Origin: Aridibacter sp.
Lineage (GTDB): Bacteria; Acidobacteriota; Blastocatellia; Pyrinomonadales; Pyrinomonadaceae
Direction of reading: 5' to 3'
DNA length: 64,000 nucleotides
Assembly: GCA_965216195.1 (NCBI GenBank)
Contig: OZ244151.1
Location: 2,510,761-2,574,760 of the forward strand
The notes below the pieces were generated by a model. It did no database searches. It saw only the letters and a list, made by a program, of their open reading frames with translations, and was not told the DNA's origin. How positions within the stretch are numbered: the stretch's first letter is position 1; each line of letters starts with the position of its first letter. The position numbers and the translations under genes were made by a program. Positions 1 to 64,000 of the stretch are shown in pieces.

Positions 1-267
1 GGAGAAACAGGCACGCTCCAAAGAGCTTTCTTAAACGGTCCATGGTATTTTAACGCTGATGTCGGATTGATCAAAAATATTCGTTTCGGTGAAAGGTTCA
101 GAGTTCAGTTTAGGGCGGAAGCTTTTAACGTGCTGAATGCAACGAACTGGTTCATCGGCCAAAATACGAATACCTTTGATGTTGATTCAACGACATTTGG
201 TCAAATTCCGTTAACCAATAACTATCCGCCGCGTATCATGCAGTTTGCATTCAGATTTGAATTCTAA
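1..267 (+). CDS. TonB-dependent receptor / outer-membrane beta-barrel, C-terminal fragment (5' end outside window)
   Basis: Frame 1 is open from nt 1 (GETGTLQRAFLNGPWYFNADVGLIKNIRF...). The C-terminus ...RIMQFAFRFEF ends in an aromatic Phe, typical of OM barrels. A hairpin terminator follows. Confidence 0.6.
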   Translation, partial: GETGTLQRAFLNGPWYFNADVGLIKNIRFGERFRVQFRAEAFNVLNATNWFIGQNTNTFDVDSTTFGQIPLTNNYPPRIMQFAFRFEF

Positions 268-289
268 TTGCTGATCGTGTCGAGTAATT

Positions 290-326
290 GGGCGTTGTTT
301 CTTTTATGAAGCAACGCCCGTTTTTT
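290..326 (+). terminator. Rho-independent terminator
   Basis: GGGCGTTG (290-297) pairs with CAACGCCC (312-319). A T-run follows at 321-326. Confidence 0.7.
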
Positions 327-372
327 CGCATTCATCTGATAGGTTGTTCTATCCAAAATTTAAGGAGATATT

Positions 373-1251
373 ATGAAAAACCACGTGGTTAGATTTGGGG
401 TGCTCACCAGCATGCTGGCCCTCGCATTAACAGCTTTTGCAGGCTCTAAACAAAAAATTAAGCCAAAAGAGCTGATAGAAAAACATCGCCAGTCGATTGG
501 AAGTCCTCAGGCGCTCGCCGAAGTAAAATCAATTATGGCAGCAGGTACGTCAAGCGCCATATTCAAGGGCCGGGGAAAAGGTTTAACCGAGGGGATCGCT
601 GTAATTGCATCACAAGGTAACCGAAATATGATGGGCATGAAGTTCAATAACCCCGAGCATCAATTTGAAAAAATGGGTTTTGATGGTACCAACCTATCGG
701 TAGGCTTTACCAGCCCCGGAAAACGGTCAGTTTTGGGCGGATTTTTAAGGGTGAACGAGAAAACTTTCAAACGAGGTCTTCTCGGAGGCGCTTTGACAAC
801 ATCTTGGGAATTGCTCAATTATGATGAAAAAGTGGGTAAGCTAAAGTATCGGGGTAAAACCAAGGTTGATAAACGTCCAGCATATAAATTTGGCTACAAT
901 CTTCGTAAAGGTTCTGACTTAAATATCACTTTTTTCTTTGACGCTGAAACCTTTCGACACGTGAAAACAGAATACACACGTGTTTTCAGTTCTGGGATAG
1001 GTCGTGTTCGCGGCAACAATCAAAGTGCCGCAAGGGTAGATAATTCAGCCCAGCAAAGCGAGACCCGACATAAAATGACTGAAAAATTTGACGATTTCAA
1101 GCCCATCGGCAAACTAACTCTTCCGCATACGTATGAGATATTTCTCGAAATTCAGACCGGAAACGGAGCTACAAAAGATCATTTCACGATGAAGCTCGAA
1201 CAGTTTCGCTTTAATCAGGAATTTAAAGATGGCGATTTCAGAGTTGCATAG
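373..1251 (+). CDS. Secreted hypothetical protein (signal peptide; possible LolA-like fold, not established)
   Basis: AAGGAG Shine-Dalgarno lies 7 nt upstream. The N-terminus MKNHVVRFGVLTSMLALALTAFAGS looks like a signal peptide. No catalytic motif recognised. Confidence 0.7.
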   Translation: MKNHVVRFGVLTSMLALALTAFAGSKQKIKPKELIEKHRQSIGSPQALAEVKSIMAAGTSSAIFKGRGKGLTEGIAVIASQGNRNMMGMKFNNPEHQFEKMGFDGTNLSVGFTSPGKRSVLGGFLRVNEKTFKRGLLGGALTTSWELLNYDEKVGKLKYRGKTKVDKRPAYKFGYNLRKGSDLNITFFFDAETFRHVKTEYTRVFSSGIGRVRGNNQSAARVDNSAQQSETRHKMTEKFDDFKPIGKLTLPHTYEIFLEIQTGNGATKDHFTMKLEQFRFNQEFKDGDFRVA

Positions 1252-1277
1252 ATTCTATTTTTACTTTATGCACGTAA

Positions 1278-1308
1278 GAGTCCGGAAATAGGCCGGGCTC
1301 TTTTTTTT
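1278..1308 (+). terminator. Rho-independent terminator between convergent genes
   Basis: GAGTCCGG (1278-1285) pairs with CCGGGCTC (1293-1300), with one G-U pair. A T8 run follows at 1301-1308. Confidence 0.65.
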
Positions 1309-2716
1309 ATGTACGCGGAACAATATTGTAGCTTTTAATTTTTGAATTGAGAGTAGTGGCATTCAACCCTAGGAGACGTGCGGCACGCGACTGGTGTCCG
1401 CCCGTTTGCTCAAGGGCTCGCTGGATCATATCAATTTCAAATTTCTTAACCTCATCGTAAAACGTGACGCCTTGCGATATATCAATCTGAGCAGAGGTAC
1501 CGCTGCTATCAGCGATCATTTCCTGGGCGAGTTCGGGATCGAGCACCTCTGGACGTAAACATTCTTTCGTCAACTCATCGTTTGGCGCGATAACAACGGC
1601 ACGCTCAACAATGTTTTCGAGTTCCCTGACGTTTCCCGGATAATAGTAGCTCTCCAGGAGCGAAAGTACATCGGGCAAGATATTTGTCGATATTTCGCGA
1701 GCATTTTCTTCATTATATTTTGAGATGAAGTGTTTTACGAGCGGTAGAATATCCTCGCGGCGGTCGCGAAGGGGCGGCAATTCGACGGGTACGACTGAAA
1801 GCCGATAATAAAGATCTTCACGAAATGTTCCATTCTTCACGGCTTCTTTCAAATCGATATTTGTCGCCGCGATAATTCTTACGTCAACGGATATTTTTTT
1901 TGTTTCACCGAGCGGAGTAAACTCTCTTTCCTGTATCACACGCAACAGTCTGACTTGCGTTTCAGGACGTAAATCCCCAATCTCATCAAGAAATATCGTG
2001 CCTTCATTAGCGACTTCAAAAAGGCCCTTCTTTGCCGCAACCGCACCCGTAAAAGCACCTTTCGTGTGTCCAAAAAGTTCGCTTTCGAGAAGCTCCGAAG
2101 GAATATTCGAGCAATTCACCGCAACGAAAGGATTTTCTGATCTTGGGCTCGATTGATGAATAGCTTTCGCGATTACTTCTTTTCCAGTTCCGCTTTCGCC
2201 GGTTATGAGTACGGTCGAACGTGCGGGTGCGATGCGCTCAACAAGTCGGAAAATCTCTTCCATTTTGTCCGAGCTCCCGACAATCGAGTCCCGTTTTACA
2301 GAGCTTGCCATCACCTGACGAAGTGTGACGCGCTCTTCCTCATTTTTTCGCTTCTTGATACCTTTCGCCGTTAGAGCGAGAATTTGTTCGTTTTGAAATG
2401 GTTTTCTAATGCAACCGCTCGCACCTTTCTCCCAGGCCGAAATTGCGGTTTCAAATGTCGCAAATGCGGTCACGATCAAAACAACCGCCTCTCTATCCAT
2501 CTTGATCAACTCTTCGAGCGCGACAAGACCGCCCATACCCGGCATCGAAACGTCCATCAACACCACGTCGTAAGGCGCATTTTCGTAAGCTTCGAGTGCT
2601 TCTTCACCGGTTTTAGCCAGATCAACCTTATATCCAGCACCGGAAAGCACCGTTTCCAATACGTCGCGCATAATCTCTTCGTCGTCACAGACTAAAACTC
2701 TACCTTTCTTCGCCAT
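1307..2716 (-). CDS. Sigma-54-dependent response regulator (NtrC family: REC + AAA+ sigma-54 activator + Fis-type HTH)
   Basis: REC domain with DDEEIMRD...[12 protein letters not shown]. Walker A GESGTGKE, the GAFTGA loop (KGAFTGA) and ESELFGH are present. C-terminal [17 protein letters not shown]. Confidence 0.92.
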
Positions 2717-2848
2717 AAACTTTGAATATAACAGACTTTACCAAAAATCTTGAACTCAAAACCTCTAGATCCCGGAGTGAATCACAAACTAGCCGAAATG
2801 ACCGTTTCTTCCATAGTTCGAACACGAGTTTTGCGGTAATATTGTCCC

Positions 2849-3436
2849 GTGACCTACGAATTATCCGCATCAGCATACGATTCGATGATGGAGCCCTTAG
2901 AACGCCGATTTTTAGCTTCCTGGCGGCGCGAAACCCTCTCCAATCTTCCAAGTAATGGGAAAATCCTTGAAATCGGCGCAGGCACGGGACTGAACTTCTC
3001 AATTTATCCCCAAAACCAAAAAAATGTAACCGCCAGTGAAATTTCGATCGAAATGCTGCAATTCGCGAAAACTCGATCAAACGAAATAAACTTGGTACAG
3101 GCTGACGCGGAAGAGCTGCCTTTTAATGAAGACTCATTCGATGCCGCCGTTGCTACACTAGTTTTTTGTTCGATTCCAAAACCTGAAAAAGCCTTCGCCG
3201 AACTCCAGAGAGTTCTAAAAGCGAAGGGCCGAATCGTACTGCTGGAGCATGTTCGTCCAAACGGCTTGTTTGGTTATCTGTTTGACGTTATAAATCCCCT
3301 CACAGTTGCTTTATTCGAGGATCATTTCAACAGGAAAACGGCGGAGGTTGCTGAGAAATCAGGGCTTAGAATTGCCAAGATCAGAAAAAAAGCTTTTGGG
3401 GTCGTAAACCTTATCGTTTGCGATGTAGTAAAGTAA
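2849..3436 (+). CDS. Class I SAM-dependent methyltransferase
   Basis: GTG start. SAM-binding motif ILEIGAGTGLN, and acidic loop motif ADAEELPF. Confidence 0.8.
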   Translation: MTYELSASAYDSMMEPLERRFLASWRRETLSNLPSNGKILEIGAGTGLNFSIYPQNQKNVTASEISIEMLQFAKTRSNEINLVQADAEELPFNEDSFDAAVATLVFCSIPKPEKAFAELQRVLKAKGRIVLLEHVRPNGLFGYLFDVINPLTVALFEDHFNRKTAEVAEKSGLRIAKIRKKAFGVVNLIVCDVVK

Positions 3437-3579
3437 AAGTAGTAGCTGATTATTAACCGGAACTGTAGATCCACACATTCTACGTTTTCAGCGAAATCAA
3501 ACCTTTTGTGCTTTTTATACGTAAGAGCAGGTGTCTCCAAAGGACCAAGTTACCGAACCGGTAACCAGCTAAGAAAATT

Positions 3580-5367
3580 ATGGCAATGTCTAAAACAGCG
3601 AAAGTAATTCTTGTTCTCGGCGCGATTTTTCTCGTCGTGGTTCTTGTTTCAGTGATCGGGCTGGCCTTGCTCGCAGAAAGTCTCGGAAAGCCGAGTGTGC
3701 CCGACAATAGCGTTCTCGTTTTAAAGGTCACGGGCTCTCTGCCGGATCACGCGCCCGAAGACCCAATGGCAGAATATCTAGGTATAAGTCAGCCTCAGTC
3801 GTTTTCAAGTCTGCTTACGCAATTGAGAAAAGCGAAGGCAGATAAACGCCTGGGCGGGGTTTTGCTCGATATCAAATTCCCGCAAATCGGCTGGGGCAAA
3901 GCGGACGAATTACGTGCCGCAATAAAAGATGTCAGAAAATCTGGAAAACCTGTTTACGCGTACCTCGAACTCGGAATGAATCAGGACTACTACATTGCCA
4001 CGGCAGCCGACAGGATTTACATGCCTCCAGCTGGAGATATATACGCAAACGGTTTTTCGGCAAATGCAACGTTTTATAAAGGTTCGCTCGATAAGTTGGG
4101 AATTGAAACGGACGTAATTAAAATTGGAAAGTATAAGAGCGCTCCGGAAAGATTTACCCGAAAAGATATGTCCGATGGGCAGCGGGAGGTAATCAATGCG
4201 ATTCTCGATGAATACTACGGAAGATTTGTTGAGGCTATCGCCGAATCACGGAAAAAATCACCGGAAGACGTAAAAGCATTAATTGATAATGCTCCCTACC
4301 ACGGCGTTGCTGCAAAAGAAATCGGTTTAACGGATGGCGCCCTTTATCGAGATGAGGTTTATAAGGAACTCAAACAGCAGCTTGGCTACAAGGAAGGTGA
4401 TGAGATTCGTTTGGTTGGAGGAAAGTCCTACCGCGATATTTCTTCCGAATCGCTCGGGCTCAATAAAGGTGAGCGTATAGCGGTAGTTTATGCGACTGGA
4501 GCGATCAATTTGGGCAGTTCTTCAGACAGCCCGATCGGCGGTAAAACCCTCGGTGCCGATACTATCGTTCGTGCGGTAAACAAAGCTGCACGCGATAAAT
4601 CGATTAAGGCGATTGTTTTAAGGGTTGACAGCCCGGGAGGCTCGGCGTTGGCGTCAGACCTCATGTGGCGTGCGCTGGAAAGAGCGAAAGAAAAGAAACC
4701 TCTCGTAGTTTCGATGGGCGACGTAGCTGCGTCCGGCGGCTACTACATTGCTTGCAATGCAAATAAAATTGTTGCGGAGCCTTCGACGATTACAGGCTCA
4801 ATTGGTGTGTTTATGGGCAAACCTGTTATGAAAGGATTTTACGATTGGCTCGGAATGACAAACGAAGTGATTTCCCGCGGAGAAAACTCAGGTATTTTTC
4901 GAGAAGATGTAAAATGGACCGAAAAAGAACGCGCCAAAATGTTGGATCAAGCCAATAAAGTCTATTATTCAGACTTTGTTCCGAAGGTCGCAAAAGGACG
5001 GAACATGGACAGCGAAAAAGTCGATTCATTGGGTCAGGGACGGGTTTGGACCGGAGCGCAGGCAAAAGAGCGTGGGCTCGTAGACGAAATCGGCGGACTT
5101 GAAAAGGCAATTGCGGTTGCAAAAGAGCTCGCGAAAATCCCTGCGGAAGATGAAGTTCAAAGAGTCGCTTATCCGGCTCCCCGATCGATGTTTAGCCGTT
5201 ACTTCGGAAGCGAAGATCGAACCTTCAGTCAGGCCAAATTCGAACAACGCATTGCGGAAAAATTGCCAAAGGATGTAACACGAGCGTTTCGCTACGCGCA
5301 GCTTTTTGATCAAATGAAACGCGGCGACGCCATGATGCTTCTGCCCTACGAGCTTGAGATCAGATAG
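3580..5367 (+). CDS. sppA: Signal peptide peptidase SppA, 67K type
   Basis: N-terminal TM anchor and two S49 domains. Motifs RVDSPGGSA and GDVAASGGYYIA. Confidence 0.9.
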   Translation: MAMSKTAKVILVLGAIFLVVVLVSVIGLALLAESLGKPSVPDNSVLVLKVTGSLPDHAPEDPMAEYLGISQPQSFSSLLTQLRKAKADKRLGGVLLDIKFPQIGWGKADELRAAIKDVRKSGKPVYAYLELGMNQDYYIATAADRIYMPPAGDIYANGFSANATFYKGSLDKLGIETDVIKIGKYKSAPERFTRKDMSDGQREVINAILDEYYGRFVEAIAESRKKSPEDVKALIDNAPYHGVAAKEIGLTDGALYRDEVYKELKQQLGYKEGDEIRLVGGKSYRDISSESLGLNKGERIAVVYATGAINLGSSSDSPIGGKTLGADTIVRAVNKAARDKSIKAIVLRVDSPGGSALASDLMWRALERAKEKKPLVVSMGDVAASGGYYIACNANKIVAEPSTITGSIGVFMGKPVMKGFYDWLGMTNEVISRGENSGIFREDVKWTEKERAKMLDQANKVYYSDFVPKVAKGRNMDSEKVDSLGQGRVWTGAQAKERGLVDEIGGLEKAIAVAKELAKIPAEDEVQRVAYPAPRSMFSRYFGSEDRTFSQAKFEQRIAEKLPKDVTRAFRYAQLFDQMKRGDAMMLLPYELEIR

Positions 5368-5392
5368 CAGCTAGCATTAGATTAAGCAGAAT

Positions 5393-5425
5393 AAGCGGGC
5401 TTCGGCTCGCTTTTTCTATTTTTTT
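5393..5425 (+). terminator. Rho-independent terminator after sppA
   Basis: AAGCGGGC-TTCG-GCTCGCTT forms an 8-bp stem with a UUCG loop. A T-rich tract follows. Confidence 0.7.
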
Positions 5426-5537
5426 AACCGATATCGTTAAACCCGTTACGACATCGTAGCCTCAAAACTCGATTTCGAACACCTCCCGAACCCATAAACA
5501 TAACAATATAAAGAGCTTAACATCTGCTCAGAACTCT

Positions 5538-5553
5538 TGGCACGGTGGTTGCA
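5538..5553 (+). promoter_or_regulatory. Sigma-54 (-24/-12) promoter
   Basis: TGGCACG-GTGG-TTGCA exactly matches the consensus TGGCACG-N4-TTGCW. It lies 78 nt upstream of the ATG at 5631 and is followed by AAGGAG at 5618-5623. Confidence 0.7.
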
Positions 5554-5630
5554 GTAGAAGCTTGTGTATTAGGCAGAACCACCGAATTTAGATTCGCTGC
5601 CGCATTAAGCAACATTTAAGGAGAAAAATC

Positions 5631-6638
5631 ATGGGTCGCTATAAAAAATTACTTTCAATCGTTTCGCTTGCAGTGATGACGATGAGTTTATCTATAGTCG
5701 CGTCCGCACAATGGCGCGACAGCCGTGGTAACGGTGGTTACTACGGTAATAATCAGTACAGGAACTTAAATTCAACGATAAAAAACCTGCGCTCTAAAGC
5801 CAGCAGATTTAAGTCGGACCTTGACCACGAACTGGATCGAAGTACCTACAATGGAACTCGCTACGAAGACGACCTCAACCGCCTGGCTGGAGACTTTAGG
5901 AGTGCAGTCAGAAGACTCGACGGCGCATACGATAATAATCGCGATTATGATCGCAGTCGAGACGAAGCTCAACGTGTCCTGAGATATGGATCGCAGCTCA
6001 ACAGTGCTCTTTCGCGTGCAAGAATCAACAGAAACCGCACACTAAGCAGCCAATGGAACAGCATTCAGCGAGATTTGCGTACGATATCAAATGCCTATGG
6101 TTACAACTCCTATAACAACCGCAACGGGCGCTATAATCCAAACCGTAGAGGAACCTACAATCGAAATCGGAGAACGAACAATAGTCGGCGCGGTACGATT
6201 TACGGTCGCGATAACCGGCGGGGTAGATACAATCAAAATCTGCGCTACACAATCTCTAACCTAAAAAGGAAGGCTAATCGATTTGAAGACCTGATGGACA
6301 ACAAGCGCCACCGAAACCGCAACGGAAGCCGATACGGACGCACCAATTTGGAATCACTCGCAGATCGTTTTCTCGATGCCGCAAAAGACCTCGAGGATGA
6401 GTACGATGGCGGAAGAGACCATTACAAGAGTCGAGATGAAGTCGACCGTGTCCTGCGTCTTGGAAGCGAAATTAGCAGAGAGATTTCGCGCGGTTCGGCA
6501 AGTCGCACCGCACGGAGCCAGTGGCGACAGATCGAGCAGGATCTTCGAACGATTGCACGAGCTTACAATCTCCGATACAACGGCAATAGCGGCCGCCTCG
6601 GCAGAATAAGCGATATTTGGAACAACTTTCCGTTCTAA
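5631..6638 (+). CDS. Secreted Arg/Asn/Tyr/Asp-rich protein with an internal two-fold repeat; function unknown
   Basis: Signal peptide MGRYKKLLSIVSLAVMTMSLSIVASA. Two ~115-aa units (about nt 5763-6111 and 6237-6605) share NL..TI.NL..KA.RF...YD..RD...SRDE..RVLR.GS...SQW..I..DLRTI..AY. Confidence 0.75.
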   Translation: MGRYKKLLSIVSLAVMTMSLSIVASAQWRDSRGNGGYYGNNQYRNLNSTIKNLRSKASRFKSDLDHELDRSTYNGTRYEDDLNRLAGDFRSAVRRLDGAYDNNRDYDRSRDEAQRVLRYGSQLNSALSRARINRNRTLSSQWNSIQRDLRTISNAYGYNSYNNRNGRYNPNRRGTYNRNRRTNNSRRGTIYGRDNRRGRYNQNLRYTISNLKRKANRFEDLMDNKRHRNRNGSRYGRTNLESLADRFLDAAKDLEDEYDGGRDHYKSRDEVDRVLRLGSEISREISRGSASRTARSQWRQIEQDLRTIARAYNLRYNGNSGRLGRISDIWNNFPF

Positions 6639-6669
6639 GTATTAAAGGAGATTACGAGAGCTTACTTAA

Positions 6670-6701
6670 AGAGCTGCCTGAACGGCGGCTCTCTTTTTTT
6701 T
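6670..6701 (+). terminator. Rho-independent terminator
   Basis: AGAGCTGCC pairs with GGCGGCTCT (9 bp, one G-U pair). A T8 run follows. Confidence 0.7.
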
Positions 6702-6784
6702 GCGTTCCACATGTTCGAAAAGACATTGAGCACGATCTTAGGTAGAATTTACGGAATAGAAACTATTTAAGAGGAACCCTAATA

Positions 6785-8950
6785 ATGATCAGACAATATA
6801 AAACACAATTTGGATCGATAATATTGGTATTTACAGTTTTGTTTGCTTCCATTACGTTTGTCTTCGCTCGCGTCGACGAAGGAATGTTTACGCCGGACAA
6901 AATCAAGGATCTATCGTTGGCTAAACGTGGGTTAAAGATCAAGCCAAGCGACATCTATGACCCGAAAAATGGAGGAATTTCTGAAGCGATCATTCGTCTT
7001 GATTCCGGTTGTACAGGTGAATTCATCTCTCCAAAGGGATTAATTCTTACCAACCACCACTGCGGCTACGATGCGCTCGTTTCGGCCTCAACTAAAGAAA
7101 GAAACTATGCTGAGATAGGTTTTAAAGCGCATTCAATGAAAGGGGAGATTCCGGCTAAAGGATATTCGATCAGCATCCCGATCAGGGTTGAAGACGTTAC
7201 CGCAAAAATAACTGCGGGGACTCAGGCACTAACCGGTGATGCCCTGGCAAATACGATAAAAAGAAACATAGCAAACCTGCAAAAGGCGGAATCTCAAAAA
7301 ATCACGGCGGGAAACACGGTCAGCATCCGCTCTGTCAGCAACGGATACTTCTACTATCTGTACGAAAATAAGCAAATCAAGGATATACGTGTGGTTTATG
7401 CGCCATCGAGCGACATCGGCATCTACGGCGGCGACCCTGATAACTTCGAATGGACAAGACATACTGGTGATTTCACATTCCTGCGTGCTTACGTTTCGCC
7501 CGATGGAAAGGCAACCGGGTATTCCACCAACAATGTCCCTTTTAAACCTCGTAGATTCCTAACGATTTCGTTTAACGGCGTAAAAGAAAACGATTTTGTT
7601 TTCGTTATGGGAAACCCCGGCGGTACAACGAGATATCGCGAAAGCCAATCGATCAAATACGCGGAAAAGGTTAACTTTCCATTCTTATACAGATACCTGA
7701 CCGCTTGGATCAGCGGACTCGAAAAGGTAGGCGCTGCCGACGAAGATAAACGAATCGCACTTCAAAGTCGGGTGGCTGGTCTCAGAAATGCCCAAAAGTT
7801 GTTTGGTGGTGGAGCGATCGCCCTTAGGAGAGGCGGTGCCACTGGGATGAGACGCGCAGAAGAAGCTAGATTCCAAACATGGGCAAATGCACAACCTGGC
7901 AGAAAAGCAAAATATGGCGAGCTACTTAGCAATATTTCGAGAGTCTGGAGGGAAACGAACCCAACACCCGCTCGTGACCGTTTGCTTCGCACTGTTCCAA
8001 GTTATGGAAGTTCTCCGGTTTATCGCCAGGTGGTCGACGCCTTTGCTGCTGTAAAGAACGGTACGACGCTTTCCGACAAAAAGCGGAAGCAAATCGCGGG
8101 AACCCTTGGCGCCTGGGAGCCGCTGGTCGAACGCGAAGTTCTGCGGTATCTATTCAAAGACATTAGCAAGCTCCCAACCAACCAACGATTTGTCGCGGCA
8201 GACAAAATACTTGCCAAGCCGGGTGCGGAAGACAAAATCATTGGGCAATTGGTCGATTCGGGGGATTTCAATTCGGCAGCAAAAATCGCAGCGATTTACT
8301 CGATGTCGCTAGATCAAATAAAAGCCAAATGGGGAGATTTGGCTAATCTGGCGCTCGCTCACGGAGATGAGTTAAGACCGATTTCGGAGCGCGCTGCGAA
8401 ATTCGGACCGGCGATTAGTTCCCTGCGGCTTGACTATATGCGCGGAATGATTGAGATGAAAGGTATTACACCTTACCCCGACGCCAATTTCACGCAGCGA
8501 TTCACCTTTGGAAACGTCAAAGGTTACCGACCGCGAGAAGCAGTAATTTACGAGCCGTTCACGAGTTTGAAAGGGATCTTGGAAAAAGACACCGGGGTGT
8601 TTCCATTCGATGCGCCCGATAAACTCCGTGACCTCCAAAACAGGAAAGATTTTGGACGATACGCTTCAGGCGACAGTGTTCCGGTAAATTTCCTATCAAC
8701 CAATGACATCATTGGCGGAAATAGCGGAAGTCCTGTGTTGAACGCGTGGGGGGAGCAAGTCGGACTGGTCTTTGACGGTAACTACGAGGGCTTGGGCAAC
8801 GATCTCTTTTTTAACCCCGATTACGGTAGAACAATCTCTGTAGATATCCGCTACGTATTTTTCATCGCGGAAAAGTATGACAATATGCGTTGGTTAGTTG
8901 ATGAGATCAAGATCGCCGCTCCAAAAGCAAGAGCAAAACGTGCGAGATAG
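6785..8950 (+). CDS. S46 family dipeptidyl-peptidase (DPP7/DPP11-like serine peptidase)
   Basis: Signal peptide. Catalytic His context LILTNHHCG and catalytic Ser context IIGGNSGSPVLN. The ~720-aa size fits the family. Confidence 0.88.
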   Translation: MIRQYKTQFGSIILVFTVLFASITFVFARVDEGMFTPDKIKDLSLAKRGLKIKPSDIYDPKNGGISEAIIRLDSGCTGEFISPKGLILTNHHCGYDALVSASTKERNYAEIGFKAHSMKGEIPAKGYSISIPIRVEDVTAKITAGTQALTGDALANTIKRNIANLQKAESQKITAGNTVSIRSVSNGYFYYLYENKQIKDIRVVYAPSSDIGIYGGDPDNFEWTRHTGDFTFLRAYVSPDGKATGYSTNNVPFKPRRFLTISFNGVKENDFVFVMGNPGGTTRYRESQSIKYAEKVNFPFLYRYLTAWISGLEKVGAADEDKRIALQSRVAGLRNAQKLFGGGAIALRRGGATGMRRAEEARFQTWANAQPGRKAKYGELLSNISRVWRETNPTPARDRLLRTVPSYGSSPVYRQVVDAFAAVKNGTTLSDKKRKQIAGTLGAWEPLVEREVLRYLFKDISKLPTNQRFVAADKILAKPGAEDKIIGQLVDSGDFNSAAKIAAIYSMSLDQIKAKWGDLANLALAHGDELRPISERAAKFGPAISSLRLDYMRGMIEMKGITPYPDANFTQRFTFGNVKGYRPREAVIYEPFTSLKGILEKDTGVFPFDAPDKLRDLQNRKDFGRYASGDSVPVNFLSTNDIIGGNSGSPVLNAWGEQVGLVFDGNYEGLGNDLFFNPDYGRTISVDIRYVFFIAEKYDNMRWLVDEIKIAAPKARAKRAR

Positions 8951-8966
8951 TTCATCGCCATCAGAG

Positions 8967-9008
8967 AGCGTGTGTAAGTAAAGTCCACGCGCTTTCAATT
9001 CTTTTTTT
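8967..9008 (+). terminator. Probable terminator after S46 peptidase gene
   Basis: AGCGTGTG pairs with CACGCGCT (8 bp, one G-U pair). The T7 run begins 6 nt further on. Confidence 0.45.
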
Positions 9009-9013
9009 GACTT

Positions 9014-9850
9014 ATGATTGGAACCTTGTATCTGGTCGCTACCCCAATCGGCAACCTGCAGGACATTTCATTTCGCGCCATCGAAGTCTTGAAAACTGTA
9101 GATATTGTTGCGTGCGAAGATACACGTCATACAGCGAAACTCCTGAATCACTTTAGCATTTTTAAGAAGCTGATTAGCTACCACGAACACAACGAGTTGA
9201 AACGCGCCGATGAGCTTGGCGAACTGTTAAGAATCGGGAAGTCAATCGCTGTGTTGACCGATGCCGGCACGCCAGGCATTTCTGATCCGAGTTTTCGAAT
9301 CGTGCAAAAAGCGCACGAAATAGGCGCGAAAATAACGCCTCTACCTGGAGCCGTTGCCTTTGTCAACGCTCTGATTGTTTCCGGTTTACCTACTGACTCA
9401 GTTTTCTTCGGAGGTTTTTTACCGTCAAAAAAAGGCGACCGAAAAAAGCGTTTGAAGGAAGTCAAAAACATTCCCGCAACACTTTGTTTCTATGAAACAC
9501 CACGTCGAATTGGAAAATCTCTGGCCGACTGCTCCGATATCTTAGGAAACCGGAAGGCGGCGGTTGTTCGCGAACTCACAAAAATTCATGAGGAAGTAGT
9601 TGCGGGAAGTTTAGACGAAATATCTGCGCGGTTTTCAGAAAAATCCACAAAAGGTGAAATAGTCTTAATAATCGACCGTCATACTCCCGAGTCAGAGAAA
9701 AGTGTGCCTGAAAAAAGTATTCATGAACGTGTCTCCGAACTCGAAAGTAACGGTCTGGAACACAAAAGGGCATTGAAAAAGGCTTCGAAGGAGTTTGGGG
9801 TAAGCAAATCCGAAGCCTATCGTATGTTTCAATCCGAAAAGGATGCCTAG
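9014..9850 (+). CDS. rsmI: 16S rRNA (cytidine1402-2'-O)-methyltransferase
   Basis: The N-terminus GTLYLVATPIGNLQDISFRAIEVLK...ACEDTR is typical of RsmI tetrapyrrole-methylase-fold enzymes. Confidence 0.9.
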   Translation: MIGTLYLVATPIGNLQDISFRAIEVLKTVDIVACEDTRHTAKLLNHFSIFKKLISYHEHNELKRADELGELLRIGKSIAVLTDAGTPGISDPSFRIVQKAHEIGAKITPLPGAVAFVNALIVSGLPTDSVFFGGFLPSKKGDRKKRLKEVKNIPATLCFYETPRRIGKSLADCSDILGNRKAAVVRELTKIHEEVVAGSLDEISARFSEKSTKGEIVLIIDRHTPESEKSVPEKSIHERVSELESNGLEHKRALKKASKEFGVSKSEAYRMFQSEKDA

Positions 9851-10389
9851 GGCATTTCTACCAACACGTCCGTCAGGGTCTCCACTACTGAAAGCAGCTG
9901 TTTTCCCGAATTAGTAAACTGGCCGTCAATGGCGAGATCTTCCGCCTCTGCGGTGGCACCAATTATCCCCTGAATATGCTTTAGGTAAGGTTTAAGGGCC
10001 GGGTTCGTTCGAAAGGATATTTCGAGTTTGACGAGTCCGGAGCGAAGCGCTCTTATACTCCGCATTATGTCGCTCTTAAAACCGGCATTTTTTGCCGCCA
10101 ATTCTTTCGAAGCTTTTCCAGCTTTTACTTCCTTGTCAATTTCCTCAATTCCTGACGCAACGCCACCCAAAACAAAAACGAATTTTGTTACATTTTTTAT
10201 TTGAATCGCAACATCTTCCGCTCCTTTTCGGCGATCTGCGACCAAAGTGCTCGATTTTTTAGCGGTCGCTCGTTTCCGCTTCGAACGAGACCTCCTCTGA
10301 CCTTCAGCCTCAATACTCATCCCCGCAATCAACGCAAATACAAACCCAATCACAATCAAATTTCCAAAATTCGCTTTTCTTATCATCAT
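9847..10389 (-). CDS. Secreted hypothetical protein
   Basis: I placed the start at the ATGATG at 10389, preceded by AAGAGGG. The longer ORF to 10587 would overlap lipB. TM/signal segment MMIRKANFGNLIVIGFVFALIAGMSIEA. Confidence 0.6.
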   Translation of the reverse strand: MMIRKANFGNLIVIGFVFALIAGMSIEAEGQRRSRSKRKRATAKKSSTLVADRRKGAEDVAIQIKNVTKFVFVLGGVASGIEEIDKEVKAGKASKELAAKNAGFKSDIMRSIRALRSGLVKLEISFRTNPALKPYLKHIQGIIGATAEAEDLAIDGQFTNSGKQLLSVVETLTDVLVEMP

Positions 10390-10439
10390 TCCCTCTTTGC
10401 TAGAACGTTCTTGTAATTTTACAATCTTATCTATAGAAG

Positions 10440-11120
10440 ATGAAAGAAAGGGTGTTAAAAGTTCGCCGTCTTGGGCGTTTTGGCTATTCTGACGGTTTAA
10501 ACTTGCAGGAGAAACTCGAGAGCGAAGTAATCGAAAAACGAGCGGAGGATTATCTGCTTTTGCTCGAACACCCGCACACTTACACACTTGGACGCAGGGC
10601 GAAAAGCGGTGCGGGCGTTTTGGCTACTTCTGAGGTTCTAAAGAAACTCGGAGCGGAAGTTTATGAGATCAACCGCGGCGGAAAAGTTACTTATCATGGA
10701 ATCGGACAGATCGTCGGATATCCGGTAATTTCTTTAACCCCGGATCGTGAAGATGTCCATAAGTATGTCCGTGATCTTGAAGAAGTTTTGATCAAGACAC
10801 TAGCAGAATACGATATAGCAGCCTTTCGTTTAGAAGGACTTACGGGTGTACACACGAAGGACGGAAAGGTTGCCGCGATTGGAGTTCACATAAAACGCTG
10901 GGTAACGACACACGGGTTTGCTCTGAATGTAAACACGGATCTCAGTTATTATAACTGGATAATTTCGTGCGAAGGTGAGCCGGTTACAACGATGGAACAG
11001 ATTTTGGGCGAAGAAATTGAGTTAAAAAAAATTGAAGACAGATTGATTAGAAATTTTGCGGATGTTTTTAATGTAAAAGAAGTATTTGAAGAACCTGCGG
11101 AGAAAACGGCAAAAGTTTAA
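10440..11120 (+). CDS. lipB: Lipoyl(octanoyl) transferase
   Basis: LLLEHPHTYTLGRR and NRGGKVTYHGIGQIVGYP are LipB hallmark segments. Confidence 0.9.
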   Translation: MKERVLKVRRLGRFGYSDGLNLQEKLESEVIEKRAEDYLLLLEHPHTYTLGRRAKSGAGVLATSEVLKKLGAEVYEINRGGKVTYHGIGQIVGYPVISLTPDREDVHKYVRDLEEVLIKTLAEYDIAAFRLEGLTGVHTKDGKVAAIGVHIKRWVTTHGFALNVNTDLSYYNWIISCEGEPVTTMEQILGEEIELKKIEDRLIRNFADVFNVKEVFEEPAEKTAKV

Positions 11121-11194
11121 AATTTCAATGACTGATCCTTTTGTTTCCGAACAGGGCGGTCTTTTTTAGTTAGAAGGCGATAAAATGTTTGGGT

Positions 11195-11325
11195 ATGAAA
11201 AAGAAAGTGGTGTTTAAGCATTACGATCAGAGACAGGCGAGTTTCGCTGCCGCCAAGTTATGGGGAGACGGACCCTGAGAATCATGCGGTGAAGGGGTAA
11301 ACAAGATTACGGCTCGGGGGTTAAT
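11195..11325 (+). pseudogene. Frameshifted N-terminal remnant of an IS1182/IS5-like transposase
   Basis: Frame A reads MKKKVVFKHYDQRQASF. Frame B continues SLPPSYGETDPENHAVKG. Together they resemble the ...FKPYxQxQ..LLPPSL.E.IPE.H.VR... N-terminus of this transposase family. Stops occur in all frames shortly after. Confidence 0.5.
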
Positions 11326-11592
11326 TCGGACTTCTTGAATCATAGCCGCCGCCATTTATGGCGCGGTAAATAGCGACCGGAAATTGAAGGGCGTTTGAAC
11401 GTCCTTCCAATAAAGGCTTTAGCCAAACCCAAAAGAACGCTAAAGCGCCCTTTAGTTTTTTTTAACGAACTGGTCGCCAAGCCGTAAACGGCATGGCTAT
11501 GTGCCGCTTCGCGGGATTACGTCGAATTGTTTGAAATCGTAGCAGCGCCCTTAGCGCGGATCAGGGCTAACTCGGACTTATTGAATTCATAC
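11317..11592. repeat. Cluster of short GC-rich hairpins (REP-like) bounded by ~28-bp direct repeats
   Basis: Direct repeats are GGGGTTAATTCGGACTTCTTGAATCATA (11317-11344) and GGGCTAACTCGGACTTATTGAATTCATA (11564-11592). Between them lie the palindromes CGCCATTTATGGCG, GAAGGGCG..CGTCCTTC, GGCTTTAGCC, CTAAAGCGCCCTTTAG and GCCAAGCCGTAAACGGCATGGC. Confidence 0.55.
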
Positions 11593-11676
11593 ATATTTCA
11601 AGAATCAGTACCCACGTCGAAAACGACGTCGCTAATTTAGAAGAAGCCGCATTGGTGCGACCAGGATAAACAAACT

Positions 11677-12582
11677 ATGAAATTTGGGAAATTATTTATT
11701 TTACTAATTACACTTTCAATATTTTTGGCGTGCGGTACTGCTACCGAAACGAAGAAAGTCGATAAACCGGAAGAAAAAGCCGAGGAAGTTGGAATGTCAG
11801 TTGTAGAACGTCCGGATACGATTGTCGCCAAAATGAAAGAGCGTGGCGATCAAGATAAAGCTGAGCCGGAATTGGTTGTCGAATCGCCTAAAGAAGGCGA
11901 AACGATCAACAGCTCGACCGTAAGGGTGAAAGTTTCCGTGAAGGGTGGTCTAAAAATGGGCAAAGACGACGCGGGAACGGGCAATCATGTACACGTAATT
12001 TTGGATAATCAGCCTTATGCCGCTCATTATATGTGGGATGAGGGCTTTGAATTGCGCAATGTTTCCGACGGCGAACACACTTTAAGAATGTTTGCTTCGC
12101 GCCCTTGGCATGAGAGCTACAAAAACGAAAAGGCTTTCAAAACAATTAAATTCACTGTCAAAAACGGAAAATCGGACGAAACAAAACCAACTACTGACGA
12201 GAACGGTAGGAAATTAGCCGAGGAAAAAAAAGCAGAAGGAACCGACGTTAAGGAAAGTTCCGCGGGACCGGTCGATTCTTCGAAACCGCTTCTCACATAC
12301 AGCCGTCCGAAAGGCGAATACAAAGGCGAAAATGCCGAAGCGATAATGATTGATTTTTGGCTCGCAAACGCTAAACTCGTCGGCGATGGTGGAGAATATC
12401 GGGTCCGTTATTCGATAAATGGCGGAGATCCCAAAATGATTGAAAAATGGGAGCCGTTTTGGCTTAAGGGTTGGAAGGAAGGTAAAAACACGGTCAAACT
12501 CGAACTCGTAGATAAAGATGGAAAACCTTTTGAAAATGGAGCGTATAATTCTACGACCAGAGAAATAACCGTTGAGAAATAG
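11677..12582 (+). CDS. Lipoprotein, function unknown
   Basis: Lipobox LSIFLACG after a hydrophobic N-terminus, then a Lys/Glu-rich linker. GNHVHVILDN segment present. No enzyme motif recognised. Confidence 0.75.
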   Translation: MKFGKLFILLITLSIFLACGTATETKKVDKPEEKAEEVGMSVVERPDTIVAKMKERGDQDKAEPELVVESPKEGETINSSTVRVKVSVKGGLKMGKDDAGTGNHVHVILDNQPYAAHYMWDEGFELRNVSDGEHTLRMFASRPWHESYKNEKAFKTIKFTVKNGKSDETKPTTDENGRKLAEEKKAEGTDVKESSAGPVDSSKPLLTYSRPKGEYKGENAEAIMIDFWLANAKLVGDGGEYRVRYSINGGDPKMIEKWEPFWLKGWKEGKNTVKLELVDKDGKPFENGAYNSTTREITVEK

Positions 12583-12638
12583 AGGAATGGCCCTGCCGCC
12601 TGACGCACGAAAAGTCTAAGACTTTTAAGGAAAGGAGC

Positions 12639-13463
12639 TTGTTAGCGTACGAGGCTGAGCCTCGTTTCCTAGGGAAACTGGACGGAAATGCAAAACCGTT
12701 TCGGCCCGGGATATGTTTTGAGATTATGCGAAGAGAAATTACATCGTGGTATAGCCACAACTTAGGAATGGATATGCCGCTAGTGGTTTACGGACATGCG
12801 GGTTATCCGCTTTTGATGTTCCCAACTGCCGCTGCGGATTTTTTGGAGTATGAAAGATTTCAGATGGTCGATGCGATTAAAGATTTCATCGACTCGGGGT
12901 TGATTCGCGCCTTTTCGATAAATTCGGTCAACAAATATAGCCTTCTTAACCGCGAATCGCATCCTGGCTGGAAGGTCGAAATGCTATCGCGTTATGACCG
13001 ATATTTAATCGACGAAGTGTTGCCATTCATCCGAAACGAATGTGGCAGTGATGCAAAACCGCTCACAACTGGTGCATCGCTTGGTGCATATTTAGCCGCA
13101 AATACCTATTTCAAACACTCCGACAACTTTCGTGGAACAATAGCGATGAGCGGAAGCTACGATATCTATAACTATCTCGATAAGGGTTATTACGATGACA
13201 ATGTCTATTTCAATAATCCAATGATGTATATGAAGAATCTAAACGACGATTATCATATGCCGCGGCTCCGAAGTGCGGATTCGATTGTGATTTCAACCGG
13301 ACAAGGAGACTTCGAAGCACCTGATAGAAGCCGCGATCTTTCCGGACTCCTTCATTCAAAGGGAATTCCGCACTGGCTCGACGTCTGGGGCCACGACATT
13401 CCGCATGACTGGGACTCGTGGAGGAAGATGCTGCCTTACTATCTAGGCAAATTTTGTGATTAA
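12639..13463 (+). CDS. Esterase-family alpha/beta hydrolase (start uncertain)
   Basis: PLLMFPTAAADFLEYE... and the nucleophile-elbow-like GASLGAY. The TTG start at 12639 lies only 1 nt after GGAG, so the true start may be internal. Confidence 0.7.
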   Translation: MLAYEAEPRFLGKLDGNAKPFRPGICFEIMRREITSWYSHNLGMDMPLVVYGHAGYPLLMFPTAAADFLEYERFQMVDAIKDFIDSGLIRAFSINSVNKYSLLNRESHPGWKVEMLSRYDRYLIDEVLPFIRNECGSDAKPLTTGASLGAYLAANTYFKHSDNFRGTIAMSGSYDIYNYLDKGYYDDNVYFNNPMMYMKNLNDDYHMPRLRSADSIVISTGQGDFEAPDRSRDLSGLLHSKGIPHWLDVWGHDIPHDWDSWRKMLPYYLGKFCD

Positions 13464-13523
13464 GTTAAAATATTTATAAACCGACCGAAAACTTAAAAGC
13501 TTCGCTCTTTCTTTTTGACGCTC

Positions 13524-13561
13524 AAAGAAAAATTCGGCTCGAGATTCTACCCCGGCCGAAT
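13524..13561 (-). terminator. Possible terminator after mrcA
   Basis: ATTCGGC (13532-13538) pairs with GCCGAAT (13555-13561). On the minus strand a TTTTTCTTT tract follows. Confidence 0.4.
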
Positions 13562-13586
13562 CCTACTTACACCCTACTTCCAATAC

Positions 13587-16178
13587 CTAGCCGTCACCCT
13601 TCTTACCCTTTCGCCTTGTACCTTTCTTCGGCGTCGGTTTGGGAGTTGGAGTGCGCCTCGGAGTTTTTCTAATCACCGGTTTAGGGGTTACCTTAAGCTT
13701 GGGTGGAGCCGTGATATCTACTTTAGGTTGCGTTGTCGTCTCTGTTTCTGTTGGTTCACCACCCTCGGGATCGGTTGTGCTGGTGGTTTTAGGCGTTGAT
13801 TTCTTACCACCGTTCGAGGTTTTCTTCCTGCCCGCATACGTAGATCCAAGTTTTTTCCTATTCTCGTCTAGCTTTTCGAGTTTTTCCAACTGCTCACGTT
13901 TTCGTTGATCAACCTTTGCCTTGATCTCCGCGGGCACCTTAGGTGGTTTTGGGAATTTGACATTTGGTTTGCCCTTCATAAATCGGCTCATGAAAGCGTT
14001 GAAATACGGCAAGGCGCCGCCGCCGCCGGTCATTCCTTTTCCTAGAGAGGATTTCCGCTTCGGATTGCCCATCCAAACCCCAGTCACATATTCGGGCGTA
14101 TAGCCGATAAACCAAACATCTGTGTGATCGTTTACGGTTCCCGTTTTTCCTGCGAGTTGATGTCCGCCGGCACTTGCTCGAGGAGCCGTTCCGCCACCGC
14201 GAGTGACTCCGCGCATCATATCGACCATCGTCAGCGCCACGTATTCGCTTGTAACTTTTGTACTCGTTTTTCTCCACTCTTCAAGGACTTTGCCGTCACG
14301 GTCCAATACTTTCCTGATCAGATGGGGTTGCATCCGTACGCCCCTATTAGGAAAGGTGGAATACGCGGAAACCATCTCAACCAAGGCAGCTTCACTTGCA
14401 CCCAGAGCCGATGGCAAGCTCGGTGCCATAGGGTTTGTGATTCCAAGTCGACGAACCATCTGCGCACCTTTTTGAATTCCCACCTGCTGAAGCAAATGGA
14501 CCGCCGCAAGGTTGTATGATTTCGCAAGTGCCGTCTTCATCGGGACATTGGCGTGGCTAATCGTGCCGTTATAGTTATGTGGCTGCCAACCTCCTCTTCG
14601 AATCGGGGCGCCGCTCACAATTGTCTCCGGCGTAAAGCCATCCTCTACCGCAGCTGCGTAAACAAACGGCTTGTAACACGAGCCAGTTTGCCGCAGCCCT
14701 TGTGTGGCGTTATTAAATTTGCTCGTATGAAAATCATAACCGCCAACCATCGCCACGATTTCCCCGGTTTTAGCATTAATTGTAGTAATAGCAGCCTGCA
14801 CTTCCGGGGGTTGGGTCAGTTTCACCTGAAGAGTTTCGTTCTCGTCATCGACCTCAAGCACCTCAAATTCCGCTAAATACCCGGCTTTGAGTTCGCGCGA
14901 AGGAGTTTTTCCGCTCCGTTGCGTTTCCTTGGATGTTAATTTCGCGGTGTATTTCCCAAAACGAACGTCAGCTGAATCATCACTCTTGTTGATTTTCATC
15001 ACCAAGCCTTTGATAAATTCTCCCTTTCGAAATTCGTCACCATACCAATCGGCGTGCTTAAAACTTCTAAGTTTAAGCTCGATCTGTTTAGGGTCTGTCA
15101 AAGGGTCGTTGTTCTGGTCCGTCAAAACGTCCAAATACTCTGAGCGCCACTTTCGGTTGCGGTCATAAGTCCGCAACCTTTTGCGAACAACACTCGTTGC
15201 AATTTGCTGAGCTTCAACATTAATTGTTGTGTAAACCTGAAGTCCCCCGAGAGCTACACGGGTTGTATATTTGTTGTCGAGATATTTTCTAACTTCCTCA
15301 ACCGGATAATCCCAGGCAGTAGATTTCGGCAGCGATTGATAATAAGCAGAATCTGCGAGCACTATCGGTCTCGACTTCGCAGCGTTTGCTTCAGCCTGCG
15401 AAATGTATCCATATTTTGCCATTTGATCCAAGACGATATTCCTACGCTCTTTCGCCTTCTTCATATTTCGCGTCGGCGAAAAATCCGATGGTGCCTTTGG
15501 AATCGCAGCAAGCATCGCAGCTTCTTCAAGATTGAGATCCTTTAGTGTTTTACCAAAATATGTACGCGAACCAGCTTCAAAACCGTATGCCCCGGCACCT
15601 AAGAAAATGTAGTTCATATACATTTCGAGAATCTGCCGTTTTGTGTAAAAGCGTTCGATCTCAAGAGCCATCAACCACTCATTGAATTTCCTGGTGTAGG
15701 TCTGGTCGGTGGAAAGGAAGAGATTCTTCGTAAGCTGCTGGGTAATCGTTGAGGCCCCTTCCTTGCTGCCAGTCGTAACATTTTTCAAAATGGCGCCGCC
15801 GAGACGATAAGGATCGACGCCCATATGATCGTAAAACCTTATATCCTCGATCGATAGAAGCGCATTTTCAACAACCTTAGGAATGTCCTTTTCCTTGATC
15901 GGGATTCTTTTTTCAATAGCGAATTCAGCCAAGATGGTCTCACCATCATCGGCATAAATTTTTGTAACCTGGGGCGGACGATATGTAGCGAGCGCCGACA
16001 CCTCAGTGGCGTAACGCGAATTGTTTAGGTAATAAGAGCCAAGTATTCCCGTCAGACCACCAGCAGAAAGAGCTAACATTAAAGCCAGCGGAAACCAAAC
16101 TATGGTCCAAAAATTCCTCTTCTTTTTGGGAACGGATTTAACTTCTTTCGACTCAAAAATACTTGTATCTTTTGCCAT
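13587..16178 (-). CDS. mrcA: Class A penicillin-binding protein (transglycosylase + transpeptidase) with Lys/Pro/Thr-rich C-terminal tail
   Basis: GT51 motifs IEDIRFYDHMG and GASTITQQ. Transpeptidase motifs SCYK and KTGT. The last ~110 aa are low-complexity K/P/T. Confidence 0.92.
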   Translation of the reverse strand: MAKDTSIFESKEVKSVPKKKRNFWTIVWFPLALMLALSAGGLTGILGSYYLNNSRYATEVSALATYRPPQVTKIYADDGETILAEFAIEKRIPIKEKDIPKVVENALLSIEDIRFYDHMGVDPYRLGGAILKNVTTGSKEGASTITQQLTKNLFLSTDQTYTRKFNEWLMALEIERFYTKRQILEMYMNYIFLGAGAYGFEAGSRTYFGKTLKDLNLEEAAMLAAIPKAPSDFSPTRNMKKAKERRNIVLDQMAKYGYISQAEANAAKSRPIVLADSAYYQSLPKSTAWDYPVEEVRKYLDNKYTTRVALGGLQVYTTINVEAQQIATSVVRKRLRTYDRNRKWRSEYLDVLTDQNNDPLTDPKQIELKLRSFKHADWYGDEFRKGEFIKGLVMKINKSDDSADVRFGKYTAKLTSKETQRSGKTPSRELKAGYLAEFEVLEVDDENETLQVKLTQPPEVQAAITTINAKTGEIVAMVGGYDFHTSKFNNATQGLRQTGSCYKPFVYAAAVEDGFTPETIVSGAPIRRGGWQPHNYNGTISHANVPMKTALAKSYNLAAVHLLQQVGIQKGAQMVRRLGITNPMAPSLPSALGASEAALVEMVSAYSTFPNRGVRMQPHLIRKVLDRDGKVLEEWRKTSTKVTSEYVALTMVDMMRGVTRGGGTAPRASAGGHQLAGKTGTVNDHTDVWFIGYTPEYVTGVWMGNPKRKSSLGKGMTGGGGALPYFNAFMSRFMKGKPNVKFPKPPKVPAEIKAKVDQRKREQLEKLEKLDENRKKLGSTYAGRKKTSNGGKKSTPKTTSTTDPEGGEPTETETTTQPKVDITAPPKLKVTPKPVIRKTPRRTPTPKPTPKKGTRRKGKKGDG

Positions 16179-16189
16179 ACAAAAAACTC

Positions 16190-17311
16190 CTAATTGACAA
16201 ATCGTCTCATTTTAACACTTATAACAAATCCAATTGCTATAAAGGTAGATAATATCGCAGAAAGTCCCGAGCTCATAAGCGGCAAAGGCACGCCTATCAC
16301 CGGTAAAAAACCCAAAACCATTCCGACGTTAATAAAAATTTGAAAGGTCATACCGCCTGCAATGGCCATAATTACAATCATCCCTACGCGATCGGGCGAC
16401 TGCCTTGCACCAACAATTAAACGAGATAAAAGCAGCGCGTAGGCGAGCAACAGGGAAACACACCCAACAAACCCTGTGTTTTCAGCAGTTACGGCAAAAA
16501 TGAAATCGGTATGCGGTTCGGGGAGAAACTTGAGCTCGCTCTGCGAAACACCCTTATCACCCTTGATACCGGTAAGCCTTCCCTTTCCTACGGTGATAAT
16601 CGATTGAAAAGTATGATAGCCATAACCTCTCGGATCCGCATTCTCGGGATCTAAAATCACCTCAATTCGCTGTCTCTGATAATCCTTGATCAAACCGGTT
16701 TGAACTCCAACTACATATGACGCCGGTATAAAAACAGCTGCTGCGACGAGGGTTATGAACACATATCGCATCCTCACGGCAGACAAGAAAAGTACGACTG
16801 CAAAAAGTGGCAAATACGTAATCGCCTGCCCTGAATCCGGTTCGAGCAGAATCAAAAATAGCGGTGCAGCCAGTATCCCGCATCCAATGACCAATTCCTT
16901 AAACCTGAGGGTGCCTAGTCTCCTGTTACCAAAATACCAAGCGAGCATCAATACAACCGGTATTTTTACAAACTCCGACGGTTGGAATCGCCCAATCAAC
17001 GGAACCTGTAGCCACGCTCTTTGCCCATTTATTTTGACACCCAATCCGGGAATTAAGACCAACATCAATAAAACCAGTCCGATTACGTAAAAGATCGGCG
17101 CAGAATCAACCAGCCGGCGATAATCAGTGACGGCAACCGCCGTCATAGCAATCAGAGCGATTACCAAACCGTAAATCTGTTTCGACCAGTAGGATTGATG
17201 AGGCTGAGCATTGTAAATCTGCCAAACTCCAAACGCGACAATCACCACCGCCAAAAAAGCAGTGAGCCAATCAAAATCCCTAAACTGTCTTTTTTCGATT
17301 ATCCCAACCAT
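16190..17311 (-). CDS. rodA: Rod shape-determining SEDS protein RodA
   Basis: Polytopic FtsW/RodA/SpoVE-family sequence (...PSEFVKI..., ...HTDFIFA...). It lies directly downstream of mrdA. Confidence 0.92.
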   Translation of the reverse strand: MVGIIEKRQFRDFDWLTAFLAVVIVAFGVWQIYNAQPHQSYWSKQIYGLVIALIAMTAVAVTDYRRLVDSAPIFYVIGLVLLMLVLIPGLGVKINGQRAWLQVPLIGRFQPSEFVKIPVVLMLAWYFGNRRLGTLRFKELVIGCGILAAPLFLILLEPDSGQAITYLPLFAVVLFLSAVRMRYVFITLVAAAVFIPASYVVGVQTGLIKDYQRQRIEVILDPENADPRGYGYHTFQSIITVGKGRLTGIKGDKGVSQSELKFLPEPHTDFIFAVTAENTGFVGCVSLLLAYALLLSRLIVGARQSPDRVGMIVIMAIAGGMTFQIFINVGMVLGFLPVIGVPLPLMSSGLSAILSTFIAIGFVISVKMRRFVN

Positions 17312-17318
17312 GTGTCAG

Positions 17319-19277
17319 TTAATCAGTCGCCTTCGCCACATTAGCGTCAGGGCTTGGAGATTCGGTCTCTTTCTTTTCTTCGTCCTTTCCTTCATCGTCA
17401 CCGTCTGTCATATCGACCGACGCAGGATTTAAATATGCCTGAAACACCTTTTTCACTGCAGGGCCAGCATGATTACCACCAAATCCTGCATTTTCAATAA
17501 TCGCGATAACGGAAAGCTCGGGATTGTAAGCGGGTGCAAACCCGACGAACCACGCATGGTCTTTGAGTTTCCCCTTATCCCTTCCAAGTTCCGTAACCTG
17601 CGCGGTACCGGTTTTTCCGGCGATTGGAAATCCCTTACCGATCGAAACATTCGTCGCTGTTCCACCAGCATTAACAACGCCGTACATTCCATCAAGAACG
17701 AGCTTGTTTTGTGCCTCGGTCATCTCAACGACCTTAAGCTCAGGGTGTTGGTAACTAACAGCCGGTTTTGCCTCTACAAAGTTAGCGGAATCCGCGTCAC
17801 CAACAGCGCCAATTTCCTTGAATTCTTTTAGCAAATGCGGCACGTATAATTTTCCCTCGACCCCGACACTAGAAATCGCACGAATCATGGAAATAGGTGT
17901 AACCCAGACCGTGACCTGACCAATCGATGCAAAAACCGTTTCAATATCGATCCAGCGGCCACCGTATTTTTCTTCAACCGATTTTCGGTAATACTTGGGC
18001 GTCCGGCTCGTTTTCTCGTTTGGAAGGTCAACGCCGGTCGGCTTATCGTATTCGAAGTCTTCGACCATCTTGATCAGCCCATCGATACCCATTTTGAGCG
18101 CGAGTCGATAGTAGTAACCGTCACACGATTTCGTTATTGCGTATCTCAACGGCGGCATACCGTGGCTGCCCATACAGCGGGTAAACTTGCTTCCGATTTT
18201 TATCCCGCCATTACAAAGCATTCTTGATTCATCGACCGTAATTACACCCTGCCTTAGAGCTGCAACGGATTCGGGAATTTTCCACGTCGAGCCCGGCGGA
18301 TACCTACCCTGAATCGCCCGATTGTAAAGCGGTCGTTCCTCATTCTGCCAATACGCGGCGATCTGTTTTCGACCTTCAGGGGTTGAGCTTCCCTGGACAA
18401 AAACGTTTGGGTCAAAAGCCGGAGCCGATGCCATCGCAATTATTTCTCCGTTGCGGGGATCAAGAGCAATAATCGCTCCTCGCTTCGTAGCCGAATTGGC
18501 AAGCTGCTGTTCGGCAGCTTTCTGGAGTCGTAAATCAATCGTCGTATATAAATCCTGTCCGGCCTGTGGCGGGACTGAGGCAATTTCGCTCTGTACCCGG
18601 CCGCGACTATCCACGATCACTTTTCGATAGCCCGGCGTTCCACGAAGCTGTTCGTCGTAATACTGTTCCAAACCGCCTTTCCCAAGAATGTCACCGGGAC
18701 GAAATCCCTTTTCCTGATACTCGGGTCGCTCGAGTTGCCGCGAACTGATTTCCCCTACATAACCAAGAACGTGTGAGAGTGTTTTTCCTTGCGGATAAAA
18801 TCTTTGGGGTTGGAGCTCAATCCGAAGCTCGGGGTACTCAACTGAATGGGTTTCGACCCAGGTTATGTCCTGAAGGGTGGCGTTTTCCTTGATCACCATC
18901 GTTTCGTAATCAGGCCGCTTTTTAAGTAATCCCAGCCTTTCAACCAAAAACTCGTTGTCAATTCCGAGCCCCTTCGCGTAATCGTCGATCCTGTCGGTTA
19001 CATCGATATTTTTGATCGGTTCGTTGTTGAGCGTCACATTGTAGGTAGAGCGTGAGTCCACCAACAAAATCCCATTTCGGTCAAAAATCGCACCACGTGG
19101 AGCCGGTATCTGAATAACCCTGATTCTCTGATTCTGCGCACGAGTGGCCAGATCTTCACCGCGGTTGATTTGCAGGTGGTAAAGACGCATTCCAAGAATC
19201 GCGAGCAAAATAAACCCCAGGATTTGAATTGTCGCGATCCGCGCGGAAAGGTTTTGTGAATAATCGTGCAAGTTCAT
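17319..19277 (-). CDS. mrdA: Penicillin-binding protein 2 (elongasome transpeptidase)
   Basis: N-terminal TM anchor. Motifs STWK, SCD and KTGTAQV. Lies between mreD and rodA. Confidence 0.92.
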   Translation of the reverse strand: MNLHDYSQNLSARIATIQILGFILLAILGMRLYHLQINRGEDLATRAQNQRIRVIQIPAPRGAIFDRNGILLVDSRSTYNVTLNNEPIKNIDVTDRIDDYAKGLGIDNEFLVERLGLLKKRPDYETMVIKENATLQDITWVETHSVEYPELRIELQPQRFYPQGKTLSHVLGYVGEISSRQLERPEYQEKGFRPGDILGKGGLEQYYDEQLRGTPGYRKVIVDSRGRVQSEIASVPPQAGQDLYTTIDLRLQKAAEQQLANSATKRGAIIALDPRNGEIIAMASAPAFDPNVFVQGSSTPEGRKQIAAYWQNEERPLYNRAIQGRYPPGSTWKIPESVAALRQGVITVDESRMLCNGGIKIGSKFTRCMGSHGMPPLRYAITKSCDGYYYRLALKMGIDGLIKMVEDFEYDKPTGVDLPNEKTSRTPKYYRKSVEEKYGGRWIDIETVFASIGQVTVWVTPISMIRAISSVGVEGKLYVPHLLKEFKEIGAVGDADSANFVEAKPAVSYQHPELKVVEMTEAQNKLVLDGMYGVVNAGGTATNVSIGKGFPIAGKTGTAQVTELGRDKGKLKDHAWFVGFAPAYNPELSVIAIIENAGFGGNHAGPAVKKVFQAYLNPASVDMTDGDDEGKDEEKKETESPSPDANVAKATD

Positions 19278-19278
19278 G

Positions 19279-19827
19279 CTACTTTCGTCCTAAACGTATC
19301 GGATTTCGGCGTCGGCTCTGCCTTCGGGGTGCGAAAAAATCCCGTTTCCGGCGTTTTAGGTTTTCCGATGAAAAACTATCTAAAAATAGATAAATGAAAG
19401 TTCCGGCGATCGTAGTACCGATGAGTGTGTACGCCATCGTTATGAACAGCGGGCTCAGAAGCTCCTGCTCTAGTAAACGGTGCATCCCAAAATAAACTAA
19501 ATCATCCAGCAAACAAGCACCTGCTATGACGGGTATCCTCAATAAAAGGTTGTCTAAGTAGACCCTGCGGGCAAGTTCTGAAACAACAAAAGCCACGAGC
19601 GTTTTCGAAAAACCATTGGCCCCCAAAAGACCTCCGCTTAGAGCGTCAACCGCGATTCCGGAAATCGTTCCAAAGAAAAGCGCTTTGATCGAATTTCGCT
19701 GAAGCGCCGCGTAAACAACGATAATTAGTGGAAAATCAATATAGGTAAGCGGCTCCGCAACGTTTCGAAGCGTCCATTGCAGAATAACCGCTACTATCAA
19801 TGCTATAGTGATTTTCAGATTTTCCAT
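19279..19827 (-). CDS. mreD: Rod shape-determining protein MreD
   Basis: Small polytopic membrane protein immediately after mreC. Confidence 0.8.
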   Translation of the reverse strand: MENLKITIALIVAVILQWTLRNVAEPLTYIDFPLIIVVYAALQRNSIKALFFGTISGIAVDALSGGLLGANGFSKTLVAFVVSELARRVYLDNLLLRIPVIAGACLLDDLVYFGMHRLLEQELLSPLFITMAYTLIGTTIAGTFIYLFLDSFSSENLKRRKRDFFAPRRQSRRRNPIRLGRK

Positions 19828-19836
19828 CTGTTAAAA

Positions 19837-20757
19837 CTACTTTTTCTCTTCTGCGTCTTCTGCCTTCTCTTCTTCCTTCACCGCGTTTGGCAAAACACTT
19901 TCATATTTCGGACGCTCCGGCGGATCGTATAGGAGAATCACAACCTCCTGCATCGAATAGATTTTAGCGCTCGGTTTAATAAAAATCTGGTGTGGAACCG
20001 TCGCTGACCCGGTCCTCACTTCCTCTATCTCGCCGAGTCTTAATCCGGGAGGATAAACTCCACCCTGTCCCGTTGTGTAAACGATATCGCCAACCTTTAC
20101 CGGCATGTAACCCGGTACATAGCTCATTTCAACCCGATTTTTCCCAGACCCCTTCACAACGCCGATCGCATTTGAAGTGCCGAGTTCACCGACAATTGCT
20201 CCCATTCCGGATCGTTCGCGTGTAATCATATCGATCTGTGCAGTCAGCGGGCTAACAGCCGTTACACGTCCGACCAATCCACCGTTTACCACAACGGGCA
20301 TATTCAGTTTTACGCCGTCGAGGCTTCCGCGATTAACTACGGCCGTATTAAACCAGGCCGATGGATCACGCCCGATTACCTGCGCTGGCAAAACCGTATA
20401 TTCCGAAGCCTGCTTCAAATCAAGTAAATTCTTGAGTCGCTTGTTTTCAACCGTGAGCTCTTTTGTTTCCTGAACTTCGACTTCGAGTTCTTGAATTTTT
20501 TGTTTTAATTTATCGTTTTCGGATTGAGCGGAGCGTAGGTTAACAAGATATTCAAAATATTCGTTCGCGGCAGTAGTCAATGAGGTGACTGGCGATTGAA
20601 TAAATTGCGCTGCGGCTTGAGCCCAAACTCTGATTACGCGTTCCTCGCTTTCAGCCCGGGCATCGTACGCCATCAAAACGAAATTGCCCAAAAGGAGTGC
20701 CAATAGCAACCAAGGCGTAAGTCGCCAAACTTCTTTTTGACTTCTTTCTACTGCCAT
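19837..20757 (-). CDS. mreC: Rod shape-determining protein MreC
   Basis: N-terminal TM, a coiled-coil (ENDKLKQKIQELEVEVQE) and a beta-barrel C-terminal region. Follows mreB. Confidence 0.9.
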   Translation of the reverse strand: MAVERSQKEVWRLTPWLLLALLLGNFVLMAYDARAESEERVIRVWAQAAAQFIQSPVTSLTTAANEYFEYLVNLRSAQSENDKLKQKIQELEVEVQETKELTVENKRLKNLLDLKQASEYTVLPAQVIGRDPSAWFNTAVVNRGSLDGVKLNMPVVVNGGLVGRVTAVSPLTAQIDMITRERSGMGAIVGELGTSNAIGVVKGSGKNRVEMSYVPGYMPVKVGDIVYTTGQGGVYPPGLRLGEIEEVRTGSATVPHQIFIKPSAKIYSMQEVVILLYDPPERPKYESVLPNAVKEEEKAEDAEEKK

Positions 20758-20777
20758 TACCCAGCGACCAGCGGGCG

Positions 20778-20829
20778 GTGGACAGTGAGCAGCTGCTTTT
20801 CTGACTACTGATCACTGACTACTGACCAC
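20778..20829. repeat. Word-repeat palindromic element in the mreB-mreC spacer
   Basis: GTGGACAGTGAGCAGC...CTGACTACTGATCACTGACTACTGACCAC. The outer arm GTGGACAGT pairs with ACTGACCAC, and CTGA(C/T)(T/C)AC words recur. Confidence 0.4.
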
Positions 20830-20833
20830 TATT

Positions 20834-21880
20834 TTAGCTACCTGTCATTAGGGAATTATCCCATTTCACACGTTTGAGGAGCTCGAAATCGGAAAGCATT
20901 TTTCCGGTTCCAAGTACAACCGACGAAAGGGGATCGTCCGATACGACAACCGGCAAACCGGTTTCAACCATCAGTCTCTTGTCGAGGTTTTTAAGTAATG
21001 CGCCGCCACCGGTTAATACTATTCCGCGCTCGACTATATCGGCCGAAAGCTCAGGGGGCGTCCTTTCAAGCGCAACTCTTACAGCGTTTATTATTGTCGA
21101 AACGGAATCAGAAAGCGCCTCGCGGATTTCTTCGTCTGTGATCGTTACGGTTTTCGGAATTCCCTCAATCAAATTTCGTCCGCGAACTTCCATAGAAAGC
21201 GGTTCTTCGAGCGGGAAACCAGACCCAAGCGCGATCTTAATCGCCTCAGCGGTTCTTTCTCCGATCAGCAAATTATATTTGCGTTTAATATACTGCGTGA
21301 TCGATTCGTCCATTTCGTTACCCGCAACCCTTACGGCACGCGAGTAAACAATTCCCGAAAGAGAAATCACAGCGATATCAGTCGTTCCACCGCCGATATC
21401 GACAACCATATTTCCGTGCGGTTCGGTAATCGGGAGCCCGGCACCAATCGCGGCCGCCATTGCCTCTTCTACTAGATAAACCTCACTTGCCTTTGCGCGA
21501 TAGGCCGAATCTTCAACGGCTCGCCGTTCAACCTGCGTAATCTCCGATGGAATCCCGATCACAACCCTCGGACGAACCCAAGATTTCCCGTTGTGGGCTT
21601 TGCGTATAAAATGCTGAAGCATTTTTTCCGTAACTTCGAAATTCGCGATCACGCCGTCTTTCATCGGACGAATCGCAACGATGTTTCCAGGTGTTCGACC
21701 AAGCATTTCCTTTGCGTCGCGACCAACGGCTTCTACCTGATTCGTTATCTTATTAATCGCAACAATTGATGGCTCACTTACGACAATTCCTCGCCCGCGC
21801 GCATAAACTAGTGTATTCGCTGTGCCAAGATCGATGGCCAGATCGCTTGAAAATAAACTAAATAGAGACTTAAATGGCAT
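20834..21880 (-). CDS. mreB: Rod shape-determining actin homologue MreB
   Basis: [20 protein letters not shown] and LTGGGALL actin-fold motifs. Confidence 0.95.
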
Positions 21881-22171
21881 TCTTCTTGATAAACTTCTGT
21901 CTAAATTTTGATAATTAATCTGTCGGTTTTTGAAACGAAAAAAAGGATGCCCGAAGCAACTTCGAGCGCCTGTTTGGGGATGACCTTCGCACCAGACAAT
22001 TAATCAATAAGCATACACCAATTTAGTAGGATTTTTCCATCAGACAAGCTTAAAAAACTATTTTATTTTAAAAAAATCACGGGGGGATTGGAATGAGGAA
22101 ACCCACAGTATCACGAGCACATTTTCAGCGTTGCAAAATCACCGAGGCAAACACCCAATTTGCTTACCTAT

Positions 22172-24061
22172 TTACTTGCGCAACCGCGTTTCGAGGTTAT
22201 TTTCCTTAAGAGAGTTACCTGTCGCTCGCTGGAGCTCAGCGATTGCTTTGTTAAGTTCAATCCTTGCCTGTAGTTCCATGCTTCGCGCAACGATCAAGGC
22301 GGTTTGCCGCTCCAATACCTTATAAATATCCGATAATCCCTCGTTTAACTTTCGCTGTTCGGATTCGTGTTGCTTTTCGCTGTTTTCCCGGGAAATCGCT
22401 GCGGATCTTAATCTCGCTTCAGCAGTTTTTATCGATTGGAGCGCGTTTCTTACGTCAACCTGAATTGCTTGTTCGAGTTGCTGTCTTTGAACCTCAATCC
22501 GCTCGCCCTGTACCAGACTCTTCCCAAGAAACGCTCGCTGAGCCTTGCCATCGGGAGCAAATCTAAACGATACCCCTACTCTAAAAGTAGGGTAGCGATT
22601 CGCAAAAATATCGCTTACAGAGCTAAAATAACCTCCAGTCAAACTGCCTGGCACACTTTGCGGAGGCGCGATCGGTAAAGGGTTGATTGGTTGCATCGTT
22701 GGGTCCAAAGCATTGGCTCTTACAATCACTTCGTTGAGTTTTTCAGTCGAAGCTGTGTTTGAGAAAAAGCTTGCGGCGTCCGGGTTCGCTGTTCCCGAAA
22801 TTCCATTGGATGTATAGCTCGCTACGAAATTGATCTCTGGATCGAGTGCTTCCTTGTAAAAACGCTGATCGTATTCGTTGATCTTTTTCGAAACATCGAG
22901 AATATCCACCTCGATTCTGTTTTCAAAAGCAAGCTCGAGAGCCTCCGGTAAAGAAGTTTTCGGCTTATCGAGCTCAACTTCATCAGTCGGGACAAGCGAT
23001 TCGCTCCAAATCGGATCATTTCGATCCTCTGCGATCAGGCCTTTCAAAACATTCTCAGCGCGGTTTACATTCTCAAGCGCTATGTAAACATTTTGCTCCA
23101 GATTCGCAACCTGAGTTTGGGCGGCGATAATATCTACCGGTGCCAAAACTCCTTCATTTACGAGCCTCCGATTATGTGCGAGCTGTTGTTTCGCGTCGCG
23201 TACTCCCTCTTTCTGAACCTGCAGGTTTCGAAGTGTGTATGTTAAATCCCAATAGGCACGCTGCACGGTAACCGTAATCTCGATCGCCTTCTTTCGAAAC
23301 TGTTTGTCGGTCAGCGATAGGTTTTGCTTCGCGAGTTCAATTACGCGGCGCAGGTCATCGCTTTTTCTCCCGCGAAAAAGCGGTTGGGTGACCTTAAACT
23401 GAAACGAAGAATCGAATTGCGGGCTGAGAATTGAGATTGGATTGTCAGTAGTAAACCGTCGATTCTTGAAGCTAAATTCATATTGCGTTCCGTGTTTTTT
23501 TAGTATGCCTTGATAGCTAATGTCGGCAACGATTGAGGTGTTTGTCGTCGTCGGGCTTGGATTAAAAATGCTCACATTTGGCGAAACTGCTCGTTCGAAA
23601 TAGCTGTTCCCTACAATTCGCGGCGTGAAAGCCAGGTCAGACGCCTGTAAATCAAATTCCGCGATCTTCACGTCCTTTCGAGACACTTCAATATCCTTGT
23701 TGTTTTCAAGGGCTTTGACAATTGCTTCGCGCAGTGCGATCGGTCGTTGAGACAACATATCTACCCCAACCCTACCCAGTTCCGGAAGTTGCTTATCGGC
23801 GCTTTCATAATCAGGTGCAATGCTCGGCACACCCTTCAAATTTTCCGGTTTTACGTTCCGTCCGTCTTGGACCCCTTTTACGGGCGTCGGAATCGGAGTC
23901 GGTGTTACCGAGGGAGAAACACTTTTCGCAGCCGAGATTGGCGTTGGGGTCGGTGTTGGAGTAGGCGTCGGGCTTTGCGCATATCGCTCAGCCGAGCCGA
24001 ATAGAGTCAGTGCCGGCAATAAAATTAACGTGTACGAAATACTGTGTATGTACTGCTTCAT
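22172..24061 (-). CDS. TolC-family outer membrane efflux protein
   Basis: Signal peptide, then a (PT)n linker SPTPTPTPTPTP, then two OEP-type repeats. Last gene of the RND operon. Confidence 0.88.
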   Translation of the reverse strand: MKQYIHSISYTLILLPALTLFGSAERYAQSPTPTPTPTPTPISAAKSVSPSVTPTPIPTPVKGVQDGRNVKPENLKGVPSIAPDYESADKQLPELGRVGVDMLSQRPIALREAIVKALENNKDIEVSRKDVKIAEFDLQASDLAFTPRIVGNSYFERAVSPNVSIFNPSPTTTNTSIVADISYQGILKKHGTQYEFSFKNRRFTTDNPISILSPQFDSSFQFKVTQPLFRGRKSDDLRRVIELAKQNLSLTDKQFRKKAIEITVTVQRAYWDLTYTLRNLQVQKEGVRDAKQQLAHNRRLVNEGVLAPVDIIAAQTQVANLEQNVYIALENVNRAENVLKGLIAEDRNDPIWSESLVPTDEVELDKPKTSLPEALELAFENRIEVDILDVSKKINEYDQRFYKEALDPEINFVASYTSNGISGTANPDAASFFSNTASTEKLNEVIVRANALDPTMQPINPLPIAPPQSVPGSLTGGYFSSVSDIFANRYPTFRVGVSFRFAPDGKAQRAFLGKSLVQGERIEVQRQQLEQAIQVDVRNALQSIKTAEARLRSAAISRENSEKQHESEQRKLNEGLSDIYKVLERQTALIVARSMELQARIELNKAIAELQRATGNSLKENNLETRLRK

Positions 24062-24082
24062 AAACTCAAACCTCTCAAAGGT

Positions 24083-24511
24083 TTAACCAATAAACTGTGT
24101 ATAAATAAATCCACCTAAAATAAAAATTAACCCGCCGATTTCGCCCGCTATCAGGGTGTACATAAAGTACGTTGTCGCAAAATTTCTTTCGCTAAACATA
24201 TTTTCGGTCCGGTTTAGGAAACCTTCTGTCACGTAAGCGATTACTGTTATCGCAAAATAGGCCAATGGAAACCCAATAATCACGAGCTGCCAAACAACGC
24301 GAAACGGCGAAAAATAAATCAAAGCGGCGATTACCAAACTCGCAAAGCTGTAAAAGAAAGATGTGCGATGAGCAATATCGACGTAGACCGGTGCTCGGTG
24401 CTTACGCGAACTCATTATCTTCGAGTATTTCCAAACACCGGTAACCATCCCGCTTAATAGAAACAGCCCTGAAAATAGCAGCGAGATTTTTACTGCCAAC
24501 GGTAGAATCAT
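24083..24511 (-). CDS. Four-TM membrane protein, function unknown
   Basis: Four hydrophobic segments. The start ATG directly abuts the stop of the upstream SRPBCC gene. Confidence 0.65.
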   Translation of the reverse strand: MILPLAVKISLLFSGLFLLSGMVTGVWKYSKIMSSRKHRAPVYVDIAHRTSFFYSFASLVIAALIYFSPFRVVWQLVIIGFPLAYFAITVIAYVTEGFLNRTENMFSERNFATTYFMYTLIAGEIGGLIFILGGFIYTQFIG

Positions 24512-24955
24512 CTATAAAGCCTCCACCCTTTTTTTGATCGCCTCATTCATCAATCGATAACCTTTCTGAATTTTTTCGCCCTGGATCGCCCAAATCAACC
24601 GAACCATCCACCCTGAAAAATCTTCCCCGTGAATAAACTTTACACGCCCTTCTCCAAGCTCCTCGATCATATAAAAATGCTCGCCGCGAAATATACCGAG
24701 CGGCATTTTGCCGACCCAGCGAAGTTCGCGATTTGGTTCCGCCTTTAGAATCGTTGGCGTAAACTTCTGCGCCTGAGCATCCGGTATTTGTACATCGATC
24801 TTTACCTTCTCGCCTTCTTTTGGCTTGCCAACAACGGATGTCACAAACGGATTCCACTCCCCAAACGAATCAAAATCCGTTAAGACGCTCCAAACTTTCT
24901 CCGCCGGAGCATTGATCACAATCTCGGTTCTTATCTGCTTTTTCATTCTCGCCAA
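24512..24955 (-). CDS. SRPBCC (START/Bet v1-like) ligand-binding family protein
   Basis: ~147 aa. The pattern EKVWSVLTDFDSFGEWNPFV...VGK...W is typical of the polyketide-cyclase/SRPBCC fold. Confidence 0.75.
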   Translation of the reverse strand: MARMKKQIRTEIVINAPAEKVWSVLTDFDSFGEWNPFVTSVVGKPKEGEKVKIDVQIPDAQAQKFTPTILKAEPNRELRWVGKMPLGIFRGEHFYMIEELGEGRVKFIHGEDFSGWMVRLIWAIQGEKIQKGYRLMNEAIKKRVEAL

Positions 24956-24965
24956 TAAACCCGAT

Positions 24966-27900
24966 CTATTTTCCTAATAGATTCGTTATCGAACTCGCCG
25001 TCTCCGCCGTCTTTCTACGCACAACCTCCATCCCTTTTGTCATACCCTGAAAAACCTTCAGATTGCCCAGATCATCGAAATAGGAGTAGAAAACCGGTAC
25101 CGCCAAGAGCGTCAGCAAAAGGCAAAGCGCCTGTCCGCCAACGATCAAGACACCTACCGACCGGTTCGTTCCCGCACCCGCACCAGAGGAAAGTACGAGC
25201 GGCATCATTCCCGCAATCAAGGCAATTGTCGTCATCAAAATCGGCCGCAAACGATCACGGTTACCCTGCATGATTGCGTCGTGACGGCTTAGCCCCTTCT
25301 CTCTCAGGTTGCTGATATGGTCGATCACCAGAATCGCGTTTTTCTTAACCACTCCGAAAAGCAGGAGCAGCCCAAGCCCTGAGAAAATATTCACAGTTTG
25401 CCCGGCAATCAGGATCGAGAGAATCCCAAACGGAACGGCAATCGGAAGTGTCAACAGAATCGTAACTGGGTGGATAAACGATTCGAATTGCGCCGCCAAA
25501 ACGATGTACATGAAAATGAACGACAGAATAATCGCGAGCAAGAAATAGAACCCCGCCTTGCCGAGTTCCTTCGATTGCCCGACGTATCCAGCCTTATATC
25601 CTGGCGGAACATTGAGATCCTTAACCGCCCGATCCAAATCTGCTGTGATCGCTGTCGCCGATCCGCCCGGTCTCGTGTTGGCAAGTATTGTTACCTGCCT
25701 CTGCCGGTTGATCCGGTCGATCGCCGATGGGCCGGTTCCCTCTTTCGCTTTTACGACGTTGTCGAGAGTTACCGTTCCCAGTTTTGTCGAGGGAACGACT
25801 AGTTTCTCTAGACTTTCAATATTGCTCCTTGAATCGGTTTTCGCCCTTACGTGAACCTCGTATTGATCGGTCCCCTCGTTAAAGGTCGTCGCCTGCTGTC
25901 CTGCAACCAGGATATTCAGCGCCTGCGAAACATCGCCGACTCTTACGCCCAAATCAGCCGCCTTTTTCCGATCTACCTCGAGCTGCAACTCAGGCTTTCC
26001 GCTAATCAGCGTTGTATCTACATCGACCGCATCTTTGTTGTTTTTCAAAACCTCAACGAGTTTTTCAGAATATTTCTCAAGCTGTTTCAAATCGGGCCCG
26101 CCGATTACAAACTGAACGTTCGCGTTTCTAAAACCACCGCCCGAAAACGCCTGAACGATCTGGACCGCCGTTCTAAGATCAGGTGGATATTTCGCCAGCA
26201 GATCACGCGCCGCAGCCATCAATTCTTCCTGTGATTTCGAGCGGTCGCCGACTTCGGTTAACTTGACGTAGATAGTACCTGCATTTACAACCCTTTGCTG
26301 CCCACCGCCGACCGTAATTAGCGTGTCCGTGACTCCTTCGAGTTTGCGTATGTCGGTCGCGATTCGCTCCATCAAAACCGTCGAGGCTTGAAGCGAGGCA
26401 CCTTCCGTAGTTCTGACAGAGACTTCGAATTGCGACTCATCATCTACCGGCAAAAAGTTCTTACCGACAAACATAAACAGCGGAATGATGCTTAAAACTA
26501 CCAGCAAACAAGCCAACGCGATCACCCAACGATGGCTCATCGAAAACTCAAGCATCTTCGCGTATGTCCGGTCAATGAGCTTGTAAAAACGCCCATCCTT
26601 ACTCCCGCTTTCGACCACTGTCGCGGGTGCGGAGTTCCGAGTTTCGGGTTCAGCGCTATCTGATCCATCTTCCGCTTCCTCGTTCAAGATAAGAGTTTCT
26701 TCCGCATCAGTTTTAGTTTCATTTGTGATAGCCGCTTCGTTTTCTGATTCAGCCTTACTCAAATTGGCCCGCTGAGACTCCGCATCATCCCCGCCGCTTA
26801 TTAACGCTTTGGGTTCTGTGTCCTCTTCCAACTCTGAACCCTGAACTCCAAACTCCGAACTTTCTTCCTTCGGTTTCCATTTGATCAAACGGGCTGCCAT
26901 CATCGGCGTCAGCGTAAAAGAAACGATCAGTGAAACTCCGATCGCGAATGCCGAGGTCAGTCCAAAACTCGACATAAAACGTCCGACGATTCCGCCCATA
27001 AAACCGATCGGCACAAATACTGCCATCAGCGACAGTGTCGTTGCCAAAACTGCAAGACCTATTTCCCGTGTACCCTCAATCGCTGCTCGATAGGGCGACA
27101 TCCCCTTTTCCTCTATGAAACGATAGATGTTTTCGAGCACCACGATCGCATCGTCAACGACGATTCCGACCATCAAAGTAAGCGACAGCATAGTGATCAT
27201 GTTGAGCGTATAACCCATTACATACATTGCCGCAAATGTTGATATGATTGAAGTTGGAATAGCAATTGCCGCGATCAGAGTTGAGCGGAAATTCCAAAGA
27301 AAGAGGAAAATTACAATCGTCGCGAGAATACTTCCGATGATTAAATGCTCTTCGATTGCTTCAAGAGATGCTTCAATGTTTAGAGAATTATCACCTACTA
27401 CCTGAAGCTTATATCCCTTCGGCAGGGTCGGCTCAATCTCCTTTAGAACCTCCTTAACCTCATGAGCAACTGCGACTGTATTTTGTCCGGATTGTTTCGA
27501 AACAATTAGCGTGACAGCCGGTTTACCGTTTAAGAAAGACTGCGAACGCAATTCCTCCGTCCCATCCTCAACCGTACCAATGTCTTTTATCTTTACTTCG
27601 TAACCGCCACGATTCGCGACGATTAAATTCTCAAAATCTTCAACCTTGCGAATCTTACCCAGTGTCCGTATGTTTACTTCGCGGGCGCCTTCATCAATCC
27701 TTCCCCCGGGAAATTCTATGTTCTGAATCCGCATCGCAGCGGTTACTTCAACCGGCGTAATATTGAAGGAACGCATTTTTGCTGGATCAACCCAAACATT
27801 TATTTGTCGGTCGCGCCCGCCAACGATCTGTATCTGCCCGACACCATTTACCGATTCGATCCGTTCTTTAACTTCCTTCTTCGCAACCTCGGTTACGTTT

Positions 27901-28352
27901 TTAAGACTCGTATTTGCCGCAACCACAATTCGCAGAACGGGCGCCGCGCCTGAATCAAGCTTTAAAACCGTCGGCTGCTCTGCCGTTTCTGGAAGATTCG
28001 GAATTACGGTCTGTATCTTATTTTCAACCTCTTGCGCCGCAACATTTACGTCCTTCGAGAGTTGAAACTGAACAAACACCTGACTGATCCCTTCAATCGA
28101 AGTAGACCGCAATTCGTCTATTCCGCTAACCGTATTGGCCGCTTCCTCGATTTTCTCAGTAATCTCGGTTTCGATTTCCACAGGAGACGCTCCCGGGTTT
28201 ACGGTCGTAACCGTAATCGTCGGAAAGTCCACCTCAGGAAATAAATCTACTCCCAAAGAGAAAAACGAAAATGCCCCTACAACAACGAGTGATAAAATCA
28301 GCATCGTTGCAAAAACCGGACGCTTAACACATATTTCTGCTAACCACTGCAT
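24966..28352 (-). CDS. RND (AcrB/HAE1-type) efflux permease with a long acidic insertion in the TM6-TM7 linker
   Basis: N-terminus MQWLAEICVKRPVFATMLILSLVVVG and 12-TM RND architecture. At 1128 aa it is ~80-100 aa longer than usual, owing to the segment EESSEFGVQGSELEEDTEPK...AEPETRNSAP. Confidence 0.93.
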   Translation of the reverse strand: MQWLAEICVKRPVFATMLILSLVVVGAFSFFSLGVDLFPEVDFPTITVTTVNPGASPVEIETEITEKIEEAANTVSGIDELRSTSIEGISQVFVQFQLSKDVNVAAQEVENKIQTVIPNLPETAEQPTVLKLDSGAAPVLRIVVAANTSLKNVTEVAKKEVKERIESVNGVGQIQIVGGRDRQINVWVDPAKMRSFNITPVEVTAAMRIQNIEFPGGRIDEGAREVNIRTLGKIRKVEDFENLIVANRGGYEVKIKDIGTVEDGTEELRSQSFLNGKPAVTLIVSKQSGQNTVAVAHEVKEVLKEIEPTLPKGYKLQVVGDNSLNIEASLEAIEEHLIIGSILATIVIFLFLWNFRSTLIAAIAIPTSIISTFAAMYVMGYTLNMITMLSLTLMVGIVVDDAIVVLENIYRFIEEKGMSPYRAAIEGTREIGLAVLATTLSLMAVFVPIGFMGGIVGRFMSSFGLTSAFAIGVSLIVSFTLTPMMAARLIKWKPKEESSEFGVQGSELEEDTEPKALISGGDDAESQRANLSKAESENEAAITNETKTDAEETLILNEEAEDGSDSAEPETRNSAPATVVESGSKDGRFYKLIDRTYAKMLEFSMSHRWVIALACLLVVLSIIPLFMFVGKNFLPVDDESQFEVSVRTTEGASLQASTVLMERIATDIRKLEGVTDTLITVGGGQQRVVNAGTIYVKLTEVGDRSKSQEELMAAARDLLAKYPPDLRTAVQIVQAFSGGGFRNANVQFVIGGPDLKQLEKYSEKLVEVLKNNKDAVDVDTTLISGKPELQLEVDRKKAADLGVRVGDVSQALNILVAGQQATTFNEGTDQYEVHVRAKTDSRSNIESLEKLVVPSTKLGTVTLDNVVKAKEGTGPSAIDRINRQRQVTILANTRPGGSATAITADLDRAVKDLNVPPGYKAGYVGQSKELGKAGFYFLLAIILSFIFMYIVLAAQFESFIHPVTILLTLPIAVPFGILSILIAGQTVNIFSGLGLLLLFGVVKKNAILVIDHISNLREKGLSRHDAIMQGNRDRLRPILMTTIALIAGMMPLVLSSGAGAGTNRSVGVLIVGGQALCLLLTLLAVPVFYSYFDDLGNLKVFQGMTKGMEVVRRKTAETASSITNLLGK
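26631..26859. repeat. Intragenic, in-frame copy of the GTTCAGAG-word inverted-repeat element
   Basis: Left arm GGAGTTCCGAGTTTCGGGTTCAG (26631-26653). Right arm CTCTGAACCCTGAACTCCAAACTCCGAAC (26831-26859). These are the same words and the same inverted arrangement as the arms flanking the four-helix-bundle gene at 28360/28809. Confidence 0.55.
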
Positions 28353-28359
28353 AATTACT

Positions 28360-28395
28360 GGTGGTTCAGAGTTTAGGGTTTGGAGTTCTGAGTTC
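28360..28395. repeat. Left inverted arm of four-helix-bundle gene cassette
   Basis: GGTGGTTCAGAGTTTAGGGTTTGGAGTTCTGAGTTC. It aligns at roughly 80 percent (by eye) with the reverse complement of 28809-28850. Confidence 0.6.
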
Positions 28396-28397
28396 TT

Positions 28398-28787
28398 CTA
28401 CTTGAACTTACTTCCCTTTAAATCTGAACCTCTAAGATACTTAATAAAACCACCTAGCAAGCTGCCAATTTCACTCAGTTCTTTATAGATTTCGTCAAAC
28501 TGTTCTTGCGTTAAATAATCCTGGTCAAATGCAACATAGAGTTGCGAACGGGTTTCTGCACAAGATGCTTTAGCAATCGTCAGGAAATTAACGAACTCCC
28601 TGTTTCCTTCCCGTTCGAATCCCTCGGCAATATTCGACATGATCGAAACAGTCGAACGCCGGATTTGGTCACGCAGTGCAAAATCCCTGCTAAACTCGCC
28701 AACTTTCGTCAAAGCATAAATTTTGCCGGTCGCCGTCCGAGCAAGCTGCCAGGATTTAATGTCTTCAAATTTCTCGATCTTCGCCAT
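28398..28787 (-). CDS. Four-helix-bundle protein (23S rRNA intervening-sequence protein family)
   Basis: FEDIKSWQLAR...IRRSTVSIMSNIAEGFER...FLTIAKASCAETRSQL is the signature of this family. It sits between the MFP and RND genes. Confidence 0.88.
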   Translation of the reverse strand: MAKIEKFEDIKSWQLARTATGKIYALTKVGEFSRDFALRDQIRRSTVSIMSNIAEGFEREGNREFVNFLTIAKASCAETRSQLYVAFDQDYLTQEQFDEIYKELSEIGSLLGGFIKYLRGSDLKGSKFK

Positions 28788-28808
28788 TTTTAGCTGATAC
28801 TACTTTCT

Positions 28809-28850
28809 TGACCCTGAACCCCGAACTCTGAACCCTAAACCCGAACCCTC
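28809..28850. repeat. Right inverted arm of four-helix-bundle gene cassette
   Basis: TGACCCTGAACCCCGAACTCTGAACCCTAAACCCGAACCCTC. It abuts the MFP stop codon. Confidence 0.6.
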
Positions 28851-30178
28851 TATTGCGCCACAATAACCCCATCCCCTAACTTATCTACGTTGCTGATCGC
28901 TACAACCTCGTTTTCCTGAACGCCGAGTTTGATCTCGATCATGTCGTCTTCAAGTAGGCCCGTCTGCACAACGCGTTCATTTGCGATTCCATCTTTAACA
29001 ACAAAAACAAGATTTCGTTCACCGTCAGCCTTTACCGCTCGTGCCGGAACCATCACGGCAGACTCGGGTTGCGACTGCGTGATCCTCACAGTTGCAAACT
29101 GCCCGGGTTTAAGTAACCCGCCGACATTTTCAATCTCCGCCTCAACCGTCAATGTCCGCGACTGAGGATCGAGACTCGGGAGACTTCGCACGACGGTGCC
29201 GGCAAAATTTCTGTCCGGATACGCCGAAACCTGTGCTGAAACGCCTTGTCCTACACCGACCTTCCCGATTGATTGCTCTGGTACATCTATTTTCAAACGC
29301 AGGATCGCAGTGCGAACAATAGTCGCGATTTTCACGTTTGGCTGGTTTGGTGAAATGTACTCGCCGGGATCGGCATTTCGCTCGGAAATGTAGCCGCTGA
29401 TCGGCGCATAAATAACATTGTCGCTAACTCCCTTTTTCGCCTGATCAACCTGGGTTTGAGCTGTCGCCATTGCCGCTCTCGCATTTCCAACCTGAGTCCG
29501 CGCAGATGCAACTGCCTTTTCGGCCGCCGTTATCGCCTTCATCGCAACTGCCGCATTCGAACGCGCTTCGCTCAGCTGACCGCGCAAGGCGTCGCGCTGT
29601 GACTTTGCTTTATCGTACGCCGAGCGTGAAACATCGCCCGTCGCTAAAAGCTTTTGATAGCGGCTCAATTCCTTTTCCGCTAATTCAAGCTGCGCCTTTA
29701 CCGAGATCACCTGAGAAAAATTATTTATGTTAAACGTCTGCCCGTCTTTTACGCCAAGCCTGACCTGCGCCTGCCGCAAATTCGCGATCGCCTGGTTAAC
29801 GCCCGCTTCTGCTGTTGAGATGGCTTTCCGCTGCTGCTCCACCTGCGCACGCGCTTGTTTTAAGCGTATCTGTGCATCGCCGGCATCGAGTTGTACGAGA
29901 GCGTCACCCCTGCGAACATAGCTGCCAACGTCAAAATTGACTCGAACAACTTTCCCTCCGATAGTCGGCGCGACATTCGACTCGGCGTCGCTCGAAAGTG
30001 TTCCGGTAGCCTCCAAATACGCCGGAATTTTTTCTATCTTCGCTAAGGCGGTTTCGACGTTTACAATTTGCGATTGATCGCTTTCCTTGTTGGCGTTTTC
30101 CTCTGCTGTCGAACCCCCGCAAGCTGAAAAAGTCAAAACCACCGAAAGTAATAAAAATGTTAATTTATATAACTGCAT
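28850..30178 (-). CDS. RND efflux periplasmic adaptor (MFP/HlyD family), lipoprotein
   Basis: Lipobox LTFSACGG, a long alanine/glutamine coiled-coil hairpin, and barrel-sandwich and beta-barrel segments. Confidence 0.9.
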   Translation of the reverse strand: MQLYKLTFLLLSVVLTFSACGGSTAEENANKESDQSQIVNVETALAKIEKIPAYLEATGTLSSDAESNVAPTIGGKVVRVNFDVGSYVRRGDALVQLDAGDAQIRLKQARAQVEQQRKAISTAEAGVNQAIANLRQAQVRLGVKDGQTFNINNFSQVISVKAQLELAEKELSRYQKLLATGDVSRSAYDKAKSQRDALRGQLSEARSNAAVAMKAITAAEKAVASARTQVGNARAAMATAQTQVDQAKKGVSDNVIYAPISGYISERNADPGEYISPNQPNVKIATIVRTAILRLKIDVPEQSIGKVGVGQGVSAQVSAYPDRNFAGTVVRSLPSLDPQSRTLTVEAEIENVGGLLKPGQFATVRITQSQPESAVMVPARAVKADGERNLVFVVKDGIANERVVQTGLLEDDMIEIKLGVQENEVVAISNVDKLGDGVIVAQ

Positions 30179-30186
30179 CTTCTTGT

Positions 30187-30822
30187 TTATTTCTTAATCC
30201 CGTTTAGTAAAATCTTCGCGAACTCCGTCGCTGCTTCTTCATCGGAAATTTTCAGAATTTTTTGATCCGTATCAAAAACAAGATTGTTTATCGAATGGTG
30301 TACAAACATCCCGGAAAACGCCCGCACTACAACACGAGGTTTCAATTCCCTAAACGCACCTTCTTTTTGCCGGAGTTTTATGTATCCGCCGACATGCTCA
30401 TAAATTTCGTTTATTGAGCTTTCGATAAACGAAATCGCAAGGTCGTGTCCTTCCAAAGCCGAATACATCATCAAACGCACAAAGTCTGTGTCGTTGCGAT
30501 GATTCTGAAGAGCGTTAAGCGCCAACGCGTAGAAAACTCCAAAATCATCCCGGTCATCAATCGCCTTCTGGAGCTTTTCAAACGGGTCTTTGAAAAGCGG
30601 GCCGCAGGATTTTTCGTCCAGGATGGCGTGGTAAAGTTCTTCTTTGTTCCTAAAATGTCTGAAAACCATCGCTTCAGAAATCCCCGCCTTTTTGGCGATT
30701 TTCTTCGTCGTCGTCCCCCTAAACCCGTTTTCGCTAAATAGTTTGATTGCTGTCTGGAGTATTTGCGCTCGCCGTTCTTCTCCTGTCATTCGCGAAGTCA
30801 AATTTTCGATCGTTCCGGTCAA
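30187..30822 (-). CDS. TetR/AcrR family transcriptional repressor
   Basis: N-terminal HTH FRGTTTKKIAKKAGISEAMVFRHFRNKEELY. First gene of the efflux operon. Confidence 0.9.
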   Translation of the reverse strand: MTGTIENLTSRMTGEERRAQILQTAIKLFSENGFRGTTTKKIAKKAGISEAMVFRHFRNKEELYHAILDEKSCGPLFKDPFEKLQKAIDDRDDFGVFYALALNALQNHRNDTDFVRLMMYSALEGHDLAISFIESSINEIYEHVGGYIKLRQKEGAFRELKPRVVVRAFSGMFVHHSINNLVFDTDQKILKISDEEAATEFAKILLNGIKK

Positions 30823-30843
30823 AATAGCTTCTCCATTTAGTTA

Positions 30844-30857
30844 AGTAAGTACTTACT
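30844..30857. promoter_or_regulatory. Candidate TetR operator
   Basis: Perfect 14-bp palindrome AGTAAGTACTTACT, 22 nt upstream of the TetR start codon. Confidence 0.55.
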
Positions 30858-31048
30858 AACTTGTAAGATTCGCATTTCGTTGCTACGCTTGTCAAGTAAA
30901 AACCCACTGCCTTAGATCGAACTTTCCTGGCTTCGGATTCGTTACAACTTTTGGAAGACGATTTACATCCGAAAGCTGCGTGGGAAAAAGAGCGCGACGG
31001 TGTTTTTGAGTTTTTAGCAACCAATTGAATAAAGGAGTAAGTATAAAA

Positions 31049-31402
31049 ATGTCAGAATTTGAAAAGGAAGTTGAAAAAGCTGAAAAGGAATTAGAGCAGA
31101 GTTTGATACCGGTTACCGACGAAGCGGCGGGCGATAATTTAGACGATGAGTATTTGGGGGATTTGAAAATGCAAGCGCAGGAATACGGACAGAAGCTTCA
31201 GGATGCTGCTGAAAAAGCGAAAGATTATGCGGGCGAAAAGCTAACGCAGGCGGGTGAAAAGTTTAACGAACTGAAGGAAAAAGATCCGAAGGAATTGGTT
31301 GATGATGCGAAGGAATACGCAAAGAAAAATCCTGGTCAAACGATTCTGATTTCTGCAGGAATTGGTCTTCTGTTAGGGATGCTTTTCCGCGGAAGGAAGT
31401 AA
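31049..31402 (+). CDS. DUF883 (ElaB/YqjD-like) tail-anchored stress protein
   Basis: ATG at 31049 with AGGAG 11 nt upstream. Lys/Glu-rich helical body and a C-terminal anchor GQTILISAGIGLLLGMLFRGRK. Confidence 0.8.
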   Translation: MSEFEKEVEKAEKELEQSLIPVTDEAAGDNLDDEYLGDLKMQAQEYGQKLQDAAEKAKDYAGEKLTQAGEKFNELKEKDPKELVDDAKEYAKKNPGQTILISAGIGLLLGMLFRGRK

Positions 31403-31414
31403 ATCTTGATAAAT

Positions 31415-31891
31415 TTAACGTGTAAGGCGATCCTCATTGGATCGTCTTTTTTTTGCTTCTGGTTTTTCAGTCAGGTCAAACACGACCTGCAATCCACACT
31501 CATCGACAACCCTAAAATTTTCCCTGAGCTCATTTTCAAAACCTGGAGTTCGATAAAGTTTGTTCTTTTCGGCAAGAAAATAGATTGCTCCCCGCTCGGC
31601 GTATTTGCGTACCTGGTATAACGATTGCTGTTCATTACAAATATTAAATCCTTTGCGTCCGAGCCAGTAAAACATACAGGATGCGTTGTAAGCAACGGGC
31701 TTGCCGTGCGGATCAAAACATGGCGCACCTGAAACCAATATCAATCCCGGCTTTCGAAGTTTCGGCGCAAATCTTTCCGAACAGTCCAGGGATTCTGATT
31801 TAACTAGGTGCTCGTACGTATCCGCCCTGATTCCCTTGAGCTGGGTCAAAAACAAAGCAGCAAAAGCGATCAACAACGCCGTGAAGAGCAA
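31415..31891 (-). CDS. Hypothetical membrane-anchored protein (weak call)
   Basis: TTG start with no SD. N-terminal hydrophobic segment LFTALLIAFAALFL. Its last ~14 codons are the reverse complement of the DUF883 terminator. Confidence 0.4.
   Translation of the reverse strand: MLFTALLIAFAALFLTQLKGIRADTYEHLVKSESLDCSERFAPKLRKPGLILVSGAPCFDPHGKPVAYNASCMFYWLGRKGFNICNEQQSLYQVRKYAERGAIYFLAEKNKLYRTPGFENELRENFRVVDECGLQVVFDLTEKPEAKKRRSNEDRLTR
31426..31454 (+). terminator. Rho-independent terminator after DUF883 gene
   Basis: GGCGATCC-TCATT-GGATCGTC (one G-U pair), followed by a T8 run. Confidence 0.7.
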
Positions 31892-31953
31892 GAGAGTTTG
31901 TGTGTTCGAATGGGAATGAATCCTACGATAGATACCTTCGAGCTTCTCGCCGC

Positions 31954-31989
31954 GAAAAAGAAAAGCCGCCGAAGTCTAAACTCCGACGG
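31954..31989 (-). terminator. Rho-independent terminator after radical SAM gene
   Basis: On the minus strand CCGTCGGAG-TTTAGA-CTTCGGCGG forms a 9-bp stem with two G-U pairs. CTTTTCTTTTTC follows. Confidence 0.6.
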
Positions 31990-32013
31990 GCCTATAGAAA
32001 ATCTGCATCACAA

Positions 32014-33570
32014 TTAATTTTGAAATGCGCTGTCCTGATGTGCAGCTCTCTTTCTCTTGTTCGCTGCTCGCCACGTGCCAACCCCCTCTTTTAGCAGCCC
32101 AAAGATCGTCGACCGATTCGCAAACAGCAGTTTGACCCAATCCATTCTGCGCATCTGCGGAAAATAGATTCCCCTGAAAAACACACGCGCGACAAAATGA
32201 CTGATCCTCGATTGAATCGGAGAATCCTTGATCGACTCCAGCGCGGCAGCATTTCGCTCCGGACTGTAAGATCTCGACCAGGCATAATCAACCTCGGCTT
32301 TCGCTTCAGAAATCTCCATTTTCGAAGGCTTGTGAGCCATCAAAAACGGGGCAAACTCAAGCCAGTGTTTTGGACGAGCCAGCCGCCCTTCCTTCTGAAG
32401 TCTTTCGTAAAGCGGTGTCGCCGGAAACGGAGTCAGCTGACCAAAAACCGGCAATCCTGGAGCCCAACTCTCGATCTCATCAACAGTTCGTTTCGCAACC
32501 CCCTTCGTGTCGTTGTCCATTCCGAAAATGAACGAGGTGATCGCATAAATGTCTCTTTTCGCAAGTCGGTCTAAAACCTCTTTGTAATCGCCGGGCCGCG
32601 AGAAATTCTTGTTAACCGAAGCCATATTATTGGGATCAATCGATTCCATTCCGATGAATATCCACTTTCCGCCTGACTCCTGAATAAGATCAACAAGTTC
32701 TTCATCTTTCAGAAGATTCGCGCTGATTTGCGCCACCCAGGGCAGCTGAGCCCCGGCGTTTATGATCTCGCGCAGAAGCCCCTTAAGTCGCTTTTTGTTT
32801 ATTGCGAGATTATCGTCGATAAAGAAAACGGCCATCTGACCCTTTTCGCTCTTTGCCCGTTTCTTAAGCCTTAGAAGTTCCTCAACCACGCTTTCGTTTG
32901 TTCGAAACCTGATAGAATCGCCAAAAAACCCGGTCACCGTACAAAACTCACATCCATACGGACACCCGCGTCCGGTTTCTATCGGAACGACAAAGAATTT
33001 CCCCCAACCCTCTCCGAGTTTAGACAACAGCGGACGAGCAAATTTCGGAACAAGACTAAATTGATCCAGATCCAAAGTCTCCCACGGAATATGTGGATAT
33101 GGCTGAAGAGTCGGTTTTACATCATTCCCTTTTTCATCAAACTCCGGCTGGTAAATGTCTTTGAGTTCACCATTTACGGCATCTTCGATCATCAACGGCC
33201 AAGTCGCATCGGCTTCTCCAAGCGCAACCGCATCAGCGTAACGCTTCCCGCCATCTCTACCAAGTGCCTCATCAGGACACTCAGTTACGTGAGGTCCGCC
33301 CATGACTACCTTAAATCCCGCACCGCGCAACGCATCGGCAACCTTGTAGGCCCTTGCAACCATCCGCGTCATCGCGCCGATTCCAACCAATCCGATATTT
33401 TCGTTGCGGCAAAACTCGATTAACTCTTCGCGGGTCATCGATTTTGCGTTGCCGTCGATTAAAATTACTTCGTGTTCCCTCGGAGTCAATGCTTGAAGCA
33501 AAAACATCCAAAGATGCGGCATAAAATTGCGGGTTATCCCGTTGTCCGGGTTATATAAAAGAATTTTCAT
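32014..33570 (-). CDS. B12-binding-domain radical SAM protein (class B; substrate unknown)
   Basis: N-terminal Rossmann-like B12 domain (KILLYNP...VGIGAMT...). The radical SAM cluster motif CPYGCEFC is present. A long C-terminal extension follows. Confidence 0.88.
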   Translation of the reverse strand: MKILLYNPDNGITRNFMPHLWMFLLQALTPREHEVILIDGNAKSMTREELIEFCRNENIGLVGIGAMTRMVARAYKVADALRGAGFKVVMGGPHVTECPDEALGRDGGKRYADAVALGEADATWPLMIEDAVNGELKDIYQPEFDEKGNDVKPTLQPYPHIPWETLDLDQFSLVPKFARPLLSKLGEGWGKFFVVPIETGRGCPYGCEFCTVTGFFGDSIRFRTNESVVEELLRLKKRAKSEKGQMAVFFIDDNLAINKKRLKGLLREIINAGAQLPWVAQISANLLKDEELVDLIQESGGKWIFIGMESIDPNNMASVNKNFSRPGDYKEVLDRLAKRDIYAITSFIFGMDNDTKGVAKRTVDEIESWAPGLPVFGQLTPFPATPLYERLQKEGRLARPKHWLEFAPFLMAHKPSKMEISEAKAEVDYAWSRSYSPERNAAALESIKDSPIQSRISHFVARVFFRGIYFPQMRRMDWVKLLFANRSTIFGLLKEGVGTWRAANKRKRAAHQDSAFQN

Positions 33571-33592
33571 TTGTGGTCTCGATCGTTGGGGG

Positions 33593-33631
33593 TAACATGC
33601 GTGCTTTGGCTAAACCTAGGCACACATGTTA
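33593..33631 (-). promoter_or_regulatory. Strong intercistronic hairpin between RRM gene and radical SAM gene
   Basis: TAACATGCGTGC pairs with GCACACATGTTA (12 positions, one mismatch) around a 15-nt loop. No U-tract follows. Confidence 0.4.
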
Positions 33632-33653
33632 AATAGGTTGAAAAATAAACCAA

Positions 33654-33932
33654 CTACCAACGGTTTCGTCCACCACCGCCGCCACGATTTTCACGTGGCT
33701 TTGCTTCGTTCACTTTCAGCTCACGACCATCGAGTTCCTTTCCGTCAAGTTCGGAAATCGCTTTTTGTCCTTCTTCCTGGCTAGACATTTCCACAAAGCC
33801 AAAGCCTCGCGAACGTCCAGTGTCACGGTCGGTAATCACGTTCGCAGACTCTACCGTTCCAATTTCGCCAAAATAGTCTTCCAAATCCTGTTCGGATATA
33901 TTAAATGAAATGTTTCCTACGTATAGTTTCAT
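33654..33932 (-). CDS. RRM-type RNA-binding protein
   Basis: RNP2 KLYVGNI and RNP1 RGFGFVEM. Gly/Arg-rich tail ENRGGGGGRNRW. Confidence 0.92.
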   Translation of the reverse strand: MKLYVGNISFNISEQDLEDYFGEIGTVESANVITDRDTGRSRGFGFVEMSSQEEGQKAISELDGKELDGRELKVNEAKPRENRGGGGGRNRW

Positions 33933-34290
33933 AATTTAAAATGTACCTTGCCCCTAAAAAAGCATGGGGTGTAAAAAGAAGCTCGAATCGAATTGTATTT
34001 CGTAGAAACTATTGTCTCGGCGAAGAATCGGTGTTCGTGTGCTCGTCTTAAGCTGCTTCTATCGTTATAAACAGCCAACTCTCAGTTATCCAAAAACGCC
34101 GTCGAGTTTGAAACAAGCACAAAAAGTGCGAGAGAAGGATTAGTAGTAATGACTATGCACGTTTAAAAGTGATTATGCAAGCTTATTTATTTGTCTGTCT
34201 AAGTGTAAACATTGTTAAATGGTGCAGGGTTTTGTAAGATAGTCTACGGAGCCTTTGAGCTTCAAAACTCAAGAACTCAGGAGCCACCTT

Positions 34291-34467
34291 ATGTCACAAC
34301 CCTTCCTCTTGTTCATTTTGCTACTTTCTGTTTTGATGCTGTATTTGGGCTTATCTAACGTTGATATGACAAAACCTCTGGTAGAAGCAATGAGTCCAGG
34401 ATTGATCTTTTGGTTTGTAGTATTGGTTATCAGTGCCGGCAAACTCTTTCCTGGAAAAGCTAAGTAG
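34291..34467 (+). CDS. Small two-TM membrane protein (hypothetical)
   Basis: ATG at 34291 with AGGAG 8 nt upstream. Two hydrophobic segments in 58 aa. Confidence 0.4.
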   Translation: MSQPFLLFILLLSVLMLYLGLSNVDMTKPLVEAMSPGLIFWFVVLVISAGKLFPGKAK

Positions 34468-37400
34468 TTAACTCGTCAACCTCCGATAAATATTCGGCAA
34501 CTTCTCCGGCAAACTCAACACATCATCGATTATCGTGTACCCAACTTCACCGTACAAATCCTTGAGTTCCTGCTCCGAATCCCGGTCAATCGTTATGCAG
34601 AAAGGCGTTACCCCGCTCATGCGCGCTTCAGTTAAAGCCTCACGAACGTCTTCCTTTGCATATTTTGCGTCTCCGTAATCATGATCGTAGGGTCTGCCGT
34701 CAGTAAGAATAATCATCAGTTTGGTGCGAGATTCCTGGCTCAATAATTTATGGGCGGCATGTCGAATAGCGGCACCAAGACGCGTATTGTTTTGAAACGT
34801 AATCCCGCCGATTCGACGCTCGATCTCCTCAGAATAGGTCTCGCCAAAATCTTTGACGACGTAAAATTTCACATTTCGTCTGCCCTCGGATGTAAAACCG
34901 TTGATCGAATAAATGTCGCCCACGGCTTCGAGCGCCTCGCTCATCAAAACCAATCCTTCTTTTTCGATTTCGATAATTCGCCTTCCCGGATGGGTATATG
35001 GTTGAAGTGGATTTCGAGTAATTGTTCGCGCAGTCGAGGAAGATTGATCGAGCAAAAGAGAAACCGCAACGTCGCGCTCTCGGCGGAGCCTTTTTGTGTA
35101 AAGTCTTTCGGATTGCTGTCCGTCCGCTCGTTTATCGACACAGTAGTCAATTACAGCATTCAGATCATACTCCTCGCCGTCCAATTCACGGTTGATCTTT
35201 GTAAGGTTTTCGGGCTTCATCAGTTGAAACTGATGCCTGACGGAAGAAATCACCCCGCGATAACGACTCCTCGCAAGTTCGACAAAATTACGATCGCCCT
35301 TTCTCACATGCTTTTCAATCACGCGGCACCAATCCGTCCGAAAATCTGCCAACTCCCGATCCCATTCGTCGTACGAAAAAGCCTCATCGCCCGCTTCAAG
35401 AGGCTGCTCAGGCATGTCGTTAAACGCCCAATTCTCCGAACCAGATAAATCCTGTGGGTCGCCGTCTTCATCATCTGTTGTATTCCATGCGTTAAAGAGA
35501 TCGCGGATATCTTCCCGTGATTTCGGCTCTCGTTTTACCTGCGATTCCGTAACGGCTTCGCCCTCAGCCTGGGTTTCCGAGTATTCACCTTCCTCATGTT
35601 TTTCGTCAGAAGGTTCCTGTTGGGTTTCCTCCGGAGTGATATTTTGGAAAAGGTTATAAACGCGGCTCGTCGCCATTATTGAATCAGCAACCGTTGGCGA
35701 AGAATTTTCAGCCTCAGAGGCTTCAGATTTCTGACTGCGTATCGCGGCATCAATAACGGTTTCTATCTCCGAAAGGACCTGACCGTAAAACTGCTTTGCG
35801 TCGTCAGTCGCTCCACCACACATCGTAATTTGAAAAAGGAGTTCAAAAGGAACCTGCTCGACGGGTAAGTCAAAAATATATGGCCTGCGCTCACGTAAAA
35901 ACTCCTGCATCAAGTCAAGATCTTTTACGAGACCCCGATAGGTTTGGCGCAAAAATGAATCAATTCGTGCGTTTTCCATTGTGCCAAATATTTTCCTTGC
36001 GAGGGACACTTCCGGAAAAACTTTTAAGACCGCTTTATAATCCGCGTTTTTCGGAACTCGCTTTTGTTGTTTTTCAAATTCCTTTCTGAATTCCTCCTCG
36101 CTAAGTGCTGTTTCGCCTTTCTCCACCTCCTCGATATATCCCGCCAAAGAAAACGCATCCAGCTGCTCAGCTGAAGCACTATATCGTTCGTTAAGTTCTA
36201 CAAAGGCGGCTTCTAATTCAACTGTCCCAGCCGCAAAAGTTCCAAACTCAATCTGACCCGCACCGTGAGCAGCAAGCACTTTGTATAGTCTGAAGTCCAA
36301 ATTTTCGTTATCAAATTCATTTACATTTGAGGGTAAGTATATGGTTTTACCATCCCCAATTCTCGATTCCTGCGGCATTGCCGAAAGGGGGGCGATTTCG
36401 ACCTCTTTGCCGGTCAAACCTTCCACATAAATACGTAAAACGGTTTGAATGCTCTCGAGCGGCAATCCTTCCTGAGCCTCCTGTAGCAACTCGTTTGACC
36501 GCCTTGTTTCAAGCGCGAAAAATGATCGCCGTGCCTTAGGTGATACCTCCTGTTTTGTGGCAAGCCCTGTTTGAGCCCACTCTTCAAATTGTTCGAGCGA
36601 AACCTTCTTGAGCGCCTTTGCACTCGACCGAAACGCTGCAAGCGCGCTTTCAGCATCGGTCTCAGCGACTTCGCGAACGAGATCCAAAACGCGTTTCGAA
36701 ATTTTTATCGCGTCGTCACGGTTTTTAAGCTGTCCGATCTGCGAAAAAAAATTCGGGCTCGAGCGCAGCAGCGAAATCAAAACAGCGTTTCCGTGCTCGG
36801 CAAATTGCTCCAAGACACCGCACCATTTATCAAAAACCGCATCAAATTTCTCAAGCGTTTTGCCGCCAGATGTAACGAAGTGGAGAGTTACGCTTCCGCC
36901 ATATCCTAAAAACTCGTTTGCCCGCGTCATCAAAAGCGTGGCATTTTTGGCCGATAGATTCTCAAATACCTTGGGCAGGCTCGACCACAAATCCGCCGTC
37001 ATACCGCCGGTTCGGTTAGCAAATTGAGAAGCCAGCTTTAAGGTTGCCTCCGCTACCGGGGGCTGATCATCACCATATTTTTCAAGGGTGCTTGCGACCT
37101 CCGGCGTTTTTTGTAAAAAGTCGGCTGAGTGCTTAGCAGAGCGCCCCGCAATCTCCGAAGCAAGCGCTAAAATATCAACGAATAATTCCGCGTCATCAAT
37201 CTCCTTTGCTAAGCCGGGAATAAGTTCAAACGTTTCAAGGGTAATTGTGCTTGAGAGGATTAACTGCCGCGAACATATTTGAAAAACATAAGGTCGCGCC
37301 GCAGCCGGAACTTTTCTTAATCTTTGAATCCCATTCTGAAAAAACTCAACGCCCAGATCAGCACTGGTCATCGCAATTTTTCGCCCAATCTCGGCCCAGG

Positions 37401-37608
37401 CGCGTATATCGTCGGCGGACAAGAGTTTGGCGGCTTTCGGTACGGCTTCTACGAATTCTCTGCTCACGCGAAGCGAAACCGCCGCCAATGACGCACTCAT
37501 CTCTAACGAAACTTTCTTTTTATCCGATGAGAGACGGCTAAAATGACGAGCCAATCCGGTGATCGTTTGCTTTCTATCGTGAGATGAATCTTGAAAGTTG
37601 TCGGGCAT
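34468..37608 (-). CDS. Large VWA-domain protein, NorD/CbbO-like
   Basis: The C-terminal ~230 aa carry the MIDAS motif [15 protein letters not shown] and ...CITIDRD..., as in the NorD/CbbO VWA domain. The N-terminal ~750 aa are helical, with an acidic linker. Confidence 0.85.
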
Positions 37609-37755
37609 CTACTTAGTTTAAGAACTATTAGGATTCCGTGCAAAAAGACTCTGATCGGGTCTAGATCATGCTGACGGTTTTTCGACAACCAAAAGCGACG
37701 CATCAGCTTCAAACAGTTGAAAAATCGCCCCCTTAAAAATAAACTTAAACACCCG

Positions 37756-38445
37756 ATGAAAAATTTGATTTCTACAATCCTTTTGTGTCTCATTGCCTTT
37801 TCTGCTTTAGCAGTTGGGCAGGAGACTAAACCCAAGGAAACAACCAAGTCCGGCGAAAAGCCTGAAGCGAAAAAGGCCAATCAACGTCCCGCGGAACCCG
37901 AGCACAAACCCGAACCTTTTGATGATGTTGACGTCAAGACAATGGCGACCAAATGCGTAAACCTTGAAACCGAAAAAGGAAATATAAAGCTCGAAATGTT
38001 TCCCGAAAGCGCGCCAAACACGGTTCGAAACTTTTTGAATCTGGTTGCTGTCAAAGCTCTTGATAACACCACTTTTAGCCGCGTTGTTCCTGATTTTGTT
38101 ATTCAAGGCGGCGATCTGTATACAAACGAAAATATCACCACGGAAATGAAATGGAGAGCCGTTCGAAGTCTCGTCGATGAGCCAAATCCGATAAAGCACG
38201 AAGTAGGCGTGATCTCGATGGCGCGGGGCGACGAACCCAATTCTGCAACCACGAGTTTCTTCATATTGCTTACCGATTACAATGCACTCGACGGAAAATT
38301 TGCTGCGTTCGGAAGGGTAAATGATGGTTTGGATGTCGTTAAAGCGATAAATAAAATGCCTGTGAAAAACGAAAAGCCCGATAAGCCGATTCGAATTGTA
38401 AAAGCCTCGATCGAAAACTGCGCGGTCGCTGAAGAATCTCAATAA
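37756..38445 (+). CDS. Secreted cyclophilin-type peptidyl-prolyl isomerase
   Basis: Signal peptide MKNLISTILLCLIAFSALAVG. FSRVVPDFVIQGGD and ...GVISMAR...NSATTSFFI are cyclophilin motifs. Confidence 0.9.
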   Translation: MKNLISTILLCLIAFSALAVGQETKPKETTKSGEKPEAKKANQRPAEPEHKPEPFDDVDVKTMATKCVNLETEKGNIKLEMFPESAPNTVRNFLNLVAVKALDNTTFSRVVPDFVIQGGDLYTNENITTEMKWRAVRSLVDEPNPIKHEVGVISMARGDEPNSATTSFFILLTDYNALDGKFAAFGRVNDGLDVVKAINKMPVKNEKPDKPIRIVKASIENCAVAEESQ

Positions 38446-39962
38446 CCTTGAGGCGGATTTCCATCGTCGTAAATAAACACGTGAAAACATGCGTTTACAT
38501 TTCCTTCGCGCAATCCATCAAGTATCCGAGCATTTTCCATTTCAACGAGCATTTCCTGGATAAAGTTTTGTTCAGGTCCGCTCATAAACTTTCGTGACAA
38601 ATCAAATGCGCAGCCTGAAGTGTGAGGTGGCAGCGACCCGGATCCACGAACCCTATAAGAATTCGGATTAAACCTATTTAAGCTAATCTGGTATTCCATC
38701 GAACGGGCGAGGGAGGTAATTCTAAGCGGCCTATTATATTTTGCATGATACGACTTCGCGAGCTTTTCCAAAACAGGTTTTGCTTTTGGGTGAAACATCC
38801 TCAGGAGCCGAATTTTCATCTGGCGTCGATGAGTGGGGTTGTCCATATCGTATCTCACACCCGAAAAATTTTCGGCTAGTTTTGCGAGCGTATTGTAGTC
38901 ATCCGAACCCGGGGGAGCAACCTTCACACCCGTTTCGAACTCGAAATTAGTGAACTCCTTTGTATTCGAACTACCCCCTACGTCCAGCACCCAATATTCT
39001 GTCGCCATCGGCAATTCGATCAACTCGCCCGCCATACGCTTTCTTGCAAGATCGGCAAAATCCATCGGCACTTGATATGGCGGGGTGCGTTTTCGCATTT
39101 CAGAAATCTTCCTGGTTTGCTTCGGAACACCGCAACAAAGTTCACGGAAATTCTTCATCCCGGGCGGGTTGTTGCCAAAAAGCTTTTGCCTGCTCAATCC
39201 GTATTGCTTTTTCCAAAAATCAAGCGATACATTTAGATTATAGCTACTAGCCGTTGGCTCGGTGGTATCTGCAGTGATCTCCTGCATATCCTCAACCTTG
39301 ATTTCTTCTTCCTGAACCTCCCAATACTGAACAAGTTCCTTAAGTTCCTCTTTTTCCTTTCCCGGAAGCGGATCGATCACAAGGATCGGAATCGTGACAT
39401 TTGCTTTGGGCGTCGGCTTCGCACGCTTCCCCGCCCGCTTGCTACCTTGCTCGACATAGTTTGCAATTAACAAACCAACTATAGCTAAAAAAACTATGCC
39501 AAAGGTTGAAAACATCGCTACCAGCAATACAACAGGCGTCCCTTTCTTTTGGCCCCGACGCTTTGCTTTTGCGGTTGTCTTCGGTGTTCGTATGGCTGCA
39601 TTTGGTTGGCTCGTAGCGCGCTTTTTGGGTTTCCCTTCAATAAAACTTTCGTCCAGAGCGTCACGCTCACCAAAAACAATTTTTATTCTTGTGTCGCTCC
39701 CCAGGGAGAGTCGGTCACCATCGAGTAAAACTCGAGGTTCACGACCAAGCCTTTTTCCATTTAAAAAGGTGCCATTGCTGGAGTTTTCATCAACAACCAG
39801 CACATCATCTTCGTCGAGAAAAAAAGTAGTGTTTAGGCCCGAAAGACCTGGGTCATCAAGGACAATGTCGGCCTGAGCAGTTCGACCAACGCTGACTTCA
39901 TCATCGAGCGAAATCGTTTCTCTTTCGTATGAAGTGCTAATTTCGAGGGTAACTTTGGTCAT
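38439..39962 (-). CDS. FHA domain - TM - LAS/M15-like zinc peptidase-fold protein
   Basis: N-terminal FHA (VSVGRT...SSNGTFLNGKRL), a basic linker and a TM (VVLLVAMFSTFGIVFLAIVGLLIA). The C-terminal ITSLARS...PPHTSGCAFDLS fits the HxxGxAxD zinc motif of M15/YcbK-type peptidases. Confidence 0.8.
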   Translation of the reverse strand: MTKVTLEISTSYERETISLDDEVSVGRTAQADIVLDDPGLSGLNTTFFLDEDDVLVVDENSSNGTFLNGKRLGREPRVLLDGDRLSLGSDTRIKIVFGERDALDESFIEGKPKKRATSQPNAAIRTPKTTAKAKRRGQKKGTPVVLLVAMFSTFGIVFLAIVGLLIANYVEQGSKRAGKRAKPTPKANVTIPILVIDPLPGKEKEELKELVQYWEVQEEEIKVEDMQEITADTTEPTASSYNLNVSLDFWKKQYGLSRQKLFGNNPPGMKNFRELCCGVPKQTRKISEMRKRTPPYQVPMDFADLARKRMAGELIELPMATEYWVLDVGGSSNTKEFTNFEFETGVKVAPPGSDDYNTLAKLAENFSGVRYDMDNPTHRRQMKIRLLRMFHPKAKPVLEKLAKSYHAKYNRPLRITSLARSMEYQISLNRFNPNSYRVRGSGSLPPHTSGCAFDLSRKFMSGPEQNFIQEMLVEMENARILDGLREGNVNACFHVFIYDDGNPPQGY

Positions 39963-40033
39963 CTAACGCGATGGAATTCTTGGTTGAGTCCAAGTATAAA
40001 TTTCTTCCGCGATAATTGAAAGCCTTTTTGGTC

Positions 40034-40064
40034 AATAAAAAAGGCGCCCGATAACATGCGCCTT
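40034..40064 (-). terminator. Rho-independent terminator after M16 peptidase gene
   Basis: On the minus strand AAGGCGC-ATGTTATCGG-GCGCCTT is followed by TTTTTATT. Confidence 0.7.
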
Positions 40065-40093
40065 AAAGCTACTCTTGAACATTGAAAAGCAAA

Positions 40094-43000
40094 CTATTTC
40101 ACTTTCTTTCCGGTAACGGTGTTCCCTCGAATGTCCAAGTTCATTTCCATCCCGCTTTCGCCCTTTTTGAAACTCACCTTGAAAGCGTTTTGCCCGTTGA
40201 ACTGAGCGTTGAACTCTCCATCTTTTCCATCGATGGGAACCAACTCAAGCGGTGGCTGTCCGGGAGCCTCCACTCTAAGTTTCCCGCCTTTTTCAACGAC
40301 TTTCACGTCACCCAAACGCGGAAGCTTGTATGAACCAACAATGTCATCATACTTTCCACTCGGCTTGGACGCAGTTTCTTTTTTAGCCGTTGATTTCGAT
40401 TTCGCGTTGGCAAAGTCGCCGGCTTTGAAAAGCGATATATTCTCGAGTTTGATGTATTTTCTGAACGCCGCGTTGATTTGCTCTTTCGTTAACGCTTGAA
40501 CTTTGCGTTCAAAATCGGCGTCCCAATCCATCGTTCGATCGATAAAAAGTTTGTTGTTCAAACTGCCGGCTAAATTACCGTCATTCGCCCGACTGAGCTG
40601 TCTTGATTGCAGGAAACCTTTTTTCGCGTCCTCTATTTCCTTATCCGTAAATCCATCTTTCAGAATTTTAGAAATTTCTTCTTTGAAACCGGTTTCAAGC
40701 TTTCCGAGATTTTCAGGTGCGTAAATTGCGAACGCCAAAAATGCCCCGCTAGGATCAATCGAACCAACGCCCAGCTGCGAACCGCCGCCATAGCTGATTC
40801 CATCTTTTTGACGAATTCTTGTTAAAAATCTCGAGTTCAAAAATCCGCCGCCAAACATATAGTTTCCGAGAAATAGCGCCGGATAATCGGGATTATCGTC
40901 CTTCATATTTATGTTAACCCGAGCGATAAAAAATGCGTTTTGTTTGTCCGGCGTTTCGATGTTCTGATCGAGTTTTTTGACCGCGGTAAAATTGTTTCGG
41001 ATCCTTTCGTATCTCATCGGACTCTTCCACCCGCCAAAAAGATTTTTCAGCAGAGGTTCGATCTTCTTGTCGTCAAAATCTCCGACGACCGTTATTTCAC
41101 CAGTCGAGCCGCCGTAAAAATCTTTATAGAATTTTTTCGCGTCCTCCAAAGTTGCGGCTTTAATATCGGCAATTTGCTCGTCAAAAGATCGTGCGTAACC
41201 TGGATGTCCTTTCGGACGAGTGTTGAAGTGCTTGCTCATCGCCTGACTCGCAGCCGACTGCGGTTGACTCTTTTGACTCTCAATTCCGGTCAAAGTTTGT
41301 TTCTTGAGCGTCTCAAATTCGCTCGCGGGAAACCCCGGCTCGCGCATAATTTCTGCTACGAGTTTCAAAACCTCAGCCAAATTCTGGCGAGTTGTTTGAA
41401 TACTTGCGCTTACGCCCGTCGAACCGCCGAATACCGTTACACGCGCCTTAAGACGATCGAATTCATCTTGAATCTGCTGCCGCGTACGCTTAGTCGTCCC
41501 ACGCATCAACATCTGTCCCGCAAAACTCGCTGCCTGAGCCTTATTCATCAACGATTTTTCGTCGCCAAATCTGAAGTTAATGCGCGCCACAACCGTATCG
41601 CCACGATTCTCTTTTGTAAGAAACGCCATTTTCACGCCGCCCGAATTCATTCGGCGAGTTCGCGTTTCAATGTTGCTCGGAGATGGATCAAACGCCTCAC
41701 CGGCTGCAACCTCAGCATCACCTTTGTAACCCGTCAGCACAGCGGCAACGTCGGAGTCTTTCACCACAGGAATTTCCGCGCGATTCGGTTTCTCCGTAGG
41801 AACAAACATTCCAAGCGTGCGATTCGAGCGTTTGTAATATGTATTAGCTACTTTCTGAACATCGGCAACCGTTACTTTTCTCAGCCTGTCGCGATGCAAG
41901 AAAAACAGACGCCAGTCACCCAAAGCGATCCATTCGCTGAGCTGAATTCCGACATTGTTCGGGTTGTTAAAAGCAAGTTCTATGTTCTTCAAAAGAATCG
42001 TTTTCGCGCGATCAACCTCCGCCTTTGTAATAGGGGTTTCAGCCGTTTTCTCAACGGTTTCGAGAAGATCGTCGACGGCTGGCTTCAGCAAATCATTTTT
42101 CGCTACTTGAGCACCCAAAATATGAAAACCAGGTTGCTTAGTCTGAAAATTTATGCCCAGAACGCTCGCTGCTTTTTTCGTTTCAACCAGTTTTTTATAG
42201 AGTCTCCCGGACGGTGTGTCCGTCATGATCGTGTTGAAAACATCTACCGCGGCAGTTTCTTCATGCGCTCCGGGGGGTACGTGATAGCCCGCCATAACCA
42301 TTTTGATATCGCCGACGCGTCGAATTGTAACCGTTCGTTCGCCATCTTGAACCGGCTCAACCGTGTAATTCTTTTTCAAAACGCGAGCGGGTTTTGGAAT
42401 CTTGCCAAAGGTACCAGCAATCATCCCTATCGTTTTCGCTTCGTCAAATTTTCCCGCAACCAGCAAAACCGCATTATCCGGCTGGTAAAAACGTTTGTAG
42501 AAAGCTTTTAAATTATCAATCGGAACGTTTTCTACGTCCGAGCGAGCTCCGATTGTGGACTTCCCATAGTTGTGCCACAAAAAGGCGCTCGCCATTGTCT
42601 TCTGGAAAAGCACACGTAACGGACTATTTTCACCGGATTCCATTTCGTTTCTGACAACTGAAAACTCCGAGTCAAGATCCTCTTTTTTAATGAAAGAATT
42701 GACCATTCGATCAGACTCCATTTCCAAAGCCCACTTCAAATTCTCGTCGGTCGCATTGAAGGTTTCGTAGTAATTTGTGCGATCAAGCCAGGTAGTTCCG
42801 TTCGCCCGGGCACCGTGTGATGAAAGTTCGTCATCGATATTGGGATGATTCGTTGAACCTTTGAAAACAAGGTGTTCGAGAAGATGTGCCATTCCGGTTT
42901 CACCATAATTTTCATGGCGAGAACCGACCAAATACGTAACGTTTGCCGTTATCGTTTGCTTTGTTTGGTCTGGAAAAAGTAAAACTTTCATACCGTTGTC

Positions 43001-43135
43001 CAAACGGTATTCGGTGATTCCTTCCACAGAAGTTATCTTCTTTACTCCCGACGGCATCTGAGCTACCGCCGCCGAAGAAATAGCTAAAACTAAAAGCGAC
43101 GCAAAAATCGCGTTCGAAATAAATCGAATTTTCAT
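40094..43135 (-). CDS. M16 (pitrilysin/insulinase) family zinc peptidase, double-unit, secreted
   Basis: Signal peptide and the HxxEH motif in MAHLLEHLVFKG. A second inactive M16 unit follows, then a ~110-aa C-terminal beta-rich extension. Confidence 0.9.
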   Translation of the reverse strand: MKIRFISNAIFASLLVLAISSAAVAQMPSGVKKITSVEGITEYRLDNGMKVLLFPDQTKQTITANVTYLVGSRHENYGETGMAHLLEHLVFKGSTNHPNIDDELSSHGARANGTTWLDRTNYYETFNATDENLKWALEMESDRMVNSFIKKEDLDSEFSVVRNEMESGENSPLRVLFQKTMASAFLWHNYGKSTIGARSDVENVPIDNLKAFYKRFYQPDNAVLLVAGKFDEAKTIGMIAGTFGKIPKPARVLKKNYTVEPVQDGERTVTIRRVGDIKMVMAGYHVPPGAHEETAAVDVFNTIMTDTPSGRLYKKLVETKKAASVLGINFQTKQPGFHILGAQVAKNDLLKPAVDDLLETVEKTAETPITKAEVDRAKTILLKNIELAFNNPNNVGIQLSEWIALGDWRLFFLHRDRLRKVTVADVQKVANTYYKRSNRTLGMFVPTEKPNRAEIPVVKDSDVAAVLTGYKGDAEVAAGEAFDPSPSNIETRTRRMNSGGVKMAFLTKENRGDTVVARINFRFGDEKSLMNKAQAASFAGQMLMRGTTKRTRQQIQDEFDRLKARVTVFGGSTGVSASIQTTRQNLAEVLKLVAEIMREPGFPASEFETLKKQTLTGIESQKSQPQSAASQAMSKHFNTRPKGHPGYARSFDEQIADIKAATLEDAKKFYKDFYGGSTGEITVVGDFDDKKIEPLLKNLFGGWKSPMRYERIRNNFTAVKKLDQNIETPDKQNAFFIARVNINMKDDNPDYPALFLGNYMFGGGFLNSRFLTRIRQKDGISYGGGSQLGVGSIDPSGAFLAFAIYAPENLGKLETGFKEEISKILKDGFTDKEIEDAKKGFLQSRQLSRANDGNLAGSLNNKLFIDRTMDWDADFERKVQALTKEQINAAFRKYIKLENISLFKAGDFANAKSKSTAKKETASKPSGKYDDIVGSYKLPRLGDVKVVEKGGKLRVEAPGQPPLELVPIDGKDGEFNAQFNGQNAFKVSFKKGESGMEMNLDIRGNTVTGKKVK

Positions 43136-43309
43136 TATCTAAACTCCCTTCAAAAATTTTGTAAGATTGCAGATTCAAATAGTCTAATAAAGTACGAAAC
43201 TATATCAGAAAGGTTTTCGTTGTTAAAAACTGTTTCGGTGTGATGAGGAGAGACGCAATAAGTTTTGCCAATATTTTAATTACTTAAAAAGAGCTAATTT
43301 CAGACCTAA

Positions 43310-44308
43310 TTATCCGGCTATTTCATTACCGGTTTCGGCTTGTTCCCGTGCGTGATAGCTGCTTCTCGTTAGCGGCGATGATTCAACATGTTTGAAACCC
43401 AAGTCTCGACCGATGCGTTTCCATTCGGCGAATTCTTCGGGGGTAACGTATCGCTCGACCGGCAAGCGTTTCTCATAAGGCTGCAAGTATTGCCCAATGG
43501 TCATAATATCGCACGAAACTTTTCTCAGGTCTTTCATTAAATCAACGACCTCATCAAACTTTTCGCCGAGCCCCACCATAATCCCACTTTTGGTGAACAT
43601 TTCGGGAAATTGTGTATCACGAAAACGTGCTGCACGTTCGAGTAATTCCAACGACTGTTCATAGACAGCGTCGGGACGAACCCGGCGATAGAGTCGCGCG
43701 ATTGTTTCGGTGTTGTGATTCAAGACTTCCGGGCGCGCTTCAAGCGCGATATTGAGAGCCGTTGCGTTTCCCTGAAAATCGGGGACTAACACTTCGACCT
43801 TACAATTCGGATTTAACTCGTGAACTTTGCGAATCGTCTCCGCCCAATGCTCGGCACCGCCGTTTTCTAAATCGTCACGATTTACAGAAGTTATAACGGC
43901 GTGTTCCAATCCCAAATGCTTCACAGCTTTCGCAACATTCATCGGCTCTTCAGGATCAAGATCCATCGGCTTGCCCTTATTGACGGCACAAAACCCGCAA
44001 TGCCGCGTGCACGTATCGCCCCCGAGCATAAACGTCGCGGTTTTATCCGTCCAACATTCGAAAATGTTAGGACAGCGCGCTTCCTGACAAACCGTGTGAA
44101 GATTGAGCCCGTCGATCAACTTCAAAACCTTATTTTGGTTCGTTGGATCACCGATCTTGATCCGCAACCAATCTGGTTTTTTTAGTCGCTCCCGCTTTCG
44201 GCTCTTTCCACCCGTATTCGCGACAAACTTATCTATCAATGCTTTTTCTTCGATCATTCCAAAAACGTCTATCAACTCCGTATCTTTTGTGAAAGAATAT
44301 CTTAGCAT
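43310..44308 (-). CDS. lipA: Lipoyl synthase
   Basis: Auxiliary cluster motif CQEARCPNIFEC and the radical SAM motif CTRHCGFC. Confidence 0.95.
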   Translation of the reverse strand: MLRYSFTKDTELIDVFGMIEEKALIDKFVANTGGKSRKRERLKKPDWLRIKIGDPTNQNKVLKLIDGLNLHTVCQEARCPNIFECWTDKTATFMLGGDTCTRHCGFCAVNKGKPMDLDPEEPMNVAKAVKHLGLEHAVITSVNRDDLENGGAEHWAETIRKVHELNPNCKVEVLVPDFQGNATALNIALEARPEVLNHNTETIARLYRRVRPDAVYEQSLELLERAARFRDTQFPEMFTKSGIMVGLGEKFDEVVDLMKDLRKVSCDIMTIGQYLQPYEKRLPVERYVTPEEFAEWKRIGRDLGFKHVESSPLTRSSYHAREQAETGNEIAG

Positions 44309-44350
44309 TTTGCCCCTTTAACTCAATCATCAAAGAAAAGAGACGAAGTA

Positions 44351-44452
44351 ATGAAAATTCTTCTTTTTGTCCTATTGTTATCCACAGTCATTTTTACCGG
44401 CTGCAAAGCGGTCGAAATGCTGCAAACGATTGAATTCTCCGAAGACTACTAA
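44351..44452 (+). CDS. Candidate 33-aa lipoprotein (below ORF-track cutoff)
   Basis: MKILLFVLLLSTVIFTGCKAVEMLQTIEFSEDY. Lipobox FTGC. Weak RBS. Confidence 0.3.
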   Translation: MKILLFVLLLSTVIFTGCKAVEMLQTIEFSEDY

Positions 44453-44635
44453 TTGCGAATCGAAAAAGCGGCGGCAGGATTAGGAAAAAGGGTTTTCCAC
44501 CGATAGCAGTTGGCTGTCGCTTAACGGACTCTTTTGACTAACCGAGGGCAAACAACGACCTTGATATCGAAATAGATGCCGGCGATAAGAAATTCGACAA
44601 CCATTGACGAATCCAATTTTGCTATAATCCAAGCT

Positions 44636-45628
44636 ATGAAGAGAATCTTGTCGCTTTTGCTGTGTGTTCTGGTTTTTCAAGCACTATTTATCGAGGGACA
44701 AACCACCTCAAATCCCGAAAACGATGCAATTTTCTTTAAGATAACGGGAAACAAACTTCAAAAACCTTCATACCTTTTCGGTACGATCCATATTATGTGC
44801 AGTGGCGAGGAACTTTCGCCCAAAGTGATTACAAAGGCAATAAAGTCTGTCGATCGTGTGTTAATGGAGATCGATCTTGACCGGCCTCTCAAGAAGCTCA
44901 TCACGGCAACGCCCGAAGAAATTGCCGAGTTTAAGAAAAAGAAACCTCTCTCGGAGGCGCTTTCTCAGGACGAATATGAGCTAGTAGAGAAAAAACTTCA
45001 ACAATATCTGCCGCTACCGATGAAGATGTTTAACAAAATGCCTCCGGAGATGCTCATACTTTTGGCAAGCACGAATCCGAAAATTATGGGGTGCAAAAAA
45101 TCTATCGCTTCCTACGATATGAAAATCGCGAATATTGCCAAAACCAGCAAAATCGAGATTGACGGACTGGAAACCGTCAAGCAACAGCTCGATATGATAA
45201 CTGACGGAGAAGAATTTGACGGGAGAGAGCTCTTGTTAAAATTCGTAGCCGACCTTGAAAAAAGTAAGGCAGGCACACTAAAACTCAGAGAGACCTATTT
45301 CGGCCAAAATGCGGACATACTGTTTGACTATGCTACTTCCGGCTGGAAAGATGACCCGAAATTTCAAGCGAAGTTGCTGGACACAAGAAACCGAGCTTGG
45401 GTACCAGAAATCGAAAAACGACTTAGCGAAAAGTCATATTTTATCGCAATCGGCGCTGCACATCTTGGTGGAGAGAATGGACTTCTAAAATTGCTAAGAG
45501 AACGAGGCTTTAAGATTCATCCGATCAAGCTCGTAAGAACAAAATCAAAAAAGGCGCGTCGAAACCCTCCCGATAATCATGTCAGCGGGAAGAGTTCCAA
45601 ACGAACGGCTGTCAGTGCTGTCCACTAG
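44636..45628 (+). CDS. TraB/GumN family protein
   Basis: Start placed at MKRILSLLLCVLVF (signal peptide). LFGTIHIM and AIGAAHLGGENGLLKLLRERGFKI are family hallmarks. Confidence 0.85.
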   Translation: MKRILSLLLCVLVFQALFIEGQTTSNPENDAIFFKITGNKLQKPSYLFGTIHIMCSGEELSPKVITKAIKSVDRVLMEIDLDRPLKKLITATPEEIAEFKKKKPLSEALSQDEYELVEKKLQQYLPLPMKMFNKMPPEMLILLASTNPKIMGCKKSIASYDMKIANIAKTSKIEIDGLETVKQQLDMITDGEEFDGRELLLKFVADLEKSKAGTLKLRETYFGQNADILFDYATSGWKDDPKFQAKLLDTRNRAWVPEIEKRLSEKSYFIAIGAAHLGGENGLLKLLRERGFKIHPIKLVRTKSKKARRNPPDNHVSGKSSKRTAVSAVH

Positions 45629-45883
45629 ATTATCGCTGATCAAAAAAAATCTTCTGCCACTATCTATTTCCTTAACACGCTTAACCATCGTCACGCTTTT
45701 CTTGAACGGATGACGTGCAACAACAATATCATCAACTTCAATCTCCGCTTTAGTATCAACTAAAACCTGTTCCCCGGGCATTAAGGTCGGCACCATCGAG
45801 TCGCCTTCGACTCGGTATCTAACCCGATAATCAAACAGCAGCAACGCCGTTTCTAACCAACCCGCTTTTGGAATCTTTTTCAT
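45545..45883 (-). CDS. sodX: Ni-superoxide dismutase maturation protease (S26 family)
   Basis: VEGDSMVPTLMPGEQVLV and VKRV...GDN-like ...SDNLVDSTDSRSFG. Directly downstream of sodN. I prefer the ATG at 45883 because an 11-bp hairpin occupies 45892-45921. Confidence 0.8.
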   Translation of the reverse strand: MKKIPKAGWLETALLLFDYRVRYRVEGDSMVPTLMPGEQVLVDTKAEIEVDDIVVARHPFKKSVTMVKRVKEIDSGRRFFLISDNLVDSTDSRSFGTLPADMIIGRVSTRLF

Positions 45884-45891
45884 AAAGAAAT

Positions 45892-45921
45892 GAGTGATAA
45901 GTATTCTTGAACTTATCACTC
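45892..45921 (-). promoter_or_regulatory. Intercistronic hairpin (possible attenuator) between sodN and sodX
   Basis: GAGTGATAAGT pairs with ACTTATCACTC (perfect 11 bp, 8-nt loop). On the mRNA strand ATTTCTTT follows, then the sodX ATG. Confidence 0.5.
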
Positions 45922-45953
45922 ATTACCAATTACCGACCGCCAACTACCAACAA

Positions 45954-46427
45954 CTACGTTGCTGTATACCAGGGAACATCGCGTCCTTTTGAATCCCAAA
46001 ACATTTCGTGAATTTTCTTCACGTTTGCCATAAGTTCTTCGGCGTGTTCGAGACTGACTTCCTGCTTGCAAGCCGAGCATAATTTTGCAGACTTCCAAAA
46101 CACCTCAACAAGGTCAGGATATTTTTCAAGGTGTCCGGGATTAAAATAATCCGTAAACAGTATTAAAAGCTCGTCCTTTGCCTGCTGCGCCTGCTCTTCT
46201 TTAATAGAAATGTAGCGAGCGAGTGTGTTTGCGTACGCCGCATTCGCCGCGTCATTGCCGCCATCGGGTTTCTTGAGATCAAGAATCTTTTTCGTCATCG
46301 AAAGCACCGCTTCCGCCGGCACCCGGGTCGATGAAGGATCGTAAACTCCGCAAGGTCCATCACAATGCGCTTCTGCAGTTTCGACAGGGGTTTTGTTTAT
46401 CAATGAATCTTTCAACTTATCCAGCAT
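45954..46427 (-). CDS. sodN: Nickel superoxide dismutase precursor
   Basis: A 20-aa propeptide precedes the Ni-hook HCDGPCGVYDP. Confidence 0.93.
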   Translation of the reverse strand: MLDKLKDSLINKTPVETAEAHCDGPCGVYDPSSTRVPAEAVLSMTKKILDLKKPDGGNDAANAAYANTLARYISIKEEQAQQAKDELLILFTDYFNPGHLEKYPDLVEVFWKSAKLCSACKQEVSLEHAEELMANVKKIHEMFWDSKGRDVPWYTAT

Positions 46428-46510
46428 TCAGTTCTCCTTTGAAATTTAAAGTAATATATTTTGGCTTTTAACTATCTTATTATTAGCAATTTCGATTTGC
46501 AAAACGTCAG

Positions 46511-47548
46511 TCACGAAGCGATTTGAACCATCAAAACTCCGGTATTTTTACCCTCATACAAACTGATCAACGCTTCCGGCATCTTCTCAATCCCCTCGAG
46601 AATTTGCTCAAGCGGTTTTAACTTTCCGGCTCGAATCCACGTAGCAATCTGATCTTCATACTCAGCGAAGTGCTCTGCGTAATCGTAAACGAAAAAAGCT
46701 TCGAGCTTCGCATCCATTAAACCCAACCGCCAAAGGTTCTTAAACGAATGGTAATCTTTGGGTTCTTTCAAATATTCAGAAATTCGTCCGCAAAGAGCTA
46801 TTCGCGCCCGGCGGTTTATCCTCAAAAGTACCTTATCTAGAATCTCGCCAAAAACATTATCGAAATATACATCTATGCCTTCCGGAAACAGTTCATCGAG
46901 TTTTTCGGGGACGTCATCATTCTTATAGTCAATCGCCCCATCATAACCAAGTCTTTCCGTTAAAACTCCGCACTTTTGTTCTCCGCCGGCGATCCCAATC
47001 ACATTCTTCGCACCCAAAGCCCGGGCGACAAAGCCCGCTTGGCTTCCAACTCCTCCCGCGGCGCCAGAAACTAAAACCGCATCACCCTCTTTAACCTCAG
47101 CGATCTCGCGCATCCCGATCAGCGCCGTAAAACCACTCATCGCAAGGCTGCTGATCCCATGTGACGCTGGCAGATCCGTATTCCGCATTTTGTAGATCAA
47201 ATAATACGGATCACTACCGTCAACTACTGCGTACTCGCGCCAACCGAGCTTCGCCTGCAGAATGTCGCCAATTTCGACGTCCGGATGTCTGCTTTCAACC
47301 ACTTCGCCAACGCCCCGTCCGTGCATCACGTCACCGATCTCAAGTGGTTTTTCAAACTCGGTCTCGTTGGTCATGTAGCGAAGCATCACCGGCGCAACGC
47401 CAAGATAAAGCGTTTTTATCAGCACCTGATTCTCTTTTATTTTTGGGGTTGGGACGGTTTCAAGGGAAAAATTATCAACAGAGGCTAAGCCTTTCGGGCG
47501 ACTCGCTAAAACCCACTGTTTCATCGTTTTGGGCGTGGCTTCGCTCAT
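46511..47548 (-). CDS. NADP-dependent MDR oxidoreductase (alkenal/one reductase, YncB/CurA-like)
   Basis: Nucleotide-binding motif VSGAAGGVGSQAG. No zinc ligands. ~345 aa. Confidence 0.85.
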   Translation of the reverse strand: MSEATPKTMKQWVLASRPKGLASVDNFSLETVPTPKIKENQVLIKTLYLGVAPVMLRYMTNETEFEKPLEIGDVMHGRGVGEVVESRHPDVEIGDILQAKLGWREYAVVDGSDPYYLIYKMRNTDLPASHGISSLAMSGFTALIGMREIAEVKEGDAVLVSGAAGGVGSQAGFVARALGAKNVIGIAGGEQKCGVLTERLGYDGAIDYKNDDVPEKLDELFPEGIDVYFDNVFGEILDKVLLRINRRARIALCGRISEYLKEPKDYHSFKNLWRLGLMDAKLEAFFVYDYAEHFAEYEDQIATWIRAGKLKPLEQILEGIEKMPEALISLYEGKNTGVLMVQIAS

Positions 47549-47564
47549 CGTTTTTGTGAATTCT

Positions 47565-47675
47565 GTAGTAGGTAGTTGGTGATAGGTAATCGGTAATTGG
47601 TAATTGGTAATTGGTAATTGGTGGTAAGAAAATCGAAATTCAAACGTTATGCAAATACCTATTACCTATTACCAT
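47565..47675. repeat. GGTAATT-word palindromic element (tandem heptamers plus inverted partner)
   Basis: GTAGTAGGTAGTTGGTGATAGGTAATC is followed by four exact GGTAATT units (47592-47619). The inverted partner is ACCTATTACCTATTACCATT (47657-47676). The left arm resembles the reverse complement of 45922-45958. Confidence 0.65.
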
Positions 47676-49118
47676 TTACGGATAAGTATAGGGCGCCTGG
47701 AGGCCGAGCGGGATTCCAAGCAGCCAGTAAATAATTAGGAAGATCACCCAGGTGACAAAGAATGCGATCGAATAAGGCAGCATTAACGAAACCACCGTAC
47801 CGATCCCCGTATCTTTCACATATTTTTGCGCGAATACTACAACCAGCGGGAAGTAAGGCATCAGCGGTGTGATGATGTTTGTCGTTGAATCCGAAACCCT
47901 GTAGGCGGCCTGGGCCAATTCTGGCGAGATGCCCAATTGCATAAGCATCGGGACAAAGATCGGCGCAAGCAAAGCCCATTTCGCGGAAGCCGAAGGCGAA
48001 GAAAATGACGTCAACTGCGGCGAAACCTGAACAGAACTCGCAGCTACAGCAGCTGCATAGGTTTTCATTTCCTCGTCACTGAATTTTGCCGCTTTAAGCG
48101 CATCTTCAAAACCTTTCTTACCAAAAATCTCGCGGTCTTTTATTGTTTCCGCCTTCTTTAAGACTTCCCGGTCAATCTCTGTCTTTCCGAGTTTCTCAAA
48201 AGACTCTTTTGTGAGACTGTAGCTGACCGGTGAACGCATCGGTGAGCTCTGCGGAATCGAAACAGCCGCCAAAATTATCAAGCCAAGCAGCAAAGTAATT
48301 ACACCAGCCCAAAGTCCGCGTTTCTCGTTTGCACCAAGCGACTCCATTTTCGGCATGTCGCTCGCATCGCCGTCAACTTCGACTCCTTTGAGCCTCGGTT
48401 CAATTATCCGGTCGGTTACATACCAGCCAACCGCTACAATCAGCACGCAGGAGGCGGACATAAAAAACCAATTGCTAAGCGGATTAACGGCCCGCGCCGG
48501 ATCAATGATCTGAGCCGCCTGCTGTGTCAGTCCCGAAATCAAAGGATCAAGGGAGTTTGGGATAAAATTCGCACTAAAGCCGCCCGAAACACCGGCGAAG
48601 GTGGCTGCGATTCCCGCAAGCGGATGTCTTCCCGCAGTGTAAAAGATCACGGCACCAAGCGGAATAACCAGTACGTATCCGGCATCGGCGGCAATATTGC
48701 TCATCACTCCAACCAAAACAAGCATTGGCGTTAATACCTTCGCAGGTGTGAAGTTGAGCAAAGCCTTAAGCGATGCATTTATGAATCCGGTGTGCTCCGC
48801 GACCCCTACTCCAAGCAGGGCGACAAGTACGACACCAAGCGGATGAAAACTTGTAAACGTCGTCACCATATTTGATAAAAATGAAGCGATAGACGTTCCG
48901 GTGAGTTGATTGTTAATGACAATCGGCTGCCCATTTCGCGGATCAATCTCGGAAAAGGTCATATTTGACAAAAACATTGACAACAGCCAGACCACAATCA
49001 TCAGAACAAAGAAAAGCACTGCCGGATCGGGCAATTTGTTACCAATCTTCTCGATCGAATTCAGTATTCTCATCATCAAAGATGAATTTGTCGCCGTTTG
49101 CTTTGTTTCTTCTGACAT
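47676..49118 (-). CDS. AbgT-family transporter with atypical hydrophilic central segment
   Basis: N-terminal LNSIEKIGNKLPDPAVLFFVL and C-terminal SASAKWALLAPIFVPMLMQLG...TNIITPLMPYFP are AbgT hallmarks. Residues ~298-377 are charged and lack TM character. Confidence 0.75.
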   Translation of the reverse strand: MSEETKQTATNSSLMMRILNSIEKIGNKLPDPAVLFFVLMIVVWLLSMFLSNMTFSEIDPRNGQPIVINNQLTGTSIASFLSNMVTTFTSFHPLGVVLVALLGVGVAEHTGFINASLKALLNFTPAKVLTPMLVLVGVMSNIAADAGYVLVIPLGAVIFYTAGRHPLAGIAATFAGVSGGFSANFIPNSLDPLISGLTQQAAQIIDPARAVNPLSNWFFMSASCVLIVAVGWYVTDRIIEPRLKGVEVDGDASDMPKMESLGANEKRGLWAGVITLLLGLIILAAVSIPQSSPMRSPVSYSLTKESFEKLGKTEIDREVLKKAETIKDREIFGKKGFEDALKAAKFSDEEMKTYAAAVAASSVQVSPQLTSFSSPSASAKWALLAPIFVPMLMQLGISPELAQAAYRVSDSTTNIITPLMPYFPLVVVFAQKYVKDTGIGTVVSLMLPYSIAFFVTWVIFLIIYWLLGIPLGLQAPYTYP

Positions 49119-49147
49119 ATTTCCTTTCCCGGTTTGTTACGTTTCTT

Positions 49148-50614
49148 TTACCTACCTGCTCCTGCCAATTCAACCGATTCACCAAAAAGTTTTTTATGAA
49201 TACCGATCGCTGCAAGCTTTCCTGCCTGTGATGCATCAACCGCTTCCGCACCGCCGTTTACACAGTCGCCGCCCGCAAAGATTGCCGGATCTGATGTCTG
49301 CATGTTTTCATTTACTTTCGCACGCCCTTTTTCGTCAAACTCGATTCCAAGTTCTGCGAGAAAACCCTTTTGCTTTTTCTGTCCAATCGCTTTGATAACC
49401 ATGTCGCAAGGTATTTCAAAGATCTCACCGGAGCCATCATTTCTTTTGCACTTCATTCCCGCGACCCGTCCCTCGCCAAAAATTTCAATCGGAAATGCCT
49501 GCCAGACGAATTCGACTCCATCACTTTTTGCAAGTTCGTATTCGTAATCATAAGCGGATATATCTTTTTCGGTTTTTCGATAAACGATCATTACCTTTTC
49601 GGCGCCGAGTCGCTTCGCCTGAGTAACCGCATCAATCGCCGTATTTCCTGCTCCAATCACCGCGACCGTCTTACCAAGCGGAACAGACTCCCAGTCGCGC
49701 GTCTTGATCTTCTCAATAAAATCCAGAGCTTCCCAAACGCCTTCGAGACATTCGCCTTCGATATTTAGATCGTTTGAGCTGCCCAGCCCAATACCAAGAA
49801 AAATTGCGTCGTGCTCAGAACGCAGGCTCTCGATGGAACACAGGCTGCCAGCCTGCACCGCGTTCTCCGAACGCGAGTTCCCGTCCACTGTTTCCCCGGA
49901 ATGAAGGCTGCCGGCCTGCAATGAGTTCGAAGAACTCGAATCTTCTTCCGCAACAATAGAAGTATTCAGCTTAAACTCCACACCAAGTTTTTCAATCATC
50001 TTCACTTCTTCAAGAGAATCCGCCTGAGTCATTTTATACTCCGCCATCCCGTAGGTGTCGAGTCCGCCAGCAAGCGGCTTTTTCTCGTAAACCGTTACAG
50101 CATAACCCAAACGTGCTAAGTAAGTTGCACAAGAAAGTCCGGCAGGACCAGAGCCGACGATCCCGATCGATTTTCCGTTTGACTCACCTTTTTCAAAAAG
50201 CTGATTGCCGTTTTCAATCGCGCAATCGGTCGCATATCTCTGCAAACGTCCGATCTCAATCGGTTTTTCAACCAAAGTTTTTTCCACACACGCACCTTCG
50301 CAAAGTGCCTCGACAGGACAAACCCTTGCACAGCTTCCGCCAATCGGATTCGCGTCAAAAATCACCCGTGCTGACCCGGTCAGATTATCGCTAGCAATTT
50401 TTTTGATAAATGAAGGAACGTCAATGTGTGTCGGACAGGCTTTAGTGCAAGGAGCGTCGTAACAATAAAGACAGCGATTCGCCTCAACCAAAGCCTCAGC
50501 CTTCGTCATTGCCGGGTTAATGTCAGCAAAATTCCTTTCGATTTTTTGTTTGCTGAATTTAGTCATGTGTCTTGAAGTTTGACAGTAAAACAGACTGTTA
50601 GTCTGTTTTCCCAT
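49148..50614 (-). CDS. preT: Dihydropyrimidine dehydrogenase PreT-like subunit (GltD-like FAD/NAD(P) oxidoreductase with N-terminal 4Fe-4S helical domain)
   Basis: CLYCYDAPCTKACPTHIDVPSFI matches the DPD domain I pattern. Dinucleotide motifs IGIVGSGPAG and VAVIGAGNTA. Genomic context is pyrimidine catabolism. Confidence 0.75.
   Translation of the reverse strand: MGKQTNSLFYCQTSRHMTKFSKQKIERNFADINPAMTKAEALVEANRCLYCYDAPCTKACPTHIDVPSFIKKIASDNLTGSARVIFDANPIGGSCARVCPVEALCEGACVEKTLVEKPIEIGRLQRYATDCAIENGNQLFEKGESNGKSIGIVGSGPAGLSCATYLARLGYAVTVYEKKPLAGGLDTYGMAEYKMTQADSLEEVKMIEKLGVEFKLNTSIVAEEDSSSSNSLQAGSLHSGETVDGNSRSENAVQAGSLCSIESLRSEHDAIFLGIGLGSSNDLNIEGECLEGVWEALDFIEKIKTRDWESVPLGKTVAVIGAGNTAIDAVTQAKRLGAEKVMIVYRKTEKDISAYDYEYELAKSDGVEFVWQAFPIEIFGEGRVAGMKCKRNDGSGEIFEIPCDMVIKAIGQKKQKGFLAELGIEFDEKGRAKVNENMQTSDPAIFAGGDCVNGGAEAVDASQAGKLAAIGIHKKLFGESVELAGAGR
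49835..49928. repeat. Two intragenic palindromic repeat cores, 63 bp apart, in frame within preT
   Basis: GGAACACAGGCTGCCAGCCTGCACCGCGTTC (49835-49865) and GGAATGAAGGCTGCCGGCCTGCAATGAGTTC (49898-49928). Core palindrome CAGGCTG-C-CAGCCTG. They are translated as VQAGSLCS and LQAGSLHS. Confidence 0.55.
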
Positions 50615-50679
50615 TCACCCGCTCCTAATTTTGCCCTTCATTTAGATGCCCAGTAAATGAACAGACTAACAGTCTGTTC
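50589..50679. repeat. Pair of REP-like hairpins
   Basis: AACAGACT-GTT-AGTCTGTT (50589-50607) and GAACAGACT-AAC-AGTCTGTTC (50659-50679). Each is preceded by CAGTAAA. The second overlaps the RidA stop codon. Confidence 0.6.
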
Positions 50680-51065
50680 TACAATTCCGCATCCGCTTCG
50701 ATCTCGATCAGCATCTTCGGATCGATCAATTTCGAAACTTCAACCATTGTAGTAGCCGGCATAATCCCACTAAAAAATTCGCCGTGCGCTTTTCCGTATT
50801 CTTCCCAACGCGAAATATCCGTTACAAACATCCGCGTCCGCACAACATTTTCAAGCGAAGCATCCAAAGCGGACAAAGCCTTTTCAATATTCTTGATTAC
50901 CTGAATCGTCTGAGTATAAGCATCGCCTTCACCAACAATCTCACCGTTTTCATCCGTCGCCGTCGTTCCGGTTACATAAATCCGCTCACCAACTTTCACC
51001 GCACGCGAATATCCAACAATCGATTCCCACTTTTGTCCCGATGAATATTTCTGTCGCTCCCGCAT
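50679..51065 (-). CDS. RidA/YjgF family enamine/imine deaminase-like protein
   Basis: 128 aa, with ...YSRAVKVGERIYVTGT... and ...ARTMVEVSKL...IEIEA, typical of the family. Confidence 0.85.
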   Translation of the reverse strand: MRERQKYSSGQKWESIVGYSRAVKVGERIYVTGTTATDENGEIVGEGDAYTQTIQVIKNIEKALSALDASLENVVRTRMFVTDISRWEEYGKAHGEFFSGIMPATTMVEVSKLIDPKMLIEIEADAEL

Positions 51066-51856
51066 TATCGCCTGACCTTTACAAAATACTTTCCGTTAAA
51101 CCAATAAGTGATTTTGCGTTTCGTAACCTCACCCTGCCGAAACTTCTTGTTTTCAATAACAACCGGGAATTTGATTTTCCTGGTTTTCTCGTCATATTCA
51201 AATAGTCGATTTGGCCTTTTAGATCTATCAACCACCGAAAAGAAGTCATATGAAAACCCGATCGAATCGGTCATGCCAGAACGGGTCTTGATCATTTTGG
51301 GGTTAGAGAGCGTCTTCTTTCCAATCCTAAACAGGAGTATCGTTTGTCCCCTGAGCGAGGTGGATAAAACCGAAGTAGAAGTTGCCAAATAGATTTTACC
51401 GGTTCGCGTCTGTAGGCTGGAAATCTCAGTAAAAAACCCGTTAGCGTTACCCTCTTCGGAGTTTCCTTTGGCGTGCACCTTCCCGTCGCGTCCAATGTAC
51501 TGAAAAACATTCTCATAAAAATGCATTGTCCCTCCCGAGTGTGTGTCCCAGGAATAAATCCTAAAACGCCCGTCGGAAGACGTTACGATTTTGAGAAAAT
51601 CCTTAAGCTCCTGAAATTCAAAGTTGATTGTCGAGCGCTCAATAGATGTATATTTTAAAAGCGCTTTTCGAAACGCTTTGTTGGCTACGGAGAGTTTGTC
51701 GCCATCATAGGTAGGACGATACGCCGACCAATTTTCGATTTCCTGGTAGAGCCCAACGAGTTCGGCATCAATATCATCGAGTTTCTTCTGACCAACAACG
51801 GAAACCGCGCTTGCCAAAAAAGTTACTGCGATCAAAAATCCAAAAAATTTTTTCAT
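51065..51856 (-). CDS. Secreted hypothetical protein (A+T-rich orphan)
   Basis: Signal peptide MKKFFGFLIAVTFLASAVSVVG. Its stop overlaps the RidA start as TAATG. No motif recognised. Confidence 0.65.
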   Translation of the reverse strand: MKKFFGFLIAVTFLASAVSVVGQKKLDDIDAELVGLYQEIENWSAYRPTYDGDKLSVANKAFRKALLKYTSIERSTINFEFQELKDFLKIVTSSDGRFRIYSWDTHSGGTMHFYENVFQYIGRDGKVHAKGNSEEGNANGFFTEISSLQTRTGKIYLATSTSVLSTSLRGQTILLFRIGKKTLSNPKMIKTRSGMTDSIGFSYDFFSVVDRSKRPNRLFEYDEKTRKIKFPVVIENKKFRQGEVTKRKITYWFNGKYFVKVRR

Positions 51857-51886
51857 CCTTAGTTCCTGCTTTCGAATTGCCTTTGT

Positions 51887-52756
51887 CTAATCCGCTACCA
51901 ATGAATCGTAACTATCCGGTCTGCGATCCCGATAAAACTGCCAAGTATTGCGGACGTCTTTAATTTTATCCATATCCAAATCTGCAACAACCAACTCGTC
52001 CTTATCTCTTGAAGCTTCTGCTAAAAACTGTCCGCGCGGATCGCAGAAATAACTCTGCCCGTAAAACTCACCTATGTCCCAAGGCTGTTCGTGCCCGACG
52101 CGGTTTATAGCACCGACAAAATAACCATTCGCGACGGCGTGAGCTGGTTGTTCCAGTTTCCAGAGATATTCGCTCAAGCCCGCAACGGTTGCCGAAGGAT
52201 TAAAAATTATCTCCGCACCGTTTAACCCTAAAGCTCTTGCGCCTTCGGGAAAATGTCGGTCATAGCATATGTAAACGCCAATCCTTGCAAAAGCTGTATC
52301 AAAACAAGGATAACCAAGATTGCCGGGGCGAAAATAGAATTTTTCCCAAAAACCCGGAGCAACATGCGGAATATGATTTTTGCGATATTTCCCCAAAAAC
52401 TTGCCATCGGCATCAATCACCGCCGCCGAATTGTAATAAATGCCCGACATTTCCTCTTCGTAAATCGGCACGATCAACACCATTCCGTGTTCTTTCGCAA
52501 CCGATTGCATCATTTGCACAGTCGGCCCATCCGGAATTTTCTCGACCGCTTCATACCACTTCGTTTCCTGTTCCGCACAAAAATACGGCGTTGTAAAAAT
52601 CTCCTGAAAACAAAGCATCTGAACGTCTTGCTCTGCCGCTTCCTCAACAAACTTCATTTGATGCTCGATGTTTGCTTTCTTAATCTCTTCAATCGAAGCA
52701 TCCACCGAACCTTGATTCGCCGCTTGTATGAGTCCTGCTTTTATTATTCTTGACAT
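51887..52756 (-). CDS. Beta-ureidopropionase (nitrilase-superfamily, eukaryote-like type)
   Basis: CFQEIF (Glu), YRKNHIP (Lys) and ICYDRHFPE (Cys) form the catalytic triad. GAEIIFNPSAT and AINRVG closely resemble animal/plant beta-alanine synthase. Confidence 0.85.
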   Translation of the reverse strand: MSRIIKAGLIQAANQGSVDASIEEIKKANIEHQMKFVEEAAEQDVQMLCFQEIFTTPYFCAEQETKWYEAVEKIPDGPTVQMMQSVAKEHGMVLIVPIYEEEMSGIYYNSAAVIDADGKFLGKYRKNHIPHVAPGFWEKFYFRPGNLGYPCFDTAFARIGVYICYDRHFPEGARALGLNGAEIIFNPSATVAGLSEYLWKLEQPAHAVANGYFVGAINRVGHEQPWDIGEFYGQSYFCDPRGQFLAEASRDKDELVVADLDMDKIKDVRNTWQFYRDRRPDSYDSLVAD

Positions 52757-52765
52757 AATTTTGTT

Positions 52766-53415
52766 GCCGCGGATTAACGCGGAGAAACGCGGATCGAAAA
52801 AAAAGAAAAGTCCGAAAGTAGTTTGAATTTCTTATTTCTTATTCGCTGATATCCATGACGGTTCTTCCTCAGTCTTCTTCTAGTAAAGGCGCCATCTTCA
52901 CCTTCGAAATCGCCCTACTTCTTTCCTGTTATTATCAAATGCAAATCTCTCAAATTCTGGTTTCCGGCCAAAATTGAACAAAAGTCCAACCTCTATTTCG
53001 GTAGCCCGCAAATAATTCAATATCTGAGCTCGATGCGCCTCTGCAATTCGTTTTACCGCTTTTAGTTCGAGTATCGCAACATTATCAATAACCAAATCCG
53101 CCTCGAAACGACCTATCTGCTGATCTCTAAACCAAACGGGAATTTCAACCTGCCGTTTAACGCCGAACCCCTTCTGATCAAGGACGATAAAAAAAGCCTT
53201 CTCGTAAACCGATTCCAAAAACCCATATCCCAGTTCATTATAAACTTCGTAGAATGTTCCAATTACCTTTTCGGTGAGGTGGAAATGCTTCAACACTTTT
53301 TTTCTCCTTTTTATTTTCTTAAGATTCTCTTCTTTCCTAAATTTCCCTCATTGTCTTTTCACTTCTATTCATTCTCCGCTTTTCTAAATCCGCGTCTTCC
53401 GCGTTAATCCGCGGC
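52766..53415. mobile_element. GxxExxY gene cassette bounded by ~28-nt inverted repeats
   Basis: GCCGCGGATTAACGCGGAGAAACGCGGAT (52766-52794) faces ATCCGCGTCTTCCGCGTTAATCCGCGGC (53388-53415). The arms share 18+6 identical nt around a 4/5-nt variable core. Confidence 0.55.
52898..53296 (-). CDS. GxxExxY protein (PD-(D/E)XK nuclease-fold family)
   Basis: GFLESVYEKA (the GxxExxY motif), then ...EADLVIDNVAILELKAV... (D..E.K core). GTG start with AAGGAG 7-8 nt upstream. Confidence 0.88.
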   Translation of the reverse strand: MLKHFHLTEKVIGTFYEVYNELGYGFLESVYEKAFFIVLDQKGFGVKRQVEIPVWFRDQQIGRFEADLVIDNVAILELKAVKRIAEAHRAQILNYLRATEIEVGLLFNFGRKPEFERFAFDNNRKEVGRFRR

Positions 53416-53423
53416 CAAACTCC

Positions 53424-54881
53424 TTAACTCATCCAATTTATCCCAGCCTCAGCATTCCACTTCGTCGTCGTTTTCTTGAGCTTTGTCCAAAATTCTATCG
53501 AACTTTTGCCCGTAATGTCATTCGCTCCAAAGCGAGATTCGTTCCAACCTCCGAATGAAAATGGCTCCCTTGGAACGGGAACGCCGATGTTTACTCCGAC
53601 CATTCCCGCCGATGCTTTTTCCATTACGTATCTAGCCATTCCGCCGTTTTGCGTGTACACAGAAGAAGCGTTGCCGTATGGATTACCATTTTCGACTTTG
53701 ATCGCATCATCAACCGTTTCGCTACGCATAATAGAAATTACGGGACCGAAAATTTCTTCGGTCGCAACGGACATTTCGGGCGTTACAAAATCAATCACAG
53801 TTGGTCCGACATAAGTGCCGTCTTCCTTGCCTTCGACAGTTGCTCCACGTCCATCAACTAAAATTTTCGCACCGTCTTTTTCGGCTTGTGTGATGTAACC
53901 TTCGATGCGTTCCTTTGCTTCTCTAGAAATTACTGCCCCGAGATTTTCACCCGGCACAATTGTTTTTGCTTGATTACAAATTCCTTCGATAATCGAGTCA
54001 ACATTTCCAACTGCGAGCATCGCCGATGCCGCCATACAACGCTGCCCCGCACAGCCCGACATCGAAGCCGTTACGTCATTTGCGGTCATAGTTGGATTTG
54101 CGTCTGGCAAAACGAAAAGGTGATTTTTCGCACCGCCGAGTGCAATGCATCGTTTCAAATTATCAGTCGCTTTTCGGTAAACAATTTTTGCAACTTTGGT
54201 CGAACCAACAAAGCTAACCGCCTCAATATCTTCGTTCGAACAAATTCCTTCGACGATTTCTTTTCCGCCGTTGATGACATTAAAAACGCCGTCGGGAAGC
54301 CCTGCTTCTTGCAGTAATTCAGCCATTCTCTGAACCGAAAGCGGCACTAGTTCCGAGGGTTTCATAATCATCGTGTTGCCGAGGGCGAGGGCGTTCGGCA
54401 TCGTCCAATTCGGCACCATAAAAGGAAAATTAAACGGCACGATTGAAGCGACGACGCCAAGCGGAAAATGTTCTGTCCGGCATTCGACACCTTTTGAAAC
54501 TTCCAAAACTTCGCCCGAAACCAACTGCGGCATCGAGCAAGCAAACTCCGTTAACTCAATTGACTTTTCAACCTCTGCTCTCGCTTCGCCCAAAGTTTTA
54601 CCGTTTTCTTCCGTAACCAAATTTGTAAGTTCATCCAAATTCTCTTCGAGCAACTGTCTATATTTGAAAAACACCTGAACGCGTTCTTTTATAGGTTGAT
54701 TGCTCCAACTTTCAAAAGCGTTCTTTGCCGATTGAACGGCTTTATTTAACTCATCATCTGTTGACATTGGAACTTTCGATAAATGATTCCCGTCGATTGG
54801 TGAAACAACATCGAGATTTTTATCGGAACTGCTTTCGACGGATTCGCCGTTGTAATAATTTTTAACAATTTCGTATTTCAT
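53424..54881 (-). CDS. mmsA: CoA-acylating (methyl)malonate-semialdehyde dehydrogenase
   Basis: ALGGAKNH and the catalytic Cys context CAGQRCMA are characteristic of the MMSDH branch of aldehyde dehydrogenases. Confidence 0.88.
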   Translation of the reverse strand: MKYEIVKNYYNGESVESSSDKNLDVVSPIDGNHLSKVPMSTDDELNKAVQSAKNAFESWSNQPIKERVQVFFKYRQLLEENLDELTNLVTEENGKTLGEARAEVEKSIELTEFACSMPQLVSGEVLEVSKGVECRTEHFPLGVVASIVPFNFPFMVPNWTMPNALALGNTMIMKPSELVPLSVQRMAELLQEAGLPDGVFNVINGGKEIVEGICSNEDIEAVSFVGSTKVAKIVYRKATDNLKRCIALGGAKNHLFVLPDANPTMTANDVTASMSGCAGQRCMAASAMLAVGNVDSIIEGICNQAKTIVPGENLGAVISREAKERIEGYITQAEKDGAKILVDGRGATVEGKEDGTYVGPTVIDFVTPEMSVATEEIFGPVISIMRSETVDDAIKVENGNPYGNASSVYTQNGGMARYVMEKASAGMVGVNIGVPVPREPFSFGGWNESRFGANDITGKSSIEFWTKLKKTTTKWNAEAGINWMS

Positions 54882-54890
54882 AAATTTATT

Positions 54891-54958
54891 AACCGCAAAG
54901 GACGCGAAGAACGCAAAGTTTATTATAGATCCTTAGCGACCGTTGCGACCTTCGCGGT
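54891..54958. repeat. Empty word-repeat palindromic element filling the NCS1-mmsA spacer
   Basis: AACCGCAAAGGACGCGAAGAACGCAAAG (54891-54918) faces CCTTAGCGACCGTTGCGACCTTCGCGGT (54931-54958). The outer 10 nt pair with one mismatch. Confidence 0.5.
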
Positions 54959-54966
54959 AATTTCTC

Positions 54967-56499
54967 TTAAATGTCTAAAACATCCACCCCCGAAACCCCA
55001 TCAATAACCCCGCCTATCGCCTTCCTGATTTTCGGTTTCATCAAAATAAAATAAACCACAAATGCAATTCCGAATGTTACAAAAAACGAATATTTATAGA
55101 GCGTATCAAAAAAGCCAGGATCTGCGACTTGCCCGCCTGGTGTTGTTGCGGCTCGGATAAATCCATACACGACAGGAGCAATTGCAATTACTAAAGCCAG
55201 AATCGCTCGCCAATTAAAGCCGTCTGAATATGAATAAATTCCGTCCGTTTTGAAAATTTCGGCGAGGTTTAATTTCTGCTTTCGCAGAATCCAGTAATCG
55301 CAGATCATAATCCCGCCGATCGCTCCCATCAAACCGGAATAGCCAATCAACCATGTAAAAATATATGCTCCCATCGAAGACATAAGTTGCCAGGGCATCA
55401 TCAAAATTCCGATTGCCGCCGTAATCAAACCACCCGTTACAAACGAGATTTTCCTTGGATTGAGATTTGAAAAATCGTTTGAAGGCGAAACAACATTTGC
55501 CGCCATATTTGTTGAAAGTTGAGCTACGAAGATCACGATCATCGCAAAGAGAATTACTAGAGTTGAATCAAATTTTTTGATTAGTTCAACCGGACTCGGA
55601 ATCGCTTCGCCGTAAATAATCACAGTCGCTGAAGTTACGGCGACACCAATAAATGCAAATGCTGTCATCGTAAAAGGAAGTCCGATTGCTTGCCCAAGCA
55701 TCTGCGATTTTTGCGATTTTGCGTAGCGAGTAAAATCGGGAATGTTTAACGAAAGCGTCGCCCAATAGCCCACCGAAGCCGTTAAAGCTCCGGGGAAAAT
55801 TGCCCAAAAGCTATTTGTTTCTTTCTGTAAACTGCTCGATTTTGAAAGCACATTTCCAAGTCCGCTAGCTTTTGATGAAGCCCAGATAAGCAAAGCGATT
55901 CCGCCTAAAAGAAGAAACGGAGCGGCAAATGATTCGAGAATTTTTATGCCTTCGATGCCTTTTAAGATTATGACAACTTGAATTGCCCAAAAGATATAAA
56001 ACGCCAGCCAAGCGTGTCCGGGAATGTCGAGAAAGGTTGCCGCAAAAGTCGCATTCCAACCGCTCCAAATTGCTCCAAAAAGTGCGTCGATCGCTTGTCC
56101 GCCAATCCACGTTTGAATTCCAAACCAACCGCAAGCAACTATCGCACGAAGAATCGCCGGAATGTTCGCACCTTTTGTTCCAAAAGAAGTCCGCAATAAA
56201 ACTGGAAACGAAATGCCGTATTTTGTTCCTGCGTGGGCATTCAAAACCATCGGAATCAGCACGATGCAATTTCCAAGCAGAATCGTTAGCATCGCTTGCC
56301 ACCAATTCATTCCCGCCGAGATAAAACCGCCTGCAAGTGTGTACGTCGTAATGACAACGCTCATTCCAATCCAAAGAGCGGCGATATTCCAAGTTGACCA
56401 GGTGCGTTGCTCAATCGTCGTCGGAGCAAGGTCTTTGTTCCACAAAGGTGATGCGGAAACGTCTTCTTTTAATTCGATGAAATCTGTTCTATTTGTCAT
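54967..56499 (-). CDS. NCS1 family nucleobase/hydantoin:cation symporter
   Basis: 12-TM permease. The N-terminus ...NKDLAPTTIEQRTWSTWNIAALWIGMSV... is typical of the NCS1 (Mhp1/PucI/CodB-like) family. Confidence 0.9.
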   Translation of the reverse strand: MTNRTDFIELKEDVSASPLWNKDLAPTTIEQRTWSTWNIAALWIGMSVVITTYTLAGGFISAGMNWWQAMLTILLGNCIVLIPMVLNAHAGTKYGISFPVLLRTSFGTKGANIPAILRAIVACGWFGIQTWIGGQAIDALFGAIWSGWNATFAATFLDIPGHAWLAFYIFWAIQVVIILKGIEGIKILESFAAPFLLLGGIALLIWASSKASGLGNVLSKSSSLQKETNSFWAIFPGALTASVGYWATLSLNIPDFTRYAKSQKSQMLGQAIGLPFTMTAFAFIGVAVTSATVIIYGEAIPSPVELIKKFDSTLVILFAMIVIFVAQLSTNMAANVVSPSNDFSNLNPRKISFVTGGLITAAIGILMMPWQLMSSMGAYIFTWLIGYSGLMGAIGGIMICDYWILRKQKLNLAEIFKTDGIYSYSDGFNWRAILALVIAIAPVVYGFIRAATTPGGQVADPGFFDTLYKYSFFVTFGIAFVVYFILMKPKIRKAIGGVIDGVSGVDVLDI

Positions 56500-56508
56500 T
56501 GGGATTTT

Positions 56509-56650
56509 GCCGCGGATTAACGCGGAAGACGCGGATAAGAAATTGAATATGGATTATCAAATCATAAAAACGCGTTCCTAATATCTTTCAACCTCCATTT
56601 CCTCACTTTATCTCTTATAAAATCCGTTTTTCTCCACGTCTATCCGCGGC
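56509..56650. repeat. Gene-less copy of the CCGCGGATTAACGCGGA element
   Basis: 56509-56536, GCCGCGGATTAACGCGGAAGACGCGGAT, is identical to the reverse complement of 53388-53415. A degenerate partner ATCCGTTTTTCTCCACGTCTATCCGCGGC lies at 56622-56650. Confidence 0.6.
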
Positions 56651-56670
56651 TGAAATGCGTATCCTTATTC

Positions 56671-56781
56671 TCAATCGCGTAGCGATTGCCTGAATTTAGC
56701 CGTGGGTTTCAACCCACTAAATATCTGACTCGCATCAATCGCGTAGCGATTACCTGAATTTAGCCGTGGGTTTCAACCCAC
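56671..56781. repeat. Two tandem 47-nt REP units (64-bp period) left of RAYT-1
   Basis: TCAATCGCGTAGCGATT(G/A)CCTGAATTTAGCCGTGGGTTTCAACCCAC occurs at 56671-56717 and 56735-56781, with one mismatch. Each unit contains two hairpins. Confidence 0.8.
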
Positions 56782-56825
56782 GGATTCTGGATCAAATCGT
56801 GCCTGTCGCGTCAGCGACAAATGAA

Positions 56826-57281
56826 TTAACCAAACATATATTTCTCACCAACAACATCTATCTCATGCAATTCCAATAAATCCGAGTATTCATCCTCAAA
56901 TGTTTTACCGTGATGATGCTCTCTCTGATTTTTAATATATTCAACTACCTTTGGCATCAAAGATTTGCTCACTGAAAACGCCGAAAATCCATCTTGCCAA
57001 GCAAATCCAGCCATTTTCGGAAACTCGTTATGAATCCATTTTGACGACTCACCTTTAATAAACTTAGCAATCTGGCTAGGTGAATACTTCGGCGGCGATA
57101 AGATCAAGGTGTGAATATGATCCTCAATTCCGCCAACTCGAATTGCGGTGCAATTATGCTTCCTCGCGATTCCGCCGATGTATGCCCAAACGCGATTTTC
57201 AATTTCTCTTTCGATCCAACGCTCACGATTCTTCGTGCTGAAAACGATGTGATTAAAACACGAAGAATATGTATTTGCCAT
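56826..57281 (-). CDS. IS200/IS605-like Y1 (HUH) transposase, REP-associated type (RAYT-1)
   Basis: HUH motif in EDHIHTLI. The IKGESSKW and YIKNQREHH segments carry the catalytic Tyr. Flanked by REP hairpins. Confidence 0.88.
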   Translation of the reverse strand: MANTYSSCFNHIVFSTKNRERWIEREIENRVWAYIGGIARKHNCTAIRVGGIEDHIHTLILSPPKYSPSQIAKFIKGESSKWIHNEFPKMAGFAWQDGFSAFSVSKSLMPKVVEYIKNQREHHHGKTFEDEYSDLLELHEIDVVGEKYMFG

Positions 57282-57293
57282 ATTTCTTCAATT

Positions 57294-57375
57294 GTCGCTA
57301 ACGCGACACGTTTGCTTGTCTACCTTGACCGTGCGTTAAAACGCACGGCTAAATTCTGTTTGTCGCTACGCGACA
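57294..57375. repeat. REP hairpins right of RAYT-1
   Basis: GTCGC-TAAC-GCGAC, then CCGTGCGTT-AA-AACGCACGG followed by GGCTAAATTC (the inverse of GAATTTAGCC on the left side), then TGTCGC-TAC-GCGACA. Confidence 0.6.
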
Positions 57376-57380
57376 TCTTT

Positions 57381-57860
57381 CTATTCAACAAAATGTGTGA
57401 ATTTATCGTCTTCATCCATTCTTAGGACACCTGTTTTTAGATTAAGTGATTGAATATCATCGTGCTCACAAATGTAGGCAGGCAACCTAAAAGAATCACC
57501 ACCCGCTTTCTTCCAACACTCAAAATACCATTTGAAAATAGCGTCGATTTCAATTTGCCATGATTCATCCGACTCGAAATCCAATTTCCATTCTGGAATT
57601 TCAATTTTCTCAAGTAACCCAATGCTAGAATCTGGAAAATACCTTGGGTCATCGTGAAAGACTTCGTTATTCCCTTCGTCCATAAGAAAGATTCTTATAG
57701 GCAACTCCCCGCCTAAGCCATCATGAAAAACTTCTGCATCAATAATCTTCACTCTTGGATGAAAATTAAAATTTTGAAAACTTCTCGATTCTCTAACCAC
57801 TAAATCAGAAAGCTCTGACAGATACTTTTCAACCTCAATTTTATATTCATCATTCGTCAT
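57381..57860 (-). CDS. Acidic cytoplasmic hypothetical protein (A+T-rich orphan)
   Basis: The start ATG at 57860 overlaps the dihydropyrimidinase stop as TAATG. No motif recognised. Confidence 0.65.
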   Translation of the reverse strand: MTNDEYKIEVEKYLSELSDLVVRESRSFQNFNFHPRVKIIDAEVFHDGLGGELPIRIFLMDEGNNEVFHDDPRYFPDSSIGLLEKIEIPEWKLDFESDESWQIEIDAIFKWYFECWKKAGGDSFRLPAYICEHDDIQSLNLKTGVLRMDEDDKFTHFVE

Positions 57861-59239
57861 TAAATCTTCACGCACTCGCCTCGTTTGATAAATTGTCCGT
57901 CGCCTTGTTTGCCGATGTATTCACCTTCTTTGATGACGACATTTCCGCGAGACAGAACTGTTTCGACGACGCCTTGAACTTCGAAGCCTTCGTAGGCGTT
58001 GTAATCGACGTTCATATGGTGCGTATCAACGCTGATTATTTGGCGTTTTTCGGTGTCAAAAATCACAATGTCGGCATCCGAACCAACGGCAATCGTTCCT
58101 TTTTTTGGGAACATTCCAAACATCTTGGCGGCGGCGGTTGAAGTAATTTCGACGAAGCGGTTTAGCGAAATGCGGTTTTCATGAACTCCGCCGTTATAAA
58201 TCAAAGACATACGATTTTCCACGCCCGGAGCACCGTTTGGAATTAGCGAAAAATCATCACGCCCAAGCTCTTTTTGTTCTTTCATGCAGAAAGGACAATG
58301 GTCAGTTGAAACAACCTGCAAGTCGTCCATTTTCAGACCTTTCCAAAGTTCGGCTTGGTTGTGTTTTTCACGCAAAGCGGGTGTCATAACGTATTTTGCA
58401 CCTTCAAAATCTTCACCGTAATCTTCGATTGAAAGGAATAAATATTGCGGACAAGTTTCGGCAAATGCGGGAATTCCTCTGTCGCGGGCTTCTCGAACCT
58501 GATTTAATGCGTCGTTACAACTCAGATGGACGATATAAACGGGCGATTCAGCCATTTCGGCAATTGCAATCGCACGGTGAACGCCTTCCGCTTCGGCAAC
58601 TGTCGGGCGAGTCAAAGCGTGATATTTCGGAGCCGTTCGCCCTTCAGCTAACGCACGTTTGACGATTTCATCAATAACAATGCCGTTTTCGGCGTGCATA
58701 GCAATCAAACCACCACGTTCACCAGCGGCAGACATCGCACGAAAAATCGTTGCATCATCCGCCAGAAAAACTCCTGGATATGCCATAAAGAGTTTGAAAC
58801 TCGTGATGCCTTCATTCATCAGCGTGTGCATTTCTTCGGTGTGTTTGTCTTCAAAATCGGTCGTGATCAAATGAAATCCGTAATCAATTGCCGTTTTGCC
58901 CTCAGCCTTCTCGTGCCACTTATCGACACCGGCGATCATCGACTCACCTTTTGTCTGAACGGCGAAATCAATAATCGTAGTCGTGCCTCCATAAGCCGCG
59001 GCTCTTGTTCCAGTCCAAAAATCATCAGCAGAATGCGTTCCGCCAAACGGCAATTCCATATGCGTATGCGGATCAATCCCGCCCGGAATCACGAGTTTTC
59101 CGGCTGCGTCAATGGTTTGGTCTGCTTCCATTTCAAGCGATTTTCCGATGACCGAAACCGTTTCACCTTCAATAAAAATATCGGCGTTGTAATCATCAAC
59201 CGCCGTTACAATTCGTCCGTTTTTGATAAGTGTTTTCAT
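57860..59239 (-). CDS. hydA: Dihydropyrimidinase / D-hydantoinase
   Basis: PGGIDPHTHMELPF metal-binding motif. The amidohydrolase fold continues through ...KLFMAY... (carboxylated Lys region) and ...STDHCPF. Confidence 0.93.
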   Translation of the reverse strand: MKTLIKNGRIVTAVDDYNADIFIEGETVSVIGKSLEMEADQTIDAAGKLVIPGGIDPHTHMELPFGGTHSADDFWTGTRAAAYGGTTTIIDFAVQTKGESMIAGVDKWHEKAEGKTAIDYGFHLITTDFEDKHTEEMHTLMNEGITSFKLFMAYPGVFLADDATIFRAMSAAGERGGLIAMHAENGIVIDEIVKRALAEGRTAPKYHALTRPTVAEAEGVHRAIAIAEMAESPVYIVHLSCNDALNQVREARDRGIPAFAETCPQYLFLSIEDYGEDFEGAKYVMTPALREKHNQAELWKGLKMDDLQVVSTDHCPFCMKEQKELGRDDFSLIPNGAPGVENRMSLIYNGGVHENRISLNRFVEITSTAAAKMFGMFPKKGTIAVGSDADIVIFDTEKRQIISVDTHHMNVDYNAYEGFEVQGVVETVLSRGNVVIKEGEYIGKQGDGQFIKRGECVKI

Positions 59240-59249
59240 AGGAACTTTT

Positions 59250-59277
59250 CACCACCGAGACACAGAGGCCTCAGAGC
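59250..59277. repeat. Single word-repeat arm upstream of hydA
   Basis: CACCACCGAGACACAGAGGCCTCAGAGC ends 10 nt upstream of the hydA start. It contains the palindrome GAGGCCTC. Confidence 0.4.
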
Positions 59278-59322
59278 TTTTTAATACAAATTAATTCTGC
59301 ATCTTCCAGTCTTTCTCGTATA

Positions 59323-59968
59323 ACTTGCCACTAGCTTCAGCTAGTGGATCAGGTTCAACTAAATCAATCGGCTTTAGCCAAACAGCAAACAAAGCAAATA
59401 ATCCTTATGGCTTAAGCCCAATCAACTTCAATCTTTAAACCTCTGAAATCCCGCTCTGTTCATAAATCCATTAAATTCCTCATCAAAACTTTTAGCCTTA
59501 TGATGTTCTTCTTGATTAGCAATGTATCTCCTAACACTTTTAACATTTGCCTCGCTTACAGAAACTGCAAAATATTCATCCTGCCAACCAAATTTTCCTT
59601 GAGTTAAATCATTTTTGTTTATCCAATGTGAGCTTTCACCTTTTATCAAACGCATTACATTTTCAATAGTTTGATCTGTTCCCAAAGAAATCAAGCAATG
59701 AACATGATCGACATATCCGCCAATAAAATCTATATAAATGTTCTTCTTTTCGGCATTTTCCTTGATGTGTTGGAAAACATCTTTTCTGATTTCATTGGTC
59801 AAGAATGGTTCTCGATTTTTGGTTGACCAAACAAAATGTATCCAAACTCTGACATAAGGCATAATGTTTTATTGGGCTGAAGCCAATGAGGATTATTCTC
59901 TTAAAATTGTTCGGCTAAAGCCTTTGTTCTCATCAATCTAAATCCACTAGCTGAAGCTAGTGGCAAGT
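59323..59968. mobile_element. RAYT-2 unit bounded by perfect 25-bp inverted hairpin repeats
   Basis: ACTTGCCACTAGCTTCAGCTAGTGG (59323-59347) is the exact reverse complement of CCACTAGCTGAAGCTAGTGGCAAGT (59944-59968). Nested symmetric pairs: GGCTTTAGCC (59370) with GGCTAAAGCC (59913), and GGCTTAAGCC (59409) with GGGCTGAAGCC (59874). Confidence 0.7.
59428..59862 (-). CDS. IS200/IS605-like Y1 (HUH) transposase, REP-associated type (RAYT-2)
   Basis: HUH motif in VDHVHCLI. IKGESSHW and YIANQEEHH segments. Confidence 0.88.
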   Translation of the reverse strand: MPYVRVWIHFVWSTKNREPFLTNEIRKDVFQHIKENAEKKNIYIDFIGGYVDHVHCLISLGTDQTIENVMRLIKGESSHWINKNDLTQGKFGWQDEYFAVSVSEANVKSVRRYIANQEEHHKAKSFDEEFNGFMNRAGFQRFKD

Positions 59969-60003
59969 CATAAGACCCATCTTAATAGTCTGTCCTAAGT
60001 TTT

Positions 60004-60639
60004 TCAGGATACCCAAGCCGTAAATGTCTTTTTAACCTTCCATTTTCCATTATCTTTAGATAGAAGATAATAATCACCCGACGCACACAGACCGCCACAA
60101 TAGAAGTATGTAAATAAAAGGGCTTGCGTTCCATCCTTACTAAAGCCAACTCTAGAAAGCGTATAATACCCGTCCGTATTTGGATATTTTTTTCGAAACT
60201 TCTCGATAAAGAGATCCGCCCAAGTTAGTTTTCGCAATTCAGTTTCGCGAATCACAGCATACGGCTTTTTTGTTGGAAAAATCTCCTCAATAGTTTTTGA
60301 CTTAAGATTCCGATCTTTAAAATTACCGAGAGTGTCAGGTCGCAACTCCGAAAATTCCTCAAACAGTCTTTTTGTTACGTATTTAGATTTTTTGGAATCA
60401 TCAGATAACAGATCACTCTTTGTTTGACCAGAAATAACAAAAAAACGTTTCTTCTTTTCCCCGATGGCAAGCACATATATTTCATATTCTGTCTCAACTG
60501 TCGGCATTGAAGTTATCTGTTCTGGAACTGAATTAATGTCTATTTCGTTCCCGGTTTCTGAAAAACAACCACTACCAAGACAACTTAGTACAATTACTAC
60601 TGTAAATAGGCTTGTTTTTATTTTCAGGTTTAACAACAT
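60004..60639 (-). CDS. Lipoprotein, function unknown (A+T-rich orphan)
   Basis: Lipobox LSCLGSGC after a hydrophobic N-terminus. No motif recognised. Confidence 0.65.
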   Translation of the reverse strand: MLLNLKIKTSLFTVVIVLSCLGSGCFSETGNEIDINSVPEQITSMPTVETEYEIYVLAIGEKKKRFFVISGQTKSDLLSDDSKKSKYVTKRLFEEFSELRPDTLGNFKDRNLKSKTIEEIFPTKKPYAVIRETELRKLTWADLFIEKFRKKYPNTDGYYTLSRVGFSKDGTQALLFTYFYCGGLCASGDYYLLSKDNGKWKVKKTFTAWVS

Positions 60640-60652
60640 TTAACAATTTAAC

Positions 60653-61954
60653 CTAAACGCCTAGCCCCTTATCCAAAGCCTCAACCAATTCATCGACCGT
60701 TTCTTTCGTTGAATTCAGCATCATCCCTGTGCGAATAACATTCCCGTAAAGTCCGCCTTTGCCAATTAGAACGCCTCGTTTTTTTGTTTCTTCAAAGACT
60801 TTTAGAACTGCTTGCGGATTTGGCTCTTTGGTTTTTTTGTCAACAACCAACTCAATCGCCTGCATCAAGCCTTTTCCGCGAACATCGCCGATAACTTGAT
60901 GTTTTTCTTGCAATTCTTCCAAACGCTCACGAAAGTATCCGCCGACGATTGTCGCATTTGTGCGTAAGTCTTCTTCTTCAATTACATTCACAACCGCCAA
61001 ACCTGCCGCCATTGAAACGGGGTTTCCGCCAAAGGTTGAGAAGGTTAGACCTTCAAATTTGTCAGCGATTTCGAGCGTGGCGATCGTCCAGCCAATTGGC
61101 ACGCCGTTGCCCATTCCTTTGGCTGATGTGATGATGTCCGGCTCAACGCCCCAATGTTCGATTCCAAACCACTTTTCGCCCGTTCGTCCCCAACCTGTTT
61201 GGACTTCGTCGGCAATAAACAAACCGCCATATCGGCGCGCAATTTCCGCAACTTTCCCGAAATATTCTTTTGGCGGAACGATAAAACCGCCAACTCCAAG
61301 AATCGGTTCAGCCATAAATGCGGCAATTTCGCCAGTTGTTGTAGTTTGGATTAACTCCTCGACATCGTCAGCACAAGCGACATCGCACGATGGATATTCG
61401 AGTTTGAAGGGGCAACGATAACAATATGGTGCCGATGCGTGTGAAATTCCTGCGACTTGCGATGCGACTGGCTTCCAGGTCGAATGTCCGATTGTCGAAA
61501 GTGCCGTTGCACTTCTGCCCGAATAGCTGTGGCGTAAAACGATTACCTCGTGTCTTCCGGTTGCTAATTTTGCAGCGAGAATTGCCGTGTCATCAGCTTC
61601 CGTGCCGCTGTTTGTAAAGAAAGATTTTTTAAGTTTGCCTGGCGAGATTTCGGCAAGTTTTTCTGCCAAATCGCCCTGCGGTTTGTTGGCGTAAAGTGTT
61701 GAGGTGTGTTGAATCGTCTTCGTTTGTTCTATTATCGCTTCATTAACTTTTGGATTTGCGTGCCCAATGCTGACAGTTAAAACGCCGCCAAAGCAGTCAA
61801 GATAACGGTTTCCTTCATCGTCCCAAACGTACTCACCATCGCCTTTTGCAAGTGCAATGGGTTCTTCGTAATAATTTGCAACGGCTGGAAAAAGAAATTC
61901 TTTGTGTTTGCGGATGGCTTCGGAAAGTTCGGTTCTCTTCTCGGTTGGGTTCAT
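60653..61954 (-). CDS. Class III (AGXT2-like) aminotransferase, probable beta-alanine/beta-aminoisobutyrate:pyruvate transaminase
   Basis: Start placed at MNPTEKRT (ATG 61954, with GAGGAG upstream). YLDCFGGVLTVSIGHANP and the fold-type I class III pattern are present. Context is pyrimidine catabolism. Confidence 0.88.
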   Translation of the reverse strand: MNPTEKRTELSEAIRKHKEFLFPAVANYYEEPIALAKGDGEYVWDDEGNRYLDCFGGVLTVSIGHANPKVNEAIIEQTKTIQHTSTLYANKPQGDLAEKLAEISPGKLKKSFFTNSGTEADDTAILAAKLATGRHEVIVLRHSYSGRSATALSTIGHSTWKPVASQVAGISHASAPYCYRCPFKLEYPSCDVACADDVEELIQTTTTGEIAAFMAEPILGVGGFIVPPKEYFGKVAEIARRYGGLFIADEVQTGWGRTGEKWFGIEHWGVEPDIITSAKGMGNGVPIGWTIATLEIADKFEGLTFSTFGGNPVSMAAGLAVVNVIEEEDLRTNATIVGGYFRERLEELQEKHQVIGDVRGKGLMQAIELVVDKKTKEPNPQAVLKVFEETKKRGVLIGKGGLYGNVIRTGMMLNSTKETVDELVEALDKGLGV

Positions 61955-62103
61955 ATTTACTCCTCGGCAATCACCAAGAAACTCCACACGAAATAACCAA
62001 TGCAAATCAACGCTTCCCGGCAAACGAATGCGATAGGTTAATTTATAACTTTCTCGTCTTAAAAAGCAACAAACATTACCGCCGCGCCTCACCCTGTAAA
62101 AAC

Positions 62104-62132
62104 AAAAAACCGCGCAGCTGACGGCCGCCCGG
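62104..62132 (-). terminator. Possible terminator after FHA-GGDEF gene
   Basis: Imperfect GC-rich stem CCGGGCGGC/GCTGCGCGG on the minus strand, followed by TTTTTTGTT. Confidence 0.35.
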
Positions 62133-62161
62133 TTCACATCTGACCAAAATTGTTTTAGCAA

Positions 62162-63112
62162 TTAAGGAATCACGGATTCATGAATATCTTCTCGCGATGG
62201 CAAGGGTGCTTTTGCCTCCTCCTCTGATAATTCGCGATATGAGCAAACCTTGTTTCTGCCAAGACTTTTTGCTCGGTAAAGAGCAGAATCCGCCATCTCA
62301 ACCAACTCAATCGGATCGGTCGAATCATCGGGAAAAGACGAAACGCCGATGCTGATTGTGATCTTATGTTTCTCAGTGGGTTTTCCGGTGCGTACAACAC
62401 TAAAATCAAATTCTTCGATAGAAGATCTTATCCTTTCCGCCGCCACCAAGGCCTGCGGCAATTCAGCACTTAATAAAAATGCCGCAAACTCCTCGCCTCC
62501 AAATCTTGCTGCGACGTCACCCGAACGCAATGTGCCGGTTATGCATTGACCAATTTCTTCAAGTGTTTTGCTGCCCGTAAGATGCCCATAGGTGTCGTTT
62601 ACGAGTTTGAAAAAATCGATGTCCATCATCAATACACAAAAGTTACCGCCAAACTGCTTTGCGCGCGCAGATTCTCTTCTTAGTTCCGAAAAAAAAGAGC
62701 GGCTTGAAAGAAGTCCCGTTAAATCGTCGTGCGCGAGCAGCCGATGGATTTGCTGTTGATACTCGCGATCAATTTCGTCTAAGAGTTCGAAACGCAGAAT
62801 ATGTTTCCCGACGGTTATCTTGTCGCCGTTTTGAAGCTGCACGCTATCGATGTGTTGACCATTAAGAAAAGTTCCGTTGCTCGATCCCAAATCTTTAAGT
62901 TCGTAAGTGGTTTCCCCATCGGATGTCTGGCTCATGACAATTTTTGCGTGCTCTCGAGAAACCTTGGAATCATTGATACGAACATCCGCACCTATCGCCC
63001 TGCCGAGAATTACCTCCTCGCGCTCAAGCGGAATCGGAACGGCAAGTAGATCTCCGTTAAGAAATACGAGTGATGCCGTGAGGTCGCGTTTCGGGCGTGT
63101 GTTTTGAGTCAT
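62162..63112 (-). CDS. FHA domain-containing diguanylate cyclase (FHA + GGDEF)
   Basis: FHA: VILGRA...SREHAKI...GSSNGTFLNGQHI. GGDEF domain with active-site RFGGEEFA. Confidence 0.9.
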   Translation of the reverse strand: MTQNTRPKRDLTASLVFLNGDLLAVPIPLEREEVILGRAIGADVRINDSKVSREHAKIVMSQTSDGETTYELKDLGSSNGTFLNGQHIDSVQLQNGDKITVGKHILRFELLDEIDREYQQQIHRLLAHDDLTGLLSSRSFFSELRRESARAKQFGGNFCVLMMDIDFFKLVNDTYGHLTGSKTLEEIGQCITGTLRSGDVAARFGGEEFAAFLLSAELPQALVAAERIRSSIEEFDFSVVRTGKPTEKHKITISIGVSSFPDDSTDPIELVEMADSALYRAKSLGRNKVCSYRELSEEEAKAPLPSREDIHESVIP

Positions 63113-63259
63113 GATCTTATCGAGCGGGAGATGCAGACTTGTGAATAAGCCTTTTTATAGAATAACTTATCCTGGGTTCGGTTATCCAGTAAAATTTGCC
63201 GCTGCTTCCAATACGGCGGCATTTGTAAATCGTAATTTTTTAATCCATATTTTCTGATA

Positions 63260-64000
63260 GTGCGTATTTTATTTGTAAAACTAAGCAGCATCGGAGACAT
63301 CGTACATACATTACCTGCACTTTCGGCTGTAAATAAGGCCTTGCCGGATAGCAACATATCTTGGGCAGTGGAAAAACGCTGCGCCGAAGTACTCAGAAAC
63401 AACCCCTTGATTTCACGACTCATCGAAGTAGATACAAAAGCTCTGAGACGTGTTAATTTGTTTGGGAAGACACTAAAAACTGCGAAATCGCAGTTTCAAG
63501 AATTACGCGCCTCAGAGTTTGACCTCGCAATAGATTTTCAAGGACTCCTCAAATCAGCTTCAATTACAAAGCTCGCGAAGGCAACGAAAAAATTTGGATT
63601 TTCCGAGAGAAATCTGCGCGAGCCTGCGAGCCGCGTATTGCTTGGCAATTCAATCGATGTCGAACCAAGACAAAATATCATTTTGAAAAATATCGACTTG
63701 GCAGAGAGTTCGTTGAAACAATTTCTGCAAGCTGATGATTTCAGGCTCGATCAGGAGACGTTTGATTTTCCTATCTCGACTGACGAATCTCAGAAAAAGG
63801 AGGCTTCGGATCTCGCGGAAAGAATTGGCGGGAAATTCGCGATCTTAAATCCTGGTGGCGGCTTCGTTACGAAGCTATGGCATCCAGAGAAATATGGAAA
63901 ACTAGCTGACGAGCTGTGGGAAAAGTTCGGATTGAAGTCAGCTATCTTAACCACTCCAAGCGAAATGAAACTCGCCAGTTCAGCCTTGGCAAGCTGCCTT
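63260..64000 (+). CDS. Glycosyltransferase family 9 (heptosyltransferase-like), 3' end outside window
   Basis: GTG start giving MRILFVKLSSIGDIVHTLPALSAVNKALPDSNISWAVE... then FDLAIDFQGLLKSA and ILNPGGG. The frame is open to nt 64000. Absent from the ORF track because it has no stop. Confidence 0.85.
   Translation, partial: MRILFVKLSSIGDIVHTLPALSAVNKALPDSNISWAVEKRCAEVLRNNPLISRLIEVDTKALRRVNLFGKTLKTAKSQFQELRASEFDLAIDFQGLLKSASITKLAKATKKFGFSERNLREPASRVLLGNSIDVEPRQNIILKNIDLAESSLKQFLQADDFRLDQETFDFPISTDESQKKEASDLAERIGGKFAILNPGGGFVTKLWHPEKYGKLADELWEKFGLKSAILTTPSEMKLASSALASCL

Follow-up and report, generated by a model that had tools for sequence, protein, structure and literature searches.

Small genes bracketed by inverted word arrays, and their gene-less derivatives, in operon spacers of an Aridibacter genome

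The palindromic elements in the window (the whole 64,000-nt stretch of Aridibacter sp. contig OZ244151.1 that was analysed) fall into at least three classes, each with its own gene, and so do not form the one system proposed in the preliminary description. Class A is probably an element in which one small gene lies between inverted arrays of tandem words, inserted between cistrons and always oriented with the operon; it comes in two types and in gene-less derivatives, and its arms would be its cis sites. Type A1 combines a four-helix-bundle (23S_rRNA_IVP) gene with 7-nt words. Type A2 combines a gene for a GxxExxY nuclease of the PD-(D/E)XK group with 9-10-nt words that have the core CCRCRGA and the termini TTAGCC...GGCTAA. 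Empty hairpins, a solo arm, and an insert read in frame within an RND permease gene are derivatives of class A without the gene. Two Y1 transposase genes with REP-type hairpin flanks make up class B, and small palindromes tolerated in frame within variable protein loops make up class C.

Ten palindromic word sites had been listed beforehand, and these sort into six two-arm word elements, one solo arm, two heptamer arrays, and one pair of small palindromes (Table 1). The six are genuine two-arm structures: 28360|28850 (heptamers enclosing ORF 28398-28787), 26631|26859 (words of the same heptamer family within the RND ORF), 52766|53415 (enclosing ORF 52898-53296), 47565|47675, 54891|54958, and 56509|56650. 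The other four lack a two-arm hairpin. The arm at 59250-59277 is real but has no partner within the window; the heptamer array at 45922-45958 is real but has no convincing partner, and the intrinsic terminator of sodN follows it; the CTGACYA array at 20778-20829 has a weak pairing partner; and the site at 49835-49928 does lie in frame in PreT, but as two direct copies of a 15-nt palindrome. The words, given as 7-8 nt long, have a period of 7 nt in three families but of about 9-10 nt in the CGCGGAT and CGCnAAGG families. As for the claim that one family occurs empty, loaded, and in frame, GTTCRGR words are found loaded and in frame, CGCGGAT words loaded and empty. The anatomy and SIGNIFICANCE rest on inverted repeats, TRF periods, fold z-scores, the pairing of heptamers in orthologs, and clusters of words.

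Table 1. Positions of the elements within the window (I, inverted repeat; z, fold z-score)
Feature	Position	Strand	Remarks
CTGACYA heptamer array	20778..20833	-	intercistronic spacer; TRF 4.3 copies; z = -1.4
In-frame heptamer element in RND permease gene	26630..26868	-	arms ~26835-26868 and 26630-26653; RND gene 24966-28352
Four-helix-bundle cassette	28353..28849	-	MFP->RND spacer; I6 and I12; TRF period 7
Its 5' arm	28811-28848	-	GGTTCGG/GTTTAGG/GTTCAGA heptamers
Its 3' arm	28363-28395	-	heptamers
Four-helix-bundle ORF	28398-28787	-	129 aa; TIGR02436 121 bits, PF05635 122 bits
GGTAGTT/GGTAATT heptamer array and sodN intrinsic terminator	45889..45958	-	array 45922-45958 (z = -0.7 alone), terminator 45889-45924
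Empty heptamer hairpin, GGTAATT words	47565..47679	-	AbgT/oxidoreductase spacer; I4; TRF 7.4 copies; z = -5.5
Two in-frame palindrome copies in PreT	49839..49920	-	CAGGCYGGCAGCCTG; encode LQAGSL and VQAGSL; hypervariable loop; z = -1.2
Strong hairpin, another family	50585..50682	-	each arm a palindrome (AACAGACTnnnAGTCTGTT); I5, 23 nt, 96% complementary; z = -8.1
GxxExxY cassette	52757..53423	-	Aldedh->CN-hydrolase spacer; I8, 18 nt, 100% complementary
Its arms	5' 53387-53415, 3' 52766-52794	-	inverted word arrays
GxxExxY ORF	52898-53296	-	132 aa, GTG start, AAGGAG leader; TIGR04256 128.6 bits, PF13366 134.8 bits
Empty hairpin, CGCnAAGG words	54891..54958	-	NCS1 permease/Aldedh spacer; termini TTACCGCGAAGG...CTTTGCGGTTAA; z = -3.6
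Empty hairpin, CGCGGAT family	56509..56650	-	immediately upstream of NCS1 permease start codon; I22; z = -5.65
Y1 (IS200-like) transposase unit 1	56675..57373	-	gene 56826-57281; I1, I2, I15
Its REP-type inverted flanks (45 nt)	56739-56783 and 57329-57373	-	extra tandem unit 56675-56717
Solo 3' arm, GxxExxY type	59250..59277	-	GCTCTGAGGCCTCTGTGTCTCGGTGGTGAA; before dihydropyrimidinase start codon; z = -0.7
Y1 transposase unit 2	59316..59975	-	gene 59428-59862; I3 and I25; 34-nt inverted flanks

The product of the type A1 gene has relatives of known structure (PDB 2GSC and 2RLD). Two related loci (L202 and L204) carry the gene in the same spacer, where the heptamers differ yet the arms still pair. 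An AAGGAG leader had been ascribed to both cargo genes; the GxxExxY gene has one, but the four-helix-bundle gene does not. The pattern GTTYNGRGTT, with 17 occurrences against 2.7 expected, clusters solely at 26634-41(+), 26839-60(-), 28364-85(+), and 28826-40(-). The RND protein has about 65 residues more than its orthologs in L202 and L204, all in the central cytoplasmic linker, and its match to the ACR_tran profile is broken into two stretches. No remnant of a four-helix-bundle gene was found between the arms of this insert.

The type A2 protein is modelled (pLDDT 90.5) with a PD-(D/E)XK fold, and the predicted catalytic residues D67, E77, and K79 are invariant. Orthologous cassettes were found at six loci (L121, L124, L140, L149, L195, and L198), and dN/dS values of 0.07-0.15 show the gene to be under purifying selection. 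A stretch of 28 nt in the 5' arm of the loaded cassette recurs, 100% identical, in the empty CGCGGAT-family hairpin. The CGCnAAGG words of the other empty hairpin are also found around GxxExxY genes, namely those of L120 and of Sphingomonas (L220). The unpaired arm before the dihydropyrimidinase gene closely matches the 3' arm (CTCTGTGACCTCTGTGTCCTCTGTGGTGAA) of a Bacteroides finegoldii GxxExxY cassette (L219) and for that reason is read as a solo arm; a similar one precedes PreT in L140.

That the elements are inserted stood up to comparison. Among 80 orthologous operons, the spacer between the Aldedh and CN-hydrolase genes may be bare (13-38 nt, with no hairpin), may hold hairpins of unrelated families, or may hold a GxxExxY cassette, and so the elements are insertions. 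In different lineages, the same operon carries GxxExxY cassettes in five different spacers. On the protein tree, the copies from the Ald-CN site group in a single clade; on the Aldedh tree they are scattered. Judging from these comparisons, the two loaded cassettes of the window are old, vertically inherited, and patchily lost, that at the Ald-CN site going back to a single old insertion. A recent arrival is ruled out by their presence at the same positions in relatives and by the single GxxExxY clade; the relatives compared gave no sign of recent movement of either cassette, and neither a target-site duplication nor a clean junction of empty and filled sites was defined. Copies without a gene are more numerous than loaded ones: of 119 loci with the 17-mer, a GxxExxY gene lies within the stretch fetched in only 5. 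Four of the "empty" hairpins of Sedimenticola, at several loci, retain a remnant of about 30 codons from the C-terminus of the GxxExxY gene, and therefore the gene came first there. Loaded copies can thus give rise to gene-less ones, and in this one lineage a deletion derivative has multiplied.

Both cargo families have the same layout in Cyanobacteria, Bacteroidota, Proteobacteria, and Spirochaetes. The four-helix-bundle loci on plasmids of Cyanobacteria and Riemerella (eight in number) and the annotated GxxExxY loci (six, from five phyla) are all co-oriented with their annotated neighbours, the cargo gene (X) lying, for example, in cas6-X-cas4, cas10-X-cmr3, fabD-X-fabG, or mreC-X-mreD. The arrays in L215 and L217 flank the gene as direct, not inverted, repeats, and two of the eight plasmid loci (L210 and L212) lack a clear partner arm. 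Inverted repeats flanking cargo genes score higher (median 12) than those flanking 600 other genes of the same loci (median 7; 99th percentile 11; Mann-Whitney p = 1.3e-7).

Perhaps the arrays are functionless by-products of slippage, tandem repeats that expand, invert by template switching, and persist neutrally in spacers. Word numbers do differ from arm to arm and from ortholog to ortholog, Coxiella strains vary in how many heptamers they have (PMC4990558), and the arrays at 20778-20829 and 45922-45958 have no partner. By this account, however, one would not expect the same 17-mer and termini in several phyla, several copies to the genome, nor the tight association with two particular gene families, nor the consistency of orientation and position. 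The arms are also far more conserved than four-fold degenerate sites: of ten ortholog pairs compared for their GxxExxY arms, six show 79-89% identity, as against 43-54% at four-fold sites of Aldedh (the four pairs with L149 reach 39-46%, because of an indel). Type A2 arms are conserved far beyond neutral sites, and an origin by slippage is hardly credible.

The two arms also co-vary. In 65 hairpins, 100 double changes were counted, as against 55 +/- 6 after shuffling, and none of 500 shuffles reached the observed number; the covarying columns include flanks not used for picking the hairpins (TTAG/CTAA, TTTG/CAAA, TTGG/CCAA). Such covariation could stem from template-switch repair of quasi-palindromes in the absence of selection. 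It could also be taken, along with the strong fold z-scores, as a sign that the host selects the hairpins as RNA, as intercistronic sites that stabilize or process mRNA and are retained because they let the cistrons of an operon be expressed differentially, the genes having landed by chance in the loops of hairpins already there. REP/BIME sequences of enterobacterial operons are elements of this sort. The hairpins occur in many operons, essential ones included, and lie almost only downstream of stop codons (the flanking genes are co-directional for 24, convergent for 9, and divergent for just 1). However, mismatches in 34 oriented hairpins show no excess of G.U over A.C on the sense strand (53 vs 46, p = 0.55), and folding energy is no different for the sense than for the antisense strand (p = 0.24), so neither measure supports a sense-RNA model. 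Furthermore, the arm sequence is conserved across phyla beyond what pairing accounts for, bare orthologous spacers work with no hairpin, and the gene remnants of Sedimenticola put the gene before the empty hairpin. Finally, the type of word follows the cargo, 7-nt words going with the four-helix-bundle gene and the CCRCRGA core with GxxExxY. Within the latter family, CGCGGAT or CGCAGAT go with proteins 57-66% identical to that of the window, and CACAGAT, CACGAAG, CACATAGA, CACAGAGGA, or CGCGAAGG with proteins 31-45% identical, although plain co-inheritance of a linked unit could account for this covariation. Selection of the hairpins by the host as RNA thus seems unlikely.

If the arms are instead the cis sites of the element, then the type A2 nuclease, by analogy, may recognize the word arrays of its own element, either in DNA or on both strands, and may copy, home, or homogenize them, much as a RAYT would its REPINs. 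Type A1 would belong in kind with the intervening sequences of 23S rRNA that bear an ORF: its arms, paired in the operon transcript, would make a long stem, which would insulate the insert and probably be a substrate of RNase III, and it is proposed that insertion between cistrons is harmless for that reason. For the host, the outcome would be a stable intercistronic stem-loop. It counts against this reading that neither cargo protein counts as a recognized transposase.

The preliminary description also pointed to the start codon, proposing either a precise target 9-10 nt upstream or a role for the hairpin in the 5' leader, in initiation independent of a Shine-Dalgarno sequence. Four genes of the window do have, as stated, an arm ending 9-10 nt before the ATG and an A/T-rich spacer; solo 3' arms adjoin start codons both here and in L140. 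But among 16 co-directional empty hairpins (0-54 nt from the preceding stop codon), the distance to the start codon ranges over 3-65 nt, with 8 of the 16 at 9-17 nt, and nine further hairpins, which separate convergent genes, are not close to any start codon. The close spacing follows from insertion into native spacers of 13-38 nt, where any tolerated insert must end near the ATG; the last bases before it look, from the orthologous Aldedh-CN-hydrolase spacers, like a retained native leader. The missing Shine-Dalgarno sequence reflects low use in this genome, since a 4-mer core precedes only 19 of 51 genes in the window (63% lack it) and the chance that four genes would all be without one is about 0.16. 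A target or leader function at the start codon is therefore highly improbable.

Two Y1 transposase genes and the strongest hairpin of the region (50585-50682) are absent from the preliminary description. By their scores, both Y1 proteins go with IS200 and do not reach the cut-off of the RAYT model: PF01797 matches gene 56826-57281 with 102.5 bits and gene 59428-59862 with 102.2 bits, NF033573 gives the former 80.7 against a cut-off of 55, and REP_Tyr_transpos gives 20 and 37, respectively, against 80. The second unit is bordered on either side by a nest of three small hairpins, whose order on one side is the inverse of that on the other. Y1 enzymes (IS200/IS605, RAYTs) act on DNA hairpins, and the word hairpins might be REPINs, moved as single-stranded hairpins by such enzymes nearby, with the cargo genes as passengers. 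The presence of two Y1 genes in the same operon region would fit, as would a Y1 gene in the Ald-CN spacer of L120 and the symmetry of mismatches, which accords with a constraint at the level of DNA. However, the hairpins on either side of each Y1 gene are its own and quite unlike the word hairpins, and it is they that form gene-less doublets (the REP of the first unit recurs as one in L140). The only word array next to a Y1 gene is that of the empty hairpin at 56509-56650, and the cassettes of plasmids and MAGs have no Y1 gene within the short stretches fetched. Moreover, the word type correlates with the cargo family. Movement of the word hairpins by Y1 enzymes is accordingly quite unlikely.

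The closest known thing to class A is the intervening sequence of 23S rRNA, followed by REPIN/RAYT. That no formal description exists, as had been supposed, does not hold for the four-helix-bundle version, which has the architecture of an ORF-bearing intervening sequence, heptamers included (PMC4990558); no description was found in the literature of hairpin-bracketed small-gene cassettes outside rRNA genes. The intervening sequence of Coxiella has a 28-bp terminal stem with the S23p ORF in its loop and GACAGAT heptamers in variable number, is cut in the stem by RNase III, and is seen as selfish DNA that the host tolerates (PMC4990558); the window element may be likened to it. As in Coxiella burnetii and Leptospira, a terminal inverted-repeat stem surrounds one four-helix-bundle (23S_rRNA_IVP) gene, the arms are tandem heptamers in variable number, and the insert lies co-oriented within a transcribed unit. 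The window element differs in lying between protein cistrons (MFP and RND; elsewhere mreC and mreD, or cas operons) and not in helix 25 or 45. Its gene is intact and conserved in position among relatives, whereas the ORF of Coxiella is decaying and probably untranslated. Cutting by RNase III is for the window element a prediction, and there is a second cargo family, GxxExxY, with an arm type of its own.

Like REP/REPIN-RAYT systems, class A combines numerous gene-less palindromes, which lie outside genes and downstream of them, with a nuclease gene that is present in few copies and has the same repeats on both sides in inverted orientation; both are long-lived and vertically inherited, with the repeat family following the enzyme clade. 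The Y1 genes with REP-type flanks fit that pattern directly. The word hairpins, however, are linked to a PD-(D/E)XK nuclease or four-helix-bundle gene and not to an HUH Y1 transposase, and their arms are tandem-word arrays of 25-60 nt, where REPs are single palindromes of 20-40 nt. With MITEs (Correia elements, ERIC) they share terminal inverted repeats, short gene-less copies of a longer gene-bearing form (as with the derivative multiplied in Sedimenticola), insertion into transcribed spacers, and folding in RNA; they differ in having no known transposase or defined target-site duplication, and in a parent that carries a gene of about 130 codons for a nuclease or helical bundle. Cyanobacterial STRRs, heptanucleotide repeats in tandem arrays within intergenic DNA, have been described as dispersed repeats of unknown role. 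No description was found in the literature of STRRs as paired inverted arms around a gene. In the cyanobacterial plasmid loci, such heptamer arrays lie on both sides of four-helix-bundle genes.

The in-frame copies in RND and PreT resemble Rickettsia palindromic elements, selfish DNA read in frame within genes, in adding a tolerated peptide to a linker or to the protein surface (in this case the linker of RND and the loop of PreT), although the sequences are unrelated, the window families lie mostly in spacers, and one family bears a gene. Comparison with orthologs shows them to be lineage-specific additions in variable loops: the PreT loop of L140 has one copy of the palindrome (CAGGCYGGCAGCCTG), and other orthologs have at the same site an unrelated REP-like hairpin, read as SEPPA(L/S)AGG. 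If residue 17 of the longest ORF is the start of PreT, as comparison of ortholog N-termini suggests, then the strong hairpin at 50585..50682 falls in the spacer between Rid and PreT. The 5' arm of the hairpin at 47565..47679 overlaps the stop codon of AbgT.

The part of the window between 20 and 60 kb has a G+C content of about 46% and is transcribed nearly entirely from the minus strand. The nearest homologs of the window's proteins are MAG proteins labeled Pyrinomonadaceae or Acidobacteriota, and the DNA is hence very probably that of an acidobacterium of the Blastocatellia/Pyrinomonadaceae. An Rfam scan at gathering scores gave no rRNA or other family in the window, and the window has no tRNAs.

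The preliminary description listed ten sites at which degenerate words of 7-8 nt were said to form two inverted arms. These were checked by an inverted-repeat scan, by Tandem Repeats Finder (TRF), and by folding against dinucleotide shuffles (see table). The phenomenon proves to be real and rather general, but four of the ten (45922-45958, 20778-20829, 49835-49928, and 59250-59277) are not two-arm hairpins, their folds being no stronger than those of shuffles (z = -0.7 to -1.4). One of these four, 59250-59277, is a genuine solo arm, as judged by its close match to a 3' cassette arm from Bacteroides finegoldii; a left partner, sought past the neighboring Y1b transposase element, was not found. 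The arms inside the RND permease gene are real as well: the window has 17 occurrences of GTTYNGRGTT (2.7 expected), and these form clusters nowhere but at the two RND sites and both arms of the neighboring cassette. As to the words, a period of 7 nt holds for three families, but in the CGCGGAT and CGCnAAGG families the period is about 9-10 nt. Nor do the sites make up one system, as had been proposed: several classes of element had been merged.

Operons and repeat elements of the window
Feature	Position or genes	Strand	Remarks
Efflux operon	membrane-fusion protein (MFP) 28850-30178; AcrB-type (RND) permease 24966-28352	-	
Reductive pyrimidine-catabolism operon	dihydropyrimidinase, NCS1 permease, aldehyde dehydrogenase, CN-hydrolase, Rid, PreT	-	
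Two-arm element	28363-28395 / 28811-28848	-	inverted repeats; TRF period 7
Two-arm element	47565-47679	-	fold z = -5.5
Two-arm element	52766-52794 / 53387-53415	-	18 nt perfect
Two-arm element	56509-56650	-	fold z = -5.65
Two-arm element	54891-54958	-	fold z = -3.6
Heptamer array, then sodN terminator	45922-45958	-	weak fold
Array with weak partner	20778-20829	-	weak fold
Two direct copies of a 15-nt palindrome	49835-49928	-	weak fold
Solo arm	59250-59277	-	partnerless; close match to B. finegoldii 3' arm

A scan for intrinsic terminators on the coding (minus) strand flagged none of the word hairpins, and its only matches inside them were a small opposite-strand stem at 54942-54958 and the hairpin flanking Y1b. 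Behind the 3' arms come sequences such as AACAAAATT, and the sole structure that qualifies as a GC-rich stem followed by a T-run is that of sodN (45889-45924). Sites resembling sigma-70 promoters were fewer than in shuffles. The sodN gene itself (nickel superoxide dismutase, 45954-46427) has a clear terminator of 14 bp and, unlike most genes here, a strong AAGGAG site.

Two of the word elements carry a gene. The cassette in the spacer between the aldehyde dehydrogenase and CN-hydrolase genes (the Ald-CN spacer) carries an ORF, 52898-53296, that encodes a GxxExxY protein (TIGR04256, 128.6 bits; PF13366). No solved relative of the protein was found by sequence. Its structural model (pLDDT 90.5) has a PD-(D/E)XK nuclease core and best matches Cas4 SSO0001 (TM 0.58), then lambda-exonuclease-like proteins. 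D67, E77, and K79 are invariant in 59 GxxExxY sequences. The fold of the model and the catalytic D...(D/E)xK residues place GxxExxY (PF13366) in the PD-(D/E)XK nuclease superfamily. The arms of the window cassette are of the GCCGCGGATTAACGCGGAAGACGCGGAT type. Around genes for proteins 57-66% identical to the window's, the words are CGCGGAT or CGCAGAT, and around those for proteins 31-45% identical, they are CACAGAT, CACGAAG, CACATAGA, CACAGAGGA, CGCGAAGG, or CACGGAT, all the arms having a CCRCRGA core and TT(A/C)(A/G)CC... termini. The two features hold for plasmid or chromid records of Bacteroides, Bernardetia, Sphingomonas, and Treponema. At two comparison loci, L217 (Gemmatirosa) and L215 (Fusobacteria), the word arrays around the GxxExxY gene are direct rather than inverted repeats, those of L217 consisting of CTTCAGTCC words and a repeated ACACGTACGTGGAGCC. 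This arrangement may represent tandem full hairpins or a different layout.

Are the elements insertions, or is the spacer sequence simply conserved? A scan of metagenome contigs for the aldehyde dehydrogenase yielded 80 orthologous loci (69-85% identity), and their Ald-CN spacers argue for insertion. Four are bare, with 13-38 nt and no hairpin. Others have hairpins of unrelated kinds, among them a REP-like one of type GAGTTCCAGCTTTAGCTGGC, heptamers reading GATTTTA, ACACGAAG words, and, once, an empty CGCGGAT hairpin. Many are filled by an ordinary gene of 360 aa. Eight contain the GxxExxY gene with arms of the CGCGGAT type, in various forms: arm-gene-arm, full hairpin-gene-arm, or a full hairpin on both sides. 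Furthermore, armed GxxExxY genes are found in different lineages at other sites of the operon (5' of the permease, 5' of the dehydrogenase, in the spacer from CN-hydrolase to PreT, and 3' of PreT). Since the forms within the spacer vary and the gene occupies several sites in different lineages, the cassettes are insertions, as first suspected. The GxxExxY copies at the Ald-CN site form a single clade, while their hosts are scattered across the dehydrogenase tree among lineages that have no such gene, a pattern pointing to a single old insertion that was then inherited vertically and repeatedly lost. Loci L124 and L125 have in addition a pair of genes (99 and 214 aa) upstream of the GxxExxY cassette in this spacer (1888-4681 in L124), which from the sequence alone looks like a toxin-antitoxin pair of the AbiEi/AbiEii type.

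The position of the arms relative to start codons had been taken as a sign of a precise target 9-10 nt upstream. This now appears over-interpreted. Where an empty hairpin lies between co-directional genes (16 cases), arm and start codon are 3 to 65 nt apart, half of the values being 9-17 nt, and the arm lies 0 to 54 nt from the stop codon. Spacers with and without an insert have similar final bases in front of the ATG, and bare spacers are themselves short (13-38 nt), so the spacing comes from fitting an insert between the stop codon of one gene and the short native leader of the next. Nor are the four genes without a Shine-Dalgarno sequence special, inasmuch as just 19 of the 51 genes in the window have even a 4-mer core.

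The second cargo, encoded by ORF 28398-28787 in the spacer between the MFP and RND genes, is a four-helix-bundle protein of the 23S_rRNA_IVP family (TIGR02436, 121 bits; PF05635, 122 bits), with relatives 2GSC (E = 7e-11) and 2RLD in the PDB. Its arms pair as a stem around the ORF, with a cofold energy of -45.9 kcal/mol. Two relatives have the gene in the same spacer (63-68% identity), and a third homolog, from a Chloracidobacterium MAG, is flanked by mreC and mreD. In orthologous cassettes, the words differ (GGTTCAG-type, GTTCAAA, GTCCAAA/GTCTAAG, GTTCCGA), as do their copy numbers, but complementarity is kept within each locus. Genes of this family in Nostoc, Leptolyngbya, Geminocystis, Picosynechococcus, and Riemerella are also flanked on both sides by inverted arrays of words of about 7 nt whose sequences are unrelated (GGGAAAA, GGTTTAAG, GGAGATAA, and GGAGAGG are examples), clearly so at about six of eight loci.

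These features recall the ORF-bearing intervening sequences of 23S rRNA. That of Coxiella has a terminal stem of 28 bp with the S23p ORF in its loop and a variable number of GACAGAT heptamers, and RNase III cuts within the stem (PMC4990558). The four-helix-bundle cassette matches it at every structural point: a long terminal stem, an ORF for a 23S_rRNA_IVP protein in the loop, and variable tandem heptamers in the arm. Unlike the rRNA elements, the window cassette lies between two cistrons and not in helix 25 or 45. By analogy with the rRNA precedent, RNase III would process its stems.

All the cargo genes examined, at about 21 independent sites, are oriented as their neighbors are. The host operons include cas6-X-cas4, cas10-X-cmr3, parA-X-parB, fabD-X-fabG, and radA-X. 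Four-helix-bundle genes within cas operons were read in an earlier study as cas-associated (PMC3936711); the present comparison suggests that they are inserts. For annotators, the same consideration applies to small genes within cas, fab, mre, par, and efflux operons, where co-occurrence in an operon is no evidence of shared function.

Loaded and empty copies have arms in common. In the window, a stretch of 28 nt in the 5' arm of the loaded GxxExxY cassette (53388-53415) is 100% identical to the start-proximal arm of an empty hairpin 3 kb away (56509-56536), and orthologous cassettes in other genomes differ within this stretch, in the third word. Identity within the genome together with difference between orthologs suggests copying or gene conversion inside this genome. 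How gene-less copies may arise is illustrated by a Sedimenticola MAG, where several empty hairpins of about 190 nt, at different loci, have a common loop and a common extra outer inverted repeat. The loop retains coding sequence for roughly the final 30 codons of a GxxExxY protein (E = 1e-6 to 2e-3; remnants in four empties), and these hairpins are thus a deletion derivative that has multiplied. A search for such remnants in the empty hairpins and the RND insert of the window found none. At locus L009 (6960-7060), a CGCGGAT half-element sits in the loop of an outer hairpin of GGATTGC heptamers and looks like one word element nested in another.

The exact 17-mer CCGCGGATTAACGCGGA is found in MAGs of Acidobacteriota, Planctomycetota, Verrucomicrobiota, Chloroflexota, Gemmatimonadota, Proteobacteria, and Treponema. 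The raw count in the contig search (at least 119, with about 70 expected) is near chance, and so the evidence consists solely in the clustering by taxon, the frequent presence of several copies per MAG, and the inverted pairs. The word that follows is usually nnACGCGGAT. Only 5 of the 119 loci holding the 17-mer have a GxxExxY gene within the stretch fetched.

The GxxExxY gene is under purifying selection, with a dN/dS of 0.07-0.15 in those comparisons that still allow an estimate of synonymous divergence. For the arm, identity over the first 28 nt is 79-89% in 6 of 10 pairs of orthologous cassettes, as against 43-54% at four-fold sites of the adjacent dehydrogenase; the other four pairs, all with locus L149, score 39-46% owing to a 1-nt indel in the L149 arm. 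Across 65 distinct hairpins, arm positions show 100 double changes, compared with 55 +/- 6 in shuffles (0 of 500 shuffles reach that number), and covariation extends to flanking columns that played no part in the choice of hairpins (TTAG/CTAA, TTTG/CAAA, TTGG/CCAA, TCAG/CTGA). The score for flanking inverted repeats has a median of 12 for cargo genes and 7 for 600 other genes of the same loci (p = 1.3e-7). Is it the RNA or the DNA that is selected? In 34 hairpins oriented by the genes on either side, G.U mismatches (53) do not significantly outnumber A.C mismatches (46; p = 0.55), nor do they in a stricter subset (17 and 15), and sense and antisense folding energies do not differ (p = 0.24). 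Because these tests are null, there is no sign of selection specific to the sense transcript. The constraint on the hairpins looks strand-symmetric and, for the GxxExxY type, sequence-specific as well. In the word hairpins of the window and the comparison loci, the 5' arm is always G-rich (418 paired G, 173 C), whichever strand is read, and hence purine-rich before the cargo gene and pyrimidine-rich before the next host gene.

Gene-less repeats with a few gene-bearing relatives bring to mind REPIN-RAYT systems, and the window indeed contains two transposase genes of the Y1 (IS200-like) type, absent from the earlier list: Y1a (56826-57281) and Y1b (59428-59862), both with PF01797 at about 102 bits. 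Their flanks, of 45 and 34 nt, are inverted and carry small REP-type hairpins. Against the REP_Tyr_transpos model the two score 20 and 37 bits (cut-off 80), and they pass the IS200 model. The REP core of Y1a occurs without a gene in L036, L057, and L106, and the Ald-CN spacer of L140 has a gene-less doublet of it. With flanks of this kind, the two Y1 genes are probably nothing unusual: members of the IS200/RAYT world, or close to it. The word hairpins, in contrast, are not linked to a Y1 transposase: the genes within word arms encode GxxExxY or four-helix-bundle proteins. The GxxExxY type does follow the logic of REPIN-RAYT, in that a few copies have the gene, with repeats on either side, many lack it, and residence has been long and vertical, but the fold of the enzyme differs. 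With MITEs, the word elements share terminal inverted repeats and gene-less copies derived from a longer gene-bearing element (as seen from the common arms and the Sedimenticola remnants), but they encode no recognized transposase. Any target-site duplication is unreadable, because beyond the arms, too, the two flanks are complementary and co-vary.

Copies lying in frame within genes are of more than one kind. Compared with two orthologs, the RND permease of the window has about 65 extra residues, acidic and of low complexity, in its central cytoplasmic linker, with heptamer arms at the borders of the segment. Elements of this sort evidently also contribute peptide segments to proteins. The site within PreT is a hypervariable loop, where the palindrome CAGGCYGGCAGCCTG occurs twice in the window and once in L140, and where many other orthologs have an unrelated REP-like hairpin, TCAGAACCGCCYGCGTYAGCGGGYGG, read as SEPPA(L/S)AGG. 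The palindromes of the PreT loop are a different, smaller kind of element. A separate hairpin at 50585-50682 (z = -8.1) has arms that are each palindromic (AACAGACTnnnAGTCTGTT), so that two local hairpins could form in place of one long one. We considered whether it encloses the start codon of PreT and rejected the idea: orthologous proteins begin at what is Met-17 in the longest version of the PreT ORF, which puts the start 16 codons downstream, probably at 50566, and leaves the hairpin intercistronic. In L140, the closest relative, the Rid-PreT spacer contains nested REP-like palindromes and then a solo arm, CTCTGTGAAATCCGCGTCTCAGAGGTGAA, 8 nt before the start codon of PreT; the REP doublet of its Ald-CN spacer and this group lie within 6440-6700 and 9433-9665 of L140.

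The reading we prefer is that the word hairpins are long-lived gene cassettes of the intervening-sequence type, together with their gene-less derivatives, and that the arms are cis sites of the element. The descriptive part of this is well supported. By analogy, the GxxExxY nuclease would act on its own arms. A bolder proposal, which we consider possible though doubtful, is that GxxExxY proteins are the enzymes of an unrecognized class of palindromic elements that crosses phyla: a minimal PD-(D/E)XK nuclease would recognize arrays of its own 9-10-nt words (core CCRCRGA) and spread or homogenize gene-less hairpins in operon spacers, much as in REPIN-RAYT but with another fold, and the four-helix-bundle cassettes with their heptamers would be a parallel class. 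That class would take in the classical 23S rRNA intervening sequences and the STRR arrays of cyanobacteria. The literature searched contained no account of GxxExxY or four-helix-bundle cassettes outside rRNA. The comparison links three loose ends (23S rRNA intervening sequences that carry an ORF, the extensive paralog families of 'four helix bundle' and 'GxxExxY' proteins, and intergenic tandem heptamer repeats) and offers a testable idea of the GxxExxY substrate, namely the word arrays that flank its own gene.

Apart from the word elements, the window has a strong hairpin at 33571-33653 (z = -4.8), with a perfect stem of 12 bp (ACAUGUGUGCCU.../...AGCACGCAUGU). It lies directly 3' of a gene for an RRM-type RNA-binding protein (33654-33932) and 5' of the next gene (32014-33570).

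Follow-up and report, generated by a model that had tools for sequence, protein, structure and literature searches.

The Rickettsia palindromic elements (RPE), which Ogata et al. reportedly described in 2000, are said to be selfish palindromic repeats that lie in frame inside protein-coding genes. A second kind of system involves the PF05635 family: the 23S rRNA intervening sequence of Coxiella contains a PF05635 ORF and terminal inverted repeats of the tandem heptamer GACAGAT, with a stem of approximately 28 bp (PMC4990558). Heptamers also occur as intergenic tandem repeats, among them the cyanobacterial STRR, the GGGAATC inverted pairs of Xanthomonas (PMC4692102) and the TAACTGA repeats of Beggiatoaceae (PMC4679880). 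Finally, REP/REPIN-RAYT systems are marked by short palindromes scattered through intercistronic spacers, with inverted copies on either side of the genes of one family.

The locus described here shares traits with each of these systems. Within a window of 64 kb (the whole stretch of DNA that was analysed, called WIN where it is compared with other loci), the gene for an RND efflux permease carries two inverted tandem-heptamer arrays, or arms, in the linker between transmembrane helices 6 and 7 (TM6-TM7), and a cassette with similar arms surrounds a four-helix-bundle (4HB) gene of the PF05635 family in the neighbouring intergenic spacer. As with RPE, a short palindrome of a dispersed family is found in frame in a conserved protein, where it would be translated as an extra surface or loop peptide, appears compatible with function, and has hit several unrelated proteins of the same genomes (here an RND permease, NadB, an OpuAC fusion and an FAD oxidase). 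However, RPE have a conserved consensus of 100-150 bp, whereas the present elements are heptamer arrays with locus- and lineage-variable words and an interior that lies outside the repeat, in a soil acidobacterial host and with no known sequence relationship to RPE. The linker copy may be called analogous to RPE by behaviour only.

The cassette resembles the 23S rRNA intervening sequences of Leptospira and Coxiella in that a PF05635 ORF lies within inverted tandem heptamers, but it occupies an mRNA spacer between efflux genes rather than helix 45 of 23S rRNA, and the linker copy is ORF-less and inside coding sequence. Neither of them is located in helix 25 or 45 of 23S rRNA; no rRNA match was found within positions 24000-31000, and both belong to the efflux operon. 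Like the STRR, Xanthomonas and Beggiatoaceae repeats, the arrays consist of tandem 7-nt units in three to ten copies, are mostly intergenic, often form convergent, hairpin-capable pairs, and differ in copy number and sequence among close relatives. In the published cases a single word dominates each genome and coding copies are almost absent, whereas here each genome has many words, arms enclose members of a particular gene family, and some arrays are in frame in coding sequence. Unlike in REP/REPIN-RAYT, the flanked gene encodes a small helical PF05635 protein and not a Y1 (IS200/IS605-like) transposase, the arms are tandem arrays instead of a fixed palindrome, and mobility is putative. The locus joins three literatures that have been separate, on rRNA intervening sequences, on heptameric simple repeats and on in-frame selfish palindromes.

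The permease and its linker

The permease is an inner-membrane protein of the HAE1/AcrB-MdtB type, encoded by an uninterrupted ORF of 1128 aa (24966-28352, minus strand). The PF00873 (ACR_tran) profile matches it over its full length in two stretches, one for each half (E 7e-284), the RND_permease_2 profile matches with E 2.5e-266, and the solved structure of MdtB aligns with residues 7-501 and 590-1095 (E 2e-149). The operon, entirely on the minus strand, begins with a TetR-family regulator (30187-30822), continues with the periplasmic adaptor (MFP) gene (28850-30178) and ends with an outer-membrane factor (OEP/TolC-like) gene (22172-24061), the adaptor and the outer-membrane factor expected of an RND operon thus both being present. 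The pump is one of several RND systems, and nothing indicates that it is essential, as the initial annotation had put it; RND systems are usually dispensable.

The MdtB chain passes from residue 510 to 518 at the point where residues 502-589 of the permease (26586-26849, minus strand) find no counterpart, so that the linker, with its approximately 88 extra residues, is about 80 residues longer than that of MdtB. The long TM6-TM7 linker first noticed in the ORF is thus real, and the permease departs here from the short linker of its family, its family membership being unaffected. The peptide quoted at that time, ...KEESSEFGVQGSELEEDTEPK...NEEAEDGSDSAEPETRNSAP..., is indeed encoded by the ORF 24966-28352 (minus strand), and its acidic, low-complexity character is borne out by 19 E and 7 D, with a net charge of -19, over the 93-residue stretch that spans the linker (residues 497-589). 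In a structure prediction, residues 494-587 are coil with a pLDDT of 24-29, the least ordered part of a model that is weak overall (mean pLDDT 54.6, from a shallow alignment of close orthologues), and the helix ahead of TM7 is retained (residues 588-606). The linker is placed between TM6 and this pre-TM7 helix, a position that is cytoplasmic in solved homologues.

Repeats are error-prone and the sequence comes from a metagenome-assembled genome, which raises the question of a mis-assembled repeat-rich segment, the real gene being split or frameshifted, or a pseudogene. Such an artefact is hardly credible, since the sequence is the same across five assemblies: the region 26000-29200 is identical, with zero indels or variants, in four public run assemblies (assembled Logan contigs with library type unrecorded), and a fifth assembly from a separate sample is 99% identical there, with all arms and the reading frame unchanged. 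The ORF is open in all five independent assemblies, and dozens of orthologue genomes keep the frame open through equally repetitive linkers.

Heptamer arms in the linker and in the neighbouring cassette

The linker DNA contains two short tandem-heptamer arrays; the sense strand reads GTTYRGR in the first and, after 180 nt, the complement of this word in the second. Read in gene orientation, the 5' arm, GTTCGGAGTTTGGAGTTCAGGGTTCAGAG (26832-26860, minus strand), is made of four tandem GTTYRGR heptamers and encodes SEFGVQGSE, while the 3' arm, CTGAACCCGAAACTCGGAACTCC (26631-26653, minus strand), is made of complement-type heptamers and encodes AEPETRNS. Between them lies an interior of 178 nt or about 59 codons (26654-26831, minus strand). 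The initial annotation had the position of the 3' arm right and that of the other arm off by one, CTCTGAACCCTGAACTCCAAACTCCGAAC being at 26832-26860 and not 26831-26859. Each arm comprises 3-4 degenerate units arranged head to tail, as in STRR-like repeats. Over 27 nt the arms are 81% complementary (22 Watson-Crick pairs and 1 G-U pair over 27 positions by manual count).

The cassette (28360-28850) lies in the MFP-RND spacer, 1.5 kb upstream of the linker copy, and encloses a PF05635/S23p ORF, which the linker copy does not. This 4HB gene (28398-28787, minus strand) encodes 129 aa that match PF05635 23S_rRNA_IVP / TIGR02436 (E 1e-35), with weak similarity to bAvd. Its 5' arm (28807-28850, minus strand), about six GTTYRGR heptamers, follows immediately after the MFP stop codon, and TRF gives a period of 7 for 28811-28848; its 3' arm (28360-28395, minus strand), of complement-type heptamers, lies a few bases ahead of the RND start codon at 28352. 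The segment 28807-28850 has GGG runs every 7 nt, which brings G-quadruplexes to mind, and the linker arm has GG runs only.

A pattern scan of the 64 kb for (GTTYRGR)x3 with up to 2 mismatches yielded 10 overlapping matches at exactly four places, which are 26634-26653 (plus), 26827-26860 (minus), 28364-28390 (plus) and 28807-28847 (minus), against an average of 0.06 in 100 shuffles, none of which reached 10. Each linker arm matches the arms flanking the 4HB gene at 77-84%, and the two pairs have a common polarity relative to transcription, the G/T-rich arm being 5' and the C/A-rich arm 3'. Both are terminal inverted repeats able to form a long stem. The linker contains an in-frame inverted pair from the same heptamer-repeat family as the neighbouring 4HB arms, as was first supposed.

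Pure in-place growth of microsatellites would explain the arrays as independent products of slippage, their inversion and their likeness to the neighbouring arms being coincidental. In many bacteria no long simple repeats are as strongly over-represented as heptamers, which have been attributed to polymerase slippage (PMC4679880, PMC4692102), and many orthologous linkers have single arrays of unrelated words. Against such an origin, the GTTYRGR word is confined to its four sites although period-7 arrays with other words occur in the window (GGTAATT, CTGACYA; three further sites), the linker arms are complementary to the extent given above, and linker words follow the junction words of their own locus, as described below. 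We consider it very unlikely.

Orthologous linkers

The linker is hypervariable, with 44 to 140 residues between fixed anchors around it in 120 orthologues. In the closest orthologue (P0002/L081, 91-92% identical) the linker measures 19 aa and is free of repeat words, and L082, the other closest relative, has a 30-aa linker in which two arms abut. The 5' arm is found at the orthologous position in four lineages (WIN, L082, L001 and L003), so the arms are old and not a recent discrete or lineage-specific insertion. In L001 and L003 decay has affected the 3' arm, and L081 lacks the entire segment; arm pairing in the linker is therefore not conserved. The suggestion that the insertion is lineage-specific is supported by the word-free linker of L081, but not by the 5' arm shared by four lineages.

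The 178-nt interior is homologous to the linkers of L001, L002, L003, P0009, P0013 and P0016 (motif xIxNE...ENLIxNE) and is therefore not foreign cargo. Several of these linkers are equally long and acidic without GTTCAG-type words, for example the 103-aa linker of L002/P0008, which is in part the observation that the initial annotation had named as speaking against its own reading. A single inserted element responsible for an expansion of 80-100 residues is not supported, since the arms encode only about 17 of the approximately 88 extra residues and the interior has its homologues in arm-less linkers. We rejected a remnant of the 4HB gene as the source of the interior: tblastn of the 4HB protein against the linker segment gave no match at E up to 100, and blastn similarity is limited to the arms.

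Other orthologues have arms of different words in the same loop. The L008 linker reads (GGACTGA)n...(TCAGTCC)n, with a fold z of -4.7, and that of L004 combines GTTCAAR arms with long GGATTCA arrays (fold z -8.9). Many linkers have single arrays, unrelated words, or arrays in direct orientation.

Heptamer arrays in related genomes

Related Pyrinomonadaceae loci contain 235 period-7 arrays in 1.08 Mb. Of these, 146 are located outside long ORFs, where they typically pair up in inverted orientation at short distance and use a wide variety of words; as in STRR-like families, the arrays are numerous and mainly intergenic. A little-studied bacterial family has one heptamer array per few kilobases, with inverted pairs whose arms co-evolve. 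In RND coding sequence (223 kb from 69 loci), all 30 arrays are in the linker zone (21 loci), and none elsewhere. In-frame heptamer arrays also occur between the domains of L-aspartate oxidase (NadB) in L043, with the same gene concerned in L037 and L042, and in an OpuAC/permease fusion and an FAD oxidase. An orthologous 4HB copy is present at the MFP-RND junction in 22 of 83 other loci.

This distribution bears on the possibility that the linker copy goes back to a single transposition of a small, discrete mobile element of the MITE or REPIN kind, derived from the 4HB cassette but without an ORF, and has been carried along and translated ever since. At the MFP-RND junction, many loci have hairpins that possess heptamer arms but no ORF, and 4HB genes there are seen in decay (truncated ORFs in L003 and L053); the linker arms share family and polarity with the cassette 1.5 kb away; and presence or absence differs among close relatives. 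In addition, 32 nt of the 5' arm have a second copy, one mismatch apart, on a different contig from the same metagenomes, and an unrelated contig from JGI (L094) has the identical stretch in a hairpin between genes. These copies are arms only, the interior having its homologues in orthologous linkers as stated above, and neither the window nor any of the loci retrieved for comparison contains the flanks of the second metagenome copy, a scan of JGI having yielded other loci; near-identical copies of this kind would suit a restricted repeat vocabulary as well as a mobile element. On the other hand, no target-site duplication is visible in the flanks of either the linker or the 4HB pair, which have no common direct repeat (GAAGAAA...CCGCGAC and AATAGAG...ACCAGTA), and no transposase is associated. 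The 4HB protein has, to our knowledge, no known catalytic function. The interior homologous to arm-less linkers, the 5' arm that keeps its orthologous position in four lineages even as its sequence changes, and the single or direct-orientation arrays of many linkers also disagree with a single transposition, which we regard as doubtful.

Arm turnover and RNA structure

The words of a linker tend to be those of its own locus. Linker 9-mers are shared with the MFP-RND junction arms of the same locus more than with those of other loci (sum 66, reached in 12 of 5000 permutations), and 8 of 17 loci (3.75 expected) have a linker word within one mismatch of their junction word; both tests treat loci as unrelated. 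The junction 4HB arms themselves swap words between lineages (GTTCAGR, GTCCAAA, GTTTCTG, GTCTCAA, AGTCCTG) and remain complementary. Mean duplex energy is -36.1 kcal/mol for arms of the same locus versus -21.3 for cross-locus pairs, and in 29 of 45 loci the own 3' arm ranks fourth or better as a partner. The mismatches in 30 junction stems, 29 of G-U type and 32 of A-C type (p 0.8), show no excess of G-U. Arms that change word yet stay complementary, with no such excess, point to concerted evolution of the junction arms at the DNA level. The 99%-identical strain has zero substitutions in any arm and hence gives no information on compensatory changes.

The same arms could instead have been kept for a functional stem in the mRNA, either as an RNase III processing site or for tuning translation or stability between the permease halves. 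Both the MFE and the centroid fold pair the linker arms, the stems in the same loop of L008 and L004 are strong, junction arms covary, and in Coxiella the combination of a PF05635 ORF with tandem-heptamer terminal inverted repeats is cut by RNase III (PMC4990558). However, the linker fold of the window is not more stable overall than shuffles (z -1.3), a non-significant value, so that whole-segment stability is no evidence for a functional stem, and the L082 linker hairpin is no better than random (z 0.14). A cut within the coding region would deprive the 5' half of a stop codon and the 3' half of a start codon, and no in-frame start is conserved beyond the 3' arm. The loss of the 3' arm in L001 and L003 and of the segment in L081, together with the lack of G-U excess in junction stems, further argues against such a role, which seems unlikely to us. 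Rfam returned no family match either, and a known RNA family was rejected, the best hit (IS009, 17.5 bits against a gathering score of 117, E 0.92) being at chance level. If the intragenic stem were processed, cleavage would separate the two halves of the pump mRNA and amount to a hitherto unrecognised level of control over RND expression.

Origin and maintenance of the linker arms

We think it probable that the linker arms are a translated instance of heptamer-repeat palindromes, that is, inverted short tandem 7-nt arrays that normally reside in operon spacers. It is likewise probable that they are repeat DNA which an unconstrained loop passively tolerates, and that they have no working role in the pump. 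The heptamers would be produced and homogenized by slippage during replication within an array, and by template switching or gene conversion that involves the paired arms as well as arrays close by in the genome. The linker would be an unconstrained, disordered and acidic spacer in which length and sequence drift freely. (GTTYRGR)n is stop-free in all frames, and the 3' arm, where a TGA occurs out of frame only, appears to have shed its in-frame stops; the permease copy would survive because of these properties and of the unconstrained linker. Selection on protein or RNA structure would not be needed, and the mRNA would presumably go unprocessed, the arm stem being a by-product. The segment most likely rides along as a passive loop in a working pump. 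The inverted arrangement that recurs in one loop across WIN, L004, L008 and L082 is not predicted by pure neutrality.

The same architecture is found around 4HB genes in Acidobacteriota, Cyanobacteriota and Bacteroidota and in the Coxiella 23S rRNA intervening sequence; for PF05635 genes with flanking arrays elsewhere, eight plasmid cases were examined. A wider scheme, to which we give a small chance of being right, is that PF05635 4HB genes with inverted tandem-heptamer arms are cross-phylum insertion cassettes of intercistronic spacers and rRNA helices, which would be removed or isolated by cleavage of the stem at the RNA level and would leave ORF-less hairpins that spread, even into coding linkers. 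The locus lends itself to studying the copying of such palindromes and a possible action of the 4HB protein on them. For the pump itself the consequences are probably small, the TM6-TM7 linker tolerating about 90 residues of arbitrary acidic sequence, and this tolerance of the RND linker could be useful for engineering tags or fusions at that position. The putative tryptic peptide expected from the linker of the window permease is ALISGGDDAESQR.

The efflux operon and its permease

The operon lies on the minus strand and comprises a TetR regulator (30187-30822), a periplasmic adaptor or MFP (28850-30178), a 129 aa four-helix-bundle protein or 4HB (PF05635 / TIGR02436, 28398-28787) and an RND permease of 1128 aa (24966-28352), with an SRPBCC protein, an unknown protein and an outer-membrane factor as its remaining genes. 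The names of homologues and of related loci assign the organism to the family Pyrinomonadaceae in the Acidobacteriota. The locus is identical across four public run assemblies, and a fifth, from another sample, is 99% identical with the arms unchanged. No interruption breaks the permease ORF, whose translation across the studied region reads ...ARLIKWKPKEESSEFGVQGSELEEDTEPK...NEEAEDGSDSAEPETRNSAPATVVESGSKDGRFY..., in which residues 502-589 have no counterpart in the aligned MdtB structure. The extra segment contains 19 Glu and 7 Asp, and its net charge is -19. The AlphaFold prediction, which used 32 orthologues, was poor overall (mean pLDDT 54.6); it places residues 494-587, its least confident part, in a coil that follows a helix ending at 489 and precedes helices 588-606 and 608-632. 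Homology with solved RND pumps identifies this coil as the cytoplasmic TM6-TM7 linker.

Heptamer arms in the linker

The ends of the extra segment are encoded by tandem heptamers (gene orientation), GTTCGGA GTTTGGA GTTCAGG GTTCAGA G in the 5' arm (26832-26860) and CTGAACC CGAAACT CGGAACT CC in the 3' arm (26631-26653). The 4HB gene is flanked by longer arrays of the same words (28807-28850 and 28360-28395), with identical polarity relative to transcription. A degenerate three-heptamer pattern matched these four arms only in 64 kb (shuffle mean 0.06). The initial annotation's observation, an inverted repeat of the 4HB-arm family in the linker, is confirmed, with coordinates right to within one base. 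Sharing of a word is not trivial, because the window also carries heptamer arrays made of other words, namely GGTAATT (47566-47680), its complement (45920-45951) and CTGACYA (near 20800).

At 47566-47680, (GGTAATT)n and its complement make up an intergenic hairpin, the lone complementary array being 1.6 kb off. The interval between these sites holds a quinone-oxidoreductase-like gene and a gene for nickel superoxide dismutase (HCDGPCGVYDP motif), the latter adjoined by a putative maturation peptidase gene. The CTGACYA heptamers form an imperfect hairpin in an intergenic spacer (20760-20830).

The linker arms, spaced by 180 nt, show 81% complementarity across 27 nt (22 Watson-Crick pairs and one G-U in 27 positions, counted from the sequence) and are paired in minimum-energy and centroid folds alike. 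That they form a functional mRNA stem is nevertheless the less likely explanation, since the stability of the fold is unremarkable (z -1.3), pairing is not kept among relatives, and cleavage within the coding region would do harm.

Variation of the linker among orthologues

Our comparison covered 120 orthologous proteins and the DNA of 83 orthologous loci. Linker length varies freely, the stretch bounded by fixed anchors on either side measuring 44 to 140 residues in the 120 proteins. The nearest relatives contrast strongly: in locus L081, the closest one and 91-92% identical outside the linker, the linker is 19 aa long and has no repeat, and L082 (87-88% identical) has a 30-aa linker approximating two abutting arms, whose fold is no better than random. 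The 5' arm is judged to be old because its position matches across the window's locus, L082, L001 and L003; a decayed 3' arm occupies the homologous place in L003. Period-7 arrays in RND coding sequence lie exclusively in the linker zone (30 of 30; 69 loci, 223 kb). Some lineages have different words in this loop, as in L008, with an inverted pair (GGACTGA)n...(TCAGTCC)n and a fold z of -4.7, and in L004, with GTTCAAR arms around long GGATTCA arrays (z -8.9).

The initial annotation interpreted the arms as an inserted copy of the 4HB-flanking repeat that had expanded the linker. The arms are real and belong to that family, but they encode only about 17 of the extra residues. The interior motif of the window's linker, xIxNE...ENLIxNE, recurs in long acidic linkers of L001, L002, L003, the proteins P0009, P0013 and P0016, and others, several of which are equally long and free of GTTCAG-type words. 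The segment between the arms is native sequence, and loop expansion a wider property of the permease orthologue group. The interpretation in the initial annotation is supported in part.

The MFP-RND junction

TRF detected 235 period-7 arrays in 1.08 Mb of related loci, about 1 per 4.6 kb; 146 of them fall outside long ORFs, where they usually make up inverted pairs at close spacing and draw on many different words. By size, the MFP-RND spacers sort into three classes, below about 60 nt, 63-150 nt, and 450-780 nt, the longest class including a small gene; most of those above about 60 nt contain inverted heptamer arrays. The 4HB gene is a long-standing resident of this spacer. Of the 83 other loci, 22 have it there, in every case on the operon strand, and in most of them it is visibly bracketed by inverted arrays, the first beginning beside the MFP stop codon and the second finishing a few bases short of the RND start. 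The anatomy of this cassette matches that of the intervening sequence in Coxiella 23S rRNA, where a PF05635 ORF lies within terminal inverted repeats of tandem GACAGAT heptamers whose stem is cut by RNase III (PMC4990558), although the Coxiella element sits in 23S rRNA and the cassette described here in an mRNA spacer.

The junction word differs by lineage (GTTCAGR, GTCCAAA, GTTTCTG, GTCTCAA, AGTCCTG), and both arms change together. Mean duplex energy is -36.1 kcal/mol for same-locus versus -21.3 for cross-locus arms, with the own 3' arm among the four best partners at 29 of 45 loci. Selection for RNA pairing on the transcribed strand should favour G-U, and since non-Watson-Crick positions in the stems divide into 29 of G-U and 32 of A-C type, the complementarity of the arms seems to be preserved in the DNA itself. 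Two established mechanisms, template-switch correction of quasi-palindromes and within-array slippage, could maintain it.

The words in a linker array tend to be those of the junction arms in its own locus, which suggests sequence exchange between arrays 1.5 kb apart, though in loci that are not phylogenetically independent: the 9-mers common to both sum to 66, a value reached by 12 of 5000 permutations, and the linker word is at most one mismatch from the own junction word in 8 of 17 loci (3.75 expected).

Different lineages have different small genes in this spacer, apparently a hot spot for small cargo. They include a gene for a protein of about 146 aa that begins with MRIYFDNCSLQRPLDD (L013, L042, L060, L005), presumably PIN-like, and one for a protein of about 144 aa (L039, L064, L066) that may have an SRPBCC fold.

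Several further observations concern this spacer. The 4HB gene was found there down to about 65% permease identity, and in L003 and L053 its ORF is truncated, which suggests that the cassette decays to hairpins lacking an ORF. A DDE-transposase IS is inserted within the cassette between the 4HB gene and 3' arm (L081:4304-6000), and an HD-domain protein gene follows an ORF-less heptamer hairpin (L083:5133-6000). At L010:3173-3205 the linker itself contains (GACAGRA)n, the heptamer word of the Coxiella repeat, probably by coincidence.

Origin of the linker arms

The linker arms are most likely tolerated repeat DNA. The loop would be unconstrained, and the frame would stay open: the G/T-rich array has no stop codons in any frame, and the complement-type arm, which at the junction has TGA or TAA in some frames, retains in the linker a single TGA, out of frame. 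The product would be an acidic, disordered peptide resembling the remaining loop. An origin as copies of nearby arrays that then underwent slippage and decay would fit a 5' arm found in four lineages, a 3' arm lost in two, and a segment collapsed in L082 and absent in L081.

The main rival is a discrete mobile element. A one-mismatch copy of 26830-26861 (32 nt, 5' arm), flanked by a (GGATTGT)n array, occurs on another contig in the four metagenome runs that hold the locus (X1-X4); this contig has a depth like that of the window's genome in three of the four and may represent a second copy within the same genome. The same 32 nt form, without mismatch, the 3' arm of an ORF-less hairpin (L094:8090-8170) on the unrelated JGI contig Ga0299912_10005515, with an acetylornithine aminotransferase-like gene on one side and argG on the other. 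Against mobility, however, a target-site duplication is absent and the interior appears to belong to no repeat. As tolerated repeats, the arms behave like the Rickettsia palindromic elements, selfish palindromes translated within conserved proteins, no sequence relationship being implied. In-frame palindromic repeat DNA is a known phenomenon, and the greater interest of this instance is as an entry point to the association of heptamer palindromes with 4HB genes.

Heptamer arrays elsewhere

In-frame heptamer arrays also occur in an OpuAC/permease fusion (between domains), an FAD oxidase (N-terminus) and, between FAD-binding and C-terminal domains, L-aspartate oxidase (NadB; L043:13768-13836, L042:11918-11998, L037:11723-11790). 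In L043 the arrays are inverted relative to each other (AGATTCC / AATCTGG), and their translation reads ...FQIPDSRLENEKSGIWNLESGI....

Unexplained heptamer arrays, many of them convergent pairs, are on record for Xanthomonas and Nostoc (PMC4692102) and for Beggiatoaceae (PMC4679880). Our literature search found neither a paper describing such repeats in Acidobacteria nor a general connection between heptamer repeats and PF05635 genes. In a spot check of eight 4HB genes on cyanobacterial and Riemerella plasmids (L084-L091: Nostoc, Riemerella, Pseudanabaena, Leptolyngbya, Calothrix, Geminocystis, Picosynechococcus), five had inverted short tandem arrays, two direct arrays (Pseudanabaena, Nostoc PCC 7120) and one (Calothrix) none. 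These genes lie between co-oriented genes, several inside one operon, e.g. cas6/cas4 and cas10/cmr3. The Riemerella arm word, GGTTYAA, resembles the acidobacterial words.
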